IMG/VR virus record: IMGVR_UViG_3300029288_004137
Location: 96,001 to 160,000 of that record
Reading direction: 5' to 3' (one strand)
Length of the DNA: 64,000 nt
Source of the DNA: a virus
Taxonomy: Duplodnaviria > Caudoviricetes
Under the pieces are notes generated by a model, which saw only the letters and a list, made by a program, of their open reading frames with translations, did no database searches and was not told the DNA's origin. Position numbers and translations under genes: made by a program. Positions 1 to 64,000 of this stretch are shown piece by piece; within the stretch, counting starts at the first letter, position 1, and each line of letters opens with the position of its first letter.

Positions 1-37
1 ATTGTTTTCACTCATAAATACCTCTCTTTTTATAAAC

Positions 38-1279
38 TTATTCTCTAAAGAATCTGTTCTTTTCATATATTTGTTTCATATTTAAAAACATTTTTTGTGA
101 ACTTTCAACAGCTTTCATCCCAGATGAACCACTCTGCTCCTCATCCACAAAATACTTGTTTAAGTAAATCTGAAAATCATACAAAGAATTATATATCTCT
201 TTTATTTGTTCATTTAAAACATTAGTTCTTAATTGCAATTTTGTTTTTAAATTTAAACTACCACCAATATTTAATTCTCCAATATTTTCAAAACCCTTTA
301 ATATGAATGGTTTACTTTTTAATTGTTCAGATGTCTTAACATACATTCCACTAATTATTTCTACTACTGATTGATTATTCCCAAGTTTTTCTAACATTTT
401 GTTTATAATAAATTGTGTTGGAATAGATGATGTTTCAAACAAATAAAGCAATATTGCAGTTACAGAAGTATATGTTGAAAATTTATTTAATTCTTGTGGC
501 ATTTTTTCTTTCAAGAATTCAGAAATTGTTTCTCTCAAAACAGTTTTTATTGAATTAAAAATTTCAGTTTTAGATAAAATTTTCTCTTTTAAAATTAAAT
601 TTCCTACTTCTTCTTTAGACAATTGTTGTTTTTCAAAGACAATATAAACCATATCTCTACTACTTCTGTCATAAGCAAAATCTTTAAGTAAATTGCTAAA
701 ATTACCTTCTATTTCTGTATGAGAAGAAACAACCTTTAATGATAAATATTCTTCATTAGTTTCAATATCTTTTATTTCAGTTTGATCACCTAATTGGTGT
801 CCACCTAATACTACAGATATAAAAGCTTCAAATAATCTACCAGTAGTAGAAGCTGAAAATTCATTTAAAAGTAACATTAATGTTTCTATAAAGACCAAGG
901 AAGAAATTATCTGTGAAGGTGTTTCATTTATAAATGATTTTTCGTCTTTATTTAAAAAATCATTTATATAATTAAAAATAGAACTTAATTTTTTACCAGA
1001 AACAGATTTTCCTTTACCAGCATAATTTTCTTTAATAATGTTCTTTATATATTTTGTAAAAATAATTCTATCTTCATCAAGAGTCCCTTCTTTTCTATTC
1101 CCTCCCCATCCTCTCTCTGTTAATCTCATTTGCGGAGGTCGAAATCCATAAAAAGTATTTTTATTTCTCCATTTTTCTTCATTACCCTTAATTTCTTCTT
1201 TTATCAAAATATCAATATTATTTATTTTCTTTTCTGATAAAACTTTATCTATAATTTCTTCTGATTCTTTAATATTCAA
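38..1279 (-). CDS. Hypothetical protein, possible PD-(D/E)xK-like fold
   Basis: 413-aa ORF. GRLFEAF...KDI...LSLK resembles a nuclease-like E...D...SxK arrangement; weak. Confidence 0.45.
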   Translation of the reverse strand: MNIKESEEIIDKVLSEKKINNIDILIKEEIKGNEEKWRNKNTFYGFRPPQMRLTERGWGGNRKEGTLDEDRIIFTKYIKNIIKENYAGKGKSVSGKKLSSIFNYINDFLNKDEKSFINETPSQIISSLVFIETLMLLLNEFSASTTGRLFEAFISVVLGGHQLGDQTEIKDIETNEEYLSLKVVSSHTEIEGNFSNLLKDFAYDRSSRDMVYIVFEKQQLSKEEVGNLILKEKILSKTEIFNSIKTVLRETISEFLKEKMPQELNKFSTYTSVTAILLYLFETSSIPTQFIINKMLEKLGNNQSVVEIISGMYVKTSEQLKSKPFILKGFENIGELNIGGSLNLKTKLQLRTNVLNEQIKEIYNSLYDFQIYLNKYFVDEEQSGSSGMKAVESSQKMFLNMKQIYEKNRFFRE

Positions 1280-1282
1280 TAA

Positions 1283-2170
1283 TCAACTCCTAAAACTGCT
1301 ATTGCTCTTTGCAATATTAATTACTTTTTCAACTGGTAAAGAAGCACAATCAATCTTATTATCTGTTAAATTAAAATGATTCATAAATCCTTTGAACTTA
1401 GCGTTTTGACAATCTTTGTTAATTCCATTTTGTTCTTCTGGGAAAACCAAAGGTATCTCATATACATCATATATAAAACCACAAAGTATACCCAATGCTT
1501 CAATTTGTTTTGGATAAAATCCAAGAAAATCATCAAGTTTAACTTTATGTATTTTAAAATCTTCAATTATTGGACGTTCTCCAAATCCTTTCTTTTCATA
1601 CCAATCTTGGTATTTTAAATAATGTGCATTGCTCAATTCAATCCCTATTGAATCTGCATTATATTTCGTTCCTGCGTGAAATGTTATATCATTTGTATCT
1701 ACAAATTGATAGATTGTACCATCATTGTCTATATTAAAATGGACTGAGTATCCTCTCTTCTTTAAGACATTTATTGCACTTCTAGTATTGAGACAAGCAT
1801 CCCAATGAATTACAACAAATTTGGGATTTCTTTCTTTAGACATAATCTTATATCTTAATCCTTCATTTAAGAAGATTGCTTTGGTTTTTATTGGAAAATA
1901 ATGATTATTACATAATATTCTGTTATTTGTTGAAACATATTCTATTTCTTTTTCTAATGGAATATCATTGTTATAAATTTTTTCTGAATAAATTCTTCTA
2001 TATGTTATTTCTCCAACCAATCCATCTTCTTTTATTTTGAATTCCTTTTGTTTTGATTTAATCTTTTCGATTAATTCATTATCAAAAGATGATGCTCCAA
2101 ACCATTCAGGTTCCCAACCTAAAGATTTAGATGATTTTTTATTATAAAGAATTTTATACCAATTTAACAT
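1283..2170 (-). CDS. N-acetylmuramoyl-L-alanine amidase (Amidase_2) with N-terminal peptidoglycan-binding-like domain; endolysin candidate
   Basis: DGLVGEIT PG-binding motif; VVIHWD, SVHFNID, TFHAG, SIGIELS, NHFN, KIDC amidase motifs. Confidence 0.85.
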   Translation of the reverse strand: MLNWYKILYNKKSSKSLGWEPEWFGASSFDNELIEKIKSKQKEFKIKEDGLVGEITYRRIYSEKIYNNDIPLEKEIEYVSTNNRILCNNHYFPIKTKAIFLNEGLRYKIMSKERNPKFVVIHWDACLNTRSAINVLKKRGYSVHFNIDNDGTIYQFVDTNDITFHAGTKYNADSIGIELSNAHYLKYQDWYEKKGFGERPIIEDFKIHKVKLDDFLGFYPKQIEALGILCGFIYDVYEIPLVFPEEQNGINKDCQNAKFKGFMNHFNLTDNKIDCASLPVEKVINIAKSNSSFRS

Positions 2171-2572
2171 TTAATTTTTTCCTAAAAGTTCCTTTCTAAA
2201 AATTGGACATTTTGTCTTATTGTGCCCTGTTTGCCCACAAACAGAACATTTTCTTTGTTTCTTAACAAGAATCACTTCTTCTTTGTTTTCTTCTTCTTTT
2301 TTAGAAGAAGAAAGCAAAACTAAATTACCACTATCTTTCTTATAATAGGATTGATAATTTGTTTGTTTAGCAAATTCTGTAAGCTCTTTAGTTGAAGGAA
2401 AAGTTCTTTTAAAAATAAAAAAATCAATTGCATCTTTATCCCAACCCTCTCCAACTTTTTTCCAATCTTTAAATACTTCATTAACTTCTTTTAAAGAAGT
2501 ATATCCTTCTACCTGACAACGAAATATAATATCTGTACCACTAGACGATTCTTTCCAATAAACAACCTTCAT
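2171..2572 (-). CDS. Hypothetical protein with C-terminal CCHC zinc knuckle
   Basis: CSVCGQTGHNKTKC = Cx2Cx4Hx4C. Confidence 0.65.
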   Translation of the reverse strand: MKVVYWKESSSGTDIIFRCQVEGYTSLKEVNEVFKDWKKVGEGWDKDAIDFFIFKRTFPSTKELTEFAKQTNYQSYYKKDSGNLVLLSSSKKEEENKEEVILVKKQRKCSVCGQTGHNKTKCPIFRKELLGKN

Positions 2573-3198
2573 TAATCACCTCTCTTTTCCAGTCCATTTA
2601 TTACCAAATAAATATCTTGAAGATAATATGGCAATTGCTTTTTATTTCTTTTCTTCACACTCATTATATCATACTTTATTCTCTTTGTCAATGTTTTTTT
2701 TATATAATTTCTGAAAGGAAACATATAATAATAAGAAGAATTAACAAAAGAATCGCTTGCAACATTAATCATTTCATCTAAATTAATATCTTTATTATGC
2801 ATCCAATATGTGAATATTGATGTTTCATATCCCCTTACTTCAATTAACATTCTTGGAAAAGAAGGAATAGGCAATAAACATAACAAAAATAACAAGAACC
2901 AACAATTGAATACCGCAAATATAGAAAAAATTGCAAATATTTGTGGAATTAAATATCCTATTGAATAAATTAACTTATTAATATATTTTGAATCCAGCAT
3001 ATGTGTTCTCTCGTGAAGAAAAGTACACAAAGCCTTCAACGGATCATTTAATAATTTTTCATTAAGACTTGCTCTACTAGGATAATAAATCGTTGAACCA
3101 ATTGTGGTTGCATAATCTGTCATAAAACCTTTATTAAAAAACAAAAGCAAACTCATAATCTTCATAAGTTTGCTTTCATTCTTATATTTTATTTTCAA
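2572..3198 (-). CDS. Membrane-associated HExxH (zincin-like) protein
   Basis: FLHERTH, a hydrophobic segment, then EVRGY. Confidence 0.5.
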   Translation of the reverse strand: MKIKYKNESKLMKIMSLLLFFNKGFMTDYATTIGSTIYYPSRASLNEKLLNDPLKALCTFLHERTHMLDSKYINKLIYSIGYLIPQIFAIFSIFAVFNCWFLLFLLCLLPIPSFPRMLIEVRGYETSIFTYWMHNKDINLDEMINVASDSFVNSSYYYMFPFRNYIKKTLTKRIKYDIMSVKKRNKKQLPYYLQDIYLVINGLEKRGD

Positions 3199-3276
3199 TC
3201 CTACTCTTTTTTCACAAACATCCTTAAAGAACTTAAAAGTCCATCTTATCTCTTTTTTTTTTAAGTTCTCTAGTTA

Positions 3277-4032
3277 TCATTTACTTTTTTTTTCAACCTT
3301 TTTACCTTTATTACCATCTTTCTTATCTTCTTTTTTTGCACTCTTTCCTTTATTAACAATTCTTTCAATAATACGATTTGTTATTGTATTAATGACAGAT
3401 TCCTTAAGTTTATCTGAATCTTTCTTTTTTGAAGAAGTACTACATCCCTCACTCTTAACCTTTTTATTTGTATGTTTACTTTGTCCAATAGGATCTTTCT
3501 CTTCCATAATCTCTTCTTCTTCTTTTTCTTCACCACCTTCAAGATCACCCAATCCACCTTCTTCACCACCTTCAAGATCACCCAATCCACCTTCTTCACC
3601 ACCTTCAAGATCACCTAATCCACTTTCTTCACCACCACCTGAACTTGAAACAGAAACAGGAACTCCAGTTACTTCTTCAATATACGAAGAAATTTTTTCA
3701 ATTATTCCAGCTATATCCTTTTCTGTAACATATACACCCTTTCCACCTTCTGATCCACCTTCTGATCCACCTTCTGGTTCACCTTCTGGTTCACCTTCTA
3801 CATTCATTGTATCTGGAGAAACATCGTCCGTCTCAATTGTTTCTTTTTCTTTTTCAAGATTTTCTAAATCTGATTCCTTAAGTTCTTCTTTCTCTTCTTC
3901 CTCTTCTTCCTCTTTTTCGAGTTTCTTTCCTTCTTTAAGGAAATTTTCTGTCAAAGATGGTTTAATCTTTGCTAATTTTGAAAATTTCTTAATAATTTCT
4001 TCTTCTAAAAGAAAACCAGATTTTTTATTCAT
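3277..4032 (-). CDS. Acidic low-complexity protein, possibly head-associated
   Basis: E/G-rich with GLGDLEGGEE repeats and LLE/LTE/LKE motifs; preceded by an SD and the late-type motif at 4086. Confidence 0.5.
   Translation of the reverse strand: MNKKSGFLLEEEIIKKFSKLAKIKPSLTENFLKEGKKLEKEEEEEEEKEELKESDLENLEKEKETIETDDVSPDTMNVEGEPEGEPEGGSEGGSEGGKGVYVTEKDIAGIIEKISSYIEEVTGVPVSVSSSGGGEESGLGDLEGGEEGGLGDLEGGEEGGLGDLEGGEEKEEEEIMEEKDPIGQSKHTNKKVKSEGCSTSSKKKDSDKLKESVINTITNRIIERIVNKGKSAKKEDKKDGNKGKKVEKKSK
3526..3624. repeat. Three 33-bp in-frame tandem repeats
   Basis: ttcttcaccaccttcaagatcacccaatccacc x3, encoding GGLGDLEGGEE. Confidence 0.9.
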
Positions 4033-4085
4033 AAAACCTTCTCCATAAATTTATATTGTTAAAATCAAATCTTGTCATTCAAATC

Positions 4086-4093
4086 TAAATAGT
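4086..4093 (-). promoter_or_regulatory. Putative late-promoter motif ACTATTTA
   Basis: Same motif recurs upstream of structural operons. Confidence 0.55.
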
Positions 4094-4098
4094 AATAT

Positions 4099-4347
4099 TT
4101 ATTCCTGAAAAGAATAATTATTTTTTAATTTCAATGTAACTTTATGTAAAGCTTTACGTTCTAATTTATGAATTGAGACATGAGAGAGATTCAACCTCTC
4201 TCCAATTTCTCTCAATGTTAGTTCTTTGTATTTATTAATAGAACAAAAACAACAATTGTTATCTTCTTTAAAATTAATCCAAAATCGACAATTTATCTTA
4301 TCACAAACAACATTATTATAATCAATCTGACATTTTTCATTTTTCAT
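4099..4347 (-). CDS. Small protein: Cys-rich N-terminus plus sigma70 region-4 HTH
   Basis: LTLREIGERLNLSHVSIHKLERKALHKV matches sigma region 4.2; six Cys at the N-terminus. Confidence 0.75.
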   Translation of the reverse strand: MKNEKCQIDYNNVVCDKINCRFWINFKEDNNCCFCSINKYKELTLREIGERLNLSHVSIHKLERKALHKVTLKLKNNYSFQE

Positions 4348-4780
4348 CTGGTTTTACCTCAAAATCTAAAATTTCATTTAATAAGTCCTCTTCATTTGCA
4401 TCTATATATCCAAAAATATCATCTATTTCTTCATATTTTGCCAGTTGATTAACATCTTCTTGATATGCCTTATCCATATACTCTTTTTCCATCTTTTCAA
4501 CTTTTACTGCATTTGGATACTTCTTAAAGATATTATTATTCTCTTTGTATCTCACTATAAAATCAAGAATTGATTTATCTTTTTTAAGATATCCAGTTGT
4601 CATTAACCTAAAAAATTCAACAATATCAATTCCATCATTTTGAAGATCTAATCCCAATTGTATTAATCTTTCTTCTGTATCAAAAAAATATATACTTTTC
4701 TTTTTACCATCAAATCTTAATTTGCTTGTTATTCTTTTATTCTTTTTTACAAGAGGTTCTTGACTTTTACAATTTACCAT
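4337..4780 (-). CDS. Hypothetical protein (start uncertain)
   Basis: ORF 4337..4861; start trimmed to reduce overlap with the IMPDH-like gene. Confidence 0.55.
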   Translation of the reverse strand: MVNCKSQEPLVKKNKRITSKLRFDGKKKSIYFFDTEERLIQLGLDLQNDGIDIVEFFRLMTTGYLKKDKSILDFIVRYKENNNIFKKYPNAVKVEKMEKEYMDKAYQEDVNQLAKYEEIDDIFGYIDANEEDLLNEILDFEVKPDEK

Positions 4781-5774
4781 GAGGAGTACCTTCAATATAT
4801 CCATTAAATGTCTGAATGACAAACTCTGCATGTGCCCGTAAATCATAAAGTGTTCTTGCATTTTGATAAGAAAATCCAGAACGAACTCCAGCCATTATCC
4901 TATTAATTATATCTTTCACAGAACCTTGAAAAGGAACATTAATACTAATTCCTTCTGGTGATAAATATCCTTTCCATTGTGATTGTACTTCTTTAGATGC
5001 CATACCTCTATATGGCATTGTTCCATCGTAACTTTGTTGGACAGGACATTCTATTGTCCCTGCCACTAATCTCCCAAGCATTACCGCATCTGCACCAGCA
5101 GCTAACGCTTTAACAATATCACCAGCACAAGTAATTCCACCATCTGCTATGATAGATGACTTCCTAGTTGTTTTTGCACAATCACAAATAGCACTAAAAT
5201 TAGGAATACCATTGCCTGTTTCAATTCTCGTTGAACAAACTGCGCCTGATCCAATTCCAACTTTTATTGAATCAGCACCCCAATCTGACAAATCATTGAA
5301 TCCTTCAAGAGTACATACATTTCCAGCCATAATATGATATTCGGGGTAATGCTTTCTTAAAAAAGATAATGTTTCTTTCATCAAAATATGATGACCATGC
5401 GCAATATCAACACATATTAAAGAAACATTATATTTATTTGCTACAACTACTCTTGCAAAATCTTTTTCATTAACACCAATAGATATTCCATATTGAACAC
5501 CATTTGGTATTTCTTTTAATTCTTCTTGAAATTCTTCAATTGATTGAGTTCTATGAATTATAGATAACCCTCCAATATCATTCATCGCTGTAGCCATTTT
5601 ATGGCCACTTATTGTATCCATTGGAGATGTTATAATTGGAATTTTCAAATTTATTGCGTGTTCATAATATCCCAAAACAGTTGAAGTGTTTATTTCATCA
5701 TCTCTTCTTGAAAAAATTGTGCTAAATCTGGGGATTAATGAAACGTCCTTGTATGTTAATGCTTGCTTCATCAT
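4767..5774 (-). CDS. guaB: IMP dehydrogenase / GMP reductase family protein (no CBS domains)
   Basis: ALTYKDVSLIP, IITSPMDT, VDIAHGH, KVGIGSGAVCSTR (catalytic Cys), IADGGI, YRGMAS. Confidence 0.85.
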   Translation of the reverse strand: MMKQALTYKDVSLIPRFSTIFSRRDDEINTSTVLGYYEHAINLKIPIITSPMDTISGHKMATAMNDIGGLSIIHRTQSIEEFQEELKEIPNGVQYGISIGVNEKDFARVVVANKYNVSLICVDIAHGHHILMKETLSFLRKHYPEYHIMAGNVCTLEGFNDLSDWGADSIKVGIGSGAVCSTRIETGNGIPNFSAICDCAKTTRKSSIIADGGITCAGDIVKALAAGADAVMLGRLVAGTIECPVQQSYDGTMPYRGMASKEVQSQWKGYLSPEGISINVPFQGSVKDIINRIMAGVRSGFSYQNARTLYDLRAHAEFVIQTFNGYIEGTPHGKL

Positions 5775-5787
5775 TCTTCACACCCTT

Positions 5788-6144
5788 TTAAAAATTATCA
5801 TTAAATCCATCTACATGAAGGTCATAATTTTCATCTTTTTTGAAAATATCATTAGGAAAAAGTTCTTTTAAGAGTTTTTGAGTTTTATCTTGGAACTCTT
5901 TCAAAGTTTCCTCTTTTTTCATCTTCCTAATATCAAGACCTACATAATAATAATTGTCATTGGGTGTTCTTTCAAAAGAAATTCCATGCTCATCACAAAT
6001 GTCATAAATTCTCTCTACTTCATCTTCTTCATCATATTCATCTTCTTTATTTGTTAAAAACATTTCATCAAAAGGAGCATAAATACCATAAATACAAAAA
6101 CTTGTTGTACTCGAATTACTTACAAAACCTTTTCTAACTTTCAT
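5788..6144 (-). CDS. FVSNSS-motif small acidic protein, paralog 1
   Basis: MKVRKGFVSNSSTTSFCIYG; SD AGGAGGTG. Confidence 0.8.
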   Translation of the reverse strand: MKVRKGFVSNSSTTSFCIYGIYAPFDEMFLTNKEDEYDEEDEVERIYDICDEHGISFERTPNDNYYYVGLDIRKMKKEETLKEFQDKTQKLLKELFPNDIFKKDENYDLHVDGFNDNF

Positions 6145-6163
6145 AAATCACCTCCTAATTTAT

Positions 6164-6523
6164 TTAATTATCTGCCCAGCCATCAGTTTGGATACTATAA
6201 TATTTATCATCTTGGAAAACACCACCAAAAAGTTTTTTCATAAGTTCTTTGGTTTTATTTTTAAATTCCCCCAATGTTTCTTCATCTTTCATGTCTGCAA
6301 TATGTCGCCCAATATAACAATCACTATCATCACAATCAAATCTTCTAATGAAAAATAGGTTATTTTCATCACAAATTTGATAAGTTTTCTCTATTCTATT
6401 ATTTTCATCTTCTTTATATTTATCAAATATCGATTTTTCTATATCATCAAAAGAAGCACAAACACCATAAATACAAAAACTTGTTGTACTTGAATTGCTT
6501 ACAAACCCTTTTCTAATCTTCAT
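6164..6523 (-). CDS. FVSNSS-motif small protein, paralog 2
   Basis: MKIRKGFVSNSSTTSFCIYG; SD AGGAGGTG. Confidence 0.8.
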   Translation of the reverse strand: MKIRKGFVSNSSTTSFCIYGVCASFDDIEKSIFDKYKEDENNRIEKTYQICDENNLFFIRRFDCDDSDCYIGRHIADMKDEETLGEFKNKTKELMKKLFGGVFQDDKYYSIQTDGWADN

Positions 6524-6551
6524 ATCACCTCCTAATCTTAAAATTTAGTAT

Positions 6552-6887
6552 TTATGCATACCAACCTTCAGTAATAATCTGATAATTTTCATCATCTTGA
6601 AAGAAATCACTAGAATAAATTTCTTTCATAAGTTTTTTCGTCCTATCTTTAAATTCTCTAAAAGTTTCTTCATCCTTAATCTTATTAATTTCAAGACCAA
6701 TATAACAATCATCATCATTTTCTGGGTGTGATGTAACAAATAATCCTTTTTCGTGAAGAAATCTATCTATATCTTTTTTATCAGATAAAGAAGGTTCTTC
6801 ATTTTTATGGGAAGAATCACAACTTACTCCATAAATACAAAAACTTGTTGTGCTCGAATTACTTACAAATCCCTTTCTAATCTTCAT
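6552..6887 (-). CDS. FVSNSS-motif small protein, paralog 3
   Basis: MKIRKGFVSNSSTTSFCIYG; SD AGGAGGTG. Confidence 0.8.
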   Translation of the reverse strand: MKIRKGFVSNSSTTSFCIYGVSCDSSHKNEEPSLSDKKDIDRFLHEKGLFVTSHPENDDDCYIGLEINKIKDEETFREFKDRTKKLMKEIYSSDFFQDDENYQIITEGWYA

Positions 6888-6917
6888 ATCACCTCCTTTT
6901 CAAATTTCAATAGATTT

Positions 6918-7460
6918 TCATACTTCATTGCCCCAAACATCCCAACCTTCGGTCTTTTGTCGGGCAAATAACTCTATTCGGGGTAAATCACCGACCAACT
7001 CAATAATTCTTTTTTTTGCTTCATCAGGTTTTTTACTATGTCCCTCAATCGGTGTGTCTATCACAGAATGGATACCAGCATTGATTCTTTTTGGCTTTCC
7101 TTTAGTGGCAATCAGACACAGTTCAGCATTCGCTCTCGTCCAATGCCCCATACCCCAAAACCAGCTCCCGCTTTTTTTGTTTCTTTTCACCCAAGTGAAA
7201 GCAACTGTTTTATACAAAAAACCCCATTTTTGTATAAGTTCCCAGCACTCGTTTAATTTTGGCATAGTAACCCATAAGAAAAGAACGCAGTTTTTATCTG
7301 CTATATCTGAAACAGGTAAGTTATCTATCCAATCTTTTTCTTGCACTTGATACTTGCAACCTGCTCCTCGATTACCAGCCAACGCTTTGTCTCTGTAACT
7401 CCACGGTGGATCAGCATAAATAATCTGATACTTCTTATTTGGAAATGGTATTTGTTCCAT
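6918..7460 (-). CDS. MT-A70 family N6-adenine methyltransferase
   Basis: IIYADPPW, LFLWVT, WGFLYKT, GHWTRANAE, HSKKP, IELFAR, GWDVWGNE. Confidence 0.9.
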   Translation of the reverse strand: MEQIPFPNKKYQIIYADPPWSYRDKALAGNRGAGCKYQVQEKDWIDNLPVSDIADKNCVLFLWVTMPKLNECWELIQKWGFLYKTVAFTWVKRNKKSGSWFWGMGHWTRANAELCLIATKGKPKRINAGIHSVIDTPIEGHSKKPDEAKKRIIELVGDLPRIELFARQKTEGWDVWGNEV

Positions 7461-7473
7461 ATTTCAACTCCTT

Positions 7474-8118
7474 CTAAATTATTTTATCAACTAATCCATA
7501 TTTTAAACATTCTTCCGAAGATAACCAAGTATCTTTTTTTAATAAATCATCTAAAAATTCAGACTCCATATGAGTTTTTGTCAAATACCATTTTTTCATT
7601 GTTTCCATAAATTTCTTTTCATTCTCTACTTCTTCCAATAATTCTTGGAATTTGCCAAAAAGACTAGCTGTTTGTTGATGAATCATCATAAATGATTTTT
7701 TAGTGATTAATCGTTGTTTCCCAGATAAAAAGAATAACGATGCAGCAGAAGCAACATACCCTTCAGCATATGTTATTACATTCAATTTCGAATTCTCAAT
7801 TATATCAGATAATCTAAATCCATCTAAAAGATATCCCCCAAAAGAAGATATATGAATATTTATAGGAATAATGTCAATAGGAAGTTCCCACTCAATAGAC
7901 TGAATTTGAATTCTTTTTTCAAGTTTTTTGAAACTTAAAATAAATTCTTTTACAGAAGTAGGATCAACAAATGAATTAAAATATAAATGATTATTATCTT
8001 CTTCTACCTTATTACTAGTTGATTGCGAATTGTTTTCATTTTTTGAATGAAAACATTCTTCTAATATTTTTGTATCTATTTTATCCATTTTAGCTCCAAT
8101 GTAAATATGTTTCTTCAT
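7474..8118 (-). CDS. clpP: ClpP-like serine protease
   Basis: ISSFGG, VASAAS (Ser), MMIHQ (His), DTWLSSEECLKYGLVDKI. Confidence 0.85.
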   Translation of the reverse strand: MKKHIYIGAKMDKIDTKILEECFHSKNENNSQSTSNKVEEDNNHLYFNSFVDPTSVKEFILSFKKLEKRIQIQSIEWELPIDIIPINIHISSFGGYLLDGFRLSDIIENSKLNVITYAEGYVASAASLFFLSGKQRLITKKSFMMIHQQTASLFGKFQELLEEVENEKKFMETMKKWYLTKTHMESEFLDDLLKKDTWLSSEECLKYGLVDKII

Positions 8119-8443
8119 CTTCTTGCTTTGACTCTTTTATATCTTCTTTTATATCTTCTTTTAAATCCATTATACTTTTTAAATCAACAAAAAAATAAAC
8201 ATTGCTTTTATCTTTTGCTTTATATAAATAAGTCTTACTATTAATACAAAAATTCTTTAAATCAAAAACTTCAACTATTTCTAATTCCAATGGTTCTTTA
8301 TAATTAAGAAACGAAACAGTGATTTTATCACCCTGTCTCAGACATAATTTCCATTGATCTTTGTCATTAATAACGCTTGCTCCATACATATCACTATATG
8401 TTGAATTTAAAACTTCAACATCATAAGATGTTTCTAATAACAA
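8090..8443 (-). CDS. Hypothetical protein
   Basis: 117-aa ORF with SD AGGAG. Confidence 0.6.
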   Translation of the reverse strand: MLLETSYDVEVLNSTYSDMYGASVINDKDQWKLCLRQGDKITVSFLNYKEPLELEIVEVFDLKNFCINSKTYLYKAKDKSNVYFFVDLKSIMDLKEDIKEDIKESKQEDEETYLHWS

Positions 8444-8461
8444 TCGATTTCTCCTAATAAT

Positions 8462-8923
8462 TTATTTTTTGTCGGAACTCCCAAGACAAGAATCGTCTCT
8501 ATTCGAGATAACAAAAGCATCATCATATAAATTATCGTCAAAACTTTCTATTAAATTACAAGAAATTACCGGTACTAATACTAATTGAGCTATCTTATCA
8601 TAGCACTTGACTTCAACTTCTTTGTTTGAAATATTGTGAAGATCAATAAAAACTTCTCCATTATAACCTGCATCAATTAAATGAGCTCCATAAACTAATC
8701 CTTTTTTAGCTGCCATACTACCTCTATTCATAACCTGAAGCATATAACCGTGCTCAACACAGAACTTAATCCCTGTTCCAAATAAGTAGTTTTCTCCAGG
8801 TTTAAGGATTATACTTTTTATATTATCTTGTGGGCACCAATAAACATCAATCCCTGCATCACTCGGATGTGCTCTTGTCGGAAATTTAACATTTGGATAT
8901 ATTCTGAAATATTGCAATAACAT
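8462..8923 (-). CDS. dut: Trimeric dUTPase
   Basis: DAGID, NRGS, LIDAGYNGE, KIAQLV, RxxxxLGSSD; start placed at MLLQYF after GGAGG. Confidence 0.9.
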   Translation of the reverse strand: MLLQYFRIYPNVKFPTRAHPSDAGIDVYWCPQDNIKSIILKPGENYLFGTGIKFCVEHGYMLQVMNRGSMAAKKGLVYGAHLIDAGYNGEVFIDLHNISNKEVEVKCYDKIAQLVLVPVISCNLIESFDDNLYDDAFVISNRDDSCLGSSDKK

Positions 8924-8953
8924 TTTGCCTCCTATATTTAATTTTATATAACA

Positions 8954-8982
8954 ATCATACAATATTTTTTATTTTTTGTCAA
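8954..8982 (-). promoter_or_regulatory. Sigma70-type promoter
   Basis: TTGACA-17 nt-TATGAT upstream of dut. Confidence 0.75.
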
Positions 8983-8992
8983 GAAATAAATT

Positions 8993-11176
8993 TTACGAAA
9001 GTTTCTTTATATTTGATATTGTAGTGCTCAATCCCCATTGATCCTTTTTAATTTTTGCCATGTATAAACCATTCTTAAATAAAACACTATTCTGTTTAAC
9101 ATCCCAACATTTAAGATTTGTTCCATATCCAGTGTTATCAATCACATCTAATATCCAATAATCTTTACCTGTTTTTGTTTTAAGTTTTTTAACATCTTTT
9201 AGAATAAACCAAGAAATTAAGTCATATGCACTATATTGTGAAATAGGTTTTATATCTATTTCTTTAAATTTATTTAAAATATAATTACTTAATACAAGAT
9301 AATAAGGATACATACCTGTTAATTCTGATATAAATGAAACTTTTTCTGATTTTTCAAAATCATGCATTCCTTTGTGTTCTTCAATATTCCTTCTTAATTC
9401 TGATAATGTTTTTGGTCTATCTTCTGCTACAGATAACCAAAAATGATTAAGATTCTCAAATCTTTCATCCATTAAATTATTTAATGCTCCACATTTAACA
9501 AGAGCACTTATAATTTTTTTATTTACTTTTCTATATATCATATCTTCATTAAAAAGTAAATCCTCTATTTTAGAATATGGTCTATGTTTAATAATTTCTT
9601 TGGCAGATTCTAATCCTATCCCTTTTATGGCAGTTAAAGGTTGAATAACTGAGAATTCATCTTGATCATCTGCTTCCCAATTAAGATTGGATTTATTTAT
9701 ATCACAATTCTTAATTGTAAATCCATTCTTTTGGACATTCGCAATTGCTATATCCTTATTCAATTCTGACTCTTTATCCAAATATGAACAAACCCACTCA
9801 ATCGGATAATAATACCACAACCAAGCACATTGATAAGAAAGAATTGAATAAGAGCAGCTATGACTGTTTGATACAGATATATCATTAGCATAAAATGTAT
9901 GATCTTCACTTTCTACTTCTAAATCATATGTTTCTTGAAATTCTCTATGAAATATTGCATCTTTTATTTTTTCTGCATGATGTTTCATCAAAATTTTTTC
10001 TCCTTTAGAAAGAATCTTTTTTAATGTCATCATTCCTTTTAATGTTTCTATTTTATGATCTAAAGTACAAGTAAGAGTATATCCATTAAATGTTTTTATT
10101 TCCATAACTTTCTTCTTTCCTTGCTTTATAACATCTTTAACTAAAACAAAACCATTTTTACTATTTACTTTCTCTCCTACTTGAACTTCACTTATTTTCT
10201 TATATCCAGTTAATGTTTCTACTAAAGTATTTTCACTTAAACATTTATTAAATCCATAACCACTAAAAAATACAAAGGTTTTCCAAATACGATCTGCATC
10301 TAATTCTGAAATATTTTTTTCTAAACATCCATTGATAAATTTTGTATAAAGTTTATTTTTAACTTCTTCTTCTTTTCCAGTCCCCTTTTTTGTTAAAACT
10401 TTTCTTAATAGATTTCCTTCACTAAGATTTATGTCTTTCCCAAGTCTATGTGCTATTGAAGCAATTTGTTCCTGATATACAAGAAACCCATAGGTTTCTT
10501 GTGTTTCTTCTTTCATTATTGAATGAACATATTTGATATTATTTGGATTGCCTTTTGCTTGTAAATATTGTTTATCAACATTTGCACTTAATGGCCCTGG
10601 TCTGTATATAGCTGTTATGTTTGAGAGTTCATTAATATTTAACGGTTTTGCTTCTTTACAAAAAGATTGTGCTCCTTCTTCTGTAAATTGAAATATTCCA
10701 ACAAACTTTCCTTTATGAAATATATTTTCATAAATATTTTTATCATTAAAATCAATAGCATCAGGATGAAGATTTTTGTTATAAAATTCTTTGATCTCTT
10801 CAAAAGAAATATTTTCTTTCTTTAAAGATTTTTTAAGAATTCTTCTAATTGTTTCTCCAACCATCTTCAAAGATGATAATCCAAGAAGATCAAACTTGAT
10901 AAATCCCATGGGTTCTAAATGTCTTACATTCTGTCCTTCTGACCAAGGTGATTGTATAACACCACCATTAGAAATTAAAGGTATTAATTTATTTAAGTTC
11001 TCTGCTACAAGAATCCCCCCAGCATGGGAGCTACAATTACTTAATATTATTGAGTTTTTTACTATTATGTTTGGATGTTTATCAAAAAAATATTTGTAAT
11101 TTAAATTATGATGAATATCAAAAACTTTTCGTTTCTTTTCAAGAATTTTAATAGATTTAATCTTTAATAATTTCAT
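8993..11176 (-). CDS. dnaE: DNA polymerase III alpha, C-terminal piece (IntC2 + extein with cis mini-intein)
   Basis: SHAGG, KFDLLGL, GIFQF, YRPGP, YQEQ, GYGFNK/SH, HhH (IKGIG), C-terminal OB-like region. Confidence 0.92.
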   Translation of the reverse strand: MKLLKIKSIKILEKKRKVFDIHHNLNYKYFFDKHPNIIVKNSIILSNCSSHAGGILVAENLNKLIPLISNGGVIQSPWSEGQNVRHLEPMGFIKFDLLGLSSLKMVGETIRRILKKSLKKENISFEEIKEFYNKNLHPDAIDFNDKNIYENIFHKGKFVGIFQFTEEGAQSFCKEAKPLNINELSNITAIYRPGPLSANVDKQYLQAKGNPNNIKYVHSIMKEETQETYGFLVYQEQIASIAHRLGKDINLSEGNLLRKVLTKKGTGKEEEVKNKLYTKFINGCLEKNISELDADRIWKTFVFFSGYGFNKCLSENTLVETLTGYKKISEVQVGEKVNSKNGFVLVKDVIKQGKKKVMEIKTFNGYTLTCTLDHKIETLKGMMTLKKILSKGEKILMKHHAEKIKDAIFHREFQETYDLEVESEDHTFYANDISVSNSHSCSYSILSYQCAWLWYYYPIEWVCSYLDKESELNKDIAIANVQKNGFTIKNCDINKSNLNWEADDQDEFSVIQPLTAIKGIGLESAKEIIKHRPYSKIEDLLFNEDMIYRKVNKKIISALVKCGALNNLMDERFENLNHFWLSVAEDRPKTLSELRRNIEEHKGMHDFEKSEKVSFISELTGMYPYYLVLSNYILNKFKEIDIKPISQYSAYDLISWFILKDVKKLKTKTGKDYWILDVIDNTGYGTNLKCWDVKQNSVLFKNGLYMAKIKKDQWGLSTTISNIKKLS
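9866..10243 (-). mobile_element. Cis mini-intein (126 aa) in DnaE at FNK|SH
   Basis: CLSENTLV start, TxxH block B (TCTLDH), YDLEV block F, SVSN|S end. Removal restores GYGFNKSH. Confidence 0.92.
11036..11176 (-). mobile_element. Split intein C-fragment, DnaE pair 2 (47 aa)
   Basis: KIKSIK...VFDI...HPN...ILSN|CSSHAGG. Confidence 0.85.
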
Positions 11177-11966
11177 TTATTTTTCCTAAAACATAGTTTT
11201 CAAATTGTTTATCATCCATTTCTTTATATTCTTTTTCCCAAATATAAAGAATTTTTATTCCTTCTTTTTCAACAACATCTTTTTTTCTTTCATCATGTTC
11301 CCAAACATTCTTTGCTAATTTAGCATCCTTTCTTCCTTTTTTAACTATAAAATTTTCATCATATATTCTTGGATCACAATGCCAATACGAACCATTAAAT
11401 TCTATTGCAACATTTTTTTCAAGAAGTAAAAAATCTAATTCATAAATTTTAATTCTTTTATGATGAACAAATGGAATATTAGCATTAATTAATATTTCTT
11501 TTATTCTTTTCTCTCCCGAAGAACACCAACCTTTACAAAAACATGCAAAAGAAAACGAAGCCATTTTTTCTTTCTTTTCTTCCGACATCCTAAAATATGG
11601 GTTATTTTTTCCTTTTCTACTATCAGCATATTTTTTTATAGAAGGATGATCTTTTTTTGTTAAACCTTTATTCCAAGGTCCTCCTCTTTTTTTGCTCCAT
11701 ATTTTTATTGCTTCACTTGTATTTCTGCGAATAATTTCATATTTTTTTAGGATCTTTAAAATTCCCTCTTTTCCAGGAGTTAATCCCATATTTTCTGCTT
11801 TTATCTTTTTTGAAATTTCAAAAGCAGAAAATCCTTCAAAATACAAACTAACAACATCTATCAATTCATATTTTTTTAAATATTCATCAATATATATTTT
11901 ATGACTTCTAAAAATATGTTTTGATAAAGATAAAAACTTTCTGTTACAAATTTTACAAATGTACAT
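11157..11966 (-). CDS. Free-standing homing endonuclease (C2H2 finger, NUMOD3-like, Vsr/DUF559-like nuclease) inside the DnaE intein break
   Basis: CKIC..H..H, PWNKGLTK, YELDF..AIEFNGSYWH..D..K..GIKILYIWE. Confidence 0.82.
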   Translation of the reverse strand: MYICKICNRKFLSLSKHIFRSHKIYIDEYLKKYELIDVVSLYFEGFSAFEISKKIKAENMGLTPGKEGILKILKKYEIIRRNTSEAIKIWSKKRGGPWNKGLTKKDHPSIKKYADSRKGKNNPYFRMSEEKKEKMASFSFACFCKGWCSSGEKRIKEILINANIPFVHHKRIKIYELDFLLLEKNVAIEFNGSYWHCDPRIYDENFIVKKGRKDAKLAKNVWEHDERKKDVVEKEGIKILYIWEKEYKEMDDKQFENYVLGKINEIIKD

Positions 11967-11972
11967 CTTATA

Positions 11973-12016
11973 ATACCTCCAGCAAAATTCACATATAATT
12001 AGTTTGCTGGAGGTAT
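11973..12016 (-). promoter_or_regulatory. 14-bp-stem hairpin sequestering the endonuclease SD, with ACTAATTA in the loop
   Basis: ATACCTCCAGCAAA / TTTGCTGGAGGTAT perfect inverted repeat. Confidence 0.8.
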
Positions 12017-12032
12017 CTTTTTCCTTTTTAAT

Positions 12033-12884
12033 TTAAAGATTTAAAGAAACAAAAAAATCTTCTTTTAATAAATCCTTTACTTGTTTATATCCATTTTGTG
12101 TTAAAACTTCATGATCTCCTGTTAATTCCAAATAACTCCCATCCTCTAATTCAATTGAAAAAACTTCTTTTTCTCCTAAAAAATAAACTTCATAATCATC
12201 ATTAAAATTTAACTTTCCCGAATAATCAAAATATGCTATAGAATCTTTATTTATATCTTTTATGTTTTTATATCCATTTAATGTCAAAATCTCTACTTTA
12301 TCTGTAAAACATGAACGAATCTGCTTACTTAGAGCTTTTATATGTTTTTCTAAGAATGGGTATTTTTCAAGATATTCCCTCAATGTCCCAGAATATTTTT
12401 TTAATTCTTCAAATGTAGGAGTATAAGCACCTGCTTGTATTCCATGTTCTTTTTTAATCTCAGACAATGATTCTTTTACCATTTTCGTTGTAACAGAATT
12501 AACTTCCTGATAATCAATTCCATAAAATTTTGATAAATCTTTTATAAGACTTTTTATCTGAAATGTATTCCAATTCGAAATTAAAACAACATTATCTTGC
12601 CCCCATTCATTAATAAGAAATTCTTTGAATTCTGTTGCTTCTGCTAAATCATAATCTATATCAGGAAATCCACCACCCTCTTCATCTCTAAGAAATCTTT
12701 CAAATTGAAGATTCCATCTTATAGGGTCTACTTCAGTGATATTTAATAAATAAGATATGAGACATCCAGCGCTTGAATTATGAACTGCTAAACCTTCTAT
12801 ATTATATGTATGTGTGTTTTCTACACATAAATCATAAACTTTTCCATCATAATGCTCATATTCAATCTTTTTAATTTTTATCAT
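12033..12884 (-). CDS. dnaE: DNA polymerase III alpha, middle piece (IntC1 - 155-aa extein - IntN2)
   Basis: SSAGCLISYLLNITEVDP, FERFL, FPDIDYD catalytic motif. Confidence 0.92.
   Translation of the reverse strand: MIKIKKIEYEHYDGKVYDLCVENTHTYNIEGLAVHNSSAGCLISYLLNITEVDPIRWNLQFERFLRDEEGGGFPDIDYDLAEATEFKEFLINEWGQDNVVLISNWNTFQIKSLIKDLSKFYGIDYQEVNSVTTKMVKESLSEIKKEHGIQAGAYTPTFEELKKYSGTLREYLEKYPFLEKHIKALSKQIRSCFTDKVEILTLNGYKNIKDINKDSIAYFDYSGKLNFNDDYEVYFLGEKEVFSIELEDGSYLELTGDHEVLTQNGYKQVKDLLKEDFFVSLNL
12036..12311 (-). mobile_element. Split intein N-fragment, DnaE pair 2 (92 aa)
   Basis: QIRS|CFTDKVEILT...LTGDHEVLTQNG...stop. Confidence 0.9.
12777..12884 (-). mobile_element. Split intein C-fragment, DnaE pair 1 (36 aa)
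   Basis: MIKIKKIEY...VYDLCVENTHTYNIEGLAVHN|S. Confidence 0.92.
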
Positions 12885-12904
12885 TTTTTAATTTCCATGT
12901 ATAA

Positions 12905-13834
12905 TTAAATTTCTACAATTTCATCATTTTCATTTAATTTTTCTGCTTCTTTCCATCCGTTTTTAGTTAATATTTTATGTTCTTTGGTACATTGAATAAT
13001 TCTTCCATCTTCTAATTCAATTTTAATAATCTCTTCTGAAACAGAATATTTAAATAAATCCAAAATTATATTATTTGAACCATCATGAGATATAACAGAA
13101 TCACCCTTTTTTATATCTTGTATGTTTTTAAAACTTTTATCTGCCATCTTTACTTTTGAATCTTTTAAAAAACATCCTCTTCCTGAAGAGACCAGTTGCA
13201 TCTTTTTTGCTTTGTCAGATATTGCTTTCATTGTTAAGAAATATCCAGCAAATCCTCTTTTAAGGATAACTCCTAATTCTTTTGAGAGACGTTCTTTATA
13301 AATTGTATTATTTGCAAATTTTGATGAATTAAAGATATCCCAAACTATTTGAGAAAATGTTTCTTCTGAACTTTTATCTGAAGAAACTATAAATGTAGGT
13401 AATTTTATGCTTCTTTCTGGTAGAAAATCTTCTATTATTGAATGTGCTATTTCATATGTCTTTTCTATTGATTCTGATACAATTGCCCAATCATAATCGA
13501 CATTAGCAATATTAGAATATTTTTTAGCGGATTCAAATACTTGATCTCCATTCTTTGGATATAATTCATAACCAATTTCTTCAACACTCTTTGGTAAAGG
13601 ATTTAAACTTTTTGAAGATAACCAACCTAACCTTTTATATAATTCTCTACTTTCCCATAATTCTGGTCTTGGATAATGAACATCACAAGTTGATATAAGT
13701 TCAAGATCAATTTCATGATGAAGTTTAATAAGAAGTTTATTAATTATGTGTTGTTCATTTAACGAATTCCATTGAAGTTCTCCATACCAATTTTTTCCAA
13801 AAATCTCTCTCATTTTTAAAGTTAAATTTTTCAT
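12905..13834 (-). CDS. dnaE: DNA polymerase III alpha, second piece (PHP C-half and palm start + IntN1)
   Basis: IFGKNWYGELQ, TCDVHY, YKERLSKEL, GFAGYFL, SGRG|C. Confidence 0.9.
   Translation of the reverse strand: MKNLTLKMREIFGKNWYGELQWNSLNEQHIINKLLIKLHHEIDLELISTCDVHYPRPELWESRELYKRLGWLSSKSLNPLPKSVEEIGYELYPKNGDQVFESAKKYSNIANVDYDWAIVSESIEKTYEIAHSIIEDFLPERSIKLPTFIVSSDKSSEETFSQIVWDIFNSSKFANNTIYKERLSKELGVILKRGFAGYFLTMKAISDKAKKMQLVSSGRGCFLKDSKVKMADKSFKNIQDIKKGDSVISHDGSNNIILDLFKYSVSEEIIKIELEDGRIIQCTKEHKILTKNGWKEAEKLNENDEIVEI
12908..13174 (-). mobile_element. Split intein N-fragment, DnaE pair 1 (89 aa)
   Basis: GRG|CFLKDSKVKMAD...CTKEHKILTKNGWKEA...stop. Confidence 0.92.
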
Positions 13835-14412
13835 TTCTTCAAGAACTTTTTCTCACCAAGATAATTAAACTTATAATAAACATTTGCATACATCCCTCCA
13901 ATACAAGCAGATGAAGCAATAATGTTATTTCCCAATTCTTTAAGAATTTTATAATCAATTCTTGGTTTTTTATAAAAGCCATTCTTAAAAGAATAACTTA
14001 TTAATTCAAATAAATTGTTTAATCCTTTTTGATTTTTTGCTAAAAGCAAGATATGACTTCTATTCGAAAGAGAATCTTTAAATTCTCTTTCCGTTTCATC
14101 TTCCGATACAAATCCTTTAACCTTTTCTTTTTTATCTTTTTTATCAGATGATTTTTCTTTTTCTTTTTTCCATTCATCAATGCTATCAATATAATATGCT
14201 TCAACTCCAAAAATAGGTTTGATTTTTCTACCTTCTTTATTCATTTTTATAGAATGAAATAATTGATAAGTCATACCAGACATATTTCCATGATCTGTTA
14301 ATGCAATCGCATCCATACCATTCTCATATGCATATTCCATCGATTCTTGAGGATATCCTAAAGCATCAAATGTAGAAAAATTACTATGAACATGAAGATT
14401 AATGAATTTCAT
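13831..14412 (-). CDS. dnaE: DNA polymerase III alpha, N-terminal PHP piece
   Basis: LHVHSNFS, ALTDHGN, PIFGVEAY, HILLLAKN, FYKKPRID, SSACIGG. Confidence 0.9.
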   Translation of the reverse strand: MKFINLHVHSNFSTFDALGYPQESMEYAYENGMDAIALTDHGNMSGMTYQLFHSIKMNKEGRKIKPIFGVEAYYIDSIDEWKKEKEKSSDKKDKKEKVKGFVSEDETEREFKDSLSNRSHILLLAKNQKGLNNLFELISYSFKNGFYKKPRIDYKILKELGNNIIASSACIGGMYANVYYKFNYLGEKKFLKK

Positions 14413-14839
14413 ATAATCGCTCCAAAATCAAAAATTTAACATAAAAACTATTAACTTGAGAAAATATTTTTTTTAATTCTGATTCTTTATAACAAGAAAT
14501 TAAATATTTAGCAACATCAAAATGTCCATTTTCTGCTGCCAATTTTAAAGAACGATCATACCAAGCATAAATATTAGCACCACATTCAACAAGATATTTA
14601 ACAATACCCAAATAACCTTGATATGAAGCATATCTTAAAGCAATATCATTATCAATATGAATATTAGCACCAATCTCAATAAAGTATTTAATAATATCAA
14701 GATGTCCATATTCTGCTGCTGTTCTTAAAGCATAACCATCCCAAGTATTAATATCGAAACCATTTTTAATATATTCTTTGACTCGTTGAATATTATTGTT
14801 TTTAATTACATTAATAAAACCATTGTAATCATAATTCAT
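14399..14839 (-). CDS. Ankyrin-repeat protein
   Basis: ALRTAAEYGHLDIIKYFIEIGANIH repeats. Confidence 0.9.
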   Translation of the reverse strand: MNYDYNGFINVIKNNNIQRVKEYIKNGFDINTWDGYALRTAAEYGHLDIIKYFIEIGANIHIDNDIALRYASYQGYLGIVKYLVECGANIYAWYDRSLKLAAENGHFDVAKYLISCYKESELKKIFSQVNSFYVKFLILERLYEIH

Positions 14840-15248
14840 AATATCTTTCCAAAATCAAACATTTAACATAAAAATTATTTTTTTTAAAATCATCATCATA
14901 AAAAGAATAATCAGTATAAAAAGAAACATTTTTACTCTTACTATTATAATAATCTTCAATATTGAAAAATAACTCTTTCAATTCTGTTTTTGTATATAAA
15001 GAAAGCAAATATTTAACAATATCAAAATTTTTATGAATTATTGACCATCGTAAAGCATAATCATTATTAGCATGAATTTTAGCACCTTTTTCAACTAAAT
15101 ATTTAATAATACCTAAATGTTTTTTACATTCACCTATTGCTGCTCTAAAATGGAAATCATTGTTTTCATGAATAATATCAATATTCTGCTCAACCAATTC
15201 TTTAACTTTCTGAAATTTTCCATGAACAACTGCATCAAATAAATCCAT
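14829..15248 (-). CDS. Ankyrin-repeat protein
   Basis: IIKYLVEKGAKIHANNDYALRW. Confidence 0.85.
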   Translation of the reverse strand: MDLFDAVVHGKFQKVKELVEQNIDIIHENNDFHFRAAIGECKKHLGIIKYLVEKGAKIHANNDYALRWSIIHKNFDIVKYLLSLYTKTELKELFFNIEDYYNSKSKNVSFYTDYSFYDDDFKKNNFYVKCLILERYYEL

Positions 15249-15672
15249 TATAAAACCTTTCCAAAATTAAATATTTAACATAAAAATTATCAATCTGAGA
15301 AAATAATGCTTTTAATTCTGTATTAGAATATAAAGAAATTAAATATTTGATAATATCAAAATGACCATTTTCTGTTGCCCATCGTAATGTTTCATCATTA
15401 CTTGCATAAATATTAGCACCATATTCAACAAGATATTTGACAATACCAGAATAACCATAAAGTGCTGCAATTCGTAAAGGATAATCATTCCAAATATGAA
15501 TATCAGCACCATGCTCAACAAGATATTTAACAATATCAAAATGACCATCTTCTGCTGCTGTTCTTAAGGCATAACTTTCATCAGCATGAATATAAATACC
15601 ATTTTCAATATATTTTTTAACTTGCTTAAAATCATTACAAATAATTGCATTGAAGAATTCGTTAATATCCAT
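15235..15672 (-). CDS. Ankyrin-repeat protein
   Basis: ALRTAAEDGHFDIVKYLVEHGADIH repeats. Confidence 0.9.
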   Translation of the reverse strand: MDINEFFNAIICNDFKQVKKYIENGIYIHADESYALRTAAEDGHFDIVKYLVEHGADIHIWNDYPLRIAALYGYSGIVKYLVEYGANIYASNDETLRWATENGHFDIIKYLISLYSNTELKALFSQIDNFYVKYLILERFYNGFI

Positions 15673-15714
15673 TATAAAACTTTTCCAATATTTTTTATTT
15701 TTGAACTAATAAAA

Positions 15715-16044
15715 TTAACTAATATACTTAGGATCTAAGTCTTCTATTGAAGAAAAAATTGAAGTTCTTTCGTTATATTTAACTTTACATTCTACATAAA
15801 AATAGCACATATTAATTTTTAAATTTTTATATATATCATGTTTATTATCATAATATTTTATTAAATTACTTTCTGAATAAGTTATAGGATAAAATAATGA
15901 AACATCATCTGTTTCTGATTTATAAATCAATTCAAACAAATAATGTTGTTTTGTTACTATATCCATTTTAATATAAAAAATTGGAATATTATTTTTTTCT
16001 ACCATTATGTCTGTGATAGACATTCTGTTTATATCTATAATCAT
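15715..16044 (-). CDS. Hypothetical protein
   Basis: 109-aa ORF with ATGA overlap. Confidence 0.55.
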   Translation of the reverse strand: MIIDINRMSITDIMVEKNNIPIFYIKMDIVTKQHYLFELIYKSETDDVSLFYPITYSESNLIKYYDNKHDIYKNLKINMCYFYVECKVKYNERTSIFSSIEDLDPKYIS

Positions 16045-17012
16045 TTATTAATAAATTTCCAATAATCTTTGTCAAATTTTACTTTTGAATCCCAAAAACT
16101 ACAAGTTTTAGTAAATAGAGTAGGTTTTGTTAAAATAGAAGAAAAAGAACTTTTCATATAATCTTTATAATAATTCCACCCATCTATACGATAATACCAC
16201 GGAAGATCAGCACAATGAACTTCTTTTGATAAAAGAAGATCTTTAATAAAAATATCATTTAGTGATGCATCTAATATGTCTGATTTTGCATCACAACGAG
16301 AAAAAAAGTTACCTTTTTTCTCGTTGAATTTCCATCCTAAATTTGTATAAATATTCAATAAATATTTTTTTAGTTCATTTAAATTGAATGTAAATCCAAT
16401 TGGATATCCATCAAAAATAGATTTTTCTTTATATCTCAATATAAAGTTATTTGAACTTCTTATTTCTGGCTGGAAATCATTTACAAAATAAGGATCATAA
16501 ACTGAATAAGGAAATGCTACATAAAATTTTGAAGGCGAACAATAAAAACTAATCTGTTTATATACCCAAAAAGCTTTCTCAGCACCAAGTAAAGCACTCC
16601 ATCCTAAACAATCAAAAATCCCTCTTTTGCTAGGATGTATCGGAACATAATAAATTGGAATTTTTATTAAGAATTTTTTAAACTTTAATCCCAATCTTTT
16701 TGTCATAAAATTTAATCTTCTTAATGGAACTGTATGAAAATAAAAAAACTCTTTATATCTTTTTCTTAAATTCAAAATATCTTCTTTATAAGAAACTATC
16801 CAAATTGATCTACACCCTGCCATAGCACATTCAATAATAGCTCTTTCTATTGCCAAATAATTTTTATTAATTGGTATATAAAAATCTTTATCTAATTCAG
16901 AAAAATATGTTTGATTCTTTGCTGTTGGAATAATACCAACAATCGTATGATCAGAACCATCTTTCGTAGAAAGACGATTGTGAAATAACACAAATTCTTC
17001 AGTAGGTTTCAT
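16041..17012 (-). CDS. Hypothetical protein, divergent nucleotidyltransferase/GT-A-like N-terminus
   Basis: VGIIP...IPI...AIERAIIECAMAGCRSIWIV; the GxGxR signature is missing. Confidence 0.45.
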   Translation of the reverse strand: MKPTEEFVLFHNRLSTKDGSDHTIVGIIPTAKNQTYFSELDKDFYIPINKNYLAIERAIIECAMAGCRSIWIVSYKEDILNLRKRYKEFFYFHTVPLRRLNFMTKRLGLKFKKFLIKIPIYYVPIHPSKRGIFDCLGWSALLGAEKAFWVYKQISFYCSPSKFYVAFPYSVYDPYFVNDFQPEIRSSNNFILRYKEKSIFDGYPIGFTFNLNELKKYLLNIYTNLGWKFNEKKGNFFSRCDAKSDILDASLNDIFIKDLLLSKEVHCADLPWYYRIDGWNYYKDYMKSSFSSILTKPTLFTKTCSFWDSKVKFDKDYWKFINK

Positions 17013-17809
17013 AAATATCTTTTTTCCATATCCTCTATAGAATCATAATTAAATTCTATATTTTTATCTATAATATTTTCAAAATAATTCCTAGTTGTTT
17101 GATATATCTCTCTACCTTTATAGGTAGTAGATAAATTTTCTCTATACCAACTTCTTACAAATGAACCATCTTTTTTAAAAGTTTTAACAGGATTCAATTT
17201 ACCTCTTATATTTCTCTCTTTTAAAAATGCTTCAACTCTTATCTTGTAAGAAGCTCCATCAAAATTTTCATCTAATATTTGCTCATCAGTTAAATATGCT
17301 AAAACTCTAAAGTTCTTTTGACTTTCAATTAATATATGAAATAATTCATAATTTTTTGTTTTTATTTCCTTTGGATTCTTTAAATAATCTTTATAATTTT
17401 TAAATCCAAAATTATATACAACAATATTTTTATCATTTATATAATCTTCTTTTTTATATTGTTCTATACCTTTTATGTCTGTTTCATCAAATATAACCAA
17501 TTTTTTATAATTGATATAAAATTCTTTATTGTTTTTAAGAACAACCAATAATCTTTGCTTATCAATTTCAATACAAATAAAATTTACACCATCTACAGTC
17601 CCAAATACTTTTCCTTTAAGAGAAAGAATATTCATTATTCTTGAATATCTTAATGCTCTTTCTTCATTTTCATCATTTTCTTTTTTAAAACAAAAAGGTT
17701 TTTTAGAATAAAGAAAAATAATTGAAGAATAATTATAAAATGAATATAACACTGATTGATATGTAGCACCTAAAACAAGACAATCAGTGTTATATTCAAA
17801 ATTAATCAT
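17009..17809 (-). CDS. Hypothetical protein
   Basis: 266-aa coupled ORF. Confidence 0.55.
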   Translation of the reverse strand: MINFEYNTDCLVLGATYQSVLYSFYNYSSIIFLYSKKPFCFKKENDENEERALRYSRIMNILSLKGKVFGTVDGVNFICIEIDKQRLLVVLKNNKEFYINYKKLVIFDETDIKGIEQYKKEDYINDKNIVVYNFGFKNYKDYLKNPKEIKTKNYELFHILIESQKNFRVLAYLTDEQILDENFDGASYKIRVEAFLKERNIRGKLNPVKTFKKDGSFVRSWYRENLSTTYKGREIYQTTRNYFENIIDKNIEFNYDSIEDMEKRYL

Positions 17810-18488
17810 GCTTTATTTGAAGATCTTCAAATAAAATAGGATATAAATTATAAACTTCTTTATAAAGAAGAGAAACAAGTTCTCTCATAAGATCTTGAGA
17901 ACCTTTCTTAAACAATCTTGTCCTAAACAAATTTCGTAATGCTTGAATATTTGTTGTTATTCCTATACGTGTTGCTACACACATAGGAAGAACATCTCTT
18001 GCTTCTTCTGGCCAGGATTCTGTTTTTTCTAACAAATCAAAATATGCATTTTCAGATGCAACCAATGATTCAAAAAATATTTCTTCTAAAGAACAAAATC
18101 CTGAAAGACACATGTAATTATCAAATGTTATCTTTGTATTCTCATCAATAGAAATAAAATCAAGCCATGCAGGTTTAATAAAACATAAATTTCCTCTTCC
18201 TTCTGTTTTAAGATAATTCACATATCTTTGTGATTCCATCGTTGGATCAAGAAATTTATGTCTCAATAACTGTTGAGCAATTGCCCTACTCGTATAAACC
18301 TCAAACGAAACAGTACCATGTCTTAATACAGATTCATGTCCTAAAAAAATAACACGTTTTATAAACTTTTCTGTCGTCCCTTCATCAGAAGGTGAACTTT
18401 TATGTGAAATCCGTGCCATATACTCTATAGCATTAAGCATATTAGGTGTTGAAGAAAGAATCTTAACCTTTTGTCTTTTCAGATACAT
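17802..18488 (-). CDS. thyX: Flavin-dependent thymidylate synthase
   Basis: GHESVLRH, SRAIAQQLLRH...ESQRY, EEARDVLP. Confidence 0.9.
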   Translation of the reverse strand: MYLKRQKVKILSSTPNMLNAIEYMARISHKSSPSDEGTTEKFIKRVIFLGHESVLRHGTVSFEVYTSRAIAQQLLRHKFLDPTMESQRYVNYLKTEGRGNLCFIKPAWLDFISIDENTKITFDNYMCLSGFCSLEEIFFESLVASENAYFDLLEKTESWPEEARDVLPMCVATRIGITTNIQALRNLFRTRLFKKGSQDLMRELVSLLYKEVYNLYPILFEDLQIKHD

Positions 18489-18838
18489 TCTGTTTTATCT
18501 CCATCATCAGAAGATCGATAAAATCCACATAAAGCAGATTTAGGAACAAGAACATCATCGTTTATCTTATAAGAAAAAGCATTGTCATACATTACAATGT
18601 CCCCTATAAAAAATTCAATATCTGTTTCAAGAACAGAATCAGTTGCCATACTCTTAATTATACCAAATCGTATATTTGAAGAAACATTAAAATTATCAGA
18701 AACAGATTTAAATGAATCTAAATTTGAAGTTTCTTTATCATCTAAAAATGAAAAAAGACAAGGGGTTAAAAGTATATAGTTGTTCAACGGATAAAAAGAA
18801 TTATTATCAATCTTAACTGTTTGAATAACTGGTGCCAT
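18479..18838 (-). CDS. GroES/gp31-like co-chaperonin
   Basis: FYPLNNYILL, IGDIVMY, LVPKSALCG pattern. Confidence 0.5.
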   Translation of the reverse strand: MAPVIQTVKIDNNSFYPLNNYILLTPCLFSFLDDKETSNLDSFKSVSDNFNVSSNIRFGIIKSMATDSVLETDIEFFIGDIVMYDNAFSYKINDDVLVPKSALCGFYRSSDDGDKTECI

Positions 18839-18843
18839 TGTTT

Positions 18844-19107
18844 TTATTCCTCATCTTGAAGATTAAAATTATACTTCTGTTTTATATTGTGATAAATCTC
18901 AGCAAGATTATCAAAATTAATATCTTGTCTCATTAACTGAATAACTTTTCCAGCTAACTTAATATCTTCAGACGACAGCCATCCGTTTTCTACAAACTCT
19001 TTCCGCAAATCCTTTTTTTGCTCACGAAAAGGTTCAATGGCATTATCAAGAGCCACAATTGACTTCACATACTCAACAAACTTATCCTCAACTTTTTCTT
19101 CACTCAT
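18844..19107 (-). CDS. Small coiled-coil protein (T4 DsbA/GapR-like DNA-binding candidate)
   Basis: IVALDNAIEPFREQKKDLRKEFVENG helix pattern. Confidence 0.4.
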   Translation of the reverse strand: MSEEKVEDKFVEYVKSIVALDNAIEPFREQKKDLRKEFVENGWLSSEDIKLAGKVIQLMRQDINFDNLAEIYHNIKQKYNFNLQDEE

Positions 19108-19148
19108 AACTTCCTCCTATTTAATAATTTTTTATCTTAGATTAACTC

Positions 19149-19177
19149 ATCTTAACATATCTTTTTTATTTTGTCAA
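19149..19177 (-). promoter_or_regulatory. Sigma70-type promoter overlapped by an inverted repeat
   Basis: TTGACA-17 nt-TAAGAT with extended TG; ttttgtcaa...ttgacaaaa inverted repeat. Confidence 0.7.
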
Positions 19178-19202
19178 GATTTAAATTTGACAAAAAAACT
19201 AA

Positions 19203-19601
19203 TTATTCAACTTCTTCTGCGTAATAACCATATTCACATTTATCTAACAATTTCTTTTCTTTTTTAAAACATTTTTTAATTACAGATTTAACTCTTGCTT
19301 TAAATTCACCACCTGTTTCAGTATCTAATAATTCGTTTGGGGACATTCCTATATAAATACCAGGATCACAATATTCTCCATAAGAATCTCCATAAAATTC
19401 TATATGATCTTCTTCTTGTATAATTTTATTAAACTCTTTTTCTTTTGTTTCTATAAAAGAAGCAGGATCATCAGGATCATATTCATCTTCCAAATTATTA
19501 TTTCTTATATAATTTTCTATCTCATCACAAGAAATAAAAGCACCATAAATATAGAAACTTGTTGTACTTGAATTACTCACAAAACCTTTTCTAATCTTCT
19601 T
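19203..19601 (-). CDS. FVSNSS-motif protein, paralog 4 (start codon AAG in place of ATG)
   Basis: GGAGGTG-agta-AAG AAG ATT AGA AAA GGT TTT GTG AGT AAT TCA. Confidence 0.7.
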   Translation of the reverse strand, partial: KKIRKGFVSNSSTTSFYIYGAFISCDEIENYIRNNNLEDEYDPDDPASFIETKEKEFNKIIQEEDHIEFYGDSYGEYCDPGIYIGMSPNELLDTETGGEFKARVKSVIKKCFKKEKKLLDKCEYGYYAEEVE

Positions 19602-19956
19602 TACTCACCTCCAAATTTTGTTTTTCATTAGTTAAATGATGATAAATTTTACTAATAAATTCATAAAACTCTTTATCATTCATAATGCCTTTCGCACGAT
19701 TTACATCTAAAGTAACCCATCTTAAATTATCTATATCATACTTTAATTCTGGGAAATCTTTGACTGATAAAATATGATCTACTGAAGAATTTTTATCAAA
19801 TCTTAATACATCTCCAGTTAATGGACAACGATACTTTTGTTTTTCCATTAAATTAAAAAGATCCATCCAAAGATCACTATTACAAAGACATCGTTGTGCT
19901 AATGCTCTTAACTTTCTTATTATTCTCTTTTCTTCTTTCGTTTTCTTAGATTTCAA
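19591..19956 (-). CDS. HNH endonuclease
   Basis: RCPLTG...SVDHI...DNLRWVTLDVNRAKG. Confidence 0.8.
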   Translation of the reverse strand: MKSKKTKEEKRIIRKLRALAQRCLCNSDLWMDLFNLMEKQKYRCPLTGDVLRFDKNSSVDHILSVKDFPELKYDIDNLRWVTLDVNRAKGIMNDKEFYEFISKIYHHLTNEKQNLEVSKED

Positions 19957-19963
19957 TTAAATG

Positions 19964-21967
19964 TTATTTTAATAATTCATATTCAAAAAATTTAGGTCTC
20001 ATATTATCTATATAAAATTGTTTTAATAATTGTTTTAATTCTTCTACCTTTGGAAAAAGAATATGTGCTCTCCATAATTTACCATTTCCTTCTTTATCAT
20101 ATGTTTCAATATTATATAAACCATTAAGATTAGTTTCTTTTACTAACTCAATATATATTTCCCATATTTTTGTCTTTTTCAAATTATCATTTAACATTGT
20201 TTCTCCAAATTTCCATATTTTTCCTTCTGAAGAACATTGATTATAATGAGTACATAAAGACCATAATAAACAATTTTGTAAAAAATCTTTATCTTTTTGA
20301 TATTTGGTTCCACCATCAGAAGTTTTATAAATAGTATCTACTATCCTATAATCTTTTTCTCCAATTGTTCCACCTTTTTCTGATATTTCATCTCTACATA
20401 CACAAAATAAAGGTAAAACATTGATTAAATTATCTTTATTTACCCATTTTTTGCCATATTTTTCATTATCATTTAAACTTCCTGTAAGTCGAGGAGATGC
20501 AAAAGAATAATTTCTTGCTTCAACAACACATATACCATTTTCTTTACCATCATTTGAATATAATTCAGAAATTGTTTTATAAACTTTTTTAACTTTAAAT
20601 TTTCCTTCAAAATCACTATCAAACAATATTGATTCATTTTCAATATCTTTATTTCCCCAATGAATTAAAGCAATTGCACTTTCACCTGCATTGAAATATT
20701 TTTTATTGCATAAATAAGATTCTTTAACTTCTTTATCTATTAAATGAGTTGTTTTCCATATTTTAATTGGTCCATAATGAATATATGAATAAATATCAAA
20801 ATACTTAAAGGCACTAAATACAAACTGGTGATCTAAATCAGAACCTCCATTTTTCATCTGTGCATGAACCCAAGTTTTTCCTACTTTCTTATCCGTTTTA
20901 TAATTTGAACCTCCATTCTTATTAGAATTAAGTTCGGCATATGGTGGGTTTTCTAAAAATATAACAGCTAATTTATTAACATTATTATTTATTTTATATT
21001 CTTTTATTTTATTTTGATAATATTTAACACCTTTCTCTGATAAAGCATCTATAATATTTACATTAGATAAATTTCCAAATCTGATATTAGCAGTAAATGC
21101 TTCAGCTTCATTTATAGTTCCTAAAATTAAATGTGAATATACATCTTCTTTAAATTGACTTTCTAAATTACCTACACCAGTAGACCTATCAACAATGACA
21201 TAATCATCATAACCTTCTTTTTTTGATTGTTGTATTGCGTTTTCTACATATTGAGTTGATATTTTTACATATTGTGAAGGTGTAAAAAAAGCCCCTTCAA
21301 TCTTTTGAACATATTTTTCATTCATTTTATCATTATTAAGAATAAGTTTATTAATATTTACTTTTTTAAAATCAAATGGTTTAAACCATCCCAATACACC
21401 TTCTTTAAGTTTTTCATAAGCTTCCATTTTTTCTTTAATTAGAAATACTTTATAAATATTTTGAATAACTTCTACTAAATCAACATTTTCATCTTGTAAA
21501 TCATATTCATAAGTATTTTTATTATCTTCAAAATATTTAATAAATTTTTCTGGTGTTTCATACCAATCAAATTTTTCTATAAAATTAAAATGACAATCAT
21601 AAACATTAACTAAAAAAGTTTCTAATTCAACATATATTCTATAATAAGGAACTTTTTCACCCTTATTTTTTAATCTATTTGGAATTATTTGATAAAGTCC
21701 CTGATCTGCTTTTATTAGACCACCACCTTCTTTTTCATTTAATTTACATTCAATTATTGCATTTCCAACTATTCCATCACTTTGATTCTTATCCATACTT
21801 TCAGGATTTAATTTAAAATTAGTTTTTTGTGTTAAAAAAACATAAAACACTCTTTGCCCTGCTACTTCTTGTTTTAACATAGCATTAACAAGAGCACCTT
21901 TTGTATATTTTAAATAATTTTCCTTATTAATACTTTCTAAAATATCTTTATTTTTTTTAGCACTCAT
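19964..21967 (-). CDS. Type IIG-like fused endonuclease / N6-adenine methyltransferase
   Basis: SDG...IIECK nuclease motif, GAFFTP, VDRSTGVGNL (motif I), LENPPY (motif IV). Confidence 0.75.
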   Translation of the reverse strand: MSAKKNKDILESINKENYLKYTKGALVNAMLKQEVAGQRVFYVFLTQKTNFKLNPESMDKNQSDGIVGNAIIECKLNEKEGGGLIKADQGLYQIIPNRLKNKGEKVPYYRIYVELETFLVNVYDCHFNFIEKFDWYETPEKFIKYFEDNKNTYEYDLQDENVDLVEVIQNIYKVFLIKEKMEAYEKLKEGVLGWFKPFDFKKVNINKLILNNDKMNEKYVQKIEGAFFTPSQYVKISTQYVENAIQQSKKEGYDDYVIVDRSTGVGNLESQFKEDVYSHLILGTINEAEAFTANIRFGNLSNVNIIDALSEKGVKYYQNKIKEYKINNNVNKLAVIFLENPPYAELNSNKNGGSNYKTDKKVGKTWVHAQMKNGGSDLDHQFVFSAFKYFDIYSYIHYGPIKIWKTTHLIDKEVKESYLCNKKYFNAGESAIALIHWGNKDIENESILFDSDFEGKFKVKKVYKTISELYSNDGKENGICVVEARNYSFASPRLTGSLNDNEKYGKKWVNKDNLINVLPLFCVCRDEISEKGGTIGEKDYRIVDTIYKTSDGGTKYQKDKDFLQNCLLWSLCTHYNQCSSEGKIWKFGETMLNDNLKKTKIWEIYIELVKETNLNGLYNIETYDKEGNGKLWRAHILFPKVEELKQLLKQFYIDNMRPKFFEYELLK

Positions 21968-22003
21968 TTTTTTTACTTTTTCCTTTCTAATTTTTCTATT
22001 AAC

Positions 22004-22032
22004 ACTATATCACATTCAACTTCAAATGTCAA
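22004..22032 (-). promoter_or_regulatory. Sigma70-type promoter (duplicated)
   Basis: TTGACA-17 nt-TATAGT with extended TG. Confidence 0.8.
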
Positions 22033-22129
22033 GAACAAAATTTTATGAACATTTGCCCCAACCACACTGAGAACAGGATACACATCCGTCTATATAAATT
22101 AACTGCGATCCACAATCAGGACAATATTG
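22004..22129. repeat. 126-bp direct repeat, copy 1 (nrdJ 3' end plus sigma70 promoter)
   Basis: Matches 24299..24424 with one mismatch. Confidence 0.95.
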
Positions 22130-22230
22130 TTGTTCAAGATTTCCAGTAAAAATAAAATTATAAGGTATTCCATTACACAGATTCCTGTCATGCGATAAGT
22201 TTGTCTTTGCGCGCTCATGTTTTTACCCCC

Positions 22231-23370
22231 TCAATTTTTTTCTAATAAAAATAGAAACTCCTTATTAGGTTCTTCAATTTCTTTAATCCAATCGTTCGTC
22301 CATCGCATATTCGCCATCACGTTTTTTTTAAAATCGATTTTTTCGATTTCAATAATTTTCCCAGATTCGGATAAGACTTGAATAAGTTCTTCCAAAGTTG
22401 CTCGGCCACCAGAGCTATATGAGAGTATAACAAATTGTGAATCAATATTTTTAATCAATTTTTCTATTGCTTCAATGACTAAAAATTTTCCAGTTTGACT
22501 TTTTCTAAATTCTTCAAAAATAGATGCTGAAATTGTATCTGATGTATCTTCCCGTCTTTTTGCTTTTCCGAATATCTTTGGCTTATCGTTTAAACATATT
22601 GTCGTCCACAAATGATAATATGCTTGATACCTAACACGCGATGGAGGCATTTTTTCGTTATTTGAACCATATGGGGGATCGAAGTAAGCTAGGTCGCAAT
22701 TAACTTTATCAAGAATAGAAAAAATATCGCCTTGAAACACTCGATGATCAATGTCGTTAACCCAAATGTTTGGACAAGTCAATCTCATTGTTTTATATGA
22801 TCGTGGAGACCATTCCTTAAGATACGCAGCAAAATGGCCTAGTGTTGAATCTACTTTGTCCATAGCTAAAATCAATGATGTTATCAATACAGTCTTTTCG
22901 GTAAATGGCAAATTTAATTTATCAATTTCTTCACGGATAGCATCCAATTTCATCGTGTTATGTATTTGCCATGGTTTCTTCAATTCATCTTTTGATAAGC
23001 ACTTTCCGCCATTGCCGTTTGCATAACCACCATAGTTCTCGGTGAACCATCCATCAACACCAGGAAGGTTATTTAGATGATCAATTATTGGTATAAAATA
23101 GCTTTTAGGTTGAATATTCTTTAGATAACAATTAGCAAAATAAAAGGAGTAAGTTGAAATATCATTTGCAATTACAGTGAATTTGGATTGTGCAAATGCT
23201 TGACTGACCCGAGTAGAGCCTGAAAACCCGTCAAAAATAGTTTTTGACTTAACTTTGTTTGCAAGAGTTAAAATATGTTTAAGTAACTTTAATTTAGAGC
23301 CAGTATACTTTATTCCCTCAGTGCTTGGAACATCAGTAATTATTTCGTTTTCAAATGGTGACAGTTGCAT
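22231..23370 (-). CDS. DNA adenine methyltransferase (D12/Dam class)
   Basis: KYTGSK, FDGFSGS, ANDIS, YFDPPY, LSYS. Confidence 0.9.
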   Translation of the reverse strand: MQLSPFENEIITDVPSTEGIKYTGSKLKLLKHILTLANKVKSKTIFDGFSGSTRVSQAFAQSKFTVIANDISTYSFYFANCYLKNIQPKSYFIPIIDHLNNLPGVDGWFTENYGGYANGNGGKCLSKDELKKPWQIHNTMKLDAIREEIDKLNLPFTEKTVLITSLILAMDKVDSTLGHFAAYLKEWSPRSYKTMRLTCPNIWVNDIDHRVFQGDIFSILDKVNCDLAYFDPPYGSNNEKMPPSRVRYQAYYHLWTTICLNDKPKIFGKAKRREDTSDTISASIFEEFRKSQTGKFLVIEAIEKLIKNIDSQFVILSYSSGGRATLEELIQVLSESGKIIEIEKIDFKKNVMANMRWTNDWIKEIEEPNKEFLFLLEKN

Positions 23371-24234
23371 TTAGTTGTTACCAAGCAAAGATTGTTTCTT
23401 TTGTTCTTCAATATCAGTTTTAAATATTTCTAATGCAGGTCCGTACCCTTTTTGAGTTGAAACTAATGCGTGGGAAAGTAGCTCGACAAATAAAGAATTA
23501 TCAGAATAATCAATCCATCCGTTTGTTGCAGATTTAAAATAAACTAGCGCGTTCTTAGTATTTGTCCAAAGACCACGTTGTAAGGCGTTTGCAGCAGCAT
23601 CACCATAGCGCACTTCGCAAATATAACCACCATTATTGTCGTAAAATTTATATACAGGATATATTCGTTTTTTTCCTTTTCCTTCTCCTTCTTTTTCAAC
23701 TTCAATTCTAACGGTCGAATTCATTGCTTTTTCAAAATCAAAAACAAGTATATTACACCTCTTGTTTTTTTCGTCATAAATTAGTGGTAAAACATTAATG
23801 TTGTTAAATTCTGACATCTCATCTGCTGAAAAAACAGATTGTATGCTGCTTTTCCCTGTAATACGATCACCTTTTTTTGATAAAAATGGGAACATCTTTG
23901 ATTTTTTATCTGTTGATAGCTGAAGATTACCAATCCCATAAGCCTTTAAACTGATTGAAAAACTAACATTATTAATTTCATTTGTAATTGTAATATCTTC
24001 CTCATGCTTTTTTGCCCTATATAGGTCTTTGCCAACATGTTTGGATTTAAAACCATACATAAATTGATTTATGAATTCCGATATTCCGATTTCAGCTAAA
24101 TCCCCATGTATCTTGGTGCCTATTGATCGGCTGGTAAATATGTTTGACAATGTAGTTTTTATTAGGTGAGGATTATTTTTATTGAAATGAGTAAATTGAG
24201 CTACAAAATCTTTAAATGCTTCTTGCTGTGTCAT
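23371..24234 (-). CDS. Putative type II restriction endonuclease
   Basis: HGDLAE...EEDI...ISLKAYG pattern; abuts the MTase; start reassigned to MTQQ after SD GGAAAGGA. Confidence 0.65.
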   Translation of the reverse strand: MTQQEAFKDFVAQFTHFNKNNPHLIKTTLSNIFTSRSIGTKIHGDLAEIGISEFINQFMYGFKSKHVGKDLYRAKKHEEDITITNEINNVSFSISLKAYGIGNLQLSTDKKSKMFPFLSKKGDRITGKSSIQSVFSADEMSEFNNINVLPLIYDEKNKRCNILVFDFEKAMNSTVRIEVEKEGEGKGKKRIYPVYKFYDNNGGYICEVRYGDAAANALQRGLWTNTKNALVYFKSATNGWIDYSDNSLFVELLSHALVSTQKGYGPALEIFKTDIEEQKKQSLLGNN

Positions 24235-24298
24235 TATTTTTTCCTTTCCACAAAGTGTTTCAAAAGTCAAAAACCATTCCTCAACTTTCTTATATATA

Positions 24299-24424
24299 AC
24301 TATATCACATTCAACTTCAAATGTCAAGAACAAAATTTTATGAACATTTACCCCAACCACACTGAGAACAGGATACACATCCGTCTATATAAATTAACTG
24401 CGATCCACAATCAGGACAATATTG
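24299..24424. repeat. 126-bp direct repeat, copy 2 (includes promoter 24299..24327)
   Basis: Matches 22004..22129. Confidence 0.95.
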
Positions 24425-26767
24425 CTTGTCTGCTTCTTCTCCATTTATAATGTATTTCTTCAAAACTCTTGCTAAAGTTTTATTAATACTCGTAAAATCA
24501 GAATCAGGATCATCTTTATTTAACTGCTCTACCAAGATTCTTGGTTTCGCTCCATGTCTTAAAGAATTAGAAATTAATCGCGTTAATGTTCCATGATTAG
24601 GATTTTTAAATGTTTTCACAACGTCAAGAACAAATCCATCATTTTCTTTATCAAAAATAAGATCATAATGACTTGGTTTTGTTTTATAAGAATGCTTTAC
24701 AAGAATACCTTTTTTATACGCAGTTGGTATTCCTACAAAAAAAGATCTTCCTGCAAACACTTCATATGGTTTACCATTCATTAATCCAACAAAAACAATC
24801 CATTTTTTACTTTTTACGTTAATGTGATGTATATCACATTCAAGTTCTTTCGGTCTTATTACTGCATCAACTTGATGAAAATTTGTAGGTTGTTCTAACA
24901 TATCTTTTGATACAAGAACTCCCTTCCTACATCCCTCAACAAAGACGGTAATTCCTTTTAATTTTTTTGACCACGCTTCTTCATATATTGTTCCTACGGT
25001 TTCAGATGTAGTCCCTATTGGAAGATTTATTGTGCTTGAAATTGACTGATCTATATGTCTTTGAATTGCAGACTGCATTTCTATTCTTTGTTTCCATGGA
25101 ACATTATTGCTTTCAATAAAAATATCTGGTGTATCATTTTTATTTGTTACATTTTGATAATCTTTAATATTCTTGTGAAACACATCGTAAGAAAACCATT
25201 TTTCTCCATCTTCAGTTACTTCTGCATTTAAAAACTTATCTTGCTCATCAAAATTAAGTTTTCTTCTTCTCTTGTAAGAGTTTCTGAAAATAGGTTCAAT
25301 ACCAAAACTTGTTTGTGCAATAATAGATACACCTGCTGTTGGCGCATTTGTTAATATCGATATATTTCTTCTACCAAAGTTTTCCATATCTTTAATAACA
25401 TCTGGAGTAAAAGAATTAAAAAATTTGCAAGTTCTTTCTTTCTTCCAATTAAAAATTGGAAAAATCCCTCTTTCAATACCTAATTTAATACTTTCTTGAT
25501 ATGCACCTAATTTTAATTCTTCATATATCATATCTGTCATTTCTATCGCTTCAGGACTTCCATAAATCATATTTAAACGAGACAAAGCATCAGCTAACCC
25601 GTTAGTTCCCAATCCTGTTCTTCTCCCTTCCTGAGCAGATTTAATAAGTTTCTTCCAAATTTCTTTTTCATCTTCTTCGTCTGTAATTTCAATTAAATTA
25701 TAAAGTTTTTCAATTTCTAAATCAATTAAATCGTCTGATAAACGCATTGCTACAGAAACAACTTTTCTAAAAGTATTCAAATCAACAAATGAATTAGGTG
25801 AAAAAGGATTAACAATAAAATTCTTTAAATTAATTGAAATAAGTCTGCAAGAGTCATATCCACTTAAAGGTATTTCTCCACAAGGATTTGTAGTTAATGC
25901 TTCGAATCCTTCTTCTTTATAGAAATGAGCAGGAAGATAATTTGTGATATTATCCCACATTAATAATCCTGGATCTCCTGTTTTTGTAGCACAATTTATG
26001 ATTTTATTCCAAAGATCTAACGCTTTTATAGTTTTTGTATATTTAGGTTCTTTTGAATTTATTGGCCATTTCAAAACAAACTCTTCATTGTGCTGAACAG
26101 CTTCCATAAAACTATCTGTTAATTTAACAGAAATATTCGCTCCTGTAACTTTTTGTAAATCTTCTTTTAATGAAATAAATTTTTCTATGTCTGGATGCTG
26201 AACATCCATTGATATCATTAATGCTGCTCTTCTTCCGTTTTGTCCTATTAACTTACAAACAGAAGAATAAAAATCAACAAATGACCAGGCACCTGTTGAT
26301 GTACCAGCACTATTATTAACTGCTGCTCCACTTGGTCTTAATGTAGAAACATCAATTCCTACTCCACATCGTCTTTTAAAAAGATTTGCTAAATCTCTTG
26401 CAGAGTTAAATATACCAGACATTGTATCCAATGGAGAATCTACAACAATACAATTTGATAAAGAAGAATTGCTATAACTATTCCCTATCCCAAACATTGG
26501 AGATCCTTGCGGAATAATATATTTAAAATCTTTAAAATAAGAATAAATTTCATCTTCTGTTAAAGGTTTCATATAATTTGATTCAATTCTTGCAAATTCT
26601 TTTGCAAGTCGATGATGCATATCATCAGGTGTTAATTCCAAAAAATTACCTTTTTTATCTTTTAAAGCATACTTTTTCATCCACGTATCTGTAGCAAGAT
26701 GATCATCATCAAAATATTTTAAAGTAGCTTCCTTTACTTCATCTAAAGAATAAAACTGTTTTGTCAT
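24338..26767 (-). CDS. nrdJ: Class II (adenosylcobalamin-dependent) ribonucleotide reductase
   Basis: SLSNC, TNPCGE, RRTGLG, APT, DQSISSTINLP, TSCPD-like domain and C-terminal CxxC..CxxCxxC; no NrdB gene in the window. Confidence 0.85.
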   Translation of the reverse strand: MTKQFYSLDEVKEATLKYFDDDHLATDTWMKKYALKDKKGNFLELTPDDMHHRLAKEFARIESNYMKPLTEDEIYSYFKDFKYIIPQGSPMFGIGNSYSNSSLSNCIVVDSPLDTMSGIFNSARDLANLFKRRCGVGIDVSTLRPSGAAVNNSAGTSTGAWSFVDFYSSVCKLIGQNGRRAALMISMDVQHPDIEKFISLKEDLQKVTGANISVKLTDSFMEAVQHNEEFVLKWPINSKEPKYTKTIKALDLWNKIINCATKTGDPGLLMWDNITNYLPAHFYKEEGFEALTTNPCGEIPLSGYDSCRLISINLKNFIVNPFSPNSFVDLNTFRKVVSVAMRLSDDLIDLEIEKLYNLIEITDEEDEKEIWKKLIKSAQEGRRTGLGTNGLADALSRLNMIYGSPEAIEMTDMIYEELKLGAYQESIKLGIERGIFPIFNWKKERTCKFFNSFTPDVIKDMENFGRRNISILTNAPTAGVSIIAQTSFGIEPIFRNSYKRRRKLNFDEQDKFLNAEVTEDGEKWFSYDVFHKNIKDYQNVTNKNDTPDIFIESNNVPWKQRIEMQSAIQRHIDQSISSTINLPIGTTSETVGTIYEEAWSKKLKGITVFVEGCRKGVLVSKDMLEQPTNFHQVDAVIRPKELECDIHHINVKSKKWIVFVGLMNGKPYEVFAGRSFFVGIPTAYKKGILVKHSYKTKPSHYDLIFDKENDGFVLDVVKTFKNPNHGTLTRLISNSLRHGAKPRILVEQLNKDDPDSDFTSINKTLARVLKKYIINGEEADKQYCPDCGSQLIYIDGCVSCSQCGWGKCS

Positions 26768-27228
26768 TTCTTAACTCCCGATTTAAATGCCTTATATTTA
26801 CTATTAAGTAATTTCTTTGTATTGTTTTCTGTTTGTTCATTTATTTCACTTATAGAAAGATTTAACTTTTCTAACACTTTGATTGATACATTTGATGTAT
26901 CAATCTCCATTGGATATATAATACCATCTATACCATTGCGATTTTTAGCAATAAACATTCTTCCTACGTTTTTATTCTTATCTTCAATAGTTCTTGATAC
27001 TGAAAAAATAAAATCTGCAACAAAACATTTGTTAAATGCTTCACTTATTGATTCCATTGTTATAACCTCAGCATTAAGACCAGAATTATGAGTTAAAACA
27101 CCGTTTGAAAGAAAATACATGTGCTCCGATTCTATAGTTATATCAACAGTATTTCCTTCACCATATAATTCTATACTTTCAATTTCATCTATAATAAAAT
27201 CATTTTTATTCAATTTATGTTTGTTCAT
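26764..27228 (-). CDS. Replicative helicase C-terminal piece (IntC + extein)
   Basis: THN|SGLNAEVITMESISEAF...ADF...AKNRNG. Confidence 0.9.
   Translation of the reverse strand: MNKHKLNKNDFIIDEIESIELYGEGNTVDITIESEHMYFLSNGVLTHNSGLNAEVITMESISEAFNKCFVADFIFSVSRTIEDKNKNVGRMFIAKNRNGIDGIIYPMEIDTSNVSIKVLEKLNLSISEINEQTENNTKKLLNSKYKAFKSGVKK
27085..27228 (-). mobile_element. Split intein C-fragment of helicase (48 aa)
   Basis: DEIESIE...TVDITIESEHMYFLSNGVLTHN|S. Confidence 0.92.
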
Positions 27229-28321
27229 TCACTTCACCTTTTAAAATAAAAGCAATACACTTTTTTAATATTTCAACCGGATATTCTTTATATTCTTTTT
27301 CTTTAATTCTCAGCACTTCATACCCTTTGCTAATCAAAATTAAAGTTTTAATTTTATCTTTGTTTTTAATTTTATCTTTTTTATGCCAATATTCTCCATC
27401 AAATTCAATTATTTTATTTTTATATATAAAATCAACCATAAAATAATATCCACCACCTAATTCTGAATATTCTTTGAATTTAAATCGCTTTTCTTTATTA
27501 AGACTAGCATATTTAACCAAATTTTCTTCTATTTTTGATAATTCTACAATTTTTTTAAATAACTTCTGTGATATTTTTGAATAAGTTGTTGAACTTAATC
27601 TTGCTCCTTTATATGACATTTCCTTCATATGTTTTTTATATTTTCTCCATTCTTTTTCTCCATCTTTTTCTCCATATTTTTTAATATACCAATTTTTTGT
27701 AAATCTTTTTCTTTGATTTTCTCTTCTATTTTTCCAAATCATATATCCTTCTTCTTCACCGTGATTTTTTATTAAATCTTCTAACTTTAATCCATTATCC
27801 CATCCACCTTTATTTTTAATTGATTTTCTCCATTTTTTAAGGTATTGCTCTTGTCTCTTTTTGCCTTCTTCTTCGCCATATTTTTCTATTTTTGATATTA
27901 AAGAAGTACATGCTTTTGATTTACAAAGATTTTTCCAGGACTCCTCTCCATATTTTTTAATATAATCTTGTTTATTAATCGATGATTTTTGATTTTTTTC
28001 TTTAAAAAATCTCAACCCAAGCGCTTCTCCATATCTACTTTCCATTGATTTCAAAGAACTACTATCATTTTTAAAAATTGTTTTTGATTTTATTATTCGA
28101 TCTACCCAAGGTAAAGGAACCTCATAAATAATCATTTTATACAACAAAGGAAATAAACTATATTTGTTCCAATCATTTTTTTTACAGACCTCTAATATAT
28201 TCCACAATTCTTCCTTTTGTTTTATAGAAAGTTTATTTTTATCTATATCTTGAAAATATTTACAAGAAATAAGATTTTTTACTTCATCCATCCAATTTTC
28301 ATTTTTTAACAAACAGTCCAC
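27215..28321 (-). CDS. Free-standing homing endonuclease (KYGEEEG repeats + Vsr/DUF559-like) inside the helicase intein break
   Basis: VDF..KIIEFDGEYWH..D..K..GYEVLRIKE. Confidence 0.82.
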   Translation of the reverse strand: MDCLLKNENWMDEVKNLISCKYFQDIDKNKLSIKQKEELWNILEVCKKNDWNKYSLFPLLYKMIIYEVPLPWVDRIIKSKTIFKNDSSSLKSMESRYGEALGLRFFKEKNQKSSINKQDYIKKYGEESWKNLCKSKACTSLISKIEKYGEEEGKKRQEQYLKKWRKSIKNKGGWDNGLKLEDLIKNHGEEEGYMIWKNRRENQRKRFTKNWYIKKYGEKDGEKEWRKYKKHMKEMSYKGARLSSTTYSKISQKLFKKIVELSKIEENLVKYASLNKEKRFKFKEYSELGGGYYFMVDFIYKNKIIEFDGEYWHKKDKIKNKDKIKTLILISKGYEVLRIKEKEYKEYPVEILKKCIAFILKGEVNEQT

Positions 28322-29633
28322 TTCCTTTCTCCAACCCTGTTTCTATCGATTTGAAATTTCCATCAATTACTGGAAACATATGCTTTTCAGAACATATAAT
28401 TTCTTTGCCAGATTTTAATTTAATCTTAAAGAGTTTTTGGTAATTTTTGTTTATATCAATCACTTTTTTCCATCCTACTTGTGTTTCTACTTCACTTCCT
28501 ATTTTTATCTTATTAATTTCTGTTTCAAAAATTTTGTCTCCTTCTCTTGTATATAGTAAAGTATTTTCAAAAAAGCATCTATTTGTTTGCGAAGCGGTAT
28601 ATACTGGACAATTAAATATTTTCGCCAATCCCCTCAAATCTTCATAAATGCTCTCTAAATCAAATCTTTTTTGTTCATAAGATTTAACAGAAGCTAATAG
28701 ATCTGCATAATCTACTATAATCATTCCTACATTTATTCCTCTTCTTTTCATTTTCTCAAGATGATTTCTAATTGTTATAACTGTTGCACCTTTGGTTGGA
28801 TATTCTTTTATTATTAATCGTCCTTTAACTTGTCCAATTTGATCAAAAACTTCATTTTTAAATCTTCCCAATTCATTTAGGGTAAATTTTGTTATGCAAC
28901 TATCATACCTTTTTCCTATAACAGTTTCTTGCAATTCTAAAGTATAATGAACAACATTAATACCTTGTAATAAAGCAGAAGCACCTAAATGAACCAAAAC
29001 CATCGATTTACCTGCACCTGTTGGAGCAATAACAACTCCTAATTCTTTTTTACCAAGTCCACCCTGTAATATTGTATCTATTTCAGACCATCCAGTTGAT
29101 ACCGGATCTCTATATTGAGGAAGATATCTTTCTTCAAAATCCTTAATATATTCATATCCCATATCAGAATCAGTCCCTAAAATTAATGCTGATGAAATAA
29201 GTTTATTAATTTCATCAAATGAAGATTTATTCATTAAGGGAATTGCTGCAAGAAACGCTTCTTTTAGTTTCTGCTTTTTACAGAAATCAACAGATTGTTC
29301 TTTTATATAATCTGATCCTTCTGGGAGATCTTTGCTTGATAATATTCTTGAAAAATATTCAATTACTTGCTTATTCACATTATTATTATCACTTTCTTGA
29401 GTCCTTATCATTGTTGTTAAGGTATCAAGAGAAGGATGAACACCATACTTGTCTGTATAATCATATAATTTTTCAACAAATGTCTGAAGATAAAGTGGTT
29501 CCAAAAAAGAAACTGGCATAACTTCACGCATTCTTTCACAAAAACTTCTGTCAAGAACCATTATTTTAACAAGTTTTTCTTGAAATTGAATTCCATAAGA
29601 AGAAAAACTTGTTTTTTCATTATCGTTTTTCAT
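28299..29633 (-). CDS. Replicative helicase (T4 gp41/DnaB-like) N-terminal piece + IntN
   Basis: APTGAGKS Walker A, IIVDYADL Walker B, TASQTNR|C. Confidence 0.92.
   Translation of the reverse strand: MKNDNEKTSFSSYGIQFQEKLVKIMVLDRSFCERMREVMPVSFLEPLYLQTFVEKLYDYTDKYGVHPSLDTLTTMIRTQESDNNNVNKQVIEYFSRILSSKDLPEGSDYIKEQSVDFCKKQKLKEAFLAAIPLMNKSSFDEINKLISSALILGTDSDMGYEYIKDFEERYLPQYRDPVSTGWSEIDTILQGGLGKKELGVVIAPTGAGKSMVLVHLGASALLQGINVVHYTLELQETVIGKRYDSCITKFTLNELGRFKNEVFDQIGQVKGRLIIKEYPTKGATVITIRNHLEKMKRRGINVGMIIVDYADLLASVKSYEQKRFDLESIYEDLRGLAKIFNCPVYTASQTNRCFFENTLLYTREGDKIFETEINKIKIGSEVETQVGWKKVIDINKNYQKLFKIKLKSGKEIICSEKHMFPVIDGNFKSIETGLEKGSGLFVKK
28302..28577 (-). mobile_element. Split intein N-fragment of helicase (92 aa)
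   Basis: CFFENTLL...ICSEKHMFP...stop. Confidence 0.9.
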
Positions 29634-30600
29634 TTTCTAAAACAATCCTTCTTAAATTAACAAACAATCCATCCCAATTAATACTTTCAAATCCATCAGC
29701 CATCATCATTGTTCGTAATTTACTTACATTTAAAAATATTTTTTCTACCTTTATTTTATTTTCAATTTTTTGAATTGAATCAAATGAAATTTGAACGGGA
29801 TAAAGAGATGTAATTTTGAAATTTAAAACTAATTTATCTTTATTATCTTTTATCTGATCAAATAATTTAAATTGTTTTTCTGACCGATTTATATAATCAA
29901 TAATATTATTGATAAAATATTTTTTATCTTCAATTAAAAAAGGAAATCTTTTAGCAATTGTTTTCAATCCTGCACCAAGAATACCTTCTATATTATCGCT
30001 ACTATCTCCAACTATTGATCTAGCTAAAGCAAAATTTTCTGGTGATATTTTATATTTATCTTTTATAGTATTCTTATTATGAATTTCTTTTTGAGTTGGT
30101 CTTACAATAATTGTAGAATTATCACAAAGTTGATAAAAATCTTTATCACTACTTAATATTACTTTATCATAATCTTTTAAAGATTCTGTTTTGCACAAAT
30201 AAGCAATTAAATCATCTGCTTCAACACCATCTTCAACAAATTGAGACACTGGCATTTCATTTAAATAAGAAATTAAACGAAGTTGTTGTTTTTCTTTATT
30301 ATCAGAAACTTCTGATTCATCCATATTTTTAGAAAATCTATTAAGTTTTATTATTGGTTTTCTATTTTCTTTATATTCTTTATAAATTTGTTTTCTTCTT
30401 ACAGAACCCTTGGAAGAATCCCAGCATACAAAGACTTTGCTGCATTTAGTGCTTTTTATATATTTTTGAAGAATCTTAATAAATCCAACAACACCACCAA
30501 TTGGTTGACCACTATTTTCTGATATTGTTGGATTTACTATCCAATTTGTGATAAAAATATTTAATCCATCGATTATAAGAATTCTTTTCTTATTACTCAC
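29620..30600 (-). CDS. 5'-3' exonuclease (T4 RNase H / PolA N-terminal family)
   Basis: IIDGLN, YKENR, EADDLI, SSDKDF, GDSSDNIEG. Confidence 0.9.
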   Translation of the reverse strand: MSNKKRILIIDGLNIFITNWIVNPTISENSGQPIGGVVGFIKILQKYIKSTKCSKVFVCWDSSKGSVRRKQIYKEYKENRKPIIKLNRFSKNMDESEVSDNKEKQQLRLISYLNEMPVSQFVEDGVEADDLIAYLCKTESLKDYDKVILSSDKDFYQLCDNSTIIVRPTQKEIHNKNTIKDKYKISPENFALARSIVGDSSDNIEGILGAGLKTIAKRFPFLIEDKKYFINNIIDYINRSEKQFKLFDQIKDNKDKLVLNFKITSLYPVQISFDSIQKIENKIKVEKIFLNVSKLRTMMMADGFESINWDGLFVNLRRIVLENEKR

Positions 30601-31730
30601 AAAGAACCTTCCAAAACGGGAGGTAACTTATCTAACTTACGAATTATATCTGTTTCTACTAAATAATTAATATCTTTTTTAAATTCATCATTTGTCTTTA
30701 ACATTTCAATGAAGGATTTTCTTTGAAATTTCCATTCCCCTCCACTTTTACCTATAAAAGACCCCCAAGAACCAGATTTCGTAAAAGATTCAGATAAAGC
30801 ATCATATAAACTGTCTTCATTTTGAACACCAACAGGATCTATGCCCCATTGAATTTTAAATTCACATTCTCTACCTAATGAACCAAATCGTGATTTTTTA
30901 ATCTTAACTTTAACTCTATTCCCAAAAATATGACCTGATTCATCAGATTCTAAATTTGCTTTAGAATCTGATTTTGTAAGCCATATCCTAAGAGAATACG
31001 CATAAAGTACTGATTTACCACCTGGGGTAAAATAAGGATTGACCAACATATCCCCTGGATTTTTTGGATTTATATTGGTTTTTAATTGATTTAGAACTAA
31101 TAATGTTGATTGTGTTTTCCCTATAGGAATTATTAATTTTTTCATCCCAAGAGAAACAACACGAGCTGTTTGAGATATCGTTCCACCCAATTCAAAATCA
31201 CCTTCTGAATCTGCTTTTGATGGTGTCATTGCCAATGAATCCCATATAAAAAACCATTTTTCATTTGGAATAGAAAGAAGTGTTTCGATAATTTCGAATA
31301 CCTCCTCAATTGAGGAAGGCTGAATATACTGAAGAACACTTATATCACACCCAGATCTTTTTAAGAAATCTGGATCTATCGCATTTTCTGAATCAAAATA
31401 AACAATTTTATACCCTTTCTTTTGAGCATTTGCAGCTATTTGTGCAGCAAAAAAACTTTTCCCTGTAGATTCTAATCCAGCACATTCTGATATCTTTCCT
31501 ACAGGAATTCCACCTAACTTTCCACGGCATATAATCGCATCTAACCATGTAGAACCAGTTGGTATCCAATCTATTACTTCTGTTGGACTTTCTTGTTCTA
31601 AATCATAAGAAATTTGTGTTCCTGCTTTTGAATTTATTAAATTTCTTATTTGTTCAGAAGATAATCTTCCAGTATCAGTATTCTTTATCTCTTCTTCATT
31701 AGAAGAAATAATCTTTTTTGCTTTTGCCAT
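30597..31730 (-). CDS. recA: RecA/UvsX-like recombinase
   Basis: IPTGS, GLESTGKS, WDSLA, LNQL, TPGGK. Confidence 0.9.
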   Translation of the reverse strand: MAKAKKIISSNEEEIKNTDTGRLSSEQIRNLINSKAGTQISYDLEQESPTEVIDWIPTGSTWLDAIICRGKLGGIPVGKISECAGLESTGKSFFAAQIAANAQKKGYKIVYFDSENAIDPDFLKRSGCDISVLQYIQPSSIEEVFEIIETLLSIPNEKWFFIWDSLAMTPSKADSEGDFELGGTISQTARVVSLGMKKLIIPIGKTQSTLLVLNQLKTNINPKNPGDMLVNPYFTPGGKSVLYAYSLRIWLTKSDSKANLESDESGHIFGNRVKVKIKKSRFGSLGRECEFKIQWGIDPVGVQNEDSLYDALSESFTKSGSWGSFIGKSGGEWKFQRKSFIEMLKTNDEFKKDINYLVETDIIRKLDKLPPVLEGSL

Positions 31731-31746
31731 AACTTCTCCTTAAATA

Positions 31747-31778
31747 AGGAAGGGAGGAATTATAATTCCTCCCTTCCT
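31747..31778. terminator. Perfect 32-bp palindrome between ssb and recA
   Basis: aggaagggaggaatta|taattcctcccttcct. Confidence 0.65.
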
Positions 31779-31794
31779 CTATTTTTAGTTTAAT

Positions 31795-32601
31795 TTAACC
31801 GTTTTGCAGATCTTTATAAGCAGCATCAATTGCATCTTCTTCTGTTGTTAAAGATTTATCTTCTGTTGAAGGTTTATCTTCAGATGATGGTGAAATTTCT
31901 AATCCATCTTCAGATGATGGTGATAGATATGATTCAAGAATTTCTTCAATCTCTTCAGTTGTCTTTAAAATAAACAACTTAGAAAAATCTGGATATGCAT
32001 CTAAGATTTCCTTGCACTTGTCTTTTGACTCAAGAAGAGGAGTTCTTACAGGAATTGGCATAATTGTTGTTGTAGGAAATAACTTCTTTCCTTCCATTTT
32101 GGATGTAACTTGCACATCTTCTCCAGTTTCAGGATGAGTTATATCACCATAGTGTGGATTCATAACAAGTTGTAAGAAGTTTTCATAAACAGTTTTGCCA
32201 AACCCCCAAATAAATGCACCCTCATCTTCCCGTCCTCTGACAAGAATTGCTGTATAAAATCTATTTTTTGCGAATAGTTTCTTTGCTTCTTCAAAAATCA
32301 CATCGTCTTTCTTATCTTGTGATTCTCTATAAAGTTTAGAAGCAAACTCGCAAATAGGGCATTTCTTATCAAAATTTCTCTTTGGACACAAAATTCCAGC
32401 ATTATCACCAAGACCATAATGGAAATAGAATTCCTTAAAAGGATCTTCATCAGGTGATGGAAGCACTCTCACCACATCACCTCCTGCCTTTCCAGGTTCG
32501 GGATTCCAATAACGCTTTCCTCCCTTTTTTGAAGAACCTCCTTTACCTTTTGAATTCAAAGAACGAATTTTCTCTTCCATTAATTTTAAATTAATTCCCA
32601 T
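31795..32601 (-). CDS. Single-stranded DNA-binding protein (T4 gp32-like)
   Basis: VRVLP, H..C..CPIC zinc site, DITHPETG, acidic tail. Confidence 0.8.
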   Translation of the reverse strand: MGINLKLMEEKIRSLNSKGKGGSSKKGGKRYWNPEPGKAGGDVVRVLPSPDEDPFKEFYFHYGLGDNAGILCPKRNFDKKCPICEFASKLYRESQDKKDDVIFEEAKKLFAKNRFYTAILVRGREDEGAFIWGFGKTVYENFLQLVMNPHYGDITHPETGEDVQVTSKMEGKKLFPTTTIMPIPVRTPLLESKDKCKEILDAYPDFSKLFILKTTEEIEEILESYLSPSSEDGLEISPSSEDKPSTEDKSLTTEEDAIDAAYKDLQNG

Positions 32602-32648
32602 GTTGCACTCTCCTATGTTGATTTAACCGATAAATTAATATTATGATA

Positions 32649-32900
32649 TCATAATATTTCTGATTCATTAACCGAAAATTTTAACGCTTCGCCTATAATG
32701 CTATTCCAGTTAAAAACTCTAAAACTTTTTTTATCAAGATCCCATACCAATTCACTTCCTTCCTGCAAAACCCTGATTTTGCTACCTGTTCCTTTTACCT
32801 GTTCTTTAAGGAAATCTTCAGGTAGATTGCTAATTTTAATAAAACGCATCTCCCTTTCTTCACCATTCTTCTTTATAAATTTTGCTTTAATTCCTTCCAT
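32649..32900 (-). CDS. Small SH3-like (WYL_2/DUF2693-like) protein
   Basis: FIKKNGEEREM...VWDLDKKSFRVF. Confidence 0.6.
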   Translation of the reverse strand: MEGIKAKFIKKNGEEREMRFIKISNLPEDFLKEQVKGTGSKIRVLQEGSELVWDLDKKSFRVFNWNSIIGEALKFSVNESEIL

Positions 32901-32907
32901 ATCCCTC

Positions 32908-33705
32908 CTATTGTTGAATAAAAGATGAATAAATTGATATATAACAATATGATTTTATTGCATTTGTATCATATACCCCAAAACTACCATTTATTGCTAA
33001 CATTTTTTGTCTTATTTTATTAAAAATATTCATATCTTCCTGATCTTTCTGATTTAATGCAAAATAAAACTTTCTTTCAGAAATGTTGTTTAACTTATAT
33101 AAATAGTTCTCTTCTTCCGTCAAAATATCAAAAACACCTAACGTTCCTATCCTAGAAGTTTCTGATAACTCTTTAAGATTATTACCTATTATTGGTTCTC
33201 TATTATTAAAAATATTTAAAGAATGATAAGCACTTGCAATTGTTTGATTTATCATATCATAATAATTTTTAATTGTTAATCCAACAATTTTATTGGAAAT
33301 ATCGTTATTAGAAAAAAGATACATTTTATCATACATACCGGAACGAACAAATTCTTGAAGAATATTGAATGTTATTTTTTCATTTATTGCTTTGTTTTTT
33401 GATAAAAATGAATTATCAGGTTTTATATAAAGCACCTCCATTGAATTATTTTGATTTTTAAGATCTTCCATAAGTTTTAATGTTATTCCTGTTATATCCC
33501 CTGCACCACATAAAATAAATACAACTTTATCATTTTTTATATCTGATATAATTGAATATGGCCTTTGATAATTATCATTATATTCTTGATGACTTCCAAA
33601 TATAGGATAATTATCATTATCAATATAAAAAGTTTTATACTGAGAATATTGATTAAATAAACTTGAAATCTTTTTACCAGAATTACCTATCCCAATAATA
33701 TTCAT
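32908..33705 (-). CDS. Divergent tubulin/FtsZ-like protein
   Basis: IIGIGNSG N-terminus, CGAGDITG in place of GGGTG, FSN, IN. Confidence 0.5.
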   Translation of the reverse strand: MNIIGIGNSGKKISSLFNQYSQYKTFYIDNDNYPIFGSHQEYNDNYQRPYSIISDIKNDKVVFILCGAGDITGITLKLMEDLKNQNNSMEVLYIKPDNSFLSKNKAINEKITFNILQEFVRSGMYDKMYLFSNNDISNKIVGLTIKNYYDMINQTIASAYHSLNIFNNREPIIGNNLKELSETSRIGTLGVFDILTEEENYLYKLNNISERKFYFALNQKDQEDMNIFNKIRQKMLAINGSFGVYDTNAIKSYCYISIYSSFIQQ

Positions 33706-34892
33706 CGAATGCTCACCTTAAATTGTCCTAAAATAGTGCTTTCTAAAATTGAAACAACCTCTTTTTCATATTTTTTTCTTTCTTCATTATTCCAATCAAT
33801 ACATATAGAATCATGAATTGTATAACATATTTTAGATTTCTTGTCTTTTAAAAATTTAAAAATTTCTACAACTTTTCTTAAAAAAAGATCTGAAAATGTA
33901 CTCTGAATTATATAACTCATTCTTAAATTTTGTTCACAATTTATTTCTCTATCATAAATTGTTTTTATACCATCTTTATCGTTTAATGCATATTTTTTAA
34001 GAATCTTACTTTTATTATAAAATAATTTTAATTTACATATATCCTTTATCTCAGGTGGTATAAAATCACTATATAAATATTTGAATATTATCTTTTTGGA
34101 TTCTTCCCTCTTTATATCAGATTTTATAATATTATCTATGTTCCATTGATGAAGATCATATTCTGGTTGTCTATTTTTATTATCTGATAAACCCAAAAAA
34201 GTCCTTAATTCCGCAGCATTATAATCATATTCTATAATTATATCATTTTTGGGAGATATCGCTTTTCTTAGTTCTTTTCTCATAGATAATATTGGGAAAG
34301 AATCACAAGATTCAGATAATCTACCAGTTTTTGTCCCATATAAATTATATATGATTTTTGTTTGTTTATTACGATTTATCTTCGTTAAAAAGTTTTTGCC
34401 AAAATCAGTTCCATAATATTCTTTTAAAATATTTTTATTAATCTCTATATCAACCTTTTTTAAATCATTAGCAAATTCATACAAATCAACCATAAATTCA
34501 TGATTACTAGGTCTTTTATATGTTTCCAAAACATATTTAATTAAAGATTCTTTAAATCCATAATATTCATTAAGAAATTTTTCTGGTATAAAATAAAATA
34601 TTGAAACATCATTCAAAGGAACCGATGTCTTAATACATGCTTTTATAAAGATTTTCATTTTATTTTCAAGAGATTTAAAATAATCTTCTTTGTTCATTTC
34701 TTTTGCTATTTCAACAAAAGATTTCCCCTGACAATAAATTCTAGCACAAGACACATTCTTCAAATGTGAAGAAATAAACGTTGGTTCCCAACATTCTTCA
34801 GAATAAAGATGAATATCATCTAAGTTGAAGATATTACCCTCACTATAAACTCCATAAATCAAATTTGAGAAGGATAAAACTTGATGTACCAC
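33702..34892 (-). CDS. Compact family-A DNA polymerase-like protein
   Basis: TKTGRLS, DYNAAELR (A), RxxxK..F..LY (B), IQST, TIHDS (C). Confidence 0.75.
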   Translation of the reverse strand: MVHQVLSFSNLIYGVYSEGNIFNLDDIHLYSEECWEPTFISSHLKNVSCARIYCQGKSFVEIAKEMNKEDYFKSLENKMKIFIKACIKTSVPLNDVSIFYFIPEKFLNEYYGFKESLIKYVLETYKRPSNHEFMVDLYEFANDLKKVDIEINKNILKEYYGTDFGKNFLTKINRNKQTKIIYNLYGTKTGRLSESCDSFPILSMRKELRKAISPKNDIIIEYDYNAAELRTFLGLSDNKNRQPEYDLHQWNIDNIIKSDIKREESKKIIFKYLYSDFIPPEIKDICKLKLFYNKSKILKKYALNDKDGIKTIYDREINCEQNLRMSYIIQSTFSDLFLRKVVEIFKFLKDKKSKICYTIHDSICIDWNNEERKKYEKEVVSILESTILGQFKVSIR

Positions 34893-36041
34893 TTACCACC
34901 TATGTTGAAATTTTTGAAACGATTCAGACGATAATTTCTTTGAAATTCTTAATTTTTCATTTATATATTTTATTGCTTCGATATAATTAAAATGTTCATA
35001 TAATTCTATTGCTTTTAAAAGATTTGAATCATAATTTTGCTGTCGCCATGCAACATTTTCTTCGCAAGATCGAATATAAAAATAAACTTTAATCCAATAT
35101 AACATATCATACTGATCTTTATTAACTTCTTTTTTTTGAATACGAGTCACGTCTGAACAAGATTTAATTTTGTCTGTCCATGGAAAAACTTTCTTAAATT
35201 CATTATAACCATAAATAAAAACTTTTTTTAAATCAAAAATTTCATCGTCCATTATACGATTATAATAAATTGAAAAAAAATTATTCATTGAAACACCAGG
35301 AACAAAATTCATCAACATTCCTGGAGATGTTAAATCTGCTACCAATAACCATGGAGAATGTTTATCAATCTTAAATCCAAATCTTCTTGCTGCTTCCATA
35401 TAAAAACTATAATTTGGATCATTTATATATGTTGTAGCATTCTTATCATCACCTTGTTCTAACCCTCCTATATCCAAAATAAGTCCAGTAGCATTATATG
35501 AAACATATGAAGATTTATAAAATGCAGACTTTGTTATAAGAAAACTTTTTGCAAGATGTGAAAAAATAAGAATAAATTGCTCTACATAATCATCAAAAGT
35601 AACAATCTTATTCTTTCTTCCTTTTATTAAATAAAATTTATTATAATTAGAAAATATGCTGATTACGTGCTTATTATATTCTATATTAGGATCTATCCAT
35701 CCATTCTTAACTTTAATATCTGATAAAACTGATCCTTCTTCCTTGGAACGAATCATTCTCGTAGTTCTAGCTCTTTTAAAATATTCCCTCATTAGGTCAT
35801 ATGCCCTTACAACAAAATCAAATGTAAAAACTAAACTTTTATTCTCTGATTCCACTTGCCTTAACATTTCTTTGTTGGGTATAATAACATTCCCATAATT
35901 ATCTACTTTCCCATAAAGATCATTCTCTCTTAAAGATATTGGATTTTCATTATAAGTTGGATATGCAAATTTATCATATAACCCTCTAAAATAAAAAGAA
36001 GAAATTGAATCAAGATTATTGTTTGCTTTAAATATTGTCAT
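34893..36041 (-). CDS. Hypothetical (baseplate-region) protein
   Basis: 382-aa ORF coupled to the hub gene. Confidence 0.55.
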   Translation of the reverse strand: MTIFKANNNLDSISSFYFRGLYDKFAYPTYNENPISLRENDLYGKVDNYGNVIIPNKEMLRQVESENKSLVFTFDFVVRAYDLMREYFKRARTTRMIRSKEEGSVLSDIKVKNGWIDPNIEYNKHVISIFSNYNKFYLIKGRKNKIVTFDDYVEQFILIFSHLAKSFLITKSAFYKSSYVSYNATGLILDIGGLEQGDDKNATTYINDPNYSFYMEAARRFGFKIDKHSPWLLVADLTSPGMLMNFVPGVSMNNFFSIYYNRIMDDEIFDLKKVFIYGYNEFKKVFPWTDKIKSCSDVTRIQKKEVNKDQYDMLYWIKVYFYIRSCEENVAWRQQNYDSNLLKAIELYEHFNYIEAIKYINEKLRISKKLSSESFQKFQHRW

Positions 36042-38602
36042 TTATTTCCTTCACTTATTAAAACTTCCTTCTTGTCAGAATTTACATTGGGTCCATATAT
36101 ATTTCCTTCAGAAATCCACACACATTTCAAATCAGTCTTAAATGTTCCTTCTATATAGGATTTTACATTCGTTATTTTATAATATCCACCTAAACCTAAA
36201 AATGAAGCTTCTTTTTTGCCCATTCCAATAACAGTAGGATCAATATATATAATTTGTCCTGGAACAAAATGAACATTCCCGATCATTGTTAAATCTGCAT
36301 TATATTTTCTCCTTAATTGACCTTCTCCTATTTGTCCTTCTTTTTCCATATACGCTTCAGATAAATATGGTTGATCAACTTTGTTAAAATTAACAGATTT
36401 CAATAGTCCACGATCTAATCCAATTTTTATATGATATATCCCTTTCTCTAAATCATCTTTTTCTTCTGTATTTAATTGATCAACATTAACAATTACAGAA
36501 GAAATAACTAATGCAGAATGAGCATTTTTATAAAAAACATTATTTATATCTTCTTTCTTTAAAGTATCTTTCGCATCTTCAATACTTATTAAATTTATAC
36601 CTATCGAACTATTTGTATTTTTTGCATCACCATAACAAACACTTGATAAACTCTTTTCAACTATTTTTGAAATAGAACTTTCAATAAAATCCTTTATCGT
36701 AAAAGACTTTAAATTTGTTTTAATAATCGTATCTATAAACCATGTAGAAAAACTATCTAAAGATATAGGTAAATCCGCAAGATTCACTTCCAATATTTCA
36801 CCTTCAACACAAGGATTTTCATATTTAAAAGTTCCAAGCATCGTCTGAACACCTTCAAATGTCTTATCAAAATCGTTTTCAATTGCTTTCACCATTAATA
36901 TAACCGTATCAATTAAATCCCCATAATAAACATAATAAATTCTTATATTCCCATCTGGTAATTGTTCGTTTGACTGATTTTGAATTTTCCACTCATCTAA
37001 TACTTCTTCTGTTATTTCTTCATCTTTTGATAAATTTTTCATTGCCTCATTTACATTATCTTTTTGTTTTTCAGATAAACCAATATTACCAGGAGATAAC
37101 TTAGCTTTATCGTAAAAACCTTTCAAAATAGATACAAATTTATTGTCTTCTATTCCTTCACATGATGTATTTTTTTCATATATGGATTTTTCCATATCTT
37201 TTAATTTAATCTGACCTTTTTCAAAAACTCCTATTGTTTCTGGTGCAACATCATGATAATAAACTACTTGCTTTTCAAATAACCTGGAGAATATAGTTTT
37301 GTGCAAAGCTAACTTAAATTTATTCTTTGCCATCTCTTTATCTTTTTTTATTAAATTTATTGCTGTTTCATATATCCGTTTAAGTTCTTTTGTTACCTTT
37401 GGATCATCAAGTAAAATTTCCAATACTGAAATATATGAATCATATGATCTTTTTGTTTTACTTAATTGCAACACCACAGAAGAATATTCTTTATCTGTAT
37501 CAAATAAATAATTTGCAGCAATTGCTGCTTTTATTCCAAAATCTGTTGCTCCGTTGTTTTTAGCTTTTGCTTCAGCAAAATAAGCAGGCAAAGTTCTGTT
37601 TGTCCCAAAAGATTCTGTTAGTGCAAACAAATCTGCACTTTCACTCCCTAATATAGCATCAACCATTGCACGATATTCAATTGTTAATTCAATCGTTCCA
37701 TTTTCTTTAAATGTTATATCATGATTAACCAAATAAAGATAAAGAGTTAACTTTGTTTTTTCAATTGCAGAAATAAGATTATTGCTTAAAAACGCAGACT
37801 TACTTTTAGGAACAGCCCATCCAACAACCGCTTTTAAACGAAAATAATCTGGTTTTAATTCAATATTTTTATCACTTCTAGAAAATCTCCAAATCAAATC
37901 TTTTGCACATAATCCATTTGATTGCTTCCTGTTTAAATCCGCTATTGTATTTAATTTTAAAACTAATTTTGCTTTAATATTATTATTAACTTCCGCTGGA
38001 TTTGTCCCTAACAATTCCCAATCAAAAGACTTAATCCCTACTCCCATTCCTCGTCCTTCTCTGGTCTTTGTTATACTCTCTATATCTTCGTTTCTAAAAA
38101 ATTCATCAAAATAATATTCAATCTCAAAATAATCCTCAGAAAACTTGGGAATAACTGCTTTATCTTTTTGAATTTCATCCATATTGGAAATTAAATTCGT
38201 CTTTATCATTTTATATAATCTTATCTTAGGAACAAGAAAAGCCAATTCACTAGGTTTTATTGAAAACCAATTTAATACACTCTCATCTTTATCTTTAAGT
38301 TTATGAATTAAATTTGATCCATTATACGGTATTCTAGTTATATAATCAAATTTCTTGTTTTTTCCTAAATCAGAAAAAAACTTAAGATAATTCATTAAAT
38401 AACATTGTTGCTGAAATCTGTTTTCTTCCGATTCTTCAAGAGTATCTTCTTCTATTGCTTCAGCAGAACCATCAAATTCTTTTAATGCATCTTGCTGAGC
38501 AAGTTTTTGCTGAATCTGTTCTGGAGAAAGTCCAAAAGAAAATTCAGCAAAATCTTTAATAGAAGAAAAAGAATCCGCTGATATATCTTCATATATTGCC
38601 AT
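36038..38602 (-). CDS. Baseplate hub-like protein
   Basis: C-terminal ADLTMIGN..PGQIIYI..GGYYKITNV motif; position after tape measure and LysM genes. Confidence 0.6.
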   Translation of the reverse strand: MAIYEDISADSFSSIKDFAEFSFGLSPEQIQQKLAQQDALKEFDGSAEAIEEDTLEESEENRFQQQCYLMNYLKFFSDLGKNKKFDYITRIPYNGSNLIHKLKDKDESVLNWFSIKPSELAFLVPKIRLYKMIKTNLISNMDEIQKDKAVIPKFSEDYFEIEYYFDEFFRNEDIESITKTREGRGMGVGIKSFDWELLGTNPAEVNNNIKAKLVLKLNTIADLNRKQSNGLCAKDLIWRFSRSDKNIELKPDYFRLKAVVGWAVPKSKSAFLSNNLISAIEKTKLTLYLYLVNHDITFKENGTIELTIEYRAMVDAILGSESADLFALTESFGTNRTLPAYFAEAKAKNNGATDFGIKAAIAANYLFDTDKEYSSVVLQLSKTKRSYDSYISVLEILLDDPKVTKELKRIYETAINLIKKDKEMAKNKFKLALHKTIFSRLFEKQVVYYHDVAPETIGVFEKGQIKLKDMEKSIYEKNTSCEGIEDNKFVSILKGFYDKAKLSPGNIGLSEKQKDNVNEAMKNLSKDEEITEEVLDEWKIQNQSNEQLPDGNIRIYYVYYGDLIDTVILMVKAIENDFDKTFEGVQTMLGTFKYENPCVEGEILEVNLADLPISLDSFSTWFIDTIIKTNLKSFTIKDFIESSISKIVEKSLSSVCYGDAKNTNSSIGINLISIEDAKDTLKKEDINNVFYKNAHSALVISSVIVNVDQLNTEEKDDLEKGIYHIKIGLDRGLLKSVNFNKVDQPYLSEAYMEKEGQIGEGQLRRKYNADLTMIGNVHFVPGQIIYIDPTVIGMGKKEASFLGLGGYYKITNVKSYIEGTFKTDLKCVWISEGNIYGPNVNSDKKEVLISEGNK

Positions 38603-38605
38603 ACT

Positions 38606-38944
38606 TTAAACCTTCAATAATTCTAAAATTTTTTCTAATGGCAAAGGAATTAAAACCGTATCTCCGATTGTCCATCCCACCTCTGTAGGTCTTTGATTAA
38701 ACCACGCAATAACCCACCAATATTTAGGATTACCATAATATTTATCTGCCAATTTAAAATATCTATCTGTAAAATCCCAAATATGATTAACAATATTCAA
38801 AGAATTAAATTTATTAGTAGGATATGTTAAAATAGGTGATGTATATTGTTTTATTTGCTTTATTCTCCTATCTTTAAAATATTGATCATAATTAGGAGAT
38901 CTGTTTATATCAACATTTCTATCATTATATCTTGAAATAGACAT
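38606..38944 (-). CDS. LysM/gp53-like baseplate protein
   Basis: LADKYYGNPKYWWVIAWFN...GDTVLIP. Confidence 0.75.
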   Translation of the reverse strand: MSISRYNDRNVDINRSPNYDQYFKDRRIKQIKQYTSPILTYPTNKFNSLNIVNHIWDFTDRYFKLADKYYGNPKYWWVIAWFNQRPTEVGWTIGDTVLIPLPLEKILELLKV

Positions 38945-38948
38945 CTAA

Positions 38949-39728
38949 TTATTCTCCAGGAATAGATTGTTCCCACTCTCCTTTAAATATATCATTTTCA
39001 GCAGCATCACATACACAATCACTAACTACATTATCTTGATTATAATAAGTCGTATCTTCTGTAGAAAAATCTTCTAAAGGAACACCTAACCCATATGGAA
39101 AAAGTTCCATACCATATCTGTCTTTACCCTCTGAATCCCATCCTAATTCATGATTATGCAACACAGTAAAATTAATACTTAATTTAATAAGTTTAGGGTA
39201 AATTTGTCCATTATCCCAAATAAAAACTCCTACATCTAACTCAGGATTTATAGAAATTTCATCAATATATCCAATTAATCCAGAAGTTTTTGCTTGATTA
39301 TCCCCTGGAGATGAAGAATCTTGAATTAAATTGGAAAATTTTAATTTTAATAAAGGAGAAGCACTTATTCTTGACGAACCTCCATAATTTTTCTCTTTTG
39401 TATCATAAGCCGGATATAAAAACTTTGCTAACATAGAACATTTTTCTAAATTTTCAACCGCTTCTTCAAAAGAACCAGCAGGTATGTCCCATGCGATTGA
39501 CATAGTTCTTTTTGTTCCTTTAAAAGTCACTAATGGATCATTTCTTCCATACACCGTTTCTGATTCCCAATCAGAAGAATATTTGTCATTAAAAGTTGTT
39601 AAAAAAGCTTTAAAGCTTATATGTTTCCCAGAAACAACATGATAAATATCAACAAACAATTTTTGTTTGTTTGCTATATAATCACTTTCATCAGCACCAA
39701 GATTAAAATGTGAACCATCTTTTAACAT
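38949..39728 (-). CDS. Tail tube initiator-like baseplate protein
   Basis: WESETVYGRNDP..F..T.R, LYP, PLLKLKF, YPK. Confidence 0.65.
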   Translation of the reverse strand: MLKDGSHFNLGADESDYIANKQKLFVDIYHVVSGKHISFKAFLTTFNDKYSSDWESETVYGRNDPLVTFKGTKRTMSIAWDIPAGSFEEAVENLEKCSMLAKFLYPAYDTKEKNYGGSSRISASPLLKLKFSNLIQDSSSPGDNQAKTSGLIGYIDEISINPELDVGVFIWDNGQIYPKLIKLSINFTVLHNHELGWDSEGKDRYGMELFPYGLGVPLEDFSTEDTTYYNQDNVVSDCVCDAAENDIFKGEWEQSIPGE

Positions 39729-39732
39729 TTTA

Positions 39733-42495
39733 TTAAGCCCTATTAATTGATTTTGCTTGATTTTCTACAATTTCACCAACTGCCTCACCAAAAACTCTAT
39801 CATTAATTTTTAATATAACATTTACAGCACTATTCCCTGTTCCAGTAGTATTTCCTTGTTTTAATCCGTTTATTGCTTCAATAAAATCAGAAAATCCATT
39901 ATTTTTTTCTTCTTTTGTTTCACTTTCAACTCTTGAAAATCTTTCAATTTGATCAACAATTTGTGTTGTAAATAAAACAGATTCCGGTTTTATTTCACCT
40001 ACATTCTTTAACATAGTAGTAAAAGTTATTAACTTATTTTCAGGCATCATATCTAATGCTTCTGCTATCATTTCCATACCCATCGCTAAAGATGAAGCAA
40101 AAATTAACATAGTTGTTATTGGAAGTAACATAAGTGTGAAAAATAATTCACCAAGTGATTTTGCCATTTTAGAAATACCATTTCCAGATGATCCCATTGC
40201 ACCTATCATATCTGTTAAAGCATTAACTAAAAGTGTTAAAGAAAGAATAATTACTGCTATTCCCACACCCATCAATGCTATTCCACCACCCAACATAAGG
40301 AATCCTACACCTAACGAAGATAAAGCAGCACCAGCAATATGTCCTATAACAGAAACGCCTATTGCAAAAGCTATTAATCCTCCTAACGCAACTAAAAATG
40401 TTGTTATTCCACCAAAATTCTTTATTGAATACATTAAAATTCCAATTGCTACTGATAACATAAGCATTCCTGCTGCCATTTTCAAAAATCCTAATCCACC
40501 ACCTTTAGGTTCTGATAATGCTCCCAAAGAACCTGAGATTTTATCTATTCCTTTACTTACAAGACCTGTAAGTTTTCCCATTAATCCCAAACCACTAGTA
40601 ACTTTATGAAAATAATATAATACTCCTATTAAAACCGGTATGAACCAATCTCCCAATGCATCAGATAAATATGCTATTTTATCAAATATCCATGTAAGAG
40701 CATTTAAAAGAGGCATGACAATAACACTAAATTTTTCTATCAATTTATTTAATTTATCTTGAAAAGATGCAGTTAAAAGAGCTTGTTCTTGTAATTCTTT
40801 TTCACTCATTGTTAATCTATCTAATTTAGATACAGCTTCATCATATCCTTTTGTTCCTTCACCAAACATTTTATTCGCTAAATTCATGTCTTCTATACCA
40901 GCAGCAGCAGCAATAGCTTTTCTTTCAAATTTTCCCATACTTTGCCAACTTCTTTCTCCACTTTCTACTGCATTAAGCAACATACGAATTCTTTCTGATT
41001 CAGAAGCATTTAATAAATCCATAGAATTCAATAAATCACCACCTAAAATCGCATTTAAATGACCAGCAGATTCAGCAGCTCCTTCAAATGTATCAAACTT
41101 CGATACAAGATTCAACATTGTATCCATATCAGATCCAAGAGCTTTCGAAGCAGCAGATAACTCTAAAAATATTTGTTTTCCCTTACTACCCCATGCTGCT
41201 AATTTTGTCATAGATTTACCAAAATCAGCAGAAAGAGTTTTTATAGATACACCTATACTTTTTGAAGCACTTACTAATGTTTTATGAAAATCTGTTACTT
41301 CTCTTGTTGATTCTTGAAATCCTTGACTTAACGTACTAAAAATTTCTGCACTATTTTGTGCTTCAATTCCAAATGTTTTAAACTTAGCAGTAGTAGTTAT
41401 AATATTTTGTTGTTCTTTTTTATCTAATGTTGTAAATTTCTGCCAATTTTCATATAATGCTGTAGCTGATTCTGTCGCTTCTTTAATTCCAACATTATAA
41501 CTCATCATATTTCTTGAAGAATCATATATTATTTGTCTATATTCTTCACCTGCGCCTGTATTTTTATGAAAATCTGCCAATAATTGACTTGTTTCTCCAA
41601 TATATTTAGCAGTTGATTCAAAAACATTTTCTATTGCTGAATGAAAGGCATTTTCAAAATTTACTATATCTGACATACCAGTGAGCATCGTCTTTGCAGC
41701 ATCACTGAAACTTCCACCAACTTTCATTGTATTAATAAAACCACCTACAATTCCTTGTTTCCAAGAATCAGAAATTCCAGTAAAAACAGTTGAAAGTTTC
41801 TTTGTTTGTGATACAATATTTGATAGTGACTGACTTCTTATATCTTCTCTTGATTGTGTTTGAGCAAATGCCATATTCTTTGCATCAATCTGAGATTGAA
41901 CCACTTCTGCTTCTTCTTTTTGCCCTGAAGACAAAAGAGAATCTCTTCGAATCTCTAAAAGTTTAAGTTCAATTCTTAATTGTGCTTCAGATACTAGTCT
42001 TAATTTTTTTTGCTTTTGTAAAAAAGTTTCTGCTCTTGTTCCATCTATATCAGATAACGATAATTTATATTCTAATAACTTTAAATCTCTTTCTTCATTT
42101 TTAAGAGATTCATCAGAAACTTCCAATCTACTTTTATGGATTTTAAATATTTCTTTCTGAGAATCTACATAATCTCTTAATTCCACAACTTGTTCTTTTT
42201 TATGAGATTTTATAGCATCAGAAAAAAGTTGAGAAACAACTTCATTAGATTTTGATAATTTATCTATAAAATCCTTTACATTATTTTTAGATTTATTGTC
42301 TTTAACTTTAACTGCTTTTTCTATTACTTTCTTAAATTCTGAAAATACTGATTCATCTATATCATCTTTATATTGTATTAGTTTAACAACTTCTTTAAAT
42401 TTTTCTTGAATATTAAGTTGATTTTTACTTATACTATTACGTAAAATGCGTAATTCATTTTTTATTTGATCATCAGTTGGTTGTATTGGTGGCAT
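39733..42495 (-). CDS. Tape measure protein
   Basis: 920 aa, helical Ala/Gly-rich with hydrophobic C-terminal segments, downstream of tube and chaperone genes. Confidence 0.8.
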   Translation of the reverse strand: MPPIQPTDDQIKNELRILRNSISKNQLNIQEKFKEVVKLIQYKDDIDESVFSEFKKVIEKAVKVKDNKSKNNVKDFIDKLSKSNEVVSQLFSDAIKSHKKEQVVELRDYVDSQKEIFKIHKSRLEVSDESLKNEERDLKLLEYKLSLSDIDGTRAETFLQKQKKLRLVSEAQLRIELKLLEIRRDSLLSSGQKEEAEVVQSQIDAKNMAFAQTQSREDIRSQSLSNIVSQTKKLSTVFTGISDSWKQGIVGGFINTMKVGGSFSDAAKTMLTGMSDIVNFENAFHSAIENVFESTAKYIGETSQLLADFHKNTGAGEEYRQIIYDSSRNMMSYNVGIKEATESATALYENWQKFTTLDKKEQQNIITTTAKFKTFGIEAQNSAEIFSTLSQGFQESTREVTDFHKTLVSASKSIGVSIKTLSADFGKSMTKLAAWGSKGKQIFLELSAASKALGSDMDTMLNLVSKFDTFEGAAESAGHLNAILGGDLLNSMDLLNASESERIRMLLNAVESGERSWQSMGKFERKAIAAAAGIEDMNLANKMFGEGTKGYDEAVSKLDRLTMSEKELQEQALLTASFQDKLNKLIEKFSVIVMPLLNALTWIFDKIAYLSDALGDWFIPVLIGVLYYFHKVTSGLGLMGKLTGLVSKGIDKISGSLGALSEPKGGGLGFLKMAAGMLMLSVAIGILMYSIKNFGGITTFLVALGGLIAFAIGVSVIGHIAGAALSSLGVGFLMLGGGIALMGVGIAVIILSLTLLVNALTDMIGAMGSSGNGISKMAKSLGELFFTLMLLPITTMLIFASSLAMGMEMIAEALDMMPENKLITFTTMLKNVGEIKPESVLFTTQIVDQIERFSRVESETKEEKNNGFSDFIEAINGLKQGNTTGTGNSAVNVILKINDRVFGEAVGEIVENQAKSINRA

Positions 42496-42504
42496 TTATA
42501 TCTC

Positions 42505-42831
42505 TTATTTAAAAGGCCATTTAATTCCCGTTATTCTTTCAAATTTTGAAACAGCAGAAAGTAATTCATATTTACTTTTATATGTTTGAGGAGCATCAAA
42601 TCCATACTTTGCAACATCTTTTATATAAAGATATTCCTTTCCTATCGTTTTTGCCATATTTTCAAGTTGAAGTTTTGTACCTTTAAATTGCATATTTTCT
42701 GTTTTTGCTCCAAACATTTTGTTTAAAACCATTTTAATTCCTGTACCAAACCAAGCAAGCCAACTTTCATTAACTTTTTGATTTTCTTTTGTCATTTGAG
42801 CACTTGCATCATTTAATTCGATAATAAGCAT
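42505..42831 (-). CDS. Hypothetical protein
   Basis: 108-aa ORF preceded by the late-type motif at 42863. Confidence 0.6.
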   Translation of the reverse strand: MLIIELNDASAQMTKENQKVNESWLAWFGTGIKMVLNKMFGAKTENMQFKGTKLQLENMAKTIGKEYLYIKDVAKYGFDAPQTYKSKYELLSAVSKFERITGIKWPFK

Positions 42832-42886
42832 ATTTATCCCCTATTATATTATAATCCAAACATAATTAGTCATAAAATCAAAATAT

Positions 42887-43135
42887 CTATTTTGATTTAC
42901 CTTTTTTGCTATTCTTTTTTATTGCTTTATTTTCTTCTTCTTTTTGAGTAATTAAAGCTTGATAATAAAACTCTCTTAATTTGGAAGGAATCTTAGTATA
43001 ACATGAATACCAATCAAAATTCGCAGCATACACCAAATGAAATATCATTTGATGAACATTTTTCATATATTTATCACTTAGGCCAAAAAAATTCAGTGCC
43101 ATATGGCACAACAATATCCTCCTCTGTAACACCAC
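42887..43135 (-). CDS. Tail-assembly chaperone second ORF / gp51-like (start uncertain)
   Basis: IPSKLREFYYQAL..E..A; overlaps the upstream gene at a T7 run. Confidence 0.55.
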   Translation of the reverse strand: MVLQRRILLCHMALNFFGLSDKYMKNVHQMIFHLVYAANFDWYSCYTKIPSKLREFYYQALITQKEEENKAIKKNSKKGKSK

Positions 43136-43955
43136 AACTTGGACATTCCCATTTTGTTTTTAATACTATGTCTGGAGAACAAGCAGTATATACTACTTTA
43201 AAAAACCTAGTATCTAACATTGGCACAGTTTTTGTAAATTTTAAAAGAGTAGCAGCATCTTTTTTCCCATTAACTTCAATAATAGACCTTCTTAACTGAA
43301 GTGTAAAGTTTTCTTCATTAATCAAAGCATTTTTATTATTCTTTGATACTTCTTGAATATATTTTTCATCTTCTCCAGTCAATAACCTAAATTTTATATT
43401 TGCTTTCGTCTTTGGTAAAATTAAAGAAAATACCCCAGGAGAATCAATACTTAATTCAACATCTTTAGATTCTATATACATTAAAACTTCTTTATAATCT
43501 TTAATTACTGCTTTATTTAAATCATAATCAAAATTAGACCGTGTGTCACATGCAGGACAAACAATTTTTGCAGAATATTCTGGACCTAACCCATTTATCC
43601 TTGCTGCTAATAAAATTGCATTTCTATCACCTATTGTTATCTTTTCTGGATTAACCTTGTCTAATAAAATGCTTTTCATTAACCTATCTAAAACTATACC
43701 TTTTTTAATTAAAGACTTGCTTGTTAAAATATCCTCTTCTTGTGCTGTCATTTCTTTTATTTCTATATTCTTTTTCTTATAAAAAGGATGATTAACTGGA
43801 TATACTTCTCCCCACGATGGAAGTTCAACTGCTACAATAGGAAAATCTATTTTTGTTTCTTCTACTTCTATCTTTTCTTCTTTTAAATCAACAGGAATAT
43901 CATCATTGTTTTGAATAGGATTAAATCTATTAGAATCATTCATAAAACACCTCAT
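43074..43955 (-). CDS. T4 gp26-like baseplate hub / tail assembly chaperone
   Basis: VELPS.G..Y, MTAQEEDIL, GDR..ILLAAR...G..Y, two CxxC, FFWP end. Confidence 0.75.
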   Translation of the reverse strand: MRCFMNDSNRFNPIQNNDDIPVDLKEEKIEVEETKIDFPIVAVELPSWGEVYPVNHPFYKKKNIEIKEMTAQEEDILTSKSLIKKGIVLDRLMKSILLDKVNPEKITIGDRNAILLAARINGLGPEYSAKIVCPACDTRSNFDYDLNKAVIKDYKEVLMYIESKDVELSIDSPGVFSLILPKTKANIKFRLLTGEDEKYIQEVSKNNKNALINEENFTLQLRRSIIEVNGKKDAATLLKFTKTVPMLDTRFFKVVYTACSPDIVLKTKWECPSCGVTEEDIVVPYGTEFFWPK

Positions 43956-43981
43956 AAATTGTTATATTGATAAAGACTTAA

Positions 43982-44530
43982 TTAATTTGCGCTTCCTGGA
44001 TTCCAAGTATCACCACTGTTTATTGCATTACCTAAAACACTTATCCAAGCCCAATCAAATCTTAATGTTACTTCATAGGTAAGAAGATCATCACTTTCAT
44101 AATCAAGTTCACCAAATTTAACAGACTTTACCCAAGCATTTTTAAGCGTCCATTTCTCATTTACATTTCCCATATCATCAAGTTGTTCAATAACTACATT
44201 CCCTAATGCAAGTATTGATTTGTTTTTTGATAAAGTTTCTAAATCGTTTTCTGTAGAAGGCGGATTATAACCTGCTGCACTAATCATATCTACAAAATTC
44301 TTTGCTCCGTCTGGATCTATTGGATCTACTGTTGAAAAAGACATTTCTTCCCATTCTACTCTTCCTGGAAAGAAGAATGTATGATTCAAATATGCATGTT
44401 TACTTTCTGTTAAACTAAATGAAGGTTTTGTGACTTTTTTAAGAGTATAAACAGGCACTCCCAAAATCATTAATCTCCATCTATAAGCTCTTTTTGGCTC
44501 TGATTGTATCCCATCACTCCAGAATCCCAT
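43982..44530 (-). CDS. Tail tube protein (gp19-like)
   Basis: EPKR..RW, PGRVEWE, EKWTLKNAW, GELDY, LRFDWA. Confidence 0.85.
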   Translation of the reverse strand: MGFWSDGIQSEPKRAYRWRLMILGVPVYTLKKVTKPSFSLTESKHAYLNHTFFFPGRVEWEEMSFSTVDPIDPDGAKNFVDMISAAGYNPPSTENDLETLSKNKSILALGNVVIEQLDDMGNVNEKWTLKNAWVKSVKFGELDYESDDLLTYEVTLRFDWAWISVLGNAINSGDTWNPGSAN

Positions 44531-44553
44531 TTTATTTCTCCACGTTCTTGTTA

Positions 44554-47397
44554 TTAATCATTAAACGAAGCGCCTGTATCCGTGATTACAAAATCAATAT
44601 AGAATCTTTCTATTGACTTCGCTGGTTTTACAAATATTTTTGCATAAACTGCATTTCTGTCAATTAATTCAGGAGTTGTCGTTGTTTCATCTAAAATTAA
44701 CTTATATTCATATAAACCTAATCTTGTTTTTACACTCGCTAAGAAAGGTTCTGCTTTTCCTAAGAATGAATTCCAAGTAATTCTTACATTTTGATCAAAC
44801 AAAATATTAAGTGCCATTCTTGAAATTTCTTTCTTAAGATAAATCATAAGTCTTCTAACATTAATTCTATCAAGCGCACTTGCGGTTACTTGAAGAGTTT
44901 TTTGACCCCAAACAACGATTCCTTCTCTTGGGAACGATGCAATAGGGTTAATATTAGCAGCATAAAGTTTTTCTCTATCACTCGAAGTTAATTTTTCACG
45001 AACATTAATAACTGGCAATCCTGCTGCACCCGTACTTAATCCACCTCTATTAAATCCTGCTGGAGCAAACCAAAGCTCGCTATTCTTCTCACTCGAAGCC
45101 ATAACACCTATTGCTGCAACAGAAGGAGGAACCCAAAGCGAAGCATCTGATACTGTGTCTTGAATTCTAACCCATGGATAGAAACAACATCCATAACTAT
45201 TGTTTATTGATCTTGCTCTAAGATTTGAAATTGTTGTATCAACACTTCCTAATCTTGAAGATTCTGCATCAGTACTTTCTTCTTGTGGTGTATAATCTCC
45301 TACGAGATCAAAAACTGCTAAAGTATCTCCTCTGTCAGAAGCAACATCAAGCATATGCTGAGTTAAAGTAGTATTTGTAATACCAGGCATTGCTATTAAA
45401 TTCATTTCTACAACTTCTGCATCTGATACTGAATCAACCGCTCTTTTAACAGAATTAAAAGCATAGTTTGTTGTTTCTGTACCACCAGAAAGACCTGAAT
45501 TTCTAAAAGGTTCTTTCTCCCTAATATCAAGACCATCATGCCCACCAAACAACGGCATTGTGAATCTATCAAATCCCGCTGTTAATACAGATTCATATGT
45601 TCCACTTGCCGTTATAGAATCTCCCGTTAAACGACACCCATCAGAATATTCTCCAACAATTGCTGAACTTGCCTTGTATTTTATATCGTCTAAACTGAAT
45701 ATAAAGGATGTTTCTGTACCTGAGGTATCCGATGCATCATAAGAATCAACACTATCAGCTAAACAACGAACAATATCAGCATATGATTCATCATATGCTG
45801 TTGAACCGTATTGCTTTGTCGTAACTCCCCAATAAGATAATTTATTAGAAGGTAAATTATCTTCATTGCTATATGTTCTAAGGATAGGGCATGGGAAATA
45901 AAGATCTGCTGTAAATCCTACCAAACCTGTATGTGTTCCACCAGATCCTTCAGGAGTGGTATATGGATAAGGAATTGAACCTGAACCTTTTGTAAAAACT
46001 AAAGTTGTGCTATCATCACTATCTTTTAAAGCACTTCCAGATAGACAAACAATATACTTATATCTAGGAGGTCCATAAAATCCAAAAGGCAAATATGTTT
46101 TATTTAGTGATCCAGCATCCACGTCTTCATTCATTTCAACATAGACATACTTTGATTTATTATCATAATTACCATATTCTGTATATCTTCTTGTCGTATC
46201 ACTCCAAGACACATATTTATCACCAATTTGTTTTGCGATATAATTTGGTGATTTTGGATCTAAGTTACAACCAGAAAATTTCTCCAAAAGAATAACTGAA
46301 GAATCTTTATCACTTGCTTTTCTGATAACAACTGCAAAAGTTCCATAAGGATTTGCAGAATTTGTAGATGCTTTAACATCTTGAATAGAAATCTTTATAT
46401 TCTTTTGATCCCATTCACCTTTGTTGATAGAATGGAATCTAAACAATTTCGACATAGCAGTTTTGCTATAAACACTATAATCACCAAGATCTTGAGAAAT
46501 TATCCAACCTGTCTTTGATTCTTGCATTCCAAATGTATGCACTTGCTTGCTCTTTGTCGAATTTCCTAATGCAAGAATACATCCATATTGATATCCAGCT
46601 CCAGTTGTTTCTGTTAATTTATTGTATAAATATTGATCATATGTTTCACCTAACCAATATGATTGAAGATTTGCTGAATCTGTAATTGTAGAATTGATAA
46701 GTGTTGGATTTGTATTGAAAATTTCTCTAATATAATTTCTTGACGATTTACTAAAATTAAATGTTGCTGTCAAAGCAGTCATTCCAGAATCATTACCATC
46801 AATTATAGCTTTAAATTGATAATCTGCACCTGTTGATTTTACCCAAGTTGCTGCATTCGTTGTAACAACACCATCAATAGTTGTACCAGATAATCTAATA
46901 CTTCCTTCATTAAGATACCATACAGCTGCAAGAACTCCATCACCCATATCTGTTACACCAGCAGATCCAGAATCTACAATAAATAACCCATATGCTCCAC
47001 CATTTGTAGTATTAGATGTTGAAAATGATCCGCTTGTAGTCCATCCAGCATATCCAGCTGCAACAGCATCAGTGTTTTGAGCACCAAGCAAACGAACATA
47101 TGTTAAAGGTGTAGAATTCTTTAACCACGCTTGAGCAGCATAAACACCATATGTAGGAGCAAGATAATTCCCATCTCTCCAAACATCATCCCCAGAATTT
47201 CCTGGAATTGGATTACCAAAAATTTCAAGATATTCTGCAAAAGAACTAACTTGAACTGGTCTTAATCCTGGACCTCTCTCTGATCTTCCTATAATAACTG
47301 GACCTATTTGTGCAGCAGTTTTTGGTAATTGACTGTTATCTACCTCTGCTGTATAAACACCTGGACTTATAAACTTAAAATCTTTTGCTGATGCCAT
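44554..47397 (-). CDS. Tail sheath protein (gp18-like)
   Basis: SPGVY..EVD, WFAPAGFNRG, INPIA, VWGQKTLQ, LDRINVRRL; start placed at MASAKD. Confidence 0.95.
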   Translation of the reverse strand: MASAKDFKFISPGVYTAEVDNSQLPKTAAQIGPVIIGRSERGPGLRPVQVSSFAEYLEIFGNPIPGNSGDDVWRDGNYLAPTYGVYAAQAWLKNSTPLTYVRLLGAQNTDAVAAGYAGWTTSGSFSTSNTTNGGAYGLFIVDSGSAGVTDMGDGVLAAVWYLNEGSIRLSGTTIDGVVTTNAATWVKSTGADYQFKAIIDGNDSGMTALTATFNFSKSSRNYIREIFNTNPTLINSTITDSANLQSYWLGETYDQYLYNKLTETTGAGYQYGCILALGNSTKSKQVHTFGMQESKTGWIISQDLGDYSVYSKTAMSKLFRFHSINKGEWDQKNIKISIQDVKASTNSANPYGTFAVVIRKASDKDSSVILLEKFSGCNLDPKSPNYIAKQIGDKYVSWSDTTRRYTEYGNYDNKSKYVYVEMNEDVDAGSLNKTYLPFGFYGPPRYKYIVCLSGSALKDSDDSTTLVFTKGSGSIPYPYTTPEGSGGTHTGLVGFTADLYFPCPILRTYSNEDNLPSNKLSYWGVTTKQYGSTAYDESYADIVRCLADSVDSYDASDTSGTETSFIFSLDDIKYKASSAIVGEYSDGCRLTGDSITASGTYESVLTAGFDRFTMPLFGGHDGLDIREKEPFRNSGLSGGTETTNYAFNSVKRAVDSVSDAEVVEMNLIAMPGITNTTLTQHMLDVASDRGDTLAVFDLVGDYTPQEESTDAESSRLGSVDTTISNLRARSINNSYGCCFYPWVRIQDTVSDASLWVPPSVAAIGVMASSEKNSELWFAPAGFNRGGLSTGAAGLPVINVREKLTSSDREKLYAANINPIASFPREGIVVWGQKTLQVTASALDRINVRRLMIYLKKEISRMALNILFDQNVRITWNSFLGKAEPFLASVKTRLGLYEYKLILDETTTTPELIDRNAVYAKIFVKPAKSIERFYIDFVITDTGASFND

Positions 47398-47441
47398 TAT
47401 AAATCTCCGAAAGAATAACAAATGCTATTTATCATCAAATA

Positions 47442-47449
47442 TAAATAGT
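47442..47449 (-). promoter_or_regulatory. Putative late-promoter motif ACTATTTA
   Basis: Intergenic, upstream of the sheath gene. Confidence 0.55.
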
Positions 47450-47606
47450 AATTAATCTTTCTAAAATTTTCTAACTCACTTTTGTTCTTCATTTTTTTTA
47501 TTTTTTCTTTTGCCTTTTATCATCGTTGCTATTTTAATATTATTACTAATTTCTGCTATAGTAGATCTAACCATTTCTTTCACAATAGACACAAAATCCT
47601 TCTTTT

Positions 47607-48500
47607 TCATTTTTTCTCCTTATTCTTTAATTGACATACATTCTCATCTGTTCCTCCGTGAGGAAATTCACTTTTTTGTTTTTCATTATAAATATATTGT
47701 TGATCAAACAAATTCGCAAGTAAATCTGCAAAATATGATCGTGTATTTATGTCTGGAAATACTTCGTGAAACATTGCTAAAAAATCATCCCCTTCTTTTT
47801 TTGCTTTTTTATAAGGTTCTATATACTCTTTAACATAAAATGCCTTATTTAATAAACCTCCTGCATCTTCATCACTAGGGTATACAACACAATCATCTTT
47901 TTCTGTAGTAGTACATGCATTCTCTTTATTATCAAAACGACCTACAAAAGGTTCTTTTTTAGGGGGTGTCTGTTTTAATCCAAGACTTTTTAAACCCTTT
48001 AAAGCTCGAATTGCAGCGTCACTGACGCTGTATCTATCAGCACAAACAGGAGCACCTCTACTTGCAATCCCACCAGCTGCTAACAAAAATAAAATTTTTC
48101 CTAACCCTTTTCCTCTATATTTGGGCGTTGTTGCTGCATTTTTAATTTCCCAAGCACCCATACATTTACCATCATCTGCTGCTTCAGTCTCCATTGCATA
48201 AACCATCCCAATAATAGCACCACTATCAATCATATCTTTTGTTGGTAAAAAAACTTTTTGTTCCTCTCCTTCTTCATATTTTAAATCATTCTTTTTTTGT
48301 TGCTTTACTTTCCCTTTGTTATTTTGAAATAATAAAATCATAGATTTTAAATCTATCCACAAAAGACCAAAAGCATCCCCATCATCAATTTCAATTAATA
48401 TTCTATCTGCTTCTTTTTTTTTATTCCACCATCTATATAATTTTTCTCTAAAACTTTCGTTTATTACAAACTTATTCCAGGATTCAAGAAGTCTTTTCAT
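47607..48500 (-). CDS. GNAT-like acetyltransferase domain protein
   Basis: TTPKYRGKGLGKILF acetyl-CoA-binding motif; MKRLLESW leader. Confidence 0.6.
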   Translation of the reverse strand: MKRLLESWNKFVINESFREKLYRWWNKKKEADRILIEIDDGDAFGLLWIDLKSMILLFQNNKGKVKQQKKNDLKYEEGEEQKVFLPTKDMIDSGAIIGMVYAMETEAADDGKCMGAWEIKNAATTPKYRGKGLGKILFLLAAGGIASRGAPVCADRYSVSDAAIRALKGLKSLGLKQTPPKKEPFVGRFDNKENACTTTEKDDCVVYPSDEDAGGLLNKAFYVKEYIEPYKKAKKEGDDFLAMFHEVFPDINTRSYFADLLANLFDQQYIYNEKQKSEFPHGGTDENVCQLKNKEKK

Positions 48501-49324
48501 TAATATTTTTTCCCCGTAAATGGATTTGTATCATCTAACATAACATGCTCTTTTGGAAACTTAACTTCTACTGCATTTTCTCTTGTAACAATCCTTGGCT
48601 TATCCTGATTATCCCCATGCCCTATTAAATGACCTAAAACTCTTAAATTAACTGTCTTTTTAAATTTTCTTTCTTCAGTACCCAAATTATTTACTGTATT
48701 TTCAGAAGAATGCTCACCATCAATAAATAATTCATAATGATGTTGATCATAAGAAATAATCAAAGAATCTATACCTTTAGTTCTTGTTATAAACGGTGTT
48801 TGCAACTCATTCATTTGCTGTTGATATTCAGTTGTTATTTTTATTGCATATGATACTTCTACATAAATAGGTAGAGGAATGCTTATTGTTTCATAAACAA
48901 TCTTTTCACTTTTTCTTGGAAAATTTATTTGTCCTCTTTTTCTTAAAGTTTCAGCATTCACAAAATTTGCTGTTTTATCTTGTTTTATTCTTCTTGCAAT
49001 TGTTATTGAACCACCTTTTTCATCATTATATTCTGGCAATGCTGACCATGCTGTTCCTTTTCTTGTTAAATCTTTTTTTTCGCCTGTCCTTTCAACAGTG
49101 ATTAAAGGATAAATTAAAGATCCTTCATCATCTCTTATTTCTTTATTGTTTTTTATTTGAAATGCTCTCTCTGGTGCTACCCAAAGAACAGAAACTTTCT
49201 TCCATCCTTCATTCGTAGTACAAAATAAATTTAAACTTTTATCTACCCAATCATAAACTGCTATATCTATAGTTTCAAATGTAGATGGACTTATCAATGT
49301 TTCCTTAATTATACTATTTGACAT
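48500..49324 (-). CDS. Tail terminator / gp15-like protein
   Basis: ETIDIAV, YPLITVER, P.YVEVSY, QMNEL; synteny. Confidence 0.6.
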   Translation of the reverse strand: MSNSIIKETLISPSTFETIDIAVYDWVDKSLNLFCTTNEGWKKVSVLWVAPERAFQIKNNKEIRDDEGSLIYPLITVERTGEKKDLTRKGTAWSALPEYNDEKGGSITIARRIKQDKTANFVNAETLRKRGQINFPRKSEKIVYETISIPLPIYVEVSYAIKITTEYQQQMNELQTPFITRTKGIDSLIISYDQHHYELFIDGEHSSENTVNNLGTEERKFKKTVNLRVLGHLIGHGDNQDKPRIVTRENAVEVKFPKEHVMLDDTNPFTGKKY

Positions 49325-50078
49325 TCTTTATCCTTCTCCATACTTCATCAAGATCAAGCATCTTAAAACGATCTGATTCGTCTTGATCTGATACTTTTTC
49401 TGATCGTTGAATATCTTTTAAATCAAGATTACTTGCCCTTTCTGCTTCTCCTTGATCTGATTTTGCTGATACTGGAATATCTTCCAAATCCACTTGATTC
49501 CAATTTGCTTCTGCATCCTTCCTTTTTTTCCACTGTTTATATACTTCACTGTCTTTAATTTTTGTTCCATCAGCACCATTATCAAGCAAATATATAACAA
49601 TATCAAAATGACCATTTCGTACTGCTATTTGTAAAGACCAATCTTGTTGAGCATGAATATCAGCACCATGTTCAACAAGACATTTAACTATATCAAAATA
49701 ACCAAATTGTGCTGCCCATCTTAAAGGTTCATCATTAAGAGCATGAATATCAGCACCAAGTTCAACAAGATATACAACAATATCAAAATAACCACTGTAT
49801 ACTGCCCATCTTAAAGGATAATCATCCCAAGCATGAATGTTAGCACCATGCTCAATACAATATTTAACTTTATCTAAATCACCAATTTCTAGCGCACCAA
49901 CTAATTTACGATCTAATTCCGTTTCTTCTTTTAATAAAATTATTCTTTTTCGTATTTCATTTAATTCTATTTTTTTTCTTTCACTTTCATTTTCATTATA
50001 TGATTCCAAAGAATTTTCTAATTTTTTTATCATTGTCTGAACTTCATCATTTTCTTTTTCTAATGAATTTGTACTCAT
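49314..50078 (-). CDS. Ankyrin-repeat protein with C-terminal DLDE cassette
   Basis: Four ankyrin repeats; ends SDRFKMLDLDEVWRRIKNVK. Confidence 0.85.
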   Translation of the reverse strand: MSTNSLEKENDEVQTMIKKLENSLESYNENESERKKIELNEIRKRIILLKEETELDRKLVGALEIGDLDKVKYCIEHGANIHAWDDYPLRWAVYSGYFDIVVYLVELGADIHALNDEPLRWAAQFGYFDIVKCLVEHGADIHAQQDWSLQIAVRNGHFDIVIYLLDNGADGTKIKDSEVYKQWKKRKDAEANWNQVDLEDIPVSAKSDQGEAERASNLDLKDIQRSEKVSDQDESDRFKMLDLDEVWRRIKNVK

Positions 50079-50092
50079 TCTTTCTCACAAAA

Positions 50093-50578
50093 TTAAGTTA
50101 TATTAAAACCACCTTTTCTAATTCTAATACATGTCGCTTCAATAGAAATTTTATATTGAACCTGACCAAAAAACAATCTTGGTTCATTGAGTTCTACTAT
50201 TTCATAATAATTTTTACCATAAACTACTACATCACCAACTCTAACATATAAATCTTGATCCTCTGTTATTCTTCTTTCATGAAAATGTATTTTTATTGAA
50301 GATCTACGATCTACTCCTAAATCCGTTGTTTCTGTCTTATGACCTTCCCATTCAACCATAGCATATACATGCACAGGTGGTAAATATGTTTTATATATTG
50401 CTTCTCCATATAAAGAATGAAAATTTGTATGCTCAACACTTATCGGATAATAAAGAACATTTTGTCCAACAACTCTTTCAACAACTTCATCAGAAATCTG
50501 TTTTGAAAAATCTCTCTCTTTCTCATTCGTAAATAAAGGAGGCGGAGGAGCTTCTGCCCTTTCCCATTCATTTGACAT
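50093..50578 (-). CDS. Head closure / gp14-like neck protein
   Basis: GQNVLYY, LYGEA..K, VGDVV, YYEI. Confidence 0.65.
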   Translation of the reverse strand: MSNEWERAEAPPPPLFTNEKERDFSKQISDEVVERVVGQNVLYYPISVEHTNFHSLYGEAIYKTYLPPVHVYAMVEWEGHKTETTDLGVDRRSSIKIHFHERRITEDQDLYVRVGDVVVYGKNYYEIVELNEPRLFFGQVQYKISIEATCIRIRKGGFNIT

Positions 50579-52556
50579 TCTTTATCCTTCTCCATATTTC
50601 ATCAAGATCAAGCATCTTAAAACGATCTGATTCACTTTGATCTGTTGATGTTTTTGTTCTTGGAATATCATTAAGATCAAGTGTTTGTGCCCTTTCTGAT
50701 TCAGATTGATCGCTTACTGATTTTATTGGAATTTCTGTTAAATCTGCTTGAGTCCACCTGCCTTCTGCTTCTTTTCTTTTATTTTCTGCATCCTTCTTTT
50801 TTTCCCACTGTTTATATACTTCATCATCTTCAATAAATGTTCCATCTACACCATTATCAAGCAAATATTCAATAATATCAAAATGACCATTTTCTAACGC
50901 TTCCCTTAAAGCATAAGGTTCAACAGTATGAATATCAGCTTTATCCTCTCTTTTATCAGAAAGCAGATATTTAACAATATCAAAATGGCCCTCTGCTACC
51001 GCAAACCTTAAAGGATAATCATTCCAAACATGAATATCAGCACCATACTTAATGCATTCTTTAACTTTATTTAAAGAACCACTTTCTACAGCGTCTACCA
51101 ATTCACGATCTAAATAGAAATCTTCTTTTAATAACTTTATTCTCTTCATAACCTCATTAAGATTAAATTTATTTACTTCATCATCTGATATGTTTTTAAA
51201 CTTTCCTTTTATTGCTTTAATTTTTACATCTTTTGATATATTTTTTTTATTTAAATTTTTAATAAAATCTTCCAAAGAAATTTCTTTATCTAATTTTCTT
51301 TTATTTTCTTGTTCCTCTTTCTTTTTTTCTATTTCTTTCCTTTTTTCTTCAACCTTTTTAAACAATTGAGAAATTTCTTCTATTTGTTCTGGATTATTCT
51401 TCTCTATGTCTGCCTTTGCCATATTTATTAAATACTTTATATTCTTATATAATTTATCATTTTTTGCAAGAAATTCATAATTTCCAGTATCAATCGCATT
51501 AAAAACATCCATATGATGCTCAATTAAAAACAATAATAATTCCTTATCTTTATAAACAATCTCATCAAGAATTTTATTGGCAATTTCTATTCCAGACTTC
51601 GCATGTCCATGAAAAGAAATTTTTCCATCTTTTTCTTCTCTTGTCGATAACTTACCCACATCATGCAAAATTGCTAATAATTTATATAACTCTTTTTCTT
51701 CTACTGATGTGAATTCAATTAATTTATTCATAGAATTTAACACATTTTCTGTATGCTGTGCTGTAGTTTCTCCTTTATGAAATTTTGTGTCTTCTATTGA
51801 AGATTCCATCCCTTTCCAAATATTTCCAAATATTTTTGATTTTTTTATAATTTCTTTTATCTCTTGATTTAAATCTTTATCTTCTTTTAATAGCTTTATT
51901 CTCTTCATAACTTCATCAAGATCAAGCATCTTAAAACGATCTGATTCACCTTGATCTGATACTTTTTCTGATCTTGGAATATCATTAAGTTCAAGTGTTT
52001 TCGCTCTCTCTATTTCAGATTGATCATCGATTACTGGATCTACTGGTTTGTCCTCTAAATCCACTCTTTTCCAGTCTTTTTCTAATATTTCTTGTCTATC
52101 AGACCTTAATTGCTTTATCATCACATCAAGTCTTTCATCATGATACGATGGATTTTCTTCTTTAATATCTTCAAGTCGTTTGATAAATATTGAATAATCT
52201 TGTGATGTTATATTATCAGTTTTTTTCAAAAATTTTATAATAAATGTTAAATTGTTAAGACCATAATTTCCATTATCAAATCCTTGTATTGCCATTGCAA
52301 TCATCGTTGAAGCATCATACTTACTCTTAAAAAGTTTATGAATAAATTCCAAATTTCCTTTAAAAATAGCAATATAAAAAGAATACTCTTTAAATTTTTC
52401 TATTTCTTTTTCTGTTATGACCCCAGTTTCTAATGAATATTTTAAAAAATGATAAAAATGAGACATGTTTACATTTATTCTTACATAATATCTAATGTCA
52501 TCTTTTGCCTTTTTATTCAAATCTACATTCATTAATTTTTCTATATAATTATTCAT
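50568..52556 (-). CDS. Multidomain protein: unknown domain - cassette - HD domain - ankyrin repeats - cassette
   Basis: HT...LHDVGK...GH...HHM...AD HD motif; ankyrin repeats; DEVMKRIKLLKE linkers. Confidence 0.8.
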   Translation of the reverse strand: MNNYIEKLMNVDLNKKAKDDIRYYVRINVNMSHFYHFLKYSLETGVITEKEIEKFKEYSFYIAIFKGNLEFIHKLFKSKYDASTMIAMAIQGFDNGNYGLNNLTFIIKFLKKTDNITSQDYSIFIKRLEDIKEENPSYHDERLDVMIKQLRSDRQEILEKDWKRVDLEDKPVDPVIDDQSEIERAKTLELNDIPRSEKVSDQGESDRFKMLDLDEVMKRIKLLKEDKDLNQEIKEIIKKSKIFGNIWKGMESSIEDTKFHKGETTAQHTENVLNSMNKLIEFTSVEEKELYKLLAILHDVGKLSTREEKDGKISFHGHAKSGIEIANKILDEIVYKDKELLLFLIEHHMDVFNAIDTGNYEFLAKNDKLYKNIKYLINMAKADIEKNNPEQIEEISQLFKKVEEKRKEIEKKKEEQENKRKLDKEISLEDFIKNLNKKNISKDVKIKAIKGKFKNISDDEVNKFNLNEVMKRIKLLKEDFYLDRELVDAVESGSLNKVKECIKYGADIHVWNDYPLRFAVAEGHFDIVKYLLSDKREDKADIHTVEPYALREALENGHFDIIEYLLDNGVDGTFIEDDEVYKQWEKKKDAENKRKEAEGRWTQADLTEIPIKSVSDQSESERAQTLDLNDIPRTKTSTDQSESDRFKMLDLDEIWRRIKNVK

Positions 52557-52560
52557 ACAA

Positions 52561-53853
52561 TTATCCTATATAAATTTTTCTTGGAACACCAGATTTTATC
52601 TTTTGAACATTCTCGATCATTCCTGCTTCTCTTTCAAGAAGTTTATCGTATGTCATTTCTTTTAAATCTTCTTTAAAATTATCTTTTAATTCTTTCATCT
52701 CTGCTTGTGCTTCAGTTATTAAAGCAGCACCATCAAGAGTAGCATTATCCCCTGGAATTGGAATTGGAGAATATTTCCTTCTTATATACCCTAGCATTTC
52801 TTTACATATTGCTAATGCATACTTTCTTATCCATCTTTTACCTATTGAATTTATCGCACTATAAGGTATATTTGTAAAAGGTAAAGTACCAAGATTATTT
52901 GCTCCACTTAATCCAGTATCATTATCTGAATCTTCTTCTGTCCAAGGATTTTTTAATATTTTAAATTCAAACCACATCTTTTGAACATAAGAATCTCTTG
53001 GAGGTGGAAATATTCTTAATTTATTATTTCTTATCGTATATGAAAAATTAGATAATCTTGTGCTTATCGCATCTTTATACATAATTGATTGTAATTTATT
53101 CTGCCAAACAGGTACTACCTCATAAACTGTAGAATCTGCATATTGACCATAATTTGATAGATTACCTACAACATTAACTCCACCATGATATCCATAAAAA
53201 TTCCAAAAAGCAGCTTTCGTTTTATAATAAACTTTCGTAATAACAATTTTCTTTATTGATCCACTAGCACCTACTAAACCAGCATAATCTACTCCACCTT
53301 CAGCAGAAGATTCTTCAACTATTGATTGAAGATCATAATCTTGTTTTTCATCTTCTATATTAAAAGAAGCAGAATAAAAAGTTACATCTCCACCTATTCT
53401 TGCTTCTGACGCAAGAGTATTTCCTATCTTTCTAGCTGCCATAAATTGAATCTTAGGATACTTTAATTCAATGTTTGATCCAGATAAAGCATCCCCAACA
53501 AGCACTTGTCCATTGCCATCAAAAGATGCAGTTTGAAATCCTAATAAACTTCCAATTGTATTATATCCTTGATGAATATTCATTAAATATGAATATTCTA
53601 AACATGCTTCCTCATATGATGCATATACTTGATATTCTGTTATTTCAACATTTAATACATCACCCCCAAGTCTATGATATACATAATTGACTTGTTCTAC
53701 AGCAGCATTTTTAAAATCTGAAGAATCATACACACCAAATGGTAATGGATTTGTTGTTATATCTACATTTGAAACTGTTCCTGTTATTGGAAGTGCTATT
53801 GCAACTGTTGTACTGACTGGACTTAACACAGGATAAGCCATTATTTTCTCCAA
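52561..53853 (-). CDS. Neck protein (gp13-like head-tail adaptor)
   Basis: RLGG...VEI, WIRKYALAICKEMLGYIRRKY, LDG..L. Confidence 0.75.
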   Translation of the reverse strand: MEKIMAYPVLSPVSTTVAIALPITGTVSNVDITTNPLPFGVYDSSDFKNAAVEQVNYVYHRLGGDVLNVEITEYQVYASYEEACLEYSYLMNIHQGYNTIGSLLGFQTASFDGNGQVLVGDALSGSNIELKYPKIQFMAARKIGNTLASEARIGGDVTFYSASFNIEDEKQDYDLQSIVEESSAEGGVDYAGLVGASGSIKKIVITKVYYKTKAAFWNFYGYHGGVNVVGNLSNYGQYADSTVYEVVPVWQNKLQSIMYKDAISTRLSNFSYTIRNNKLRIFPPPRDSYVQKMWFEFKILKNPWTEEDSDNDTGLSGANNLGTLPFTNIPYSAINSIGKRWIRKYALAICKEMLGYIRRKYSPIPIPGDNATLDGAALITEAQAEMKELKDNFKEDLKEMTYDKLLEREAGMIENVQKIKSGVPRKIYIG

Positions 53854-53871
53854 CGATAGACTAACCTGTAA

Positions 53872-53879
53872 TAAGTAGT
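53872..53879 (-). promoter_or_regulatory. Putative late-promoter motif ACTACTTA
   Basis: Intergenic, upstream of the neck gene. Confidence 0.5.
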
Positions 53880-53899
53880 TTGTTTAAATTATAAACTTA

Positions 53900-55393
53900 T
53901 TAATGAAGAAAATCCATTATATATATATTTGATCCACATCCATATATTTTTTGAACATTTGCTTCTTCTGCTATTTGTTTTTCAGTTTTTCCTAAAATTG
54001 ACCTAAAAATAAATCGATTAAAACGATCCTTTCCATCTGTATAACCATATGATGGATTCGTATATCCAAACAATGTAAATCCACTTTTTAAATAAACCTT
54101 TCCATCTCCATAATTCAAATCTGCATAACTTAAAATTCCACTATACCCATTGTTCTTAGACCACAAAATTACTGCTTTTAAAAGTCTAGAAAAACCTCCT
54201 CTCACAACTACATTTAATTTATTAGCAAAACGACATATCTCTATCTTCCCTTTATATTTTGTATGAAAAGGTCCCCTCAATGATAAACAAGAAACTAGTT
54301 CGTCTTTATATACCAAACCAAATGCCATTTTAGAAACAGAATAACCAGAAATATGATTATTTTCAAAAAAGTTTTTATATTGATTATTTCTAAATAATTC
54401 AACAACTTTACATTTTCTTGCATCAATCTTTGTTTCTACTTTTCCAAGTTTATATTTAATCATTGATTTAATAATTTTTTGCTTATTTCTCCATTCATCT
54501 GAATAAATTTGGAATAAAGATATACCTTTTTCCAAACATCCTAAATATTTATCTTGATGATATCTTTTAGATTTAGTTACTTCGTTATGCCAAAATAAAC
54601 CATTATATTCTATAGCAATCTTTTTTTCTGGAATGTATATGTCTAATTCTTTTGGTCTTAAAATAGTTCTGTCTCCTCTTATTATATTATATTCTTCTGC
54701 TACTGAAGAAATAAATTCATATAATTCATATTCTTCTTTTGATTTCCCAGAAAAACAATATTTGCATGAAGAACCTTTATGTAAAGTCATTAAATTATTT
54801 TCTTGTTCTTTTCCACATAACAAACATTTAACTTTAACTGTTTGAAGTCTTGAAAAATATTCATCAAATGGAGTTAAAAGTTCTAGTTTGTTTTCTTCAA
54901 TAAATTTTTGTTTATATTCATTGAATTTTTCTTCAGTTAAAGCACTTGCATTTTTTTTGCCAGATATTGATATTGAATATTTTAAAATTGATTCATTCGT
55001 TTCTTTCGTTAATCCCTTTTTCCATCCTGCATCAATTGTTTTACTTTCTATACCATCAAAACCATATTGTTTTGACCAACTTTTTCTTCCTTCTCCAGCA
55101 TGATCAAAACAAAACCTTTTAAATCCATATTTTCCTTTCACATAACTTGTCTTCTGTCCACAAATAGGACAAACAGGACGATTTGCTTTAAAAAAATACA
55201 TTTCTACATATTTTTCCATTGAAAAATTATGAAACGCTCCAACATGTCCTGCTAATCCTGCTTTACTTTTAAATAATTTTTTGCAAATTTGACATTCAAC
55301 TTTTTCTTTTTCTGTAACTTCTGCACATATATCAAAATGACCTTTGTTCCTATCCCCACTCATATCTTTTCTCCTTCTTCTATTTAAATCCAT
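53900..55393 (-). CDS. Free-standing homing endonuclease (zinc fingers + PD-(D/E)xK, Hef-like)
   Basis: CQIC..H..H, CPIC, GWKKGLTK, ELDIYIPEKKIAIEYNGLFWH, SYADL. Confidence 0.8.
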   Translation of the reverse strand: MDLNRRRRKDMSGDRNKGHFDICAEVTEKEKVECQICKKLFKSKAGLAGHVGAFHNFSMEKYVEMYFFKANRPVCPICGQKTSYVKGKYGFKRFCFDHAGEGRKSWSKQYGFDGIESKTIDAGWKKGLTKETNESILKYSISISGKKNASALTEEKFNEYKQKFIEENKLELLTPFDEYFSRLQTVKVKCLLCGKEQENNLMTLHKGSSCKYCFSGKSKEEYELYEFISSVAEEYNIIRGDRTILRPKELDIYIPEKKIAIEYNGLFWHNEVTKSKRYHQDKYLGCLEKGISLFQIYSDEWRNKQKIIKSMIKYKLGKVETKIDARKCKVVELFRNNQYKNFFENNHISGYSVSKMAFGLVYKDELVSCLSLRGPFHTKYKGKIEICRFANKLNVVVRGGFSRLLKAVILWSKNNGYSGILSYADLNYGDGKVYLKSGFTLFGYTNPSYGYTDGKDRFNRFIFRSILGKTEKQIAEEANVQKIYGCGSNIYIMDFLH

Positions 55394-55488
55394 AATATCA
55401 TATTTAAATAGTTTTGTTAAGGGGATTATGACTTGCTATTTATTTTTGAAAAACAACAAAGGGGTAATGACTATATTTTATTGAAATT

Positions 55489-55524
55489 AAAAAAATGCCC
55501 TTCAAAAGATATTGAAGGGCATTT
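55489..55524 (-). terminator. Rho-independent terminator after the major capsid gene
   Basis: AAATGCCCTTCAA/TTGAAGGGCATTT stem followed by a T run on the minus strand. Confidence 0.85.
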
Positions 55525-55549
55525 GTGTTAGAAATTACTTAATGATTAC

Positions 55550-57334
55550 TTAACCTTGGAGATCTCTGATAATGACAAGACCATACATATCAGGACGTAC
55601 CATCTTTTTCCCGTATCTCGTCATGACTCCTTTTCTTGGTGTGAAATTCTCAGGATCGAAGATCACAGGAGTTGTTTGGAGAGGCACGTATGGTGAATAA
55701 ACGTATCCACTTTCAAGGAACGAAGATCCTTTTCTACCAACAAGGATTACGTTTCTATAGAAATATGGTGATACATAAATATCCCATTTATTGCTAATAC
55801 TACCCACCTTGATGCTTCCTGCTGATCCTTTCTCATCATCAGGTGCCGTAACGTTTGTAGAGAATCCACGAACCATCTCAAGAATTGCAGATGTTTCAGG
55901 ACCACAGACGAGGAAGTTTGCACCACCCCGAAGTGTCTTTCTATGAATTTCTGCCGATACGTCATTGATAGTTTCAAGCAATGTTTGATACCATTCAGAC
56001 ACGTTACCAGTGAAATCAGGAGGAGCTGTAGCACTTGTGATATCTGCACCAGTCTCTCTATTAACAAAGAGTCCAGGGCGTCTTGACCAATAATATGTCC
56101 GTGCTGTAGCACCCTTTACTAAGTCTTGAAGAATTTCACCATCGATTTCCATACCAATGTGCTCAGAAAGAACCGAAGTTAATTCTGTTTCAGCATCAGT
56201 TGAGTGATATGCTTGAAGATCTTGACCTGCTTCAGGTGTCCATACCGCCTTAAGTTTTCTTGTTTGTGCGACAATAGGAATACTATCAACCTTAATGTTG
56301 ATTTCAGGAATTGAATCCTCGTTTTCTAATTGCCAAACAGAACCTCCCACAACTGCTCCAATACCACTGCTTACTTCAGAAATATTATCATTGATAGAGA
56401 ATGACATTTCCATATCAGATGTAGCAGAAGCAGAAGACCACTTGTTTGTATCTGCATCAAAACTTGCATCCACATTTGCAGTAGCAACTAAAAATACAAA
56501 TCTAACATAAAGAGGATATGCTGAATAATCAGGTGCTCCTGCTGAGTCACAAAGACATGTTAATCTTCGTACAAGTTGTCCCATTGAAGAACTTAATGCT
56601 GTTCCACCCGTAGGAAGCAAGTTAATAGAAGAATAATCCTTTACATTGAATTGATCCCAATCTGCTGTTCCATCTGTATGAGTTTCAAATGTAGAGGTTA
56701 ATGCTACAGCAACAAGAGCAGAATAACTTGCTTTTCCAATAAGATCTTCATCCCATTGAATCAACTTTCCCTGAGCGTCTGTGACTGTTCCATCAAGATC
56801 AATCGCATCAGCAACAAGAACAATAGACTCAGAAGGAACATTATTATAACCGATTGCATGAGAATAACTGTTATTAAGATTATAGAGCCCTTTTTCTGCA
56901 TAAGGATCTGTAATCGAAACACCATTGGCAATTTCAGAAGCAACTGAATCAGTACCATAAATTGAACCACCAGTGCTAAGCGGTCCTCTTGTTGAATTAT
57001 ATCTGAAATCCAAGAAGAATATCAGTCCTGATGGTAAACTCATTGGTTGAACAGAAACTACATCATTTGCTAAAAGTCCAGCAAATACTCTTCGAACAAG
57101 AGGAAATGCAACAGACGCAAATCCTTGAACATCCCCACCTTCCATTGTTGTTGCTTCTCTAAGTAAAGAAGCTGCTTGATTCTCTAAAAGTCTAACCACT
57201 GTATGCTTTCTATACTCATCATGATCAAGACCTTCAAGAAGTCCTGTTTTTGACCACTTTTTAACCAAACGATTCGTTTCAAGAATCATGTCCGGTCTAA
57301 CGATGTCTTCCGTTAATTTCTTTAAGATACCCAT
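55550..57334 (-). CDS. Major capsid protein (T4 gp23-like)
   Basis: LLENQ, PLVRR, VSVQPM..PSGLIFF, RKLKAVWTPE..QDL, YSPYVPL, GVMTRYG. Confidence 0.95.
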   Translation of the reverse strand: MGILKKLTEDIVRPDMILETNRLVKKWSKTGLLEGLDHDEYRKHTVVRLLENQAASLLREATTMEGGDVQGFASVAFPLVRRVFAGLLANDVVSVQPMSLPSGLIFFLDFRYNSTRGPLSTGGSIYGTDSVASEIANGVSITDPYAEKGLYNLNNSYSHAIGYNNVPSESIVLVADAIDLDGTVTDAQGKLIQWDEDLIGKASYSALVAVALTSTFETHTDGTADWDQFNVKDYSSINLLPTGGTALSSSMGQLVRRLTCLCDSAGAPDYSAYPLYVRFVFLVATANVDASFDADTNKWSSASATSDMEMSFSINDNISEVSSGIGAVVGGSVWQLENEDSIPEINIKVDSIPIVAQTRKLKAVWTPEAGQDLQAYHSTDAETELTSVLSEHIGMEIDGEILQDLVKGATARTYYWSRRPGLFVNRETGADITSATAPPDFTGNVSEWYQTLLETINDVSAEIHRKTLRGGANFLVCGPETSAILEMVRGFSTNVTAPDDEKGSAGSIKVGSISNKWDIYVSPYFYRNVILVGRKGSSFLESGYVYSPYVPLQTTPVIFDPENFTPRKGVMTRYGKKMVRPDMYGLVIIRDLQG

Positions 57335-57349
57335 TTAAAAAATCCTCCA

Positions 57350-58675
57350 TTAATTTTTCTTACTTTTTATTCCTGCCATTTTTTGCATCTTTTCTTTTAA
57401 AAGTTGTTCTTCTTTCGTTTCACCCGAAGAAGGTTTTCTATTTTTAAGAGCAAATGCAACCTCATTTAAGCGTATTTTGTTTTCTTGTGGTTCTTCAACT
57501 GAATGATTTTCAACAATAATCTTTTTCGTTGAATTCATAAACTTTTCAAAAACACCCTTCGCTTCATTAAGGGTTTTGGTTTTATTAACAGCATCAACAA
57601 GTTCTCTCTTTTGTCGCTCATTCAAAGAGTCACTGCTTAAAACCCTATTTTCTATCATTGTCTGCGTAGTTGTCAAATTCGTTTTCTTTAATTCCTTTCC
57701 GAAAACGATAAGAGCTTCTCTTAACACGTTATTTTGCTCTTCTAAATTAGATAGTCTGTCTCTAATCAAAAAGATATTTCTTTTTAATACTTTATTAACT
57801 TTTTTATATGATTCTTCAAGATCTTCTTCTTTTTTAGGTTTTTCTTTTCTTGAATCTTCTGCTTTTGGAGCTTGATTTAAAATATTTGAATTCTCTTCAT
57901 CTTCTAAATCATTTGTTGCTATTTTGGAAGATTCTTGTGTATTTGAATTAGCACTATAATCACCAATTATTCCTTCTGGTACTGCTTCAAAATCAATTAT
58001 ATCTTCTTCTTTTTCTTCATCTGCATCTAATTCTTCCTCTTCTTCAAGAAATTCTAATGTTCCTTCTTGGAGATAAGATACATTTCCATCTTGTTCTTCT
58101 GGTTTAGATCTTTCTGCTCCTAATTGAGCATCGGTTTCTTCTTTTTCATAATCTAAACTAATATCAGGACTTTCCCCATCACCATCCTCTATATTTAATT
58201 CATCTGTTATTTCTTCTGTTTTTCCTCCATCTTCTTCTTTTGCTATTTGAGATAATTGATCCAAATCAATTGTCATCATTTCATCTTCACCTGGAGAATC
58301 CTTACCACCTATATTTTCTCCATCTGCAAAAGATTTACCTATTTCTTTATCAGAAAAAGGTTCATTTTGAACTGGTGCTTTTGAACCTTCTGCTCCACCT
58401 TCACCAGACATTGTTTCAAGATCTGGAGATCCTTCTCCTCCTAATTCATCTACATCTCCTGTAGATCCTTCGTTTCCACCTAAAAGAAGATCCTTATCTT
58501 CTTCTTTTCCCTCTTCAGCTTCAAAAAGTTTTTTATTAATTATTCTTTTGAATTCTTTTGAATATTTTTCAATTAATTCTGATTGAGCACTTTTTTTCGC
58601 AACATCTTTAAGTGCTTCAGCATCAATGATTGCTCGCTCTAACATTTTTGATTTATCACTCATTTTTAACTCCAC
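57350..58675 (-). CDS. Prohead scaffold (gp22-like)
   Basis: Acidic and coiled-coil; ends MQKMAGI; directly upstream of the MCP gene. Confidence 0.7.
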   Translation of the reverse strand: MELKMSDKSKMLERAIIDAEALKDVAKKSAQSELIEKYSKEFKRIINKKLFEAEEGKEEDKDLLLGGNEGSTGDVDELGGEGSPDLETMSGEGGAEGSKAPVQNEPFSDKEIGKSFADGENIGGKDSPGEDEMMTIDLDQLSQIAKEEDGGKTEEITDELNIEDGDGESPDISLDYEKEETDAQLGAERSKPEEQDGNVSYLQEGTLEFLEEEEELDADEEKEEDIIDFEAVPEGIIGDYSANSNTQESSKIATNDLEDEENSNILNQAPKAEDSRKEKPKKEEDLEESYKKVNKVLKRNIFLIRDRLSNLEEQNNVLREALIVFGKELKKTNLTTTQTMIENRVLSSDSLNERQKRELVDAVNKTKTLNEAKGVFEKFMNSTKKIIVENHSVEEPQENKIRLNEVAFALKNRKPSSGETKEEQLLKEKMQKMAGIKSKKN

Positions 58676-58710
58676 TAAATCTAATAATATATAGTTATTT
58701 CTGTTTTCAA

Positions 58711-59142
58711 TTAATTATTTATACCATCAAGAGTAGTTCCTAATGAAGCAGATGATAATTCATATAATTGTGGTTCTATCGATGTCATTTCTGCCGCTAA
58801 ACAATAAGATCCACTTGCTCCATTGCACAACGTAGAAAGATAAATTCTATTACACTTAATATCAAATTTTATATAAGGAACATTATTATCAAGAACATAA
58901 TAATGATGATTATTCATAATAGGATTGCCAACAAGAGATCTTGAATCAAAATATAAAATAATTGGGACAGATCCATCAAGAGTTCTAACTGTTATTGATT
59001 TAGTTAATGACGGAAAACTTATTTCTACACCATCACTTGTATCTACTGTGTCTGGTACTTCACTTCCTGTTAAATATGGTCTGCCAGAAGATTGATATGC
59101 CGCTGCTGATCCTGGTCCTACCTTATATGTTCGTGATGGCAT
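58711..59142 (-). CDS. Hypothetical virion protein
   Basis: AYQSSGRPYLTGS; in the head module. Confidence 0.55.
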   Translation of the reverse strand: MPSRTYKVGPGSAAAYQSSGRPYLTGSEVPDTVDTSDGVEISFPSLTKSITVRTLDGSVPIILYFDSRSLVGNPIMNNHHYYVLDNNVPYIKFDIKCNRIYLSTLCNGASGSYCLAAEMTSIEPQLYELSSASLGTTLDGINN

Positions 59143-59145
59143 CTA

Positions 59146-59370
59146 TTATTCTCCATTCATTTGTTGTTTACTATCTAAATACTTTCTCACTTTTGCTCGT
59201 TCTTTTTTTTCTTTCTTGGCAACAGAAGGTTTTTTATATCTTTTTGAAAAAGCACAAGTTTCCTTTAGTTCTTCAACAAGTTTTTCCTTTTTGGTTAACC
59301 GAATAAACCTCTCAACAAAAGATAATGATGATTCCCCTTTCTCTGCTACCAATTGAAAATTAATTGCCAT
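59146..59370 (-). CDS. rpsU: Phage-encoded ribosomal protein bS21
   Basis: GES....ERF.R..KK...EELK.....YKKPSVAKK.K..RA; 74 aa, basic. Confidence 0.75.
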   Translation of the reverse strand: MAINFQLVAEKGESSLSFVERFIRLTKKEKLVEELKETCAFSKRYKKPSVAKKEKKERAKVRKYLDSKQQMNGE

Positions 59371-59389
59371 ACATCACCTCATAATAAAT

Positions 59390-59782
59390 TTATAAACCAA
59401 AAGCTTTAAGATCTACACCAGGGTCATTTGGATTTACATCTGATAGTGGTGTTCTTCCAAAAATTTCATTTTGTTTCAATTCAACAGGAGATTTAACAGG
59501 AGATAGAGGAACCGTACCTTCAAACATTTGCCCCATTCCTTTTTCTTTGAATGATTTTAATTTTTCTTCTACCACTAAATTATTCATATTCATTCCCATT
59601 AAATTAAGTCTTTTAGGAGTCTTAACAGGACTTGCTTGTTTCTTTTCAACTAAAAATTCTTTATCACTAAAACCTTTAAAAACTTCAGTAATTACTTTTG
59701 ATAACAATCCATCAAAAAGCATTTCATTTACACATTCTTCAATAATCGGTTTTAGTATCTTTTTTAATTCTGATTTCTTCAT
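59390..59782 (-). CDS. Hypothetical head-module protein
   Basis: MKKSELKKILKPIIEEC leader; DPGVD end. Confidence 0.6.
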   Translation of the reverse strand: MKKSELKKILKPIIEECVNEMLFDGLLSKVITEVFKGFSDKEFLVEKKQASPVKTPKRLNLMGMNMNNLVVEEKLKSFKEKGMGQMFEGTVPLSPVKSPVELKQNEIFGRTPLSDVNPNDPGVDLKAFGL

Positions 59783-60402
59783 TTTTCACCTTTATATAAA
59801 ATACTATTTAAAATACGATTTATTTTGTCACTTCTTGTAAAATATAAACTCGTTTTTTGCTTGGATTCTTTCATCAAAAACGCATCAACAGTTGATGGTT
59901 CAGTTACTATATCAAAACAAATTAATTGAAAATCATCTTCAACAATTATATCTTCCCCTTTCTCATGAACAGAACCAAGTCCTCTAGAACTTATACCTAT
60001 CTTTATGCCATCATTGATTAATGACTTTAAAATTTGTCCAGATGGGCCACTTAATACTTTTAATTTTCCATATAAATTTTTGCCTTCCCACCACAATTTC
60101 TTAATAACATGAGAAAGATTTTTTGCATCAATTTCTGAAGAATCTGGATGGTTTAATTCTCCTACAGAACGATTCTCTCTTATAAGTTTTTCATAGTTCT
60201 TAACCTCTGATTCTAATACCTCATAAGGATATATTCTTCCATTTTGGTTTTTTTCATCAGCTTTCTGAAATATTCCTGAAAGATATAAAGCACCATTATC
60301 TCTGATATCTTTTTTTTCTTCTTCTGTCAAGAGGTCCTGACAAACCCCATCTGGACATAAAGAAAAATACTCTCTAAGAATATATTTTTTATTATTTTCC
60401 AT
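59779..60402 (-). CDS. Prohead core protease (T4 gp21-like)
   Basis: NQNGRIYP, GELNHP, SH, GISSRGLGS, FDIVTEPS. Confidence 0.92.
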   Translation of the reverse strand: MENNKKYILREYFSLCPDGVCQDLLTEEEKKDIRDNGALYLSGIFQKADEKNQNGRIYPYEVLESEVKNYEKLIRENRSVGELNHPDSSEIDAKNLSHVIKKLWWEGKNLYGKLKVLSGPSGQILKSLINDGIKIGISSRGLGSVHEKGEDIIVEDDFQLICFDIVTEPSTVDAFLMKESKQKTSLYFTRSDKINRILNSILYKGEK

Positions 60403-60814
60403 TTTTTTTGCTTTCTACTAATCCCTTGTATATTTCTTTATAAATTTTGTTTTCATAAAGTCCATTAGGTAAATCAAATGGATCATACATAGGATCTACA
60501 TTAGGATCTTCTGTCCCATCCATTTCAAAATCTCTTTTTCTTGAATTTGCATAATCCATTTTTGTTTTTCCAGAATATTTAGGATCTGGATTTAATCCTT
60601 CTACATCCCCAAATTCTTCATAGTTTGGATCTTCATTATAAAGTTCCTCTTCCTCAGGCATTTCTTCTTCATAATAAGATTCTTCTCCAGCATCAAAACC
60701 TTGTGGATCATTATCCCAATAATCACTAAAATCTTCATTTAATTTTGATCCTTTCAATGCTCTTTTTACTTCTTCTTTTACAATCTTTTTTAAAGTATTC
60801 ACTTTAATTTTCAT
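60392..60814 (-). CDS. Acidic hypothetical protein with LKKIVKEE leader
   Basis: 140 aa. Confidence 0.6.
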   Translation of the reverse strand: MKIKVNTLKKIVKEEVKRALKGSKLNEDFSDYWDNDPQGFDAGEESYYEEEMPEEEELYNEDPNYEEFGDVEGLNPDPKYSGKTKMDYANSRKRDFEMDGTEDPNVDPMYDPFDLPNGLYENKIYKEIYKGLVESKKNGK

Positions 60815-60828
60815 CTCTATTTCTCCAA

Positions 60829-61110
60829 TTAATAATCTAATAAAAATAATAAAACTTGTTCAATTTCTTCTCTGTTTTTCGAATAAACAGTCTGTAATAA
60901 ATAAGTTTTTAACTGTTCATCACTTAATTTATCAAATTTTTCTTTCAATTCACACGAAGAACACTGCTCTTGTGGTTTATTCTTTGGATTTGTTTCGTAA
61001 GGATCAAGTTTCCCCTTCCCACCAGAAGCTAAAATATATGATTCTTTTTTAAGAATAGAATCTACTTCTTCTTTAATAATCTTTTTTAATAACCCTTTTT
61101 TTATTTCCAC
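60829..61110 (-). CDS. Hypothetical protein with LKKIIKEE leader
   Basis: 93 aa, GTG start. Confidence 0.6.
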   Translation of the reverse strand: MEIKKGLLKKIIKEEVDSILKKESYILASGGKGKLDPYETNPKNKPQEQCSSCELKEKFDKLSDEQLKTYLLQTVYSKNREEIEQVLLFLLDY

Positions 61111-61185
61111 CTATGACCCCTTACAACAATGTGCCACTCTACGAATTGTAAACCTTTTAAATATTAAATTTTTTTCAATTCTCAT
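61111..61185 (-). CDS. Unannotated 24-aa ORF MRIEKNLIFKRFTIRRVAHCCKGS
   Basis: SD AGGTG before the ATG; stop abuts the next start. Confidence 0.5.
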   Translation of the reverse strand: MRIEKNLIFKRFTIRRVAHCCKGS

Positions 61186-61241
61186 ACATCACCTATTATT
61201 AAATCAATAATAACTCCATAATAAATAGATTAATAATTTTA

Positions 61242-62399
61242 CTATTGTACTTTTTCTTTTTCTACCTTTGAATAATGTTTAACAAAAGTATCTTCTAGTA
61301 ATTCTGCCATTTTATATAGTTCTCTTCCATATGATTTACTATCACAAAATACAGTCTTTTCTCTATAATCTTCTTTTGATACTAGCATACCTCTGTGCTT
61401 GCCATCTTTATAATGTCCAGAACCTACAATTGTTCCAGTCTTTATTATAAATCCAGTTAATCGTATTTTTTTAAGATCTTGAATTGATATAAAAATCTCT
61501 GTGTAATAAGCATTAATTTCACGATCATTATAACAGTATATAAAATGAGGAGAATCTGTTTCAACAAATTCATAACTAAATTGAGCAAGAACTCTCTCCG
61601 TAATACTAATAAATTGCTTCTTTTTATCGTATTTTTGTTTTTCTGTTTGATTAGAAAGTTTAAAGGTAACATCATCTGATTCTTTAGCACTTTCTTTAAG
61701 TTTTATTCTTCTCCATACTTCATCAAGATCTATCTTTTTTGGATCTAATAATCCTTCAGGAGTAGATCGTTTGAATTTTTCTCTTTCATAATCTATTTTA
61801 TTCGGATCTCTTATTCCTCCAGGAGTAGACCAATTTGTCTTTTCTCTTTCACCCTTTTCATATGGTTCTATTTTAGAAAATCTATCAGATGCATGATCAG
61901 ATTTTATATTTCTTAACTTATTTAACACATTATTAATTTCTTCTTGCTCTTTTTCTTTTCTTTTGTTTATTTGATAAAGATTTGTTTCTGGAGTATCTAA
62001 ATCACCATAGTCTCTTTCTGATGCTGAAACAAACTGAATGCTTTCTTCCCCATAAATTTTATTAAGAAATTCATCATTATACCCAAATTCATTAAGTTCA
62101 TCTCTAGAAAAAATTTCTCTTACCTTTCTGTTATAATCCCAATTCCAATTATCACACAAATTTTTTAATGTTTTCATAGCATTAATAAATTGTTTCATGG
62201 AAGAACCATATTCATTATAAATTAATATACTGTTTTTACTTGTATTATCTCTAGCCTCTATATAATCTTCATACATAAGTCTCATTAATCCTTTAATATG
62301 CTGTGTTAAATGACCCCCCATACCTGCTGGCATTTTTGCAGATTGACCACTTACCAGATATTTAACATAGAGCATTTCTTGTTCACTTAGTTTTTTCAT
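61242..62399 (-). CDS. Two-domain hypothetical protein with internal DLDEVWRRIKLKE linker
   Basis: 385 aa. Confidence 0.65.
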   Translation of the reverse strand: MKKLSEQEMLYVKYLVSGQSAKMPAGMGGHLTQHIKGLMRLMYEDYIEARDNTSKNSILIYNEYGSSMKQFINAMKTLKNLCDNWNWDYNRKVREIFSRDELNEFGYNDEFLNKIYGEESIQFVSASERDYGDLDTPETNLYQINKRKEKEQEEINNVLNKLRNIKSDHASDRFSKIEPYEKGEREKTNWSTPGGIRDPNKIDYEREKFKRSTPEGLLDPKKIDLDEVWRRIKLKESAKESDDVTFKLSNQTEKQKYDKKKQFISITERVLAQFSYEFVETDSPHFIYCYNDREINAYYTEIFISIQDLKKIRLTGFIIKTGTIVGSGHYKDGKHRGMLVSKEDYREKTVFCDSKSYGRELYKMAELLEDTFVKHYSKVEKEKVQ

Positions 62400-62704
62400 T
62401 AGTTTTCTCTCTTATTCAAATTTATTTTTATTCCATTATCATCAATTAATTGACACAAAAAATATGATGTTCCACTACTTAAACATCCCATAACAAATAT
62501 ATCTAAATAAGTATTCGTTATATTAAATATACTTAATATATTTAAAAAATCACAAAACGAAAATATTATTCCAACCCAAAAACCAATGCACATTGGACAA
62601 TGAAAAAAATTATACTTTGGCCTTATTTTATTAAAAATATCACCATAAACAAGAATTTGTGTGCATCCATAACATATAAATATAAAAAATAATAAATTAA
62701 GCAT
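62399..62704 (-). CDS. Small membrane protein with CxxC (DUF1360-like)
   Basis: Hydrophobic; FFHCPMCIGFWVG. Confidence 0.6.
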   Translation of the reverse strand: MLNLLFFIFICYGCTQILVYGDIFNKIRPKYNFFHCPMCIGFWVGIIFSFCDFLNILSIFNITNTYLDIFVMGCLSSGTSYFLCQLIDDNGIKINLNKREN

Positions 62705-64000
62705 TCTTTATTCTTCTCCATACTTCATCAAGATCTATCATATCAAGTTGACTTCTTTTTGATACATCTTCTGGTGATTTAACTTGTGGATACTTTTTCT
62801 TTGCGAATTCTACCCACTCATCCCAAGCACTTAAAATCTGCTGTTCTGTCACCATATAATATGGATTTTTTTTGTTCTCTTTTCTTTCAATTTCAATCCG
62901 ATCTTTTTCAGCATAAAAAAGATCTTTCATCACATCATATAAATTTCTTTTTAACATTTTTGCTTTTTTATAGCAATCAGCAACAAATGCTTCAACTTCT
63001 TTAGGTTCCTTTAAATATTCTGTTACATCTTTAAAATCTTTAAAATTTTTAGGATCATCTATGTTTTCTTCATTTCTTTTATGCTGTCTCGTATGCGTTA
63101 ATTCGTGTGTTAATGTAGATTTAAGTTCAACAACAAATTCAACCGCTAAAGCTAAAGTTCTATATTTACCATTTTTAGATTTACCATATAATTCAGGTGG
63201 TATTATAATTTCTACTTCAACCGTCTTTAAAAACCTTTTTGGATTATCAAGAATCTCATCAATTAAATTTTTTGGTACATAAGGAGCATAGTTAATAACT
63301 ATATTTTTCATCAAACTCTTTTTTTCTGTTTCATAATAAGATACCAAAAACAATTCTACCTTTTTTAAAAGACTTTCATCTCTGGTATTTAAATAAATTC
63401 CAAGAATATCCAAAATATCAGATGTTGCACTTTCTGAAAGGTACTTATCACAAAATTCTGCTAATCCAGCTAAATTTCCAATATTTTCTGGTACTTCTCT
63501 AAGAAAATTTATTACTTTTTCTAATGTTTTCTTTAAAGAATTTTCCACTTGAACTGAATTTAAATAAGATGTCGCACCACTACTATATATTTTTGAAATT
63601 TCTTCAGATTCCTTAACTTTAACACACAAAAAATCTACATCAAATCTATCATTTCCAGGAATTTCGTCTTTTGTAAAAAGAATATATTCCTGTACTGGCT
63701 CATGATTTTTTATTAAATCAATTACTTTTTGAACCACAATTCTTGATATCGCTGTTGTTGTATAATCGGTTACACTTTCATTCAATAACATTTTAAATTT
63801 GTTTTCTTTGCTTTCATCAAGATCAAGCATCTTAAAACGATCTGATTCACTCTGATCTGATACTTTTTCTGATCTTGGAATATCATTAAGTTCAAGCGTT
63901 TTTGTTCTTTCTGATTCAGATTGATCATTTGCTGATTTTATTGGTATTTCGTCTAAATCTACTTGAACCCACCTATCTTCTACTTGTTTTTTCTTCCACT
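62697..64000 (-). CDS. 5'-truncated modular protein: cassette - HExxH metalloprotease-like domain - DLDEVWRRIK
   Basis: Frame stays open to the window end (WKKKQVEDRWVQVDLDEIP...); THELTH...EVEAF. Confidence 0.75.
   Translation of the reverse strand, partial: WKKKQVEDRWVQVDLDEIPIKSANDQSESERTKTLELNDIPRSEKVSDQSESDRFKMLDLDESKENKFKMLLNESVTDYTTTAISRIVVQKVIDLIKNHEPVQEYILFTKDEIPGNDRFDVDFLCVKVKESEEISKIYSSGATSYLNSVQVENSLKKTLEKVINFLREVPENIGNLAGLAEFCDKYLSESATSDILDILGIYLNTRDESLLKKVELFLVSYYETEKKSLMKNIVINYAPYVPKNLIDEILDNPKRFLKTVEVEIIIPPELYGKSKNGKYRTLALAVEFVVELKSTLTHELTHTRQHKRNEENIDDPKNFKDFKDVTEYLKEPKEVEAFVADCYKKAKMLKRNLYDVMKDLFYAEKDRIEIERKENKKNPYYMVTEQQILSAWDEWVEFAKKKYPQVKSPEDVSKRSQLDMIDLDEVWRRIKNA

Follow-up and report, generated by a model that had tools for sequence, protein, structure and literature searches.

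A phage DnaE polymerase encoded in three pieces and predicted to be joined by two different split inteins

How can one working DNA polymerase be made from a gene whose catalytic motifs lie on separate reading frames? The question is raised by the DnaE locus of a 210-kb uncultured myovirus-like phage (IMG/VR record IMGVR_UViG_3300029288_004137; 100% complete by CheckV), of which we analyzed the 64,000 nucleotides from position 96,001 to 160,000 (hereafter the window). The split gene is the sole DnaE in this complete record. Judging from sequence, its products are probably a single DnaE, in which two different split inteins link three polypeptides and a third intein is excised in cis.

Layout of the locus and its reading frames

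On the minus strand, the N piece is followed by the middle (M) piece, a gene for a putative Vsr-like endonuclease, and the C piece (table 1). The pieces have sizes of 502 aa (N, in intact copies), 283 aa (M), and 727 aa (C). The four DnaE ORFs of this record are collinear on the phage DnaE family phrog_405 (42–184, 197–406, 407–550, and 547–1041), and PHP, DNA_pol3_alpha, fingers, HHH_6, and Hint/Intein_splicing domains are found at expected places in Pfam and PHROGs. Together, the pieces have the features of a C-family polymerase: a PHP domain, a palm with PDxD and a third Asp, fingers, and HhH, collinear over the full length. Motifs HVHS, PDIDYD, KFDLLGL, HAGG, and GYGFNKSH are all intact and every piece is an open frame.

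A preliminary description of this DNA had drawn the same boundaries, which the checked translations bear out (slashes mark splice junctions). ORF 12905–13834 closes with ...SSGRG/CFLKDSKV and an 89-aa IntN; ORF 12033–12884 consists of a 36-aa IntC (..AVHN/S), a 155-aa extein, and a 92-aa IntN after KQIRS/C; ORF 8993–11176 begins with a 47-aa IntC (..ILSN/C) and has a 126-aa cis intein between GYGFNK/ and /SHS. The catalytic motifs are also where it had located them, the middle piece carrying PDIDYD and the last one KFDLLGL. The free-standing endonuclease gene was absent from that listing. A scan of positions 8800–14700 found fewer promoter-like sites than in shuffled sequences and no minus-strand terminator between pieces. 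A megablast search of the locus against annotated phages returned no match.

Table 1. Features of the split DnaE locus, with positions in the window
Feature	Positions	Strand	Description	Evidence
P0001	13831..14412	-	193 aa, N-terminal part of DnaE PHP domain	Pfam PHP 1.8e-32; phrog_405 42-184
1-nt deletion	13852..13853	-	window GGTGAGAAAAAG vs L010 and L011 GGTGAAGAAAAAG	assembly comparison
P0002 residues 1-220	13175..13834	-	remaining PHP and start of palm, end ...SSGRG; N-extein of intein 1	Pfam, PHROGs
IntN1	12908..13174	-	89 aa; Cys1 (CFLKDSKV), block B TKEH, then TAA 12905-12907	Hint 4e-8; gp41-1 intein 2e-5
IntC1	12777..12884	-	36 aa; block F VYDLCVENTHTY, end ..AVHN, +1 Ser	Pfam; H35, N36, S37 invariant in 10 middle pieces
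Middle extein	12312..12776	-	155 aa, SSAG...PDIDYD...KQIRS; palm with two catalytic Asp	Pfam; Taq DnaE 424-521
IntN2	12036..12311	-	92 aa; Cys1 (CFTDKVEILT), block B TGDH, net charge -10, then TAA 12033-12035	C192, T255, H258 invariant
RNA hairpin	11972..12017	-	GGAGG ribosome-binding site of the endonuclease paired with upstream CCUCC	folding
P0004	11157..11966	-	269 aa, free-standing homing endonuclease	phrog_3339 2e-10; phrog_559 2e-9; I-Bth0305I 3R3P E = 0.003
IntC2	11036..11176	-	47 aa, atypical C half (VFDIHHNL...HPNIIV...ILSN); penultimate Ser, +1 Cys, net charge +8	conservation
Extein 3	10244..11035	-	264 aa; CSSHAGG, KFDLLGL (third catalytic Asp), fingers, up to GYGFNK	DNA_pol3_finger 3e-34; Taq 571-815
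Cis mini-intein	9866..10243	-	126 aa; CLSENTLV..., block B TLDH, block F YDLEVESEDHTF, end VSN, +1 Ser	gp41-1 intein 2.8e-11
Extein 4	8993..9865	-	290 aa + stop; SHSCSYS..., HhH, C-terminal OB region	HHH_6 2.5e-14

Both stops, as well as the C piece and the endonuclease gene, recur in three other assemblies (ENA, 209,843 bp; Logan; JGI), whose identity is 99.97%; all sequences compared are metagenome assemblies. The number of DnaE ORFs differs among them. Four ORFs, as first described, are present in this record, but they reflect a 1-nt deletion here and two other assemblies give three. With an extra A, as in two of the other assemblies (L010 and L011), P0001 and P0002 form a single 502-aa ORF. 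Because the PHP break stems from one missing A, the real layout is three DnaE ORFs, and the copy in this record, frameshifted in the N piece, might be defective. We regard it as unlikely that the four-ORF state is genuine, with the PHP region made as a separate 193-aa protein through ATGA-coupled translation and associating noncovalently with the rest. In its favor, P0001 closes at a TGA that overlaps the next ATG (13831–13834), the restart Met is a native internal Met, and the deleted base is outside a long homopolymer, making a simple sequencing slip less likely than usual. Against this stand the intact ORF in two other assemblies of the same phage, the N pieces of relatives, which are single ORFs of 523–766 aa, and the location of the break inside the PHP fold with no intein for rejoining. 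We also weighed, and dropped, a programmed −1 frameshift at GAG AAA AAG as the origin of the PHP break; other assemblies carry a plain extra base.

Intein halves and splice junctions

In the three-ORF layout, both breaks outside the PHP region coincide with inteins split at the canonical endonuclease-insertion point, with halves on separate ORFs. Their summed halves have the size of mini-inteins (89 + 36 = 125 aa and 92 + 47 = 139 aa). Intein 1 has the marks of class 1 (GRG/CFLKD, CTKEHK, and a C half ending ..AVHN/SSAG), as does intein 2 (IRS/CFTDK, TGDH, and ..ILSN/CSSHAGG), in which the penultimate residue is Ser, not His. A Pfam profile search found Hint/Intein_splicing matches where the preliminary description had placed inteins. 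The Cys1 and block B pattern of IntN1 is also present in N pieces of two relatives, L004 and L008. IntC2 is unusual: it is 47 aa long, its blocks F and G lie far apart, and Ser takes the penultimate place usual for His. Across 14 C pieces, V18, D20, I21, H23, N47, and C48 of IntC2 are invariant. The cis intein is missing from 10 of 13 full C pieces.

Exteins joined in silico yield 1122 aa, against an earlier count of about 1,120 aa, and the DnaE motifs GRGSSAG, IRSCSSHAGG, and GYGFNKSH are rejoined exactly. The spliced sequence aligns end to end with five intein-free DnaEs (1136–1146 aa) at 47–50% identity and with zero gaps at any junction. On Taq DnaE, site 1 is at RG/SAAG, site 2 is 3 residues before HAAG, and the flanks of the cis intein abut at K815/S816. 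In the intein-free DnaEs, the Cys at +1 of site 2 is a native residue.

The residues that are conserved bear on what the intein halves do. If the halves were splice-dead and were only dimerization modules that hold polymerase fragments noncovalently, the noncanonical penultimate Ser of IntC2 would be accounted for. But all three inteins have Cys1, block B T-x-x-H, a terminal Asn, and a +1 nucleophile, residues that are invariant in relatives of 34–58% identity, which argues against a pure clamp because a clamp would not need them. The penultimate Ser is also found in the cis intein, whose splicing must restore GYGFNKSH, and we consider splice-dead halves quite improbable. Still less credible is a decaying pseudogene in a phage that uses the host polymerase; it would fit the PHP-region frameshift in this record and the heavy invasion by mobile elements, but the pieces are open with catalytic motifs intact, the identity of exteins to full-length DnaEs is maintained throughout, and the same pieces are conserved in many lineages. 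Finally, the concern in the preliminary description that the inteins are contiguous and that errors of assembly or sequencing created the stops behind IntN1 (12905) and IntN2 (12033) has only the general fallibility of metagenome assemblies in its favor and is effectively refuted, because the three other assemblies share both stops (all four are identical base for base there) and diverged relatives keep homologous stand-alone pieces with a conserved start Met, while the frames of IntN1 and IntC1 differ with further stops between and 809 nt of endonuclease gene separates IntN2 from IntC2. Recoding of stop codons was likewise rejected; the ATG of IntC1 is 20 nt past the stop of IntN1 in a different frame, with TGA and TAA between.

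Pairing, mobility, and recurrence

We suggest that selfish elements broke one DnaE gene into three translated pieces, with both breaks where class-1 mini-inteins are canonically split. IntN1 of the N piece would pair with IntC1 of the M piece, and IntN2 of the M piece with IntC2 of the C piece. In each rebuilt Hint domain, an N-S acyl shift at Cys1 would be followed by trans-thioesterification to the +1 Ser or Cys and then by cyclization of the terminal Asn. The third intein would self-excise in cis, and the predicted end product is a contiguous polymerase of the length given above. The two ligations would be independent and their sole need would be an absence of cross-reaction between pairs: if IntN1 reacted with IntC2, the catalytic middle segment would be left out, and if IntC1 reacted with IntN2, that segment would be circularized. 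The preliminary description had proposed sequential splicing with two orthogonal split inteins. Orthogonality is indeed required, but a sequence of events is not implied because neither ligation depends on the other.

A complex model of IntN2 (residues 187–283) with IntC2 (1–58) scored 0.79, versus 0.01 for the best of three controls; 58 of 80 solved complexes and 2 of 110 mismatched pairs reach this mark, counts that are only roughly valid here because our own alignments were used. Partner pLDDT is 79 or higher, and the runs share at least 94% of contacts. The model supports pairing of IntN2 with IntC2, short of demonstrating binding, and the pass may partly reflect likeness because split-intein complexes have already been solved. 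The core proposal of three pieces and two split inteins is retained, with exact junctions, invariant splicing residues, agreeing assemblies, and this model in its favor and with splicing as its prediction.

Intein halves at this locus are mutually 24–37% identical, and intein 2 is without a solved relative detectable by sequence. In vivo, 15 of 16 distinct split inteins were orthogonal (Pinto 2020, PMC7090010). Orthogonality of the two DnaE pairs would be the default for split inteins that are this divergent. The halves of intein 1 have net charges of −3 and −2, without obvious complementarity. Acidic halves as a general guard against self-cyclization of the middle piece were rejected: the two halves on this piece have charges of −2 and −10, yet IntC1 is net positive in six of nine relatives that have such middle pieces. 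An AlphaFold2 model of the whole middle piece (mean pLDDT of 59; residues 14–36 of IntC1 below 50) was too poor to interpret.

The endonuclease gene between IntN2 and IntC2 is probably the mobile element that created or maintains the break. Its product, P0004, has a C2H2-like zinc finger at the N terminus, a WNKGLTK module, and, at the C terminus, a putative Vsr-like nuclease core (ELDF...IEFNGSYWH); the match to Pfam MTES_1575 is weak (19.5 bits, below the cut-off). The ATG of IntC2 overlaps the end of this gene. The hairpin at the 5′ end of the endonuclease ORF (−22.5 kcal/mol; z = −5.3; 0 of 200 shuffles as good) resembles that in Fig. 4 of PMC2677866. At site 1, only 20 nt are between the halves, and the endonuclease gene has probably been lost. 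The window also has a classical gp41-type fractured helicase, whose IntN is nearest to the gp41-1 intein (E = 2.5e-10). The IEFNGSYWH core is common to P0004 and the endonuclease of the helicase locus, and the latter clears the DUF559 cut-off.

Middle pieces with intein halves at both ends are present in diverged lineages (P0006, P0010, P0016, P0155, P0232, P0017, and P0019-21; 36–58% identity), with H35-N36/S37, Cys192, T255, and H258 invariant. All 14 C pieces retain N47/C48 and block F of IntC2. By sequence, the layout of DnaE with two split inteins recurs beyond this phage. These sites are intein-free in some related phages, occupied by a cis intein in others, and split in still others, with or without an endonuclease gene, a mixture that mobile inteins would be expected to leave. 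Some relatives have DnaEs with three, or at least four, split inteins (at least four in L004). A tblastn match of the middle piece among annotated phages, in the Xanthomonas Carpasina group (91% coverage), was set aside as similarity of exteins only, because the gene there is 942 aa and intein-free. On balance, we lean toward a view in which homing-endonuclease cassettes have fragmented the DnaE genes of this group step by step, leaving from three to at least five translated pieces, productive infection relies on coevolved, mutually orthogonal natural split inteins that work simultaneously in the same cell (here two in DnaE and one in the helicase), and IntC-extein-IntN pieces are insulated from self-cyclization by something other than charge.

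Comparison with known systems

In the fractured genes described from environmental phages (Dassa, London, Stoddard, Schueler-Furman & Pietrokovski 2009, PMC2677866), which include DnaE-1, -2, and -3, each locus has one split intein. Like them, the locus here has a broken phage replication gene, a gene for a putative Vsr-like endonuclease between halves, and a hairpin over the start of that gene; the fit is exact at site 2 and at the helicase locus. Unlike them, two split inteins flank an extein on one stand-alone ORF within a complete genome, and site 1 has a short gap in place of an endonuclease gene. The occurrence of two split inteins in one natural gene was only hinted at, and phage DnaE intein sites were described as different from the cyanobacterial site (PMC2677866). 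The split DnaE intein of cyanobacteria (Ssp/Npu DnaE; Wu, Hu & Liu 1998, as cited in PMC2677866) is alike in that a C-family polymerase is rejoined by protein trans-splicing, as is predicted here. The cyanobacterial site matches none of the three phage sites, the nearest being that of the cis intein (FNK/SH), 4 residues downstream. We take the cyanobacterial split site to be Y/CFNK. To our knowledge, cyanobacteria have one split intein per gene, with halves at distant loci; the multi-intein dnaE of Trichodesmium has one split intein plus cis inteins.

The gp41-1 split intein (PDB 6QAZ/6RIZ) is the nearest solved relative of IntN1, the cis intein, and the helicase IntN, but it is from another host protein and other insertion sites, and intein 2 is unlike it by sequence search. 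Natural protein trans-splicing is known as a two-piece reaction. In the literature searched, with most subscription papers outside its reach, we found no description of a natural gene with two split inteins.

A further parallel comes from protein engineering. Trans-splicing in tandem by orthogonal split inteins (Pinto et al. 2020, PMC7090010), including three-segment labeling (PMC12707363; PMC7210297), uses three segments, two split inteins that do not cross-react, and a middle segment arranged as IntC-cargo-IntN. Those systems are lab-built from inteins of different origins, whereas the set here is natural and shares a single genome with a third pair, that of the helicase. If the prediction is true, this DnaE would be a natural counterpart of the tandem ligation that protein engineers assemble by hand, and it documents the extent to which an essential gene can be fragmented by selfish endonucleases and still function. 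The phages would then have ready-made sets of inteins, selected for the speed of phage infection, no cross-reaction, and no circularization of the middle segment, which could supply naturally compatible tools for protein ligation.

Anatomy of the DnaE locus

The phage record is 209,974 bp and complete by CheckV, and the window (bases 96001-160000) has a GC content of ∼27% with nearly every gene on the minus strand. Its tail sheath and major head protein genes identify the phage as large and myovirus-like. A search of the whole record with the DNA_pol3_alpha model found DnaE at this locus only. Translations of P0001, P0002, P0003, and P0005 agree with the preliminary description of the ORFs, in which an N piece (P0001 and P0002), a middle piece (P0003), and a C piece (P0005) are linked by split inteins 1 and 2 (halves IntN1/IntC1 and IntN2/IntC2) at sites 1 and 2. 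Matches in Pfam and PHROGs (PHP, DNA_pol3_alpha, fingers, HHH_6, and Hint/Intein_splicing) agree in position with the translations, and the ORFs cover phrog_405, the family of phage DnaEs, collinearly. The catalytic Asp residues, which we take to be those established for E. coli DnaE, are spread over the pieces as previously claimed (PDIDYD in the middle piece, KFDLLGL in the C piece), and no single piece has all three.

Features of the DnaE locus, the phage genome, and contig L004 (window coordinates unless a record is named)
Feature	Coordinates	Strand	Content
P0001	13831-14412	-	First 193 aa of PHP domain
P0002	12905-13834	-	Extein to ...SSGRG, then 89-aa intein N half CFLKDSKV...CTKEHK...
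P0003, C half	12033-12884	-	36-aa intein C half (...VYDLCVENTHTY...AVHN), then Ser+1
P0003, rest	12033-12884	-	155-aa extein with PDIDYD; after KQIRS, 92-aa N half CFTDKVEILT...TGDH...
P0004	11157-11966	-	269-aa free-standing endonuclease between P0003 and P0005
P0005, start	8993-11176	-	47-aa C half (...VFDIHHNL...ILSN), then Cys+1
P0005, rest	8993-11176	-	HAGG, KFDLLGL, fingers; HhH and OB regions at end
Cis mini-intein in P0005			126 aa, between GYGFNK and SHS
Ankyrin-repeat proteins	14399-15248; L010:1636-2485	-	Two small proteins (139, 146 aa) directly upstream of DnaE
Helicase N part	28299-29633	-	Ends TNR|C + 92-aa IntN (28302-28577)
Helicase-locus endonuclease	27215-28321	-	368 aa, DUF559/Vsr-like
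Helicase C part	26764-27228	-	Begins with 48-aa IntC (..THN|S)
Tail sheath gene	44554-47421
Free-standing homing endonuclease	53900-55393	-	497 aa, phrog_3339 (1e-80), directly downstream of major head protein gene
Major head protein gene	55550-57334
Full-length cis intein	G000:C1:163678-164754 (outside window)		In 1044-aa ORF; Intein_splicing 8e-21, profile positions 4-155
L004 TnpB/Cas12f-like gene	L004:7612-8865		Part of IS element
L004 serine resolvase gene	L004:8858-9427		Part of IS element

Relative to Thermus aquaticus DnaE (2HPI/3E0D), site 1 is inside RG|SAAG, site 2 is three residues upstream of HAAG, and the flanks of the cis intein meet exactly at K815|S816. Scripted in silico splicing of the exteins yields 1122 aa, matching the ∼1120 aa first counted. 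This product aligns end-to-end with five intein-free DnaEs (1136-1146 aa; 47-50% identity), with gap-free junctions at which those enzymes read GRG|SAAG, RS|CSRHAGG, and GFNK|SHA.

Authenticity of the breaks and the endonuclease at site 2

Neither read-through nor recoding can join P0002 to P0003, because the two ORFs, 20 nt apart, are in different frames and the read-through frame has TGA and TAA. Assembly error was checked in three other assemblies (an ENA contig of 209,843 bp, a Logan contig from SRR8542065, and a JGI contig), in which the locus is 99.97% identical and has the same stops, endonuclease gene, and C piece; both intein-flanked stops hold. The two intein breaks therefore stand, and the fourth ORF originally described comes down to an indel. 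This sole indel among assemblies is at 13852/13853, where the window is one A short of the GGT GAA GAA AAA GTT found in the other two long assemblies. With the extra A, P0001 and P0002 are a single 502-aa ORF, so the fourth ORF is limited to the window's record; in relatives, the N piece is one ORF. The missing A is either an error or a variant.

Absent from the initial list of ORFs, P0004 combines a C2H2-like zinc finger with a Vsr-like nuclease core and matches phrog_3339 "homing endonuclease" (2e-10) and I-Bth0305I (3R3P; E = 0.003). A hairpin (-22.5 kcal/mol, z = -5.3) hides its GGAGG ribosome-binding site, the same feature as in endonucleases of fractured genes (Dassa et al. 2009; PMC2677866). 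P0004 is also in frame with P0003, separated by just a TAA stop and 22 sense codons (11967-12035, minus strand), but this relation is probably chance since it is not kept in the related contig L004. The zinc finger, a WNKGLTK module, and the nuclease core are common to P0004 and the 497-aa endonuclease near the head protein gene (E = 3e-9).

A second fractured gene (26764-29633, minus strand) encodes a DnaB/gp41-like helicase, and its IntN is similar to the intein of gp41-1 (E = 2.5e-10). Because this locus holds another pair besides the two in DnaE, the phage encodes three split-intein pairs.

Split, cis, and intein-free alleles in relatives

Both a word-indexed and an exhaustive search recovered stand-alone middle pieces with the IntC1-extein-IntN2 layout (P0006, P0010, P0016, P0155, and P0232); P0017 and P0019-21 share this layout and have a further cis intein within the PDID motif. 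Residues H35, N36, S37, Cys192, T255, and H258 are invariant in ten middle pieces (36-58% identity), as are IntC2 block F, N47, and C48 in 14 C pieces (34-53% identity), where the start Met is conserved. Each site behaves as a mobile-element target independent of the others. P0007, P0009, P0011, L017, and L018 are split at site 2 only, with intein 1 absent; ∼20 cluster representatives begin with IntC1 only; and at these sites the giant proteins P0253 (1814 aa) and P0193 (2788 aa) have cis inteins that contain nested endonuclease domains. Three of the 13 full C pieces have the FNK|SH cis intein, and its absence from the other 10 is precise. Among the 80 IMG/VR loci closest in extein sequence, 77 have no intein half at these sites, so the split state is a minority.

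The DnaE of L004 (57 kb) has at least four split inteins, in the order N-IntN1, TnsA-like nuclease, IntC1-M-IntN2, P0004-like endonuclease, IntC2-fingers-IntN3, endonuclease, IntC3-extein-IntN4, and another endonuclease; the fourth is at the site of the window's cis intein. At L004:6896-9813, between IntN2 and IntC2, an opposite-strand IS element interrupts the P0004-like endonuclease, giving a mobile element within a mobile element within DnaE. Three split inteins are present in the 72-kb contig L008, which is also in NCBI. There, a 40-aa IntC ORF (..VIHN|CYQ) shares 4 nt with the ORF continuing DnaE (MMQIAEF...; L008:9602-10869), which suggests a frameshift in that record, like in kind to the window's PHP break. 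In L006 and L014, middle and C pieces are adjacent with no endonuclease gene between them, and an N piece was not found within 6-8 kb of them. Metagenomic P0267 (1080 aa) has a NUMOD4/HNH_3 endonuclease fused in frame to the IntC1 N-terminus; DnaE extein comes next, with a cis intein at site 2. Such a protein may represent a step between the nested and the free-standing state of these endonucleases.

Proposed splicing and pairing, and comparison with known systems

Since the class-1 residue set is complete in each of the three DnaE inteins, the simplest reading of the sequences is that the pieces are joined by standard protein splicing. IntN2/IntC2 is the least canonical pair, and a solved relative was not found by sequence. 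With our own alignments fed in, its complex model scored 0.79 (best of three controls, 0.01); 58 of 80 solved complexes reach that mark, as do 2 of 110 mismatched pairs. The pLDDT of the partners was at least 79, and at least 94% of contacts agreed between runs. The model supports, but does not show, binding of IntN2 to IntC2, and likeness to solved split inteins may contribute. Orthogonality of the DnaE pairs is required but unsurprising, because the window's four kinds of intein halves are 24-37% identical to one another and 15 of 16 distinct split inteins were mutually orthogonal in vivo (Pinto et al. 2020; PMC7090010). Nothing requires the two ligations to occur in sequence, and "sequential" trans-splicing, as first proposed, is not implied. 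All 16 relatives have a strongly acidic IntN2 (-6 to -16), and IntC2 is mostly mildly basic; the helicase pair (+4/-6) reverses the pattern of DnaE pair 2. Like charges as a general guard against self-cyclization of the middle piece fit the window but fail generally, as the net charge of IntC1 ranges from -5 to +5 across relatives.

The two-split-intein DnaE is a real finding. Evidence from the sequence, from comparison with relatives, and from modeling supports its core interpretation. Engineered tandem trans-splicing is well established (PMC7090010); in the full-text literature, as far as coverage extended, we found no description of a natural protein assembled via two split inteins. The value of the finding is in its complete genomic context, the third split intein in the same phage's helicase, and the pointer to natural sets of orthogonal inteins. 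The loci listed by Dassa et al. (2009; PMC2677866) include three from phage DnaE, each with a single split intein, and a passage there probably caught a middle piece of this type on a short read. By their definition, site 2 is a classic fractured gene. Site 1, in contrast, lacks the endonuclease gene and corresponds to a later step of their model, endonuclease loss. Multi-split DnaE recurs in uncultured phages, and that of the window extends a known kind of system to several splits rather than founding a new one.

Follow-up and report, generated by a model that had tools for sequence, protein, structure and literature searches.

Organization of the replication region

The window analysed here, a stretch of 64,000 nt, is positions 96,001 to 160,000 of IMG/VR record IMGVR_UViG_3300029288_004137, an environmental phage genome of ~210 kb that comprises one metagenomic contig and is rated 100% complete. 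According to the ORF listing and translations, every gene of its helicase and DnaE split-intein set lies on the minus strand (Table 1). At the helicase and at both DnaE split sites, the host gene is distributed over two adjacent same-strand ORFs, the first ending in an N-terminal intein half (IntN) and the second beginning with a C-terminal half (IntC). The original prediction had placed three split-intein pairs within 11036–28577 of a single replication region. Translation confirms all three at these positions (helicase, DnaE-1 and DnaE-2); the range is bounded exactly by the end of IntC2 and the start of the helicase IntN, and three distinct split inteins do share one replication module. Absent from that prediction are a cis mini-intein in DnaE, a non-intein break between DnaE pieces a and b, and two free-standing endonuclease genes. 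At DnaE site 1, which lacks an endonuclease gene, only 20 nt separate the IntN1 stop from the IntC1 start, and no convincing terminators were found between the pieces. Together with the common strand and the close packing of the genes, this suggests that the intein-bearing pieces are co-expressed. Neither a second copy of DnaE or DnaB nor a PolB was found in this complete-rated record. It does contain a PolA-like ORF of 396 aa (33702–34892), and DnaE is thus not the sole polymerase-like gene, which counts against the reading favoured below.

Table 1. Features of the helicase and DnaE genes, in window coordinates
Feature	Position	Strand	Description
Helicase N fragment	28299–29633	−	DnaB/gp41-like N-extein, 352 aa, then 92-aa IntN (28302–28577); junction ...SQTNR|C; net charge +4
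Helicase homing endonuclease	27215–28321	−	Free-standing, 368 aa; DUF559 (putatively Vsr-like) nuclease core; between helicase intein halves
Helicase C fragment	26764–27228	−	48-aa IntC (27085–27228) ending THN, net charge −6; C-extein then begins with Ser
DnaE piece a	13831–14412	−	N half of PHP domain, 193 aa; Pfam PHP 1.8e-32
DnaE piece b	12905–13834	−	220-aa extein ending GRG, then 89-aa IntN1 (12908–13174), net charge −3
DnaE middle fragment	12033–12884	−	36-aa IntC1 (12777–12884; VHN end; net charge −2), 155-aa palm extein (PDIDYD), 92-aa IntN2 (12036–12311; net charge −10)
RNA hairpin	11972–12017	−	15-bp perfect stem just upstream of DnaE endonuclease start codon; GGAGG Shine-Dalgarno in 3' arm
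DnaE homing endonuclease	11157–11966	−	Free-standing, 269 aa; between halves of DnaE split intein 2
DnaE C fragment	8993–11176	−	47-aa IntC2 (11036–11176; LSN end; net charge +8), then fingers, HhH and C-terminal domains; extein begins with Cys
DnaE cis mini-intein	9866–10243	−	Contiguous, 126 aa; site GYGFNK|SHS

The N fragment of the helicase matches Pfam DnaB_C (4.1e-17) and Intein_splicing (7.4e-5) as well as the PHROG family of DnaB-like helicases (3.2e-58), and the junction of the C fragment aligns with the unsplit helicase of a related contig, L007. The helicase IntN is similar to gp41-1 (intein structure 6qaz; E 1.6e-11), with ~50% identity over 73 aligned residues and the same block B motif, CSExH; the nearest database relatives are 45–49% identical, and IntC on its own matches gp41-1 weakly (E 0.15). 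The junction in the window, TNR|SG, fits the gp41-8 site, with which it shares NR|S, and not that of gp41-1 (published native junctions LNR|SAY and SGY|SSS, respectively). Judged by sequence, the helicase intein is a new, diverged member of the gp41-1/gp41-8 family.

Within DnaE, piece b matches Pfam Hint (4.2e-8) and DNA_pol3_alpha, and its IntN1 matches gp41-1 (E 2.1e-6). The middle fragment matches DNA_pol3_alpha (8.3e-24) and Intein_splicing (6.3e-9), the C fragment DNA_pol3_finger (3.1e-34) and HHH_6 (2.5e-14). BLASTP recovered 16 metagenomic homologues of the middle fragment, 39–58% identical, across which H258 is invariant and C192, T255 and D257 are nearly so; three of them have the same IntC1–extein–IntN2 architecture, and four more add a cis intein at PDID. 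An unbroken dnaE is found at 65 of 69 full-length related loci. The predicted spliced junctions correspond to the sequences of intein-free relatives, GRG|SxAG, RS|CSxHAGG and GFNK|SHS; at site 2, for instance, QIRS|CSSHAGG corresponds to their RS CSRHAGG. Pieces a and b are separated by a break of another kind, a 1-nt frame offset inside the PHP domain (an ATGA overlap in the junction DNA) with no intein. Relatives are uninterrupted across this point, and a Met is conserved in them at the position of the first residue of piece b. The frame break may mean that DnaE is non-functional or a partly non-covalent assembly, or it may be a contig error.

The two endonucleases have a common nuclease core, IEF[DN]GxYWH (E 4e-4). 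That of the helicase scores 28.2 bits against Pfam DUF559 (cut-off 20.6); that of DnaE matches a PHROG homing endonuclease family (2e-10), with a weak, below-threshold match to Pfam REase, and by eye resembles an IS-disrupted ORF at the equivalent position of L007. The hairpin preceding the DnaE endonuclease has a folding energy of −24.8 kcal/mol (z −4.28), and none of 200 shuffled sequences folds as well; hairpins in endonuclease 5' UTRs have been reported for fractured genes (PMC2677866). No significant hairpin lies 5' of the helicase endonuclease (z −0.66), and the T4-late motif TATAAATA is neither enriched nor placed upstream.

Fractured genes and their probable trans-splicing

Helicase and dnaE are two fractured genes of the type that Dassa, London, Stoddard, Schueler-Furman and Pietrokovski described in 2009, when gp41, DnaE, NrdA/J, IMPDH and other genes were found broken by split inteins together with a free-standing endonuclease gene (PMC2677866); the layout is thus already known. 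The host genes (gp41-type helicase and DnaE) and the position of the intein break agree with that study, as do the free-standing endonuclease between the halves (putatively Vsr-like in the window), the 5' UTR hairpin and the phage origin. The absence of an endonuclease at DnaE site 1 has its counterpart in gp41-7, and complementary local charges were noted there too. However, that study drew on short metagenomic reads with one split intein per locus, its DnaE-1 only hinting at a second, whereas the present complete genome has a single dnaE with two split inteins and a cis intein, plus a split helicase. According to PMC2677866, the insertion sites of its fractured DnaE genes differ from the cyanobacterial DnaE site. 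Ssp and Npu DnaE share the host protein with the present system, and DnaE-2 has their canonical acidic-N/basic-C polarity, but its sequence similarity to them is weak (E about 1e-3) and the relationship only distant. Moreover, the Ssp and Npu halves are encoded at distant loci, whereas those in the window are adjacent, with an endonuclease gene still present.

We consider it probable, at roughly 0.78, that these fractured genes are restored by cognate trans-splicing, with fidelity arising mainly from intein divergence and not from net charge. Within a T4-like replication module, the helicase gene would have been broken by a split intein of the gp41-1/gp41-8 family, with the putatively Vsr-like endonuclease gene between the halves, and dnaE, which also carries a single cis mini-intein, by two unrelated split inteins, the endonuclease having presumably been lost at site 1 (GRG|S) and kept at site 2 (QIRS|C), where the preceding hairpin would sequester its ribosome-binding site. 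After translation, each IntN would meet its own IntC, and the pair would fold into a HINT domain and splice, so that the helicase would be recovered in one piece and DnaE assembled from three fragments, by natural tandem trans-splicing. Anatomy, charges, catalytic residues, predicted junctions and homology are observed, whereas splicing, pair orthogonality and joint expression are inferred.

The catalytic set is intact in all four mini-inteins (C1; a TxxH or SxxH block B; terminal N; S or C at +1). The residue before the terminal Asn is His in the DnaE-1 and helicase inteins, but DnaE-2 and the cis intein have Ser there instead, which counts against the splicing reading. For DnaE-1, a predicted complex of IntN with IntC reached an ipSAE of 0.86 against 0.00 for the best control, with at least 99% contact agreement between runs and a partner pLDDT of at least 87. 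Among solved complexes, 51 of 78 attain that ipSAE mark; among mismatched pairs, 2 of 108 do. Because intein complexes have already been solved, this pass attests likeness and not binding. Alternatively, one or more pairs might have lost splicing and do no more than hold the enzyme pieces together as a non-covalent clamp. DnaE-1 is the weakest candidate for activity: it has no endonuclease, both its halves are acidic, and its lack of charge complementarity (−3/−2, with 0 at the IntC head) is unusual among efficient natural split inteins. DnaE already tolerates one non-intein break, between pieces a and b. We regard such a clamp as very unlikely, given that all pairs retain catalytic residues that are conserved in homologues, and that the halves are full length (89–92 and 36–48 aa, within the 88–105 and 33–54 aa of PMC2677866). 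Furthermore, L007 has an endonuclease ORF at DnaE site 1, which points to a recently active element.

Candidate determinants of pairing fidelity

The original prediction argued that cross-splicing would yield helicase–polymerase chimeras or bypass the catalytic middle piece, and this logic holds: joining IntN1 to IntC2 would skip the piece that bears the catalytic PDID motif. IntC1 and IntN2 reside on one polypeptide, and a cross-reaction between them would therefore cyclise the middle fragment. Correct pairing would thus be functionally required for a working replisome, and since this genome, rated 100% complete, has just one DnaE and one DnaB, it is sound to infer selection for it. Under the favoured reading, fidelity would derive mainly from the strong divergence of the three inteins in sequence and shape; their mutual identity is 24–37% for IntN and 25–38% for IntC. 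In published tests, 15 of 16 split inteins proved mutually orthogonal, including four from fractured genes (PMC7090010), and such matrices suggest that split inteins this divergent would be orthogonal by default. Electrostatic steering could aid two of the pairs, DnaE-2 with its canonical polarity and the helicase with the reverse, gp41-type polarity, and synthesis from neighbouring cistrons may add to fidelity.

The last factor could in principle suffice, the halves made from adjacent cistrons of one mRNA meeting their neighbours first, so that true orthogonality would be unnecessary and might be lacking in vitro. This kinetic or spatial account, which we judge improbable, is consistent with halves that lie on one strand, adjacent or with an endonuclease gene alone between them, with the 20-nt gap at site 1 and with the lack of convincing terminators. 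In a relative (L009), however, the N-terminal dnaE piece is not adjacent to the IntC1-bearing fragment, and yet the architecture is kept. On the middle fragment itself, IntC1 and IntN2 share one chain, where proximity favours cyclisation, and intrinsic discrimination would therefore still be needed.

The original prediction instead read the three net-charge patterns as a specificity code, with electrostatic capture admitting only the cognate partner and thereby making the set orthogonal. Its hand-counted charges (K+R−D−E) are exact on recomputation (−3/−2 for DnaE-1, −10/+8 for DnaE-2 and +4/−6 for the helicase) and do differ among the pairs. The reversed polarity of the helicase pair is likewise real but not new, having been described for gp41-1 and gp41-8 in 2009 (PMC2677866). 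Polarity is also conserved within lineages: among 16 homologues the site-2 IntN spans −6 to −17, IntC2 lies between +2 and +8 at four loci, and helicase-type IntN is positive (+4 in the window, +9 and +10 in homologues). Within the window, IntC1 (−2) repels IntN2 (−10) on the same chain, which would disfavour cyclisation, and, according to work cited in 10.1101/546465, a whole-fragment charge swap made Npu DnaE less cross-reactive.

As a source of pairing specificity, however, net charge fails on several counts. The cognate DnaE-1 halves carry like charges (product +6, repulsive), whereas two non-cognate combinations are attractive, namely DnaE-1 IntN with DnaE-2 IntC (−24) and helicase IntN with DnaE-1 IntC (−8). 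In relatives, polarity is equal at sites 1 and 2, and three of the four split inteins of L007 have acidic-N polarity (−3/+1, −12/+3 and −3/0). In homologues, IntC1 (+1 to +5) stands beside IntN2 (−6 to −13) on one chain; cyclisation would therefore be electrostatically favoured, yet the architecture recurs. A β3/β6 charge swap in Npu DnaE gained no orthogonality and left cross-splicing intact (10.1101/546465), and gp41-1 and gp41-8 are orthogonal despite equal polarity (PMC7090010). Thus, the charge differences are real, yet alone they cannot account for correct pairing, and a net-charge code is unlikely. What stands of the original interpretation is the three inteins and the cost of cross-splicing, not charge-based specificity.

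Possible natural tandem trans-splicing and the cis mini-intein

In L007, four split inteins divide dnaE into five pieces. We lean slightly towards the view that this clade assembles DnaE by natural tandem trans-splicing, from three fragments with two split inteins (plus the cis intein) in the window and from five with four, each with its own endonuclease gene, in L007, and that these sets have been selected in vivo for an orthogonality that is not charge-coded. The ORF at 12033–12884 resembles engineered tandem trans-splicing designs, in which the middle fragment carries the IntC of one intein and the IntN of another (PMC12707363); six-block assembly with five inteins has been achieved (PMC7090010). 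Those designs are man-made, whereas the present arrangement is natural and resides in a presumably essential gene. Within the limited literature searched, we found no description of a natural protein with at least two split inteins. The locus shows how far a replicative polymerase can be fragmented by homing elements, presumably without killing the phage.

Multi-fragment protein ligation already makes use of split inteins that are fast and orthogonal. Natural sets compelled to coexist within a single essential protein are good candidates for such tools, although in practice they would add only incrementally to the 15 mutually orthogonal split inteins characterized so far. Such sets also offer a clean test of what determines pair specificity, and the numbers here argue against net charge.

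The cis mini-intein matches the fused gp41-1 intein 6qaz end to end (E 2.8e-12), and its charges are segregated in the manner of a split intein, +8 over the first 92 aa and −7 over the last 34 aa. At the same site, L007 has a split intein with an endonuclease instead. The FNK|SHS site thus provides a natural comparison of cis and split forms in one intein lineage that should be useful for studying the origin or re-fusion of split inteins.

Split inteins of the helicase and DnaE genes

The original prediction placed three split-intein pairs in this replication region, and all three are present exactly where it located them. Two interrupt dnaE, at site 1 (DnaE-1, GRG|S, the bar marking an extein-intein junction) and site 2 (DnaE-2, QIRS|C), and the third interrupts a helicase gene; IntN and IntC denote the N- and C-terminal intein halves. 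Every intein has Cys1, a T/SxxH block B, a terminal Asn, and Ser or Cys at the +1 position. Among 16 metagenomic homologues of the DnaE middle fragment (39-58% identical by BLASTP), H258 is invariant, and C192, T255 and D257 are nearly so. Removal of the inteins in silico yields GRG|SxAG, RS|CSxHAGG and GFNK|SHS, which match intein-free relatives exactly. Because dnaE is unbroken in 65 of the 69 related IMG/VR loci that span the whole gene, the inteins are minority, mobile alleles; these loci were recovered with an alignment as query, the single middle fragment as query having returned none.

Features of the split genes and their surroundings (window coordinates)
Feature	Position	Strand	Description
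PolA-like ORF	33702-34892	-	396 aa; family-A DNA polymerase domain only (Pfam 3.9e-13); near gp32-like gene
Helicase N fragment	28299-29633	-	DnaB/gp41-like (Pfam DnaB_C 4.1e-17, PHROG 3.2e-58); stop 92 residues past ...SQTNR|C
Free-standing endonuclease gene, helicase	27215-28321	-	Between intein halves; DUF559/Vsr-like fold, above Pfam cut-off
Helicase C fragment	26764-27228	-	48 residues ending THN|S, then helicase C-terminus
DnaE piece a	13831-14412	-	Part of PHP domain
DnaE piece b	12905-13834	-	Ends ...GRG|C, then 89-aa IntN1
DnaE middle fragment	12033-12884	-	36-aa IntC1 ending VHN|S, palm segment with PDIDYD, ...QIRS|C, 92-aa IntN2
Hairpin	11972-12017		Perfect, 15 bp; 5' of dnaE endonuclease gene; z -4.28
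Free-standing endonuclease gene, DnaE-2	11157-11966	-	Between intein halves; PHROG homing endonuclease, 2e-10
DnaE C fragment	8993-11176	-	Begins with 47-aa IntC2 ending LSN|C
DnaE cis mini-intein	9866-10243	-	Contiguous, 126 aa, at GYGFNK|SHS
RecA/UvsX-like gene, gp32-like gene, 5'-3' exonuclease			Replication module
Class II ribonucleotide reductase			Replication module; without intein
ThyX-like ORF			Replication module; named by eye from translation
C-family (DnaE) polymerase			Replication module

The complex of DnaE-1 IntN and IntC was modelled with an ipSAE of 0.86 versus 0.00 for the best of three controls, a score that speaks for likeness and not for binding, because intein complexes have already been solved. 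At least 99% of contacts were shared between runs, with partner pLDDT of at least 87; in the benchmark of the ipSAE mark, 51 of 78 solved complexes and 2 of 108 mismatched pairs reached it. For the whole middle fragment, an AlphaFold2 model inspected for intramolecular docking of IntC1 on IntN2 was of low quality (mean pLDDT 58.5; residues 9-66, among them most of IntC1, below 50).

At site 1, the gap between the stop of IntN1 and the start of IntC1 is just 20 nt long and holds no endonuclease gene. A cis intein broken by a sequencing-error stop was considered here and rejected: seven independent metagenomic proteins (P0006, P0010, P0016, P0017, P0019, P0020 and P0022) start where IntC1 does or no more than a few residues away, and the related contig L007 holds an endonuclease gene in the same gap. 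The endonuclease genes at the helicase site and at DnaE site 2 have a nuclease core in common, and the 3' arm of the hairpin before the latter holds a GGAGG ribosome-binding site. A sigma-70 promoter scan stayed at or below shuffle level, a terminator scan of the minus strand between the pieces gave none that was convincing, and the T4-late promoter motif TATAAATA was found 17 times against 16.7 expected, never positioned before the endonuclease genes.

These loci are 'fractured genes' in the sense of Dassa et al. 2009 (PMC2677866), whose hosts include gp41 helicases and DnaE. That study also described Vsr-like endonucleases, hairpins ahead of endonuclease ORFs, one locus that lacks an endonuclease (gp41-7) and, at a DnaE locus, a partial second intein. 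The window's elements are additions to an already known type. In the literature searched, we found no natural protein described as carrying more than one split intein. The gp41-1 structure is matched by the helicase IntN (E 1.6e-11). The helicase junction, NR|S, agrees with the gp41-8 junction (LNR|SAY) and differs from that of gp41-1 (SGY|SSS). By eye, the helicase halves resemble the gp41-8 sequences of the Pinto 2020 supplement, whose printed text contains OCR errors, in LKSGK, HxFP, DEIxSIE and NGxLTHN.

Net charge and pairing specificity

Scripted counts (K+R-D-E) reproduced the hand-counted net charges identically: -3/-2 for IntN/IntC of DnaE-1, -10/+8 for DnaE-2 and +4/-6 for the helicase pair. 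From such distinct patterns the original prediction had proposed a natural orthogonal set in which charge would keep the pairs apart. The need for specificity is logically sound: splicing of IntN1 to IntC2 would leave the catalytic palm piece out of the product, and IntC1 and IntN2 sit on one polypeptide, which their cross-reaction would cyclise. As a pairing code, however, net charge fails. In a charge-product matrix the cognate DnaE-1 pair is repulsive (+6), whereas two non-cognate combinations, DnaE-1 IntN with DnaE-2 IntC (-24) and helicase IntN with DnaE-1 IntC (-8), are attractive. Local counts concur, with -5 in the second half of IntN1 against 0 in the head of IntC1, -7/+6 for DnaE-2 and +5/-2 for the helicase pair.

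The polarity of site 2 is conserved in relatives (IntN2 -6 to -17 in 16 proteins; IntC2 +2 to +8 in four loci). The IntC1 of relatives is usually +1 to +5 and hence complementary to the IntN2 of its own chain. For Npu DnaE, a beta3/beta6 charge swap did not abolish cross-splicing (10.1101/546465), and gp41-1 and gp41-8 are orthogonal although of the same polarity; of 16 split inteins tested, 15 were orthogonal (PMC7090010). The window's three inteins are only 24-37% (IntN) and 25-38% (IntC) identical, so divergence alone predicts orthogonality. The proposed interpretation is supported in part: a naturally co-resident, probably orthogonal split-intein set is plausible, but the differing charge patterns would at most contribute to steering. 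The reversed polarity of the helicase pair is not new: positive IntN and negative IntC were reported in 2009 for gp41-1 and gp41-8 (PMC2677866), and the reversal has been analysed structurally by Beyer et al. (10.1101/546465). The two nearest database relatives of the helicase IntN carry +9 and +10.

Related loci and other interruptions of dnaE

L007, a 57-kb JGI contig, is syntenic with the window (helicase, NrdJ, ThyX, dnaE and a dUTPase-family gene). Its dnaE (7376-18370) consists of five ORFs joined by four split inteins, at GRG|S, RN|C, the new site SGL|CIFQEQ, and FCK|SHS, with charges in that order of -3/+1, -12/+3, -3/0 and +10/-9 and an endonuclease ORF between the halves at all four. 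L007 has no split at the position where the window's helicase is broken, and its NrdJ and IMPDH bear inteins. At L007:10896-13813, the site-2 endonuclease gene is disrupted by an opposite-strand insertion comprising a TnpB/Cas12f-like gene (417 aa) and a serine resolvase gene (189 aa), which looks like an IS607-type element nested in a homing element.

Related contig L011 has site 2 only, with a 61-aa endonuclease remnant. In the 176-kb contig L009, site 2 lacks an endonuclease, and a dnaE fragment (10001-13338) that starts with IntC1 has a cis intein inside the PDID motif. The 10 kb upstream of this fragment contain no N-terminal dnaE piece, and the site-1 halves appear unlinked there. Jointly, these loci represent, in one gene family, several of the stages in Dassa's 2009 model of gain, decay and loss. 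The dnaE fragments of homologues P0012, P0013 and P0015 start just before PDID with about 45 aa of unrelated leader sequence in which intein end motifs are absent; dnaE may have a further break point here in this clade, one that involves no intein.

The window's own dnaE holds a further, contiguous mini-intein, which can be aligned over its full length with the fused gp41-1 intein (E 2.8e-12) and has a split-like charge distribution (first 92 aa +8, last 34 aa -7). Its site is that of the L007 FCK|SHS split intein (15643-18370), which it closely resembles by eye; the two are a natural cis/split pair at a single site.

Without any intein, the PHP domain is cut between DnaE pieces a and b by a 1-nt frame offset with an ATGA overlap (AAG AAA TGA overlapping ATG, 13825-13840). 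Relatives are uninterrupted at this point and conserve the Met at which piece b starts; one extra A in the run would restore the frame. The PHP domain may truly consist of two pieces, the break may mark a site of reinitiation or slippage, or the assembly may be wrong here.

Genomic setting

The window covers bases 96001-160000 of an IMG/VR virus record of 209,974 bp, rated 100% complete by CheckV. GC is about 27%; all genes of the region lie on the minus strand, in a T4-like replication module. No second DnaE, second DnaB-type gene or PolB was found in the whole genome, and a megablast search with the dnaE region found no match among GenBank phages. The PolA-like ORF means that DnaE is not the phage's sole polymerase-like gene. 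Outside the window (G000:C1:163678-164754; L001:208-3321, minus strand), a T4-like portal protein gene (1037 aa) contains a full-size intein that includes a LAGLIDADG domain, the fifth intein of the genome. Directly upstream of dnaE lie three tandem paralogous ORFs (14399-15672, minus strand; 146, 139 and 145 aa), ankyrin repeat-like by eye. Between the ThyX-like ORF and nrdJ, local GC rises to 0.33 in a block (19591-24378, minus strand) that contains a D12-class adenine methyltransferase (22231-23370) and ORFs of 335 aa (unannotated), 667 aa (with an NPPY motif) and 121 aa (a possible HNH nuclease); the block may be a restriction-modification or anti-restriction island.
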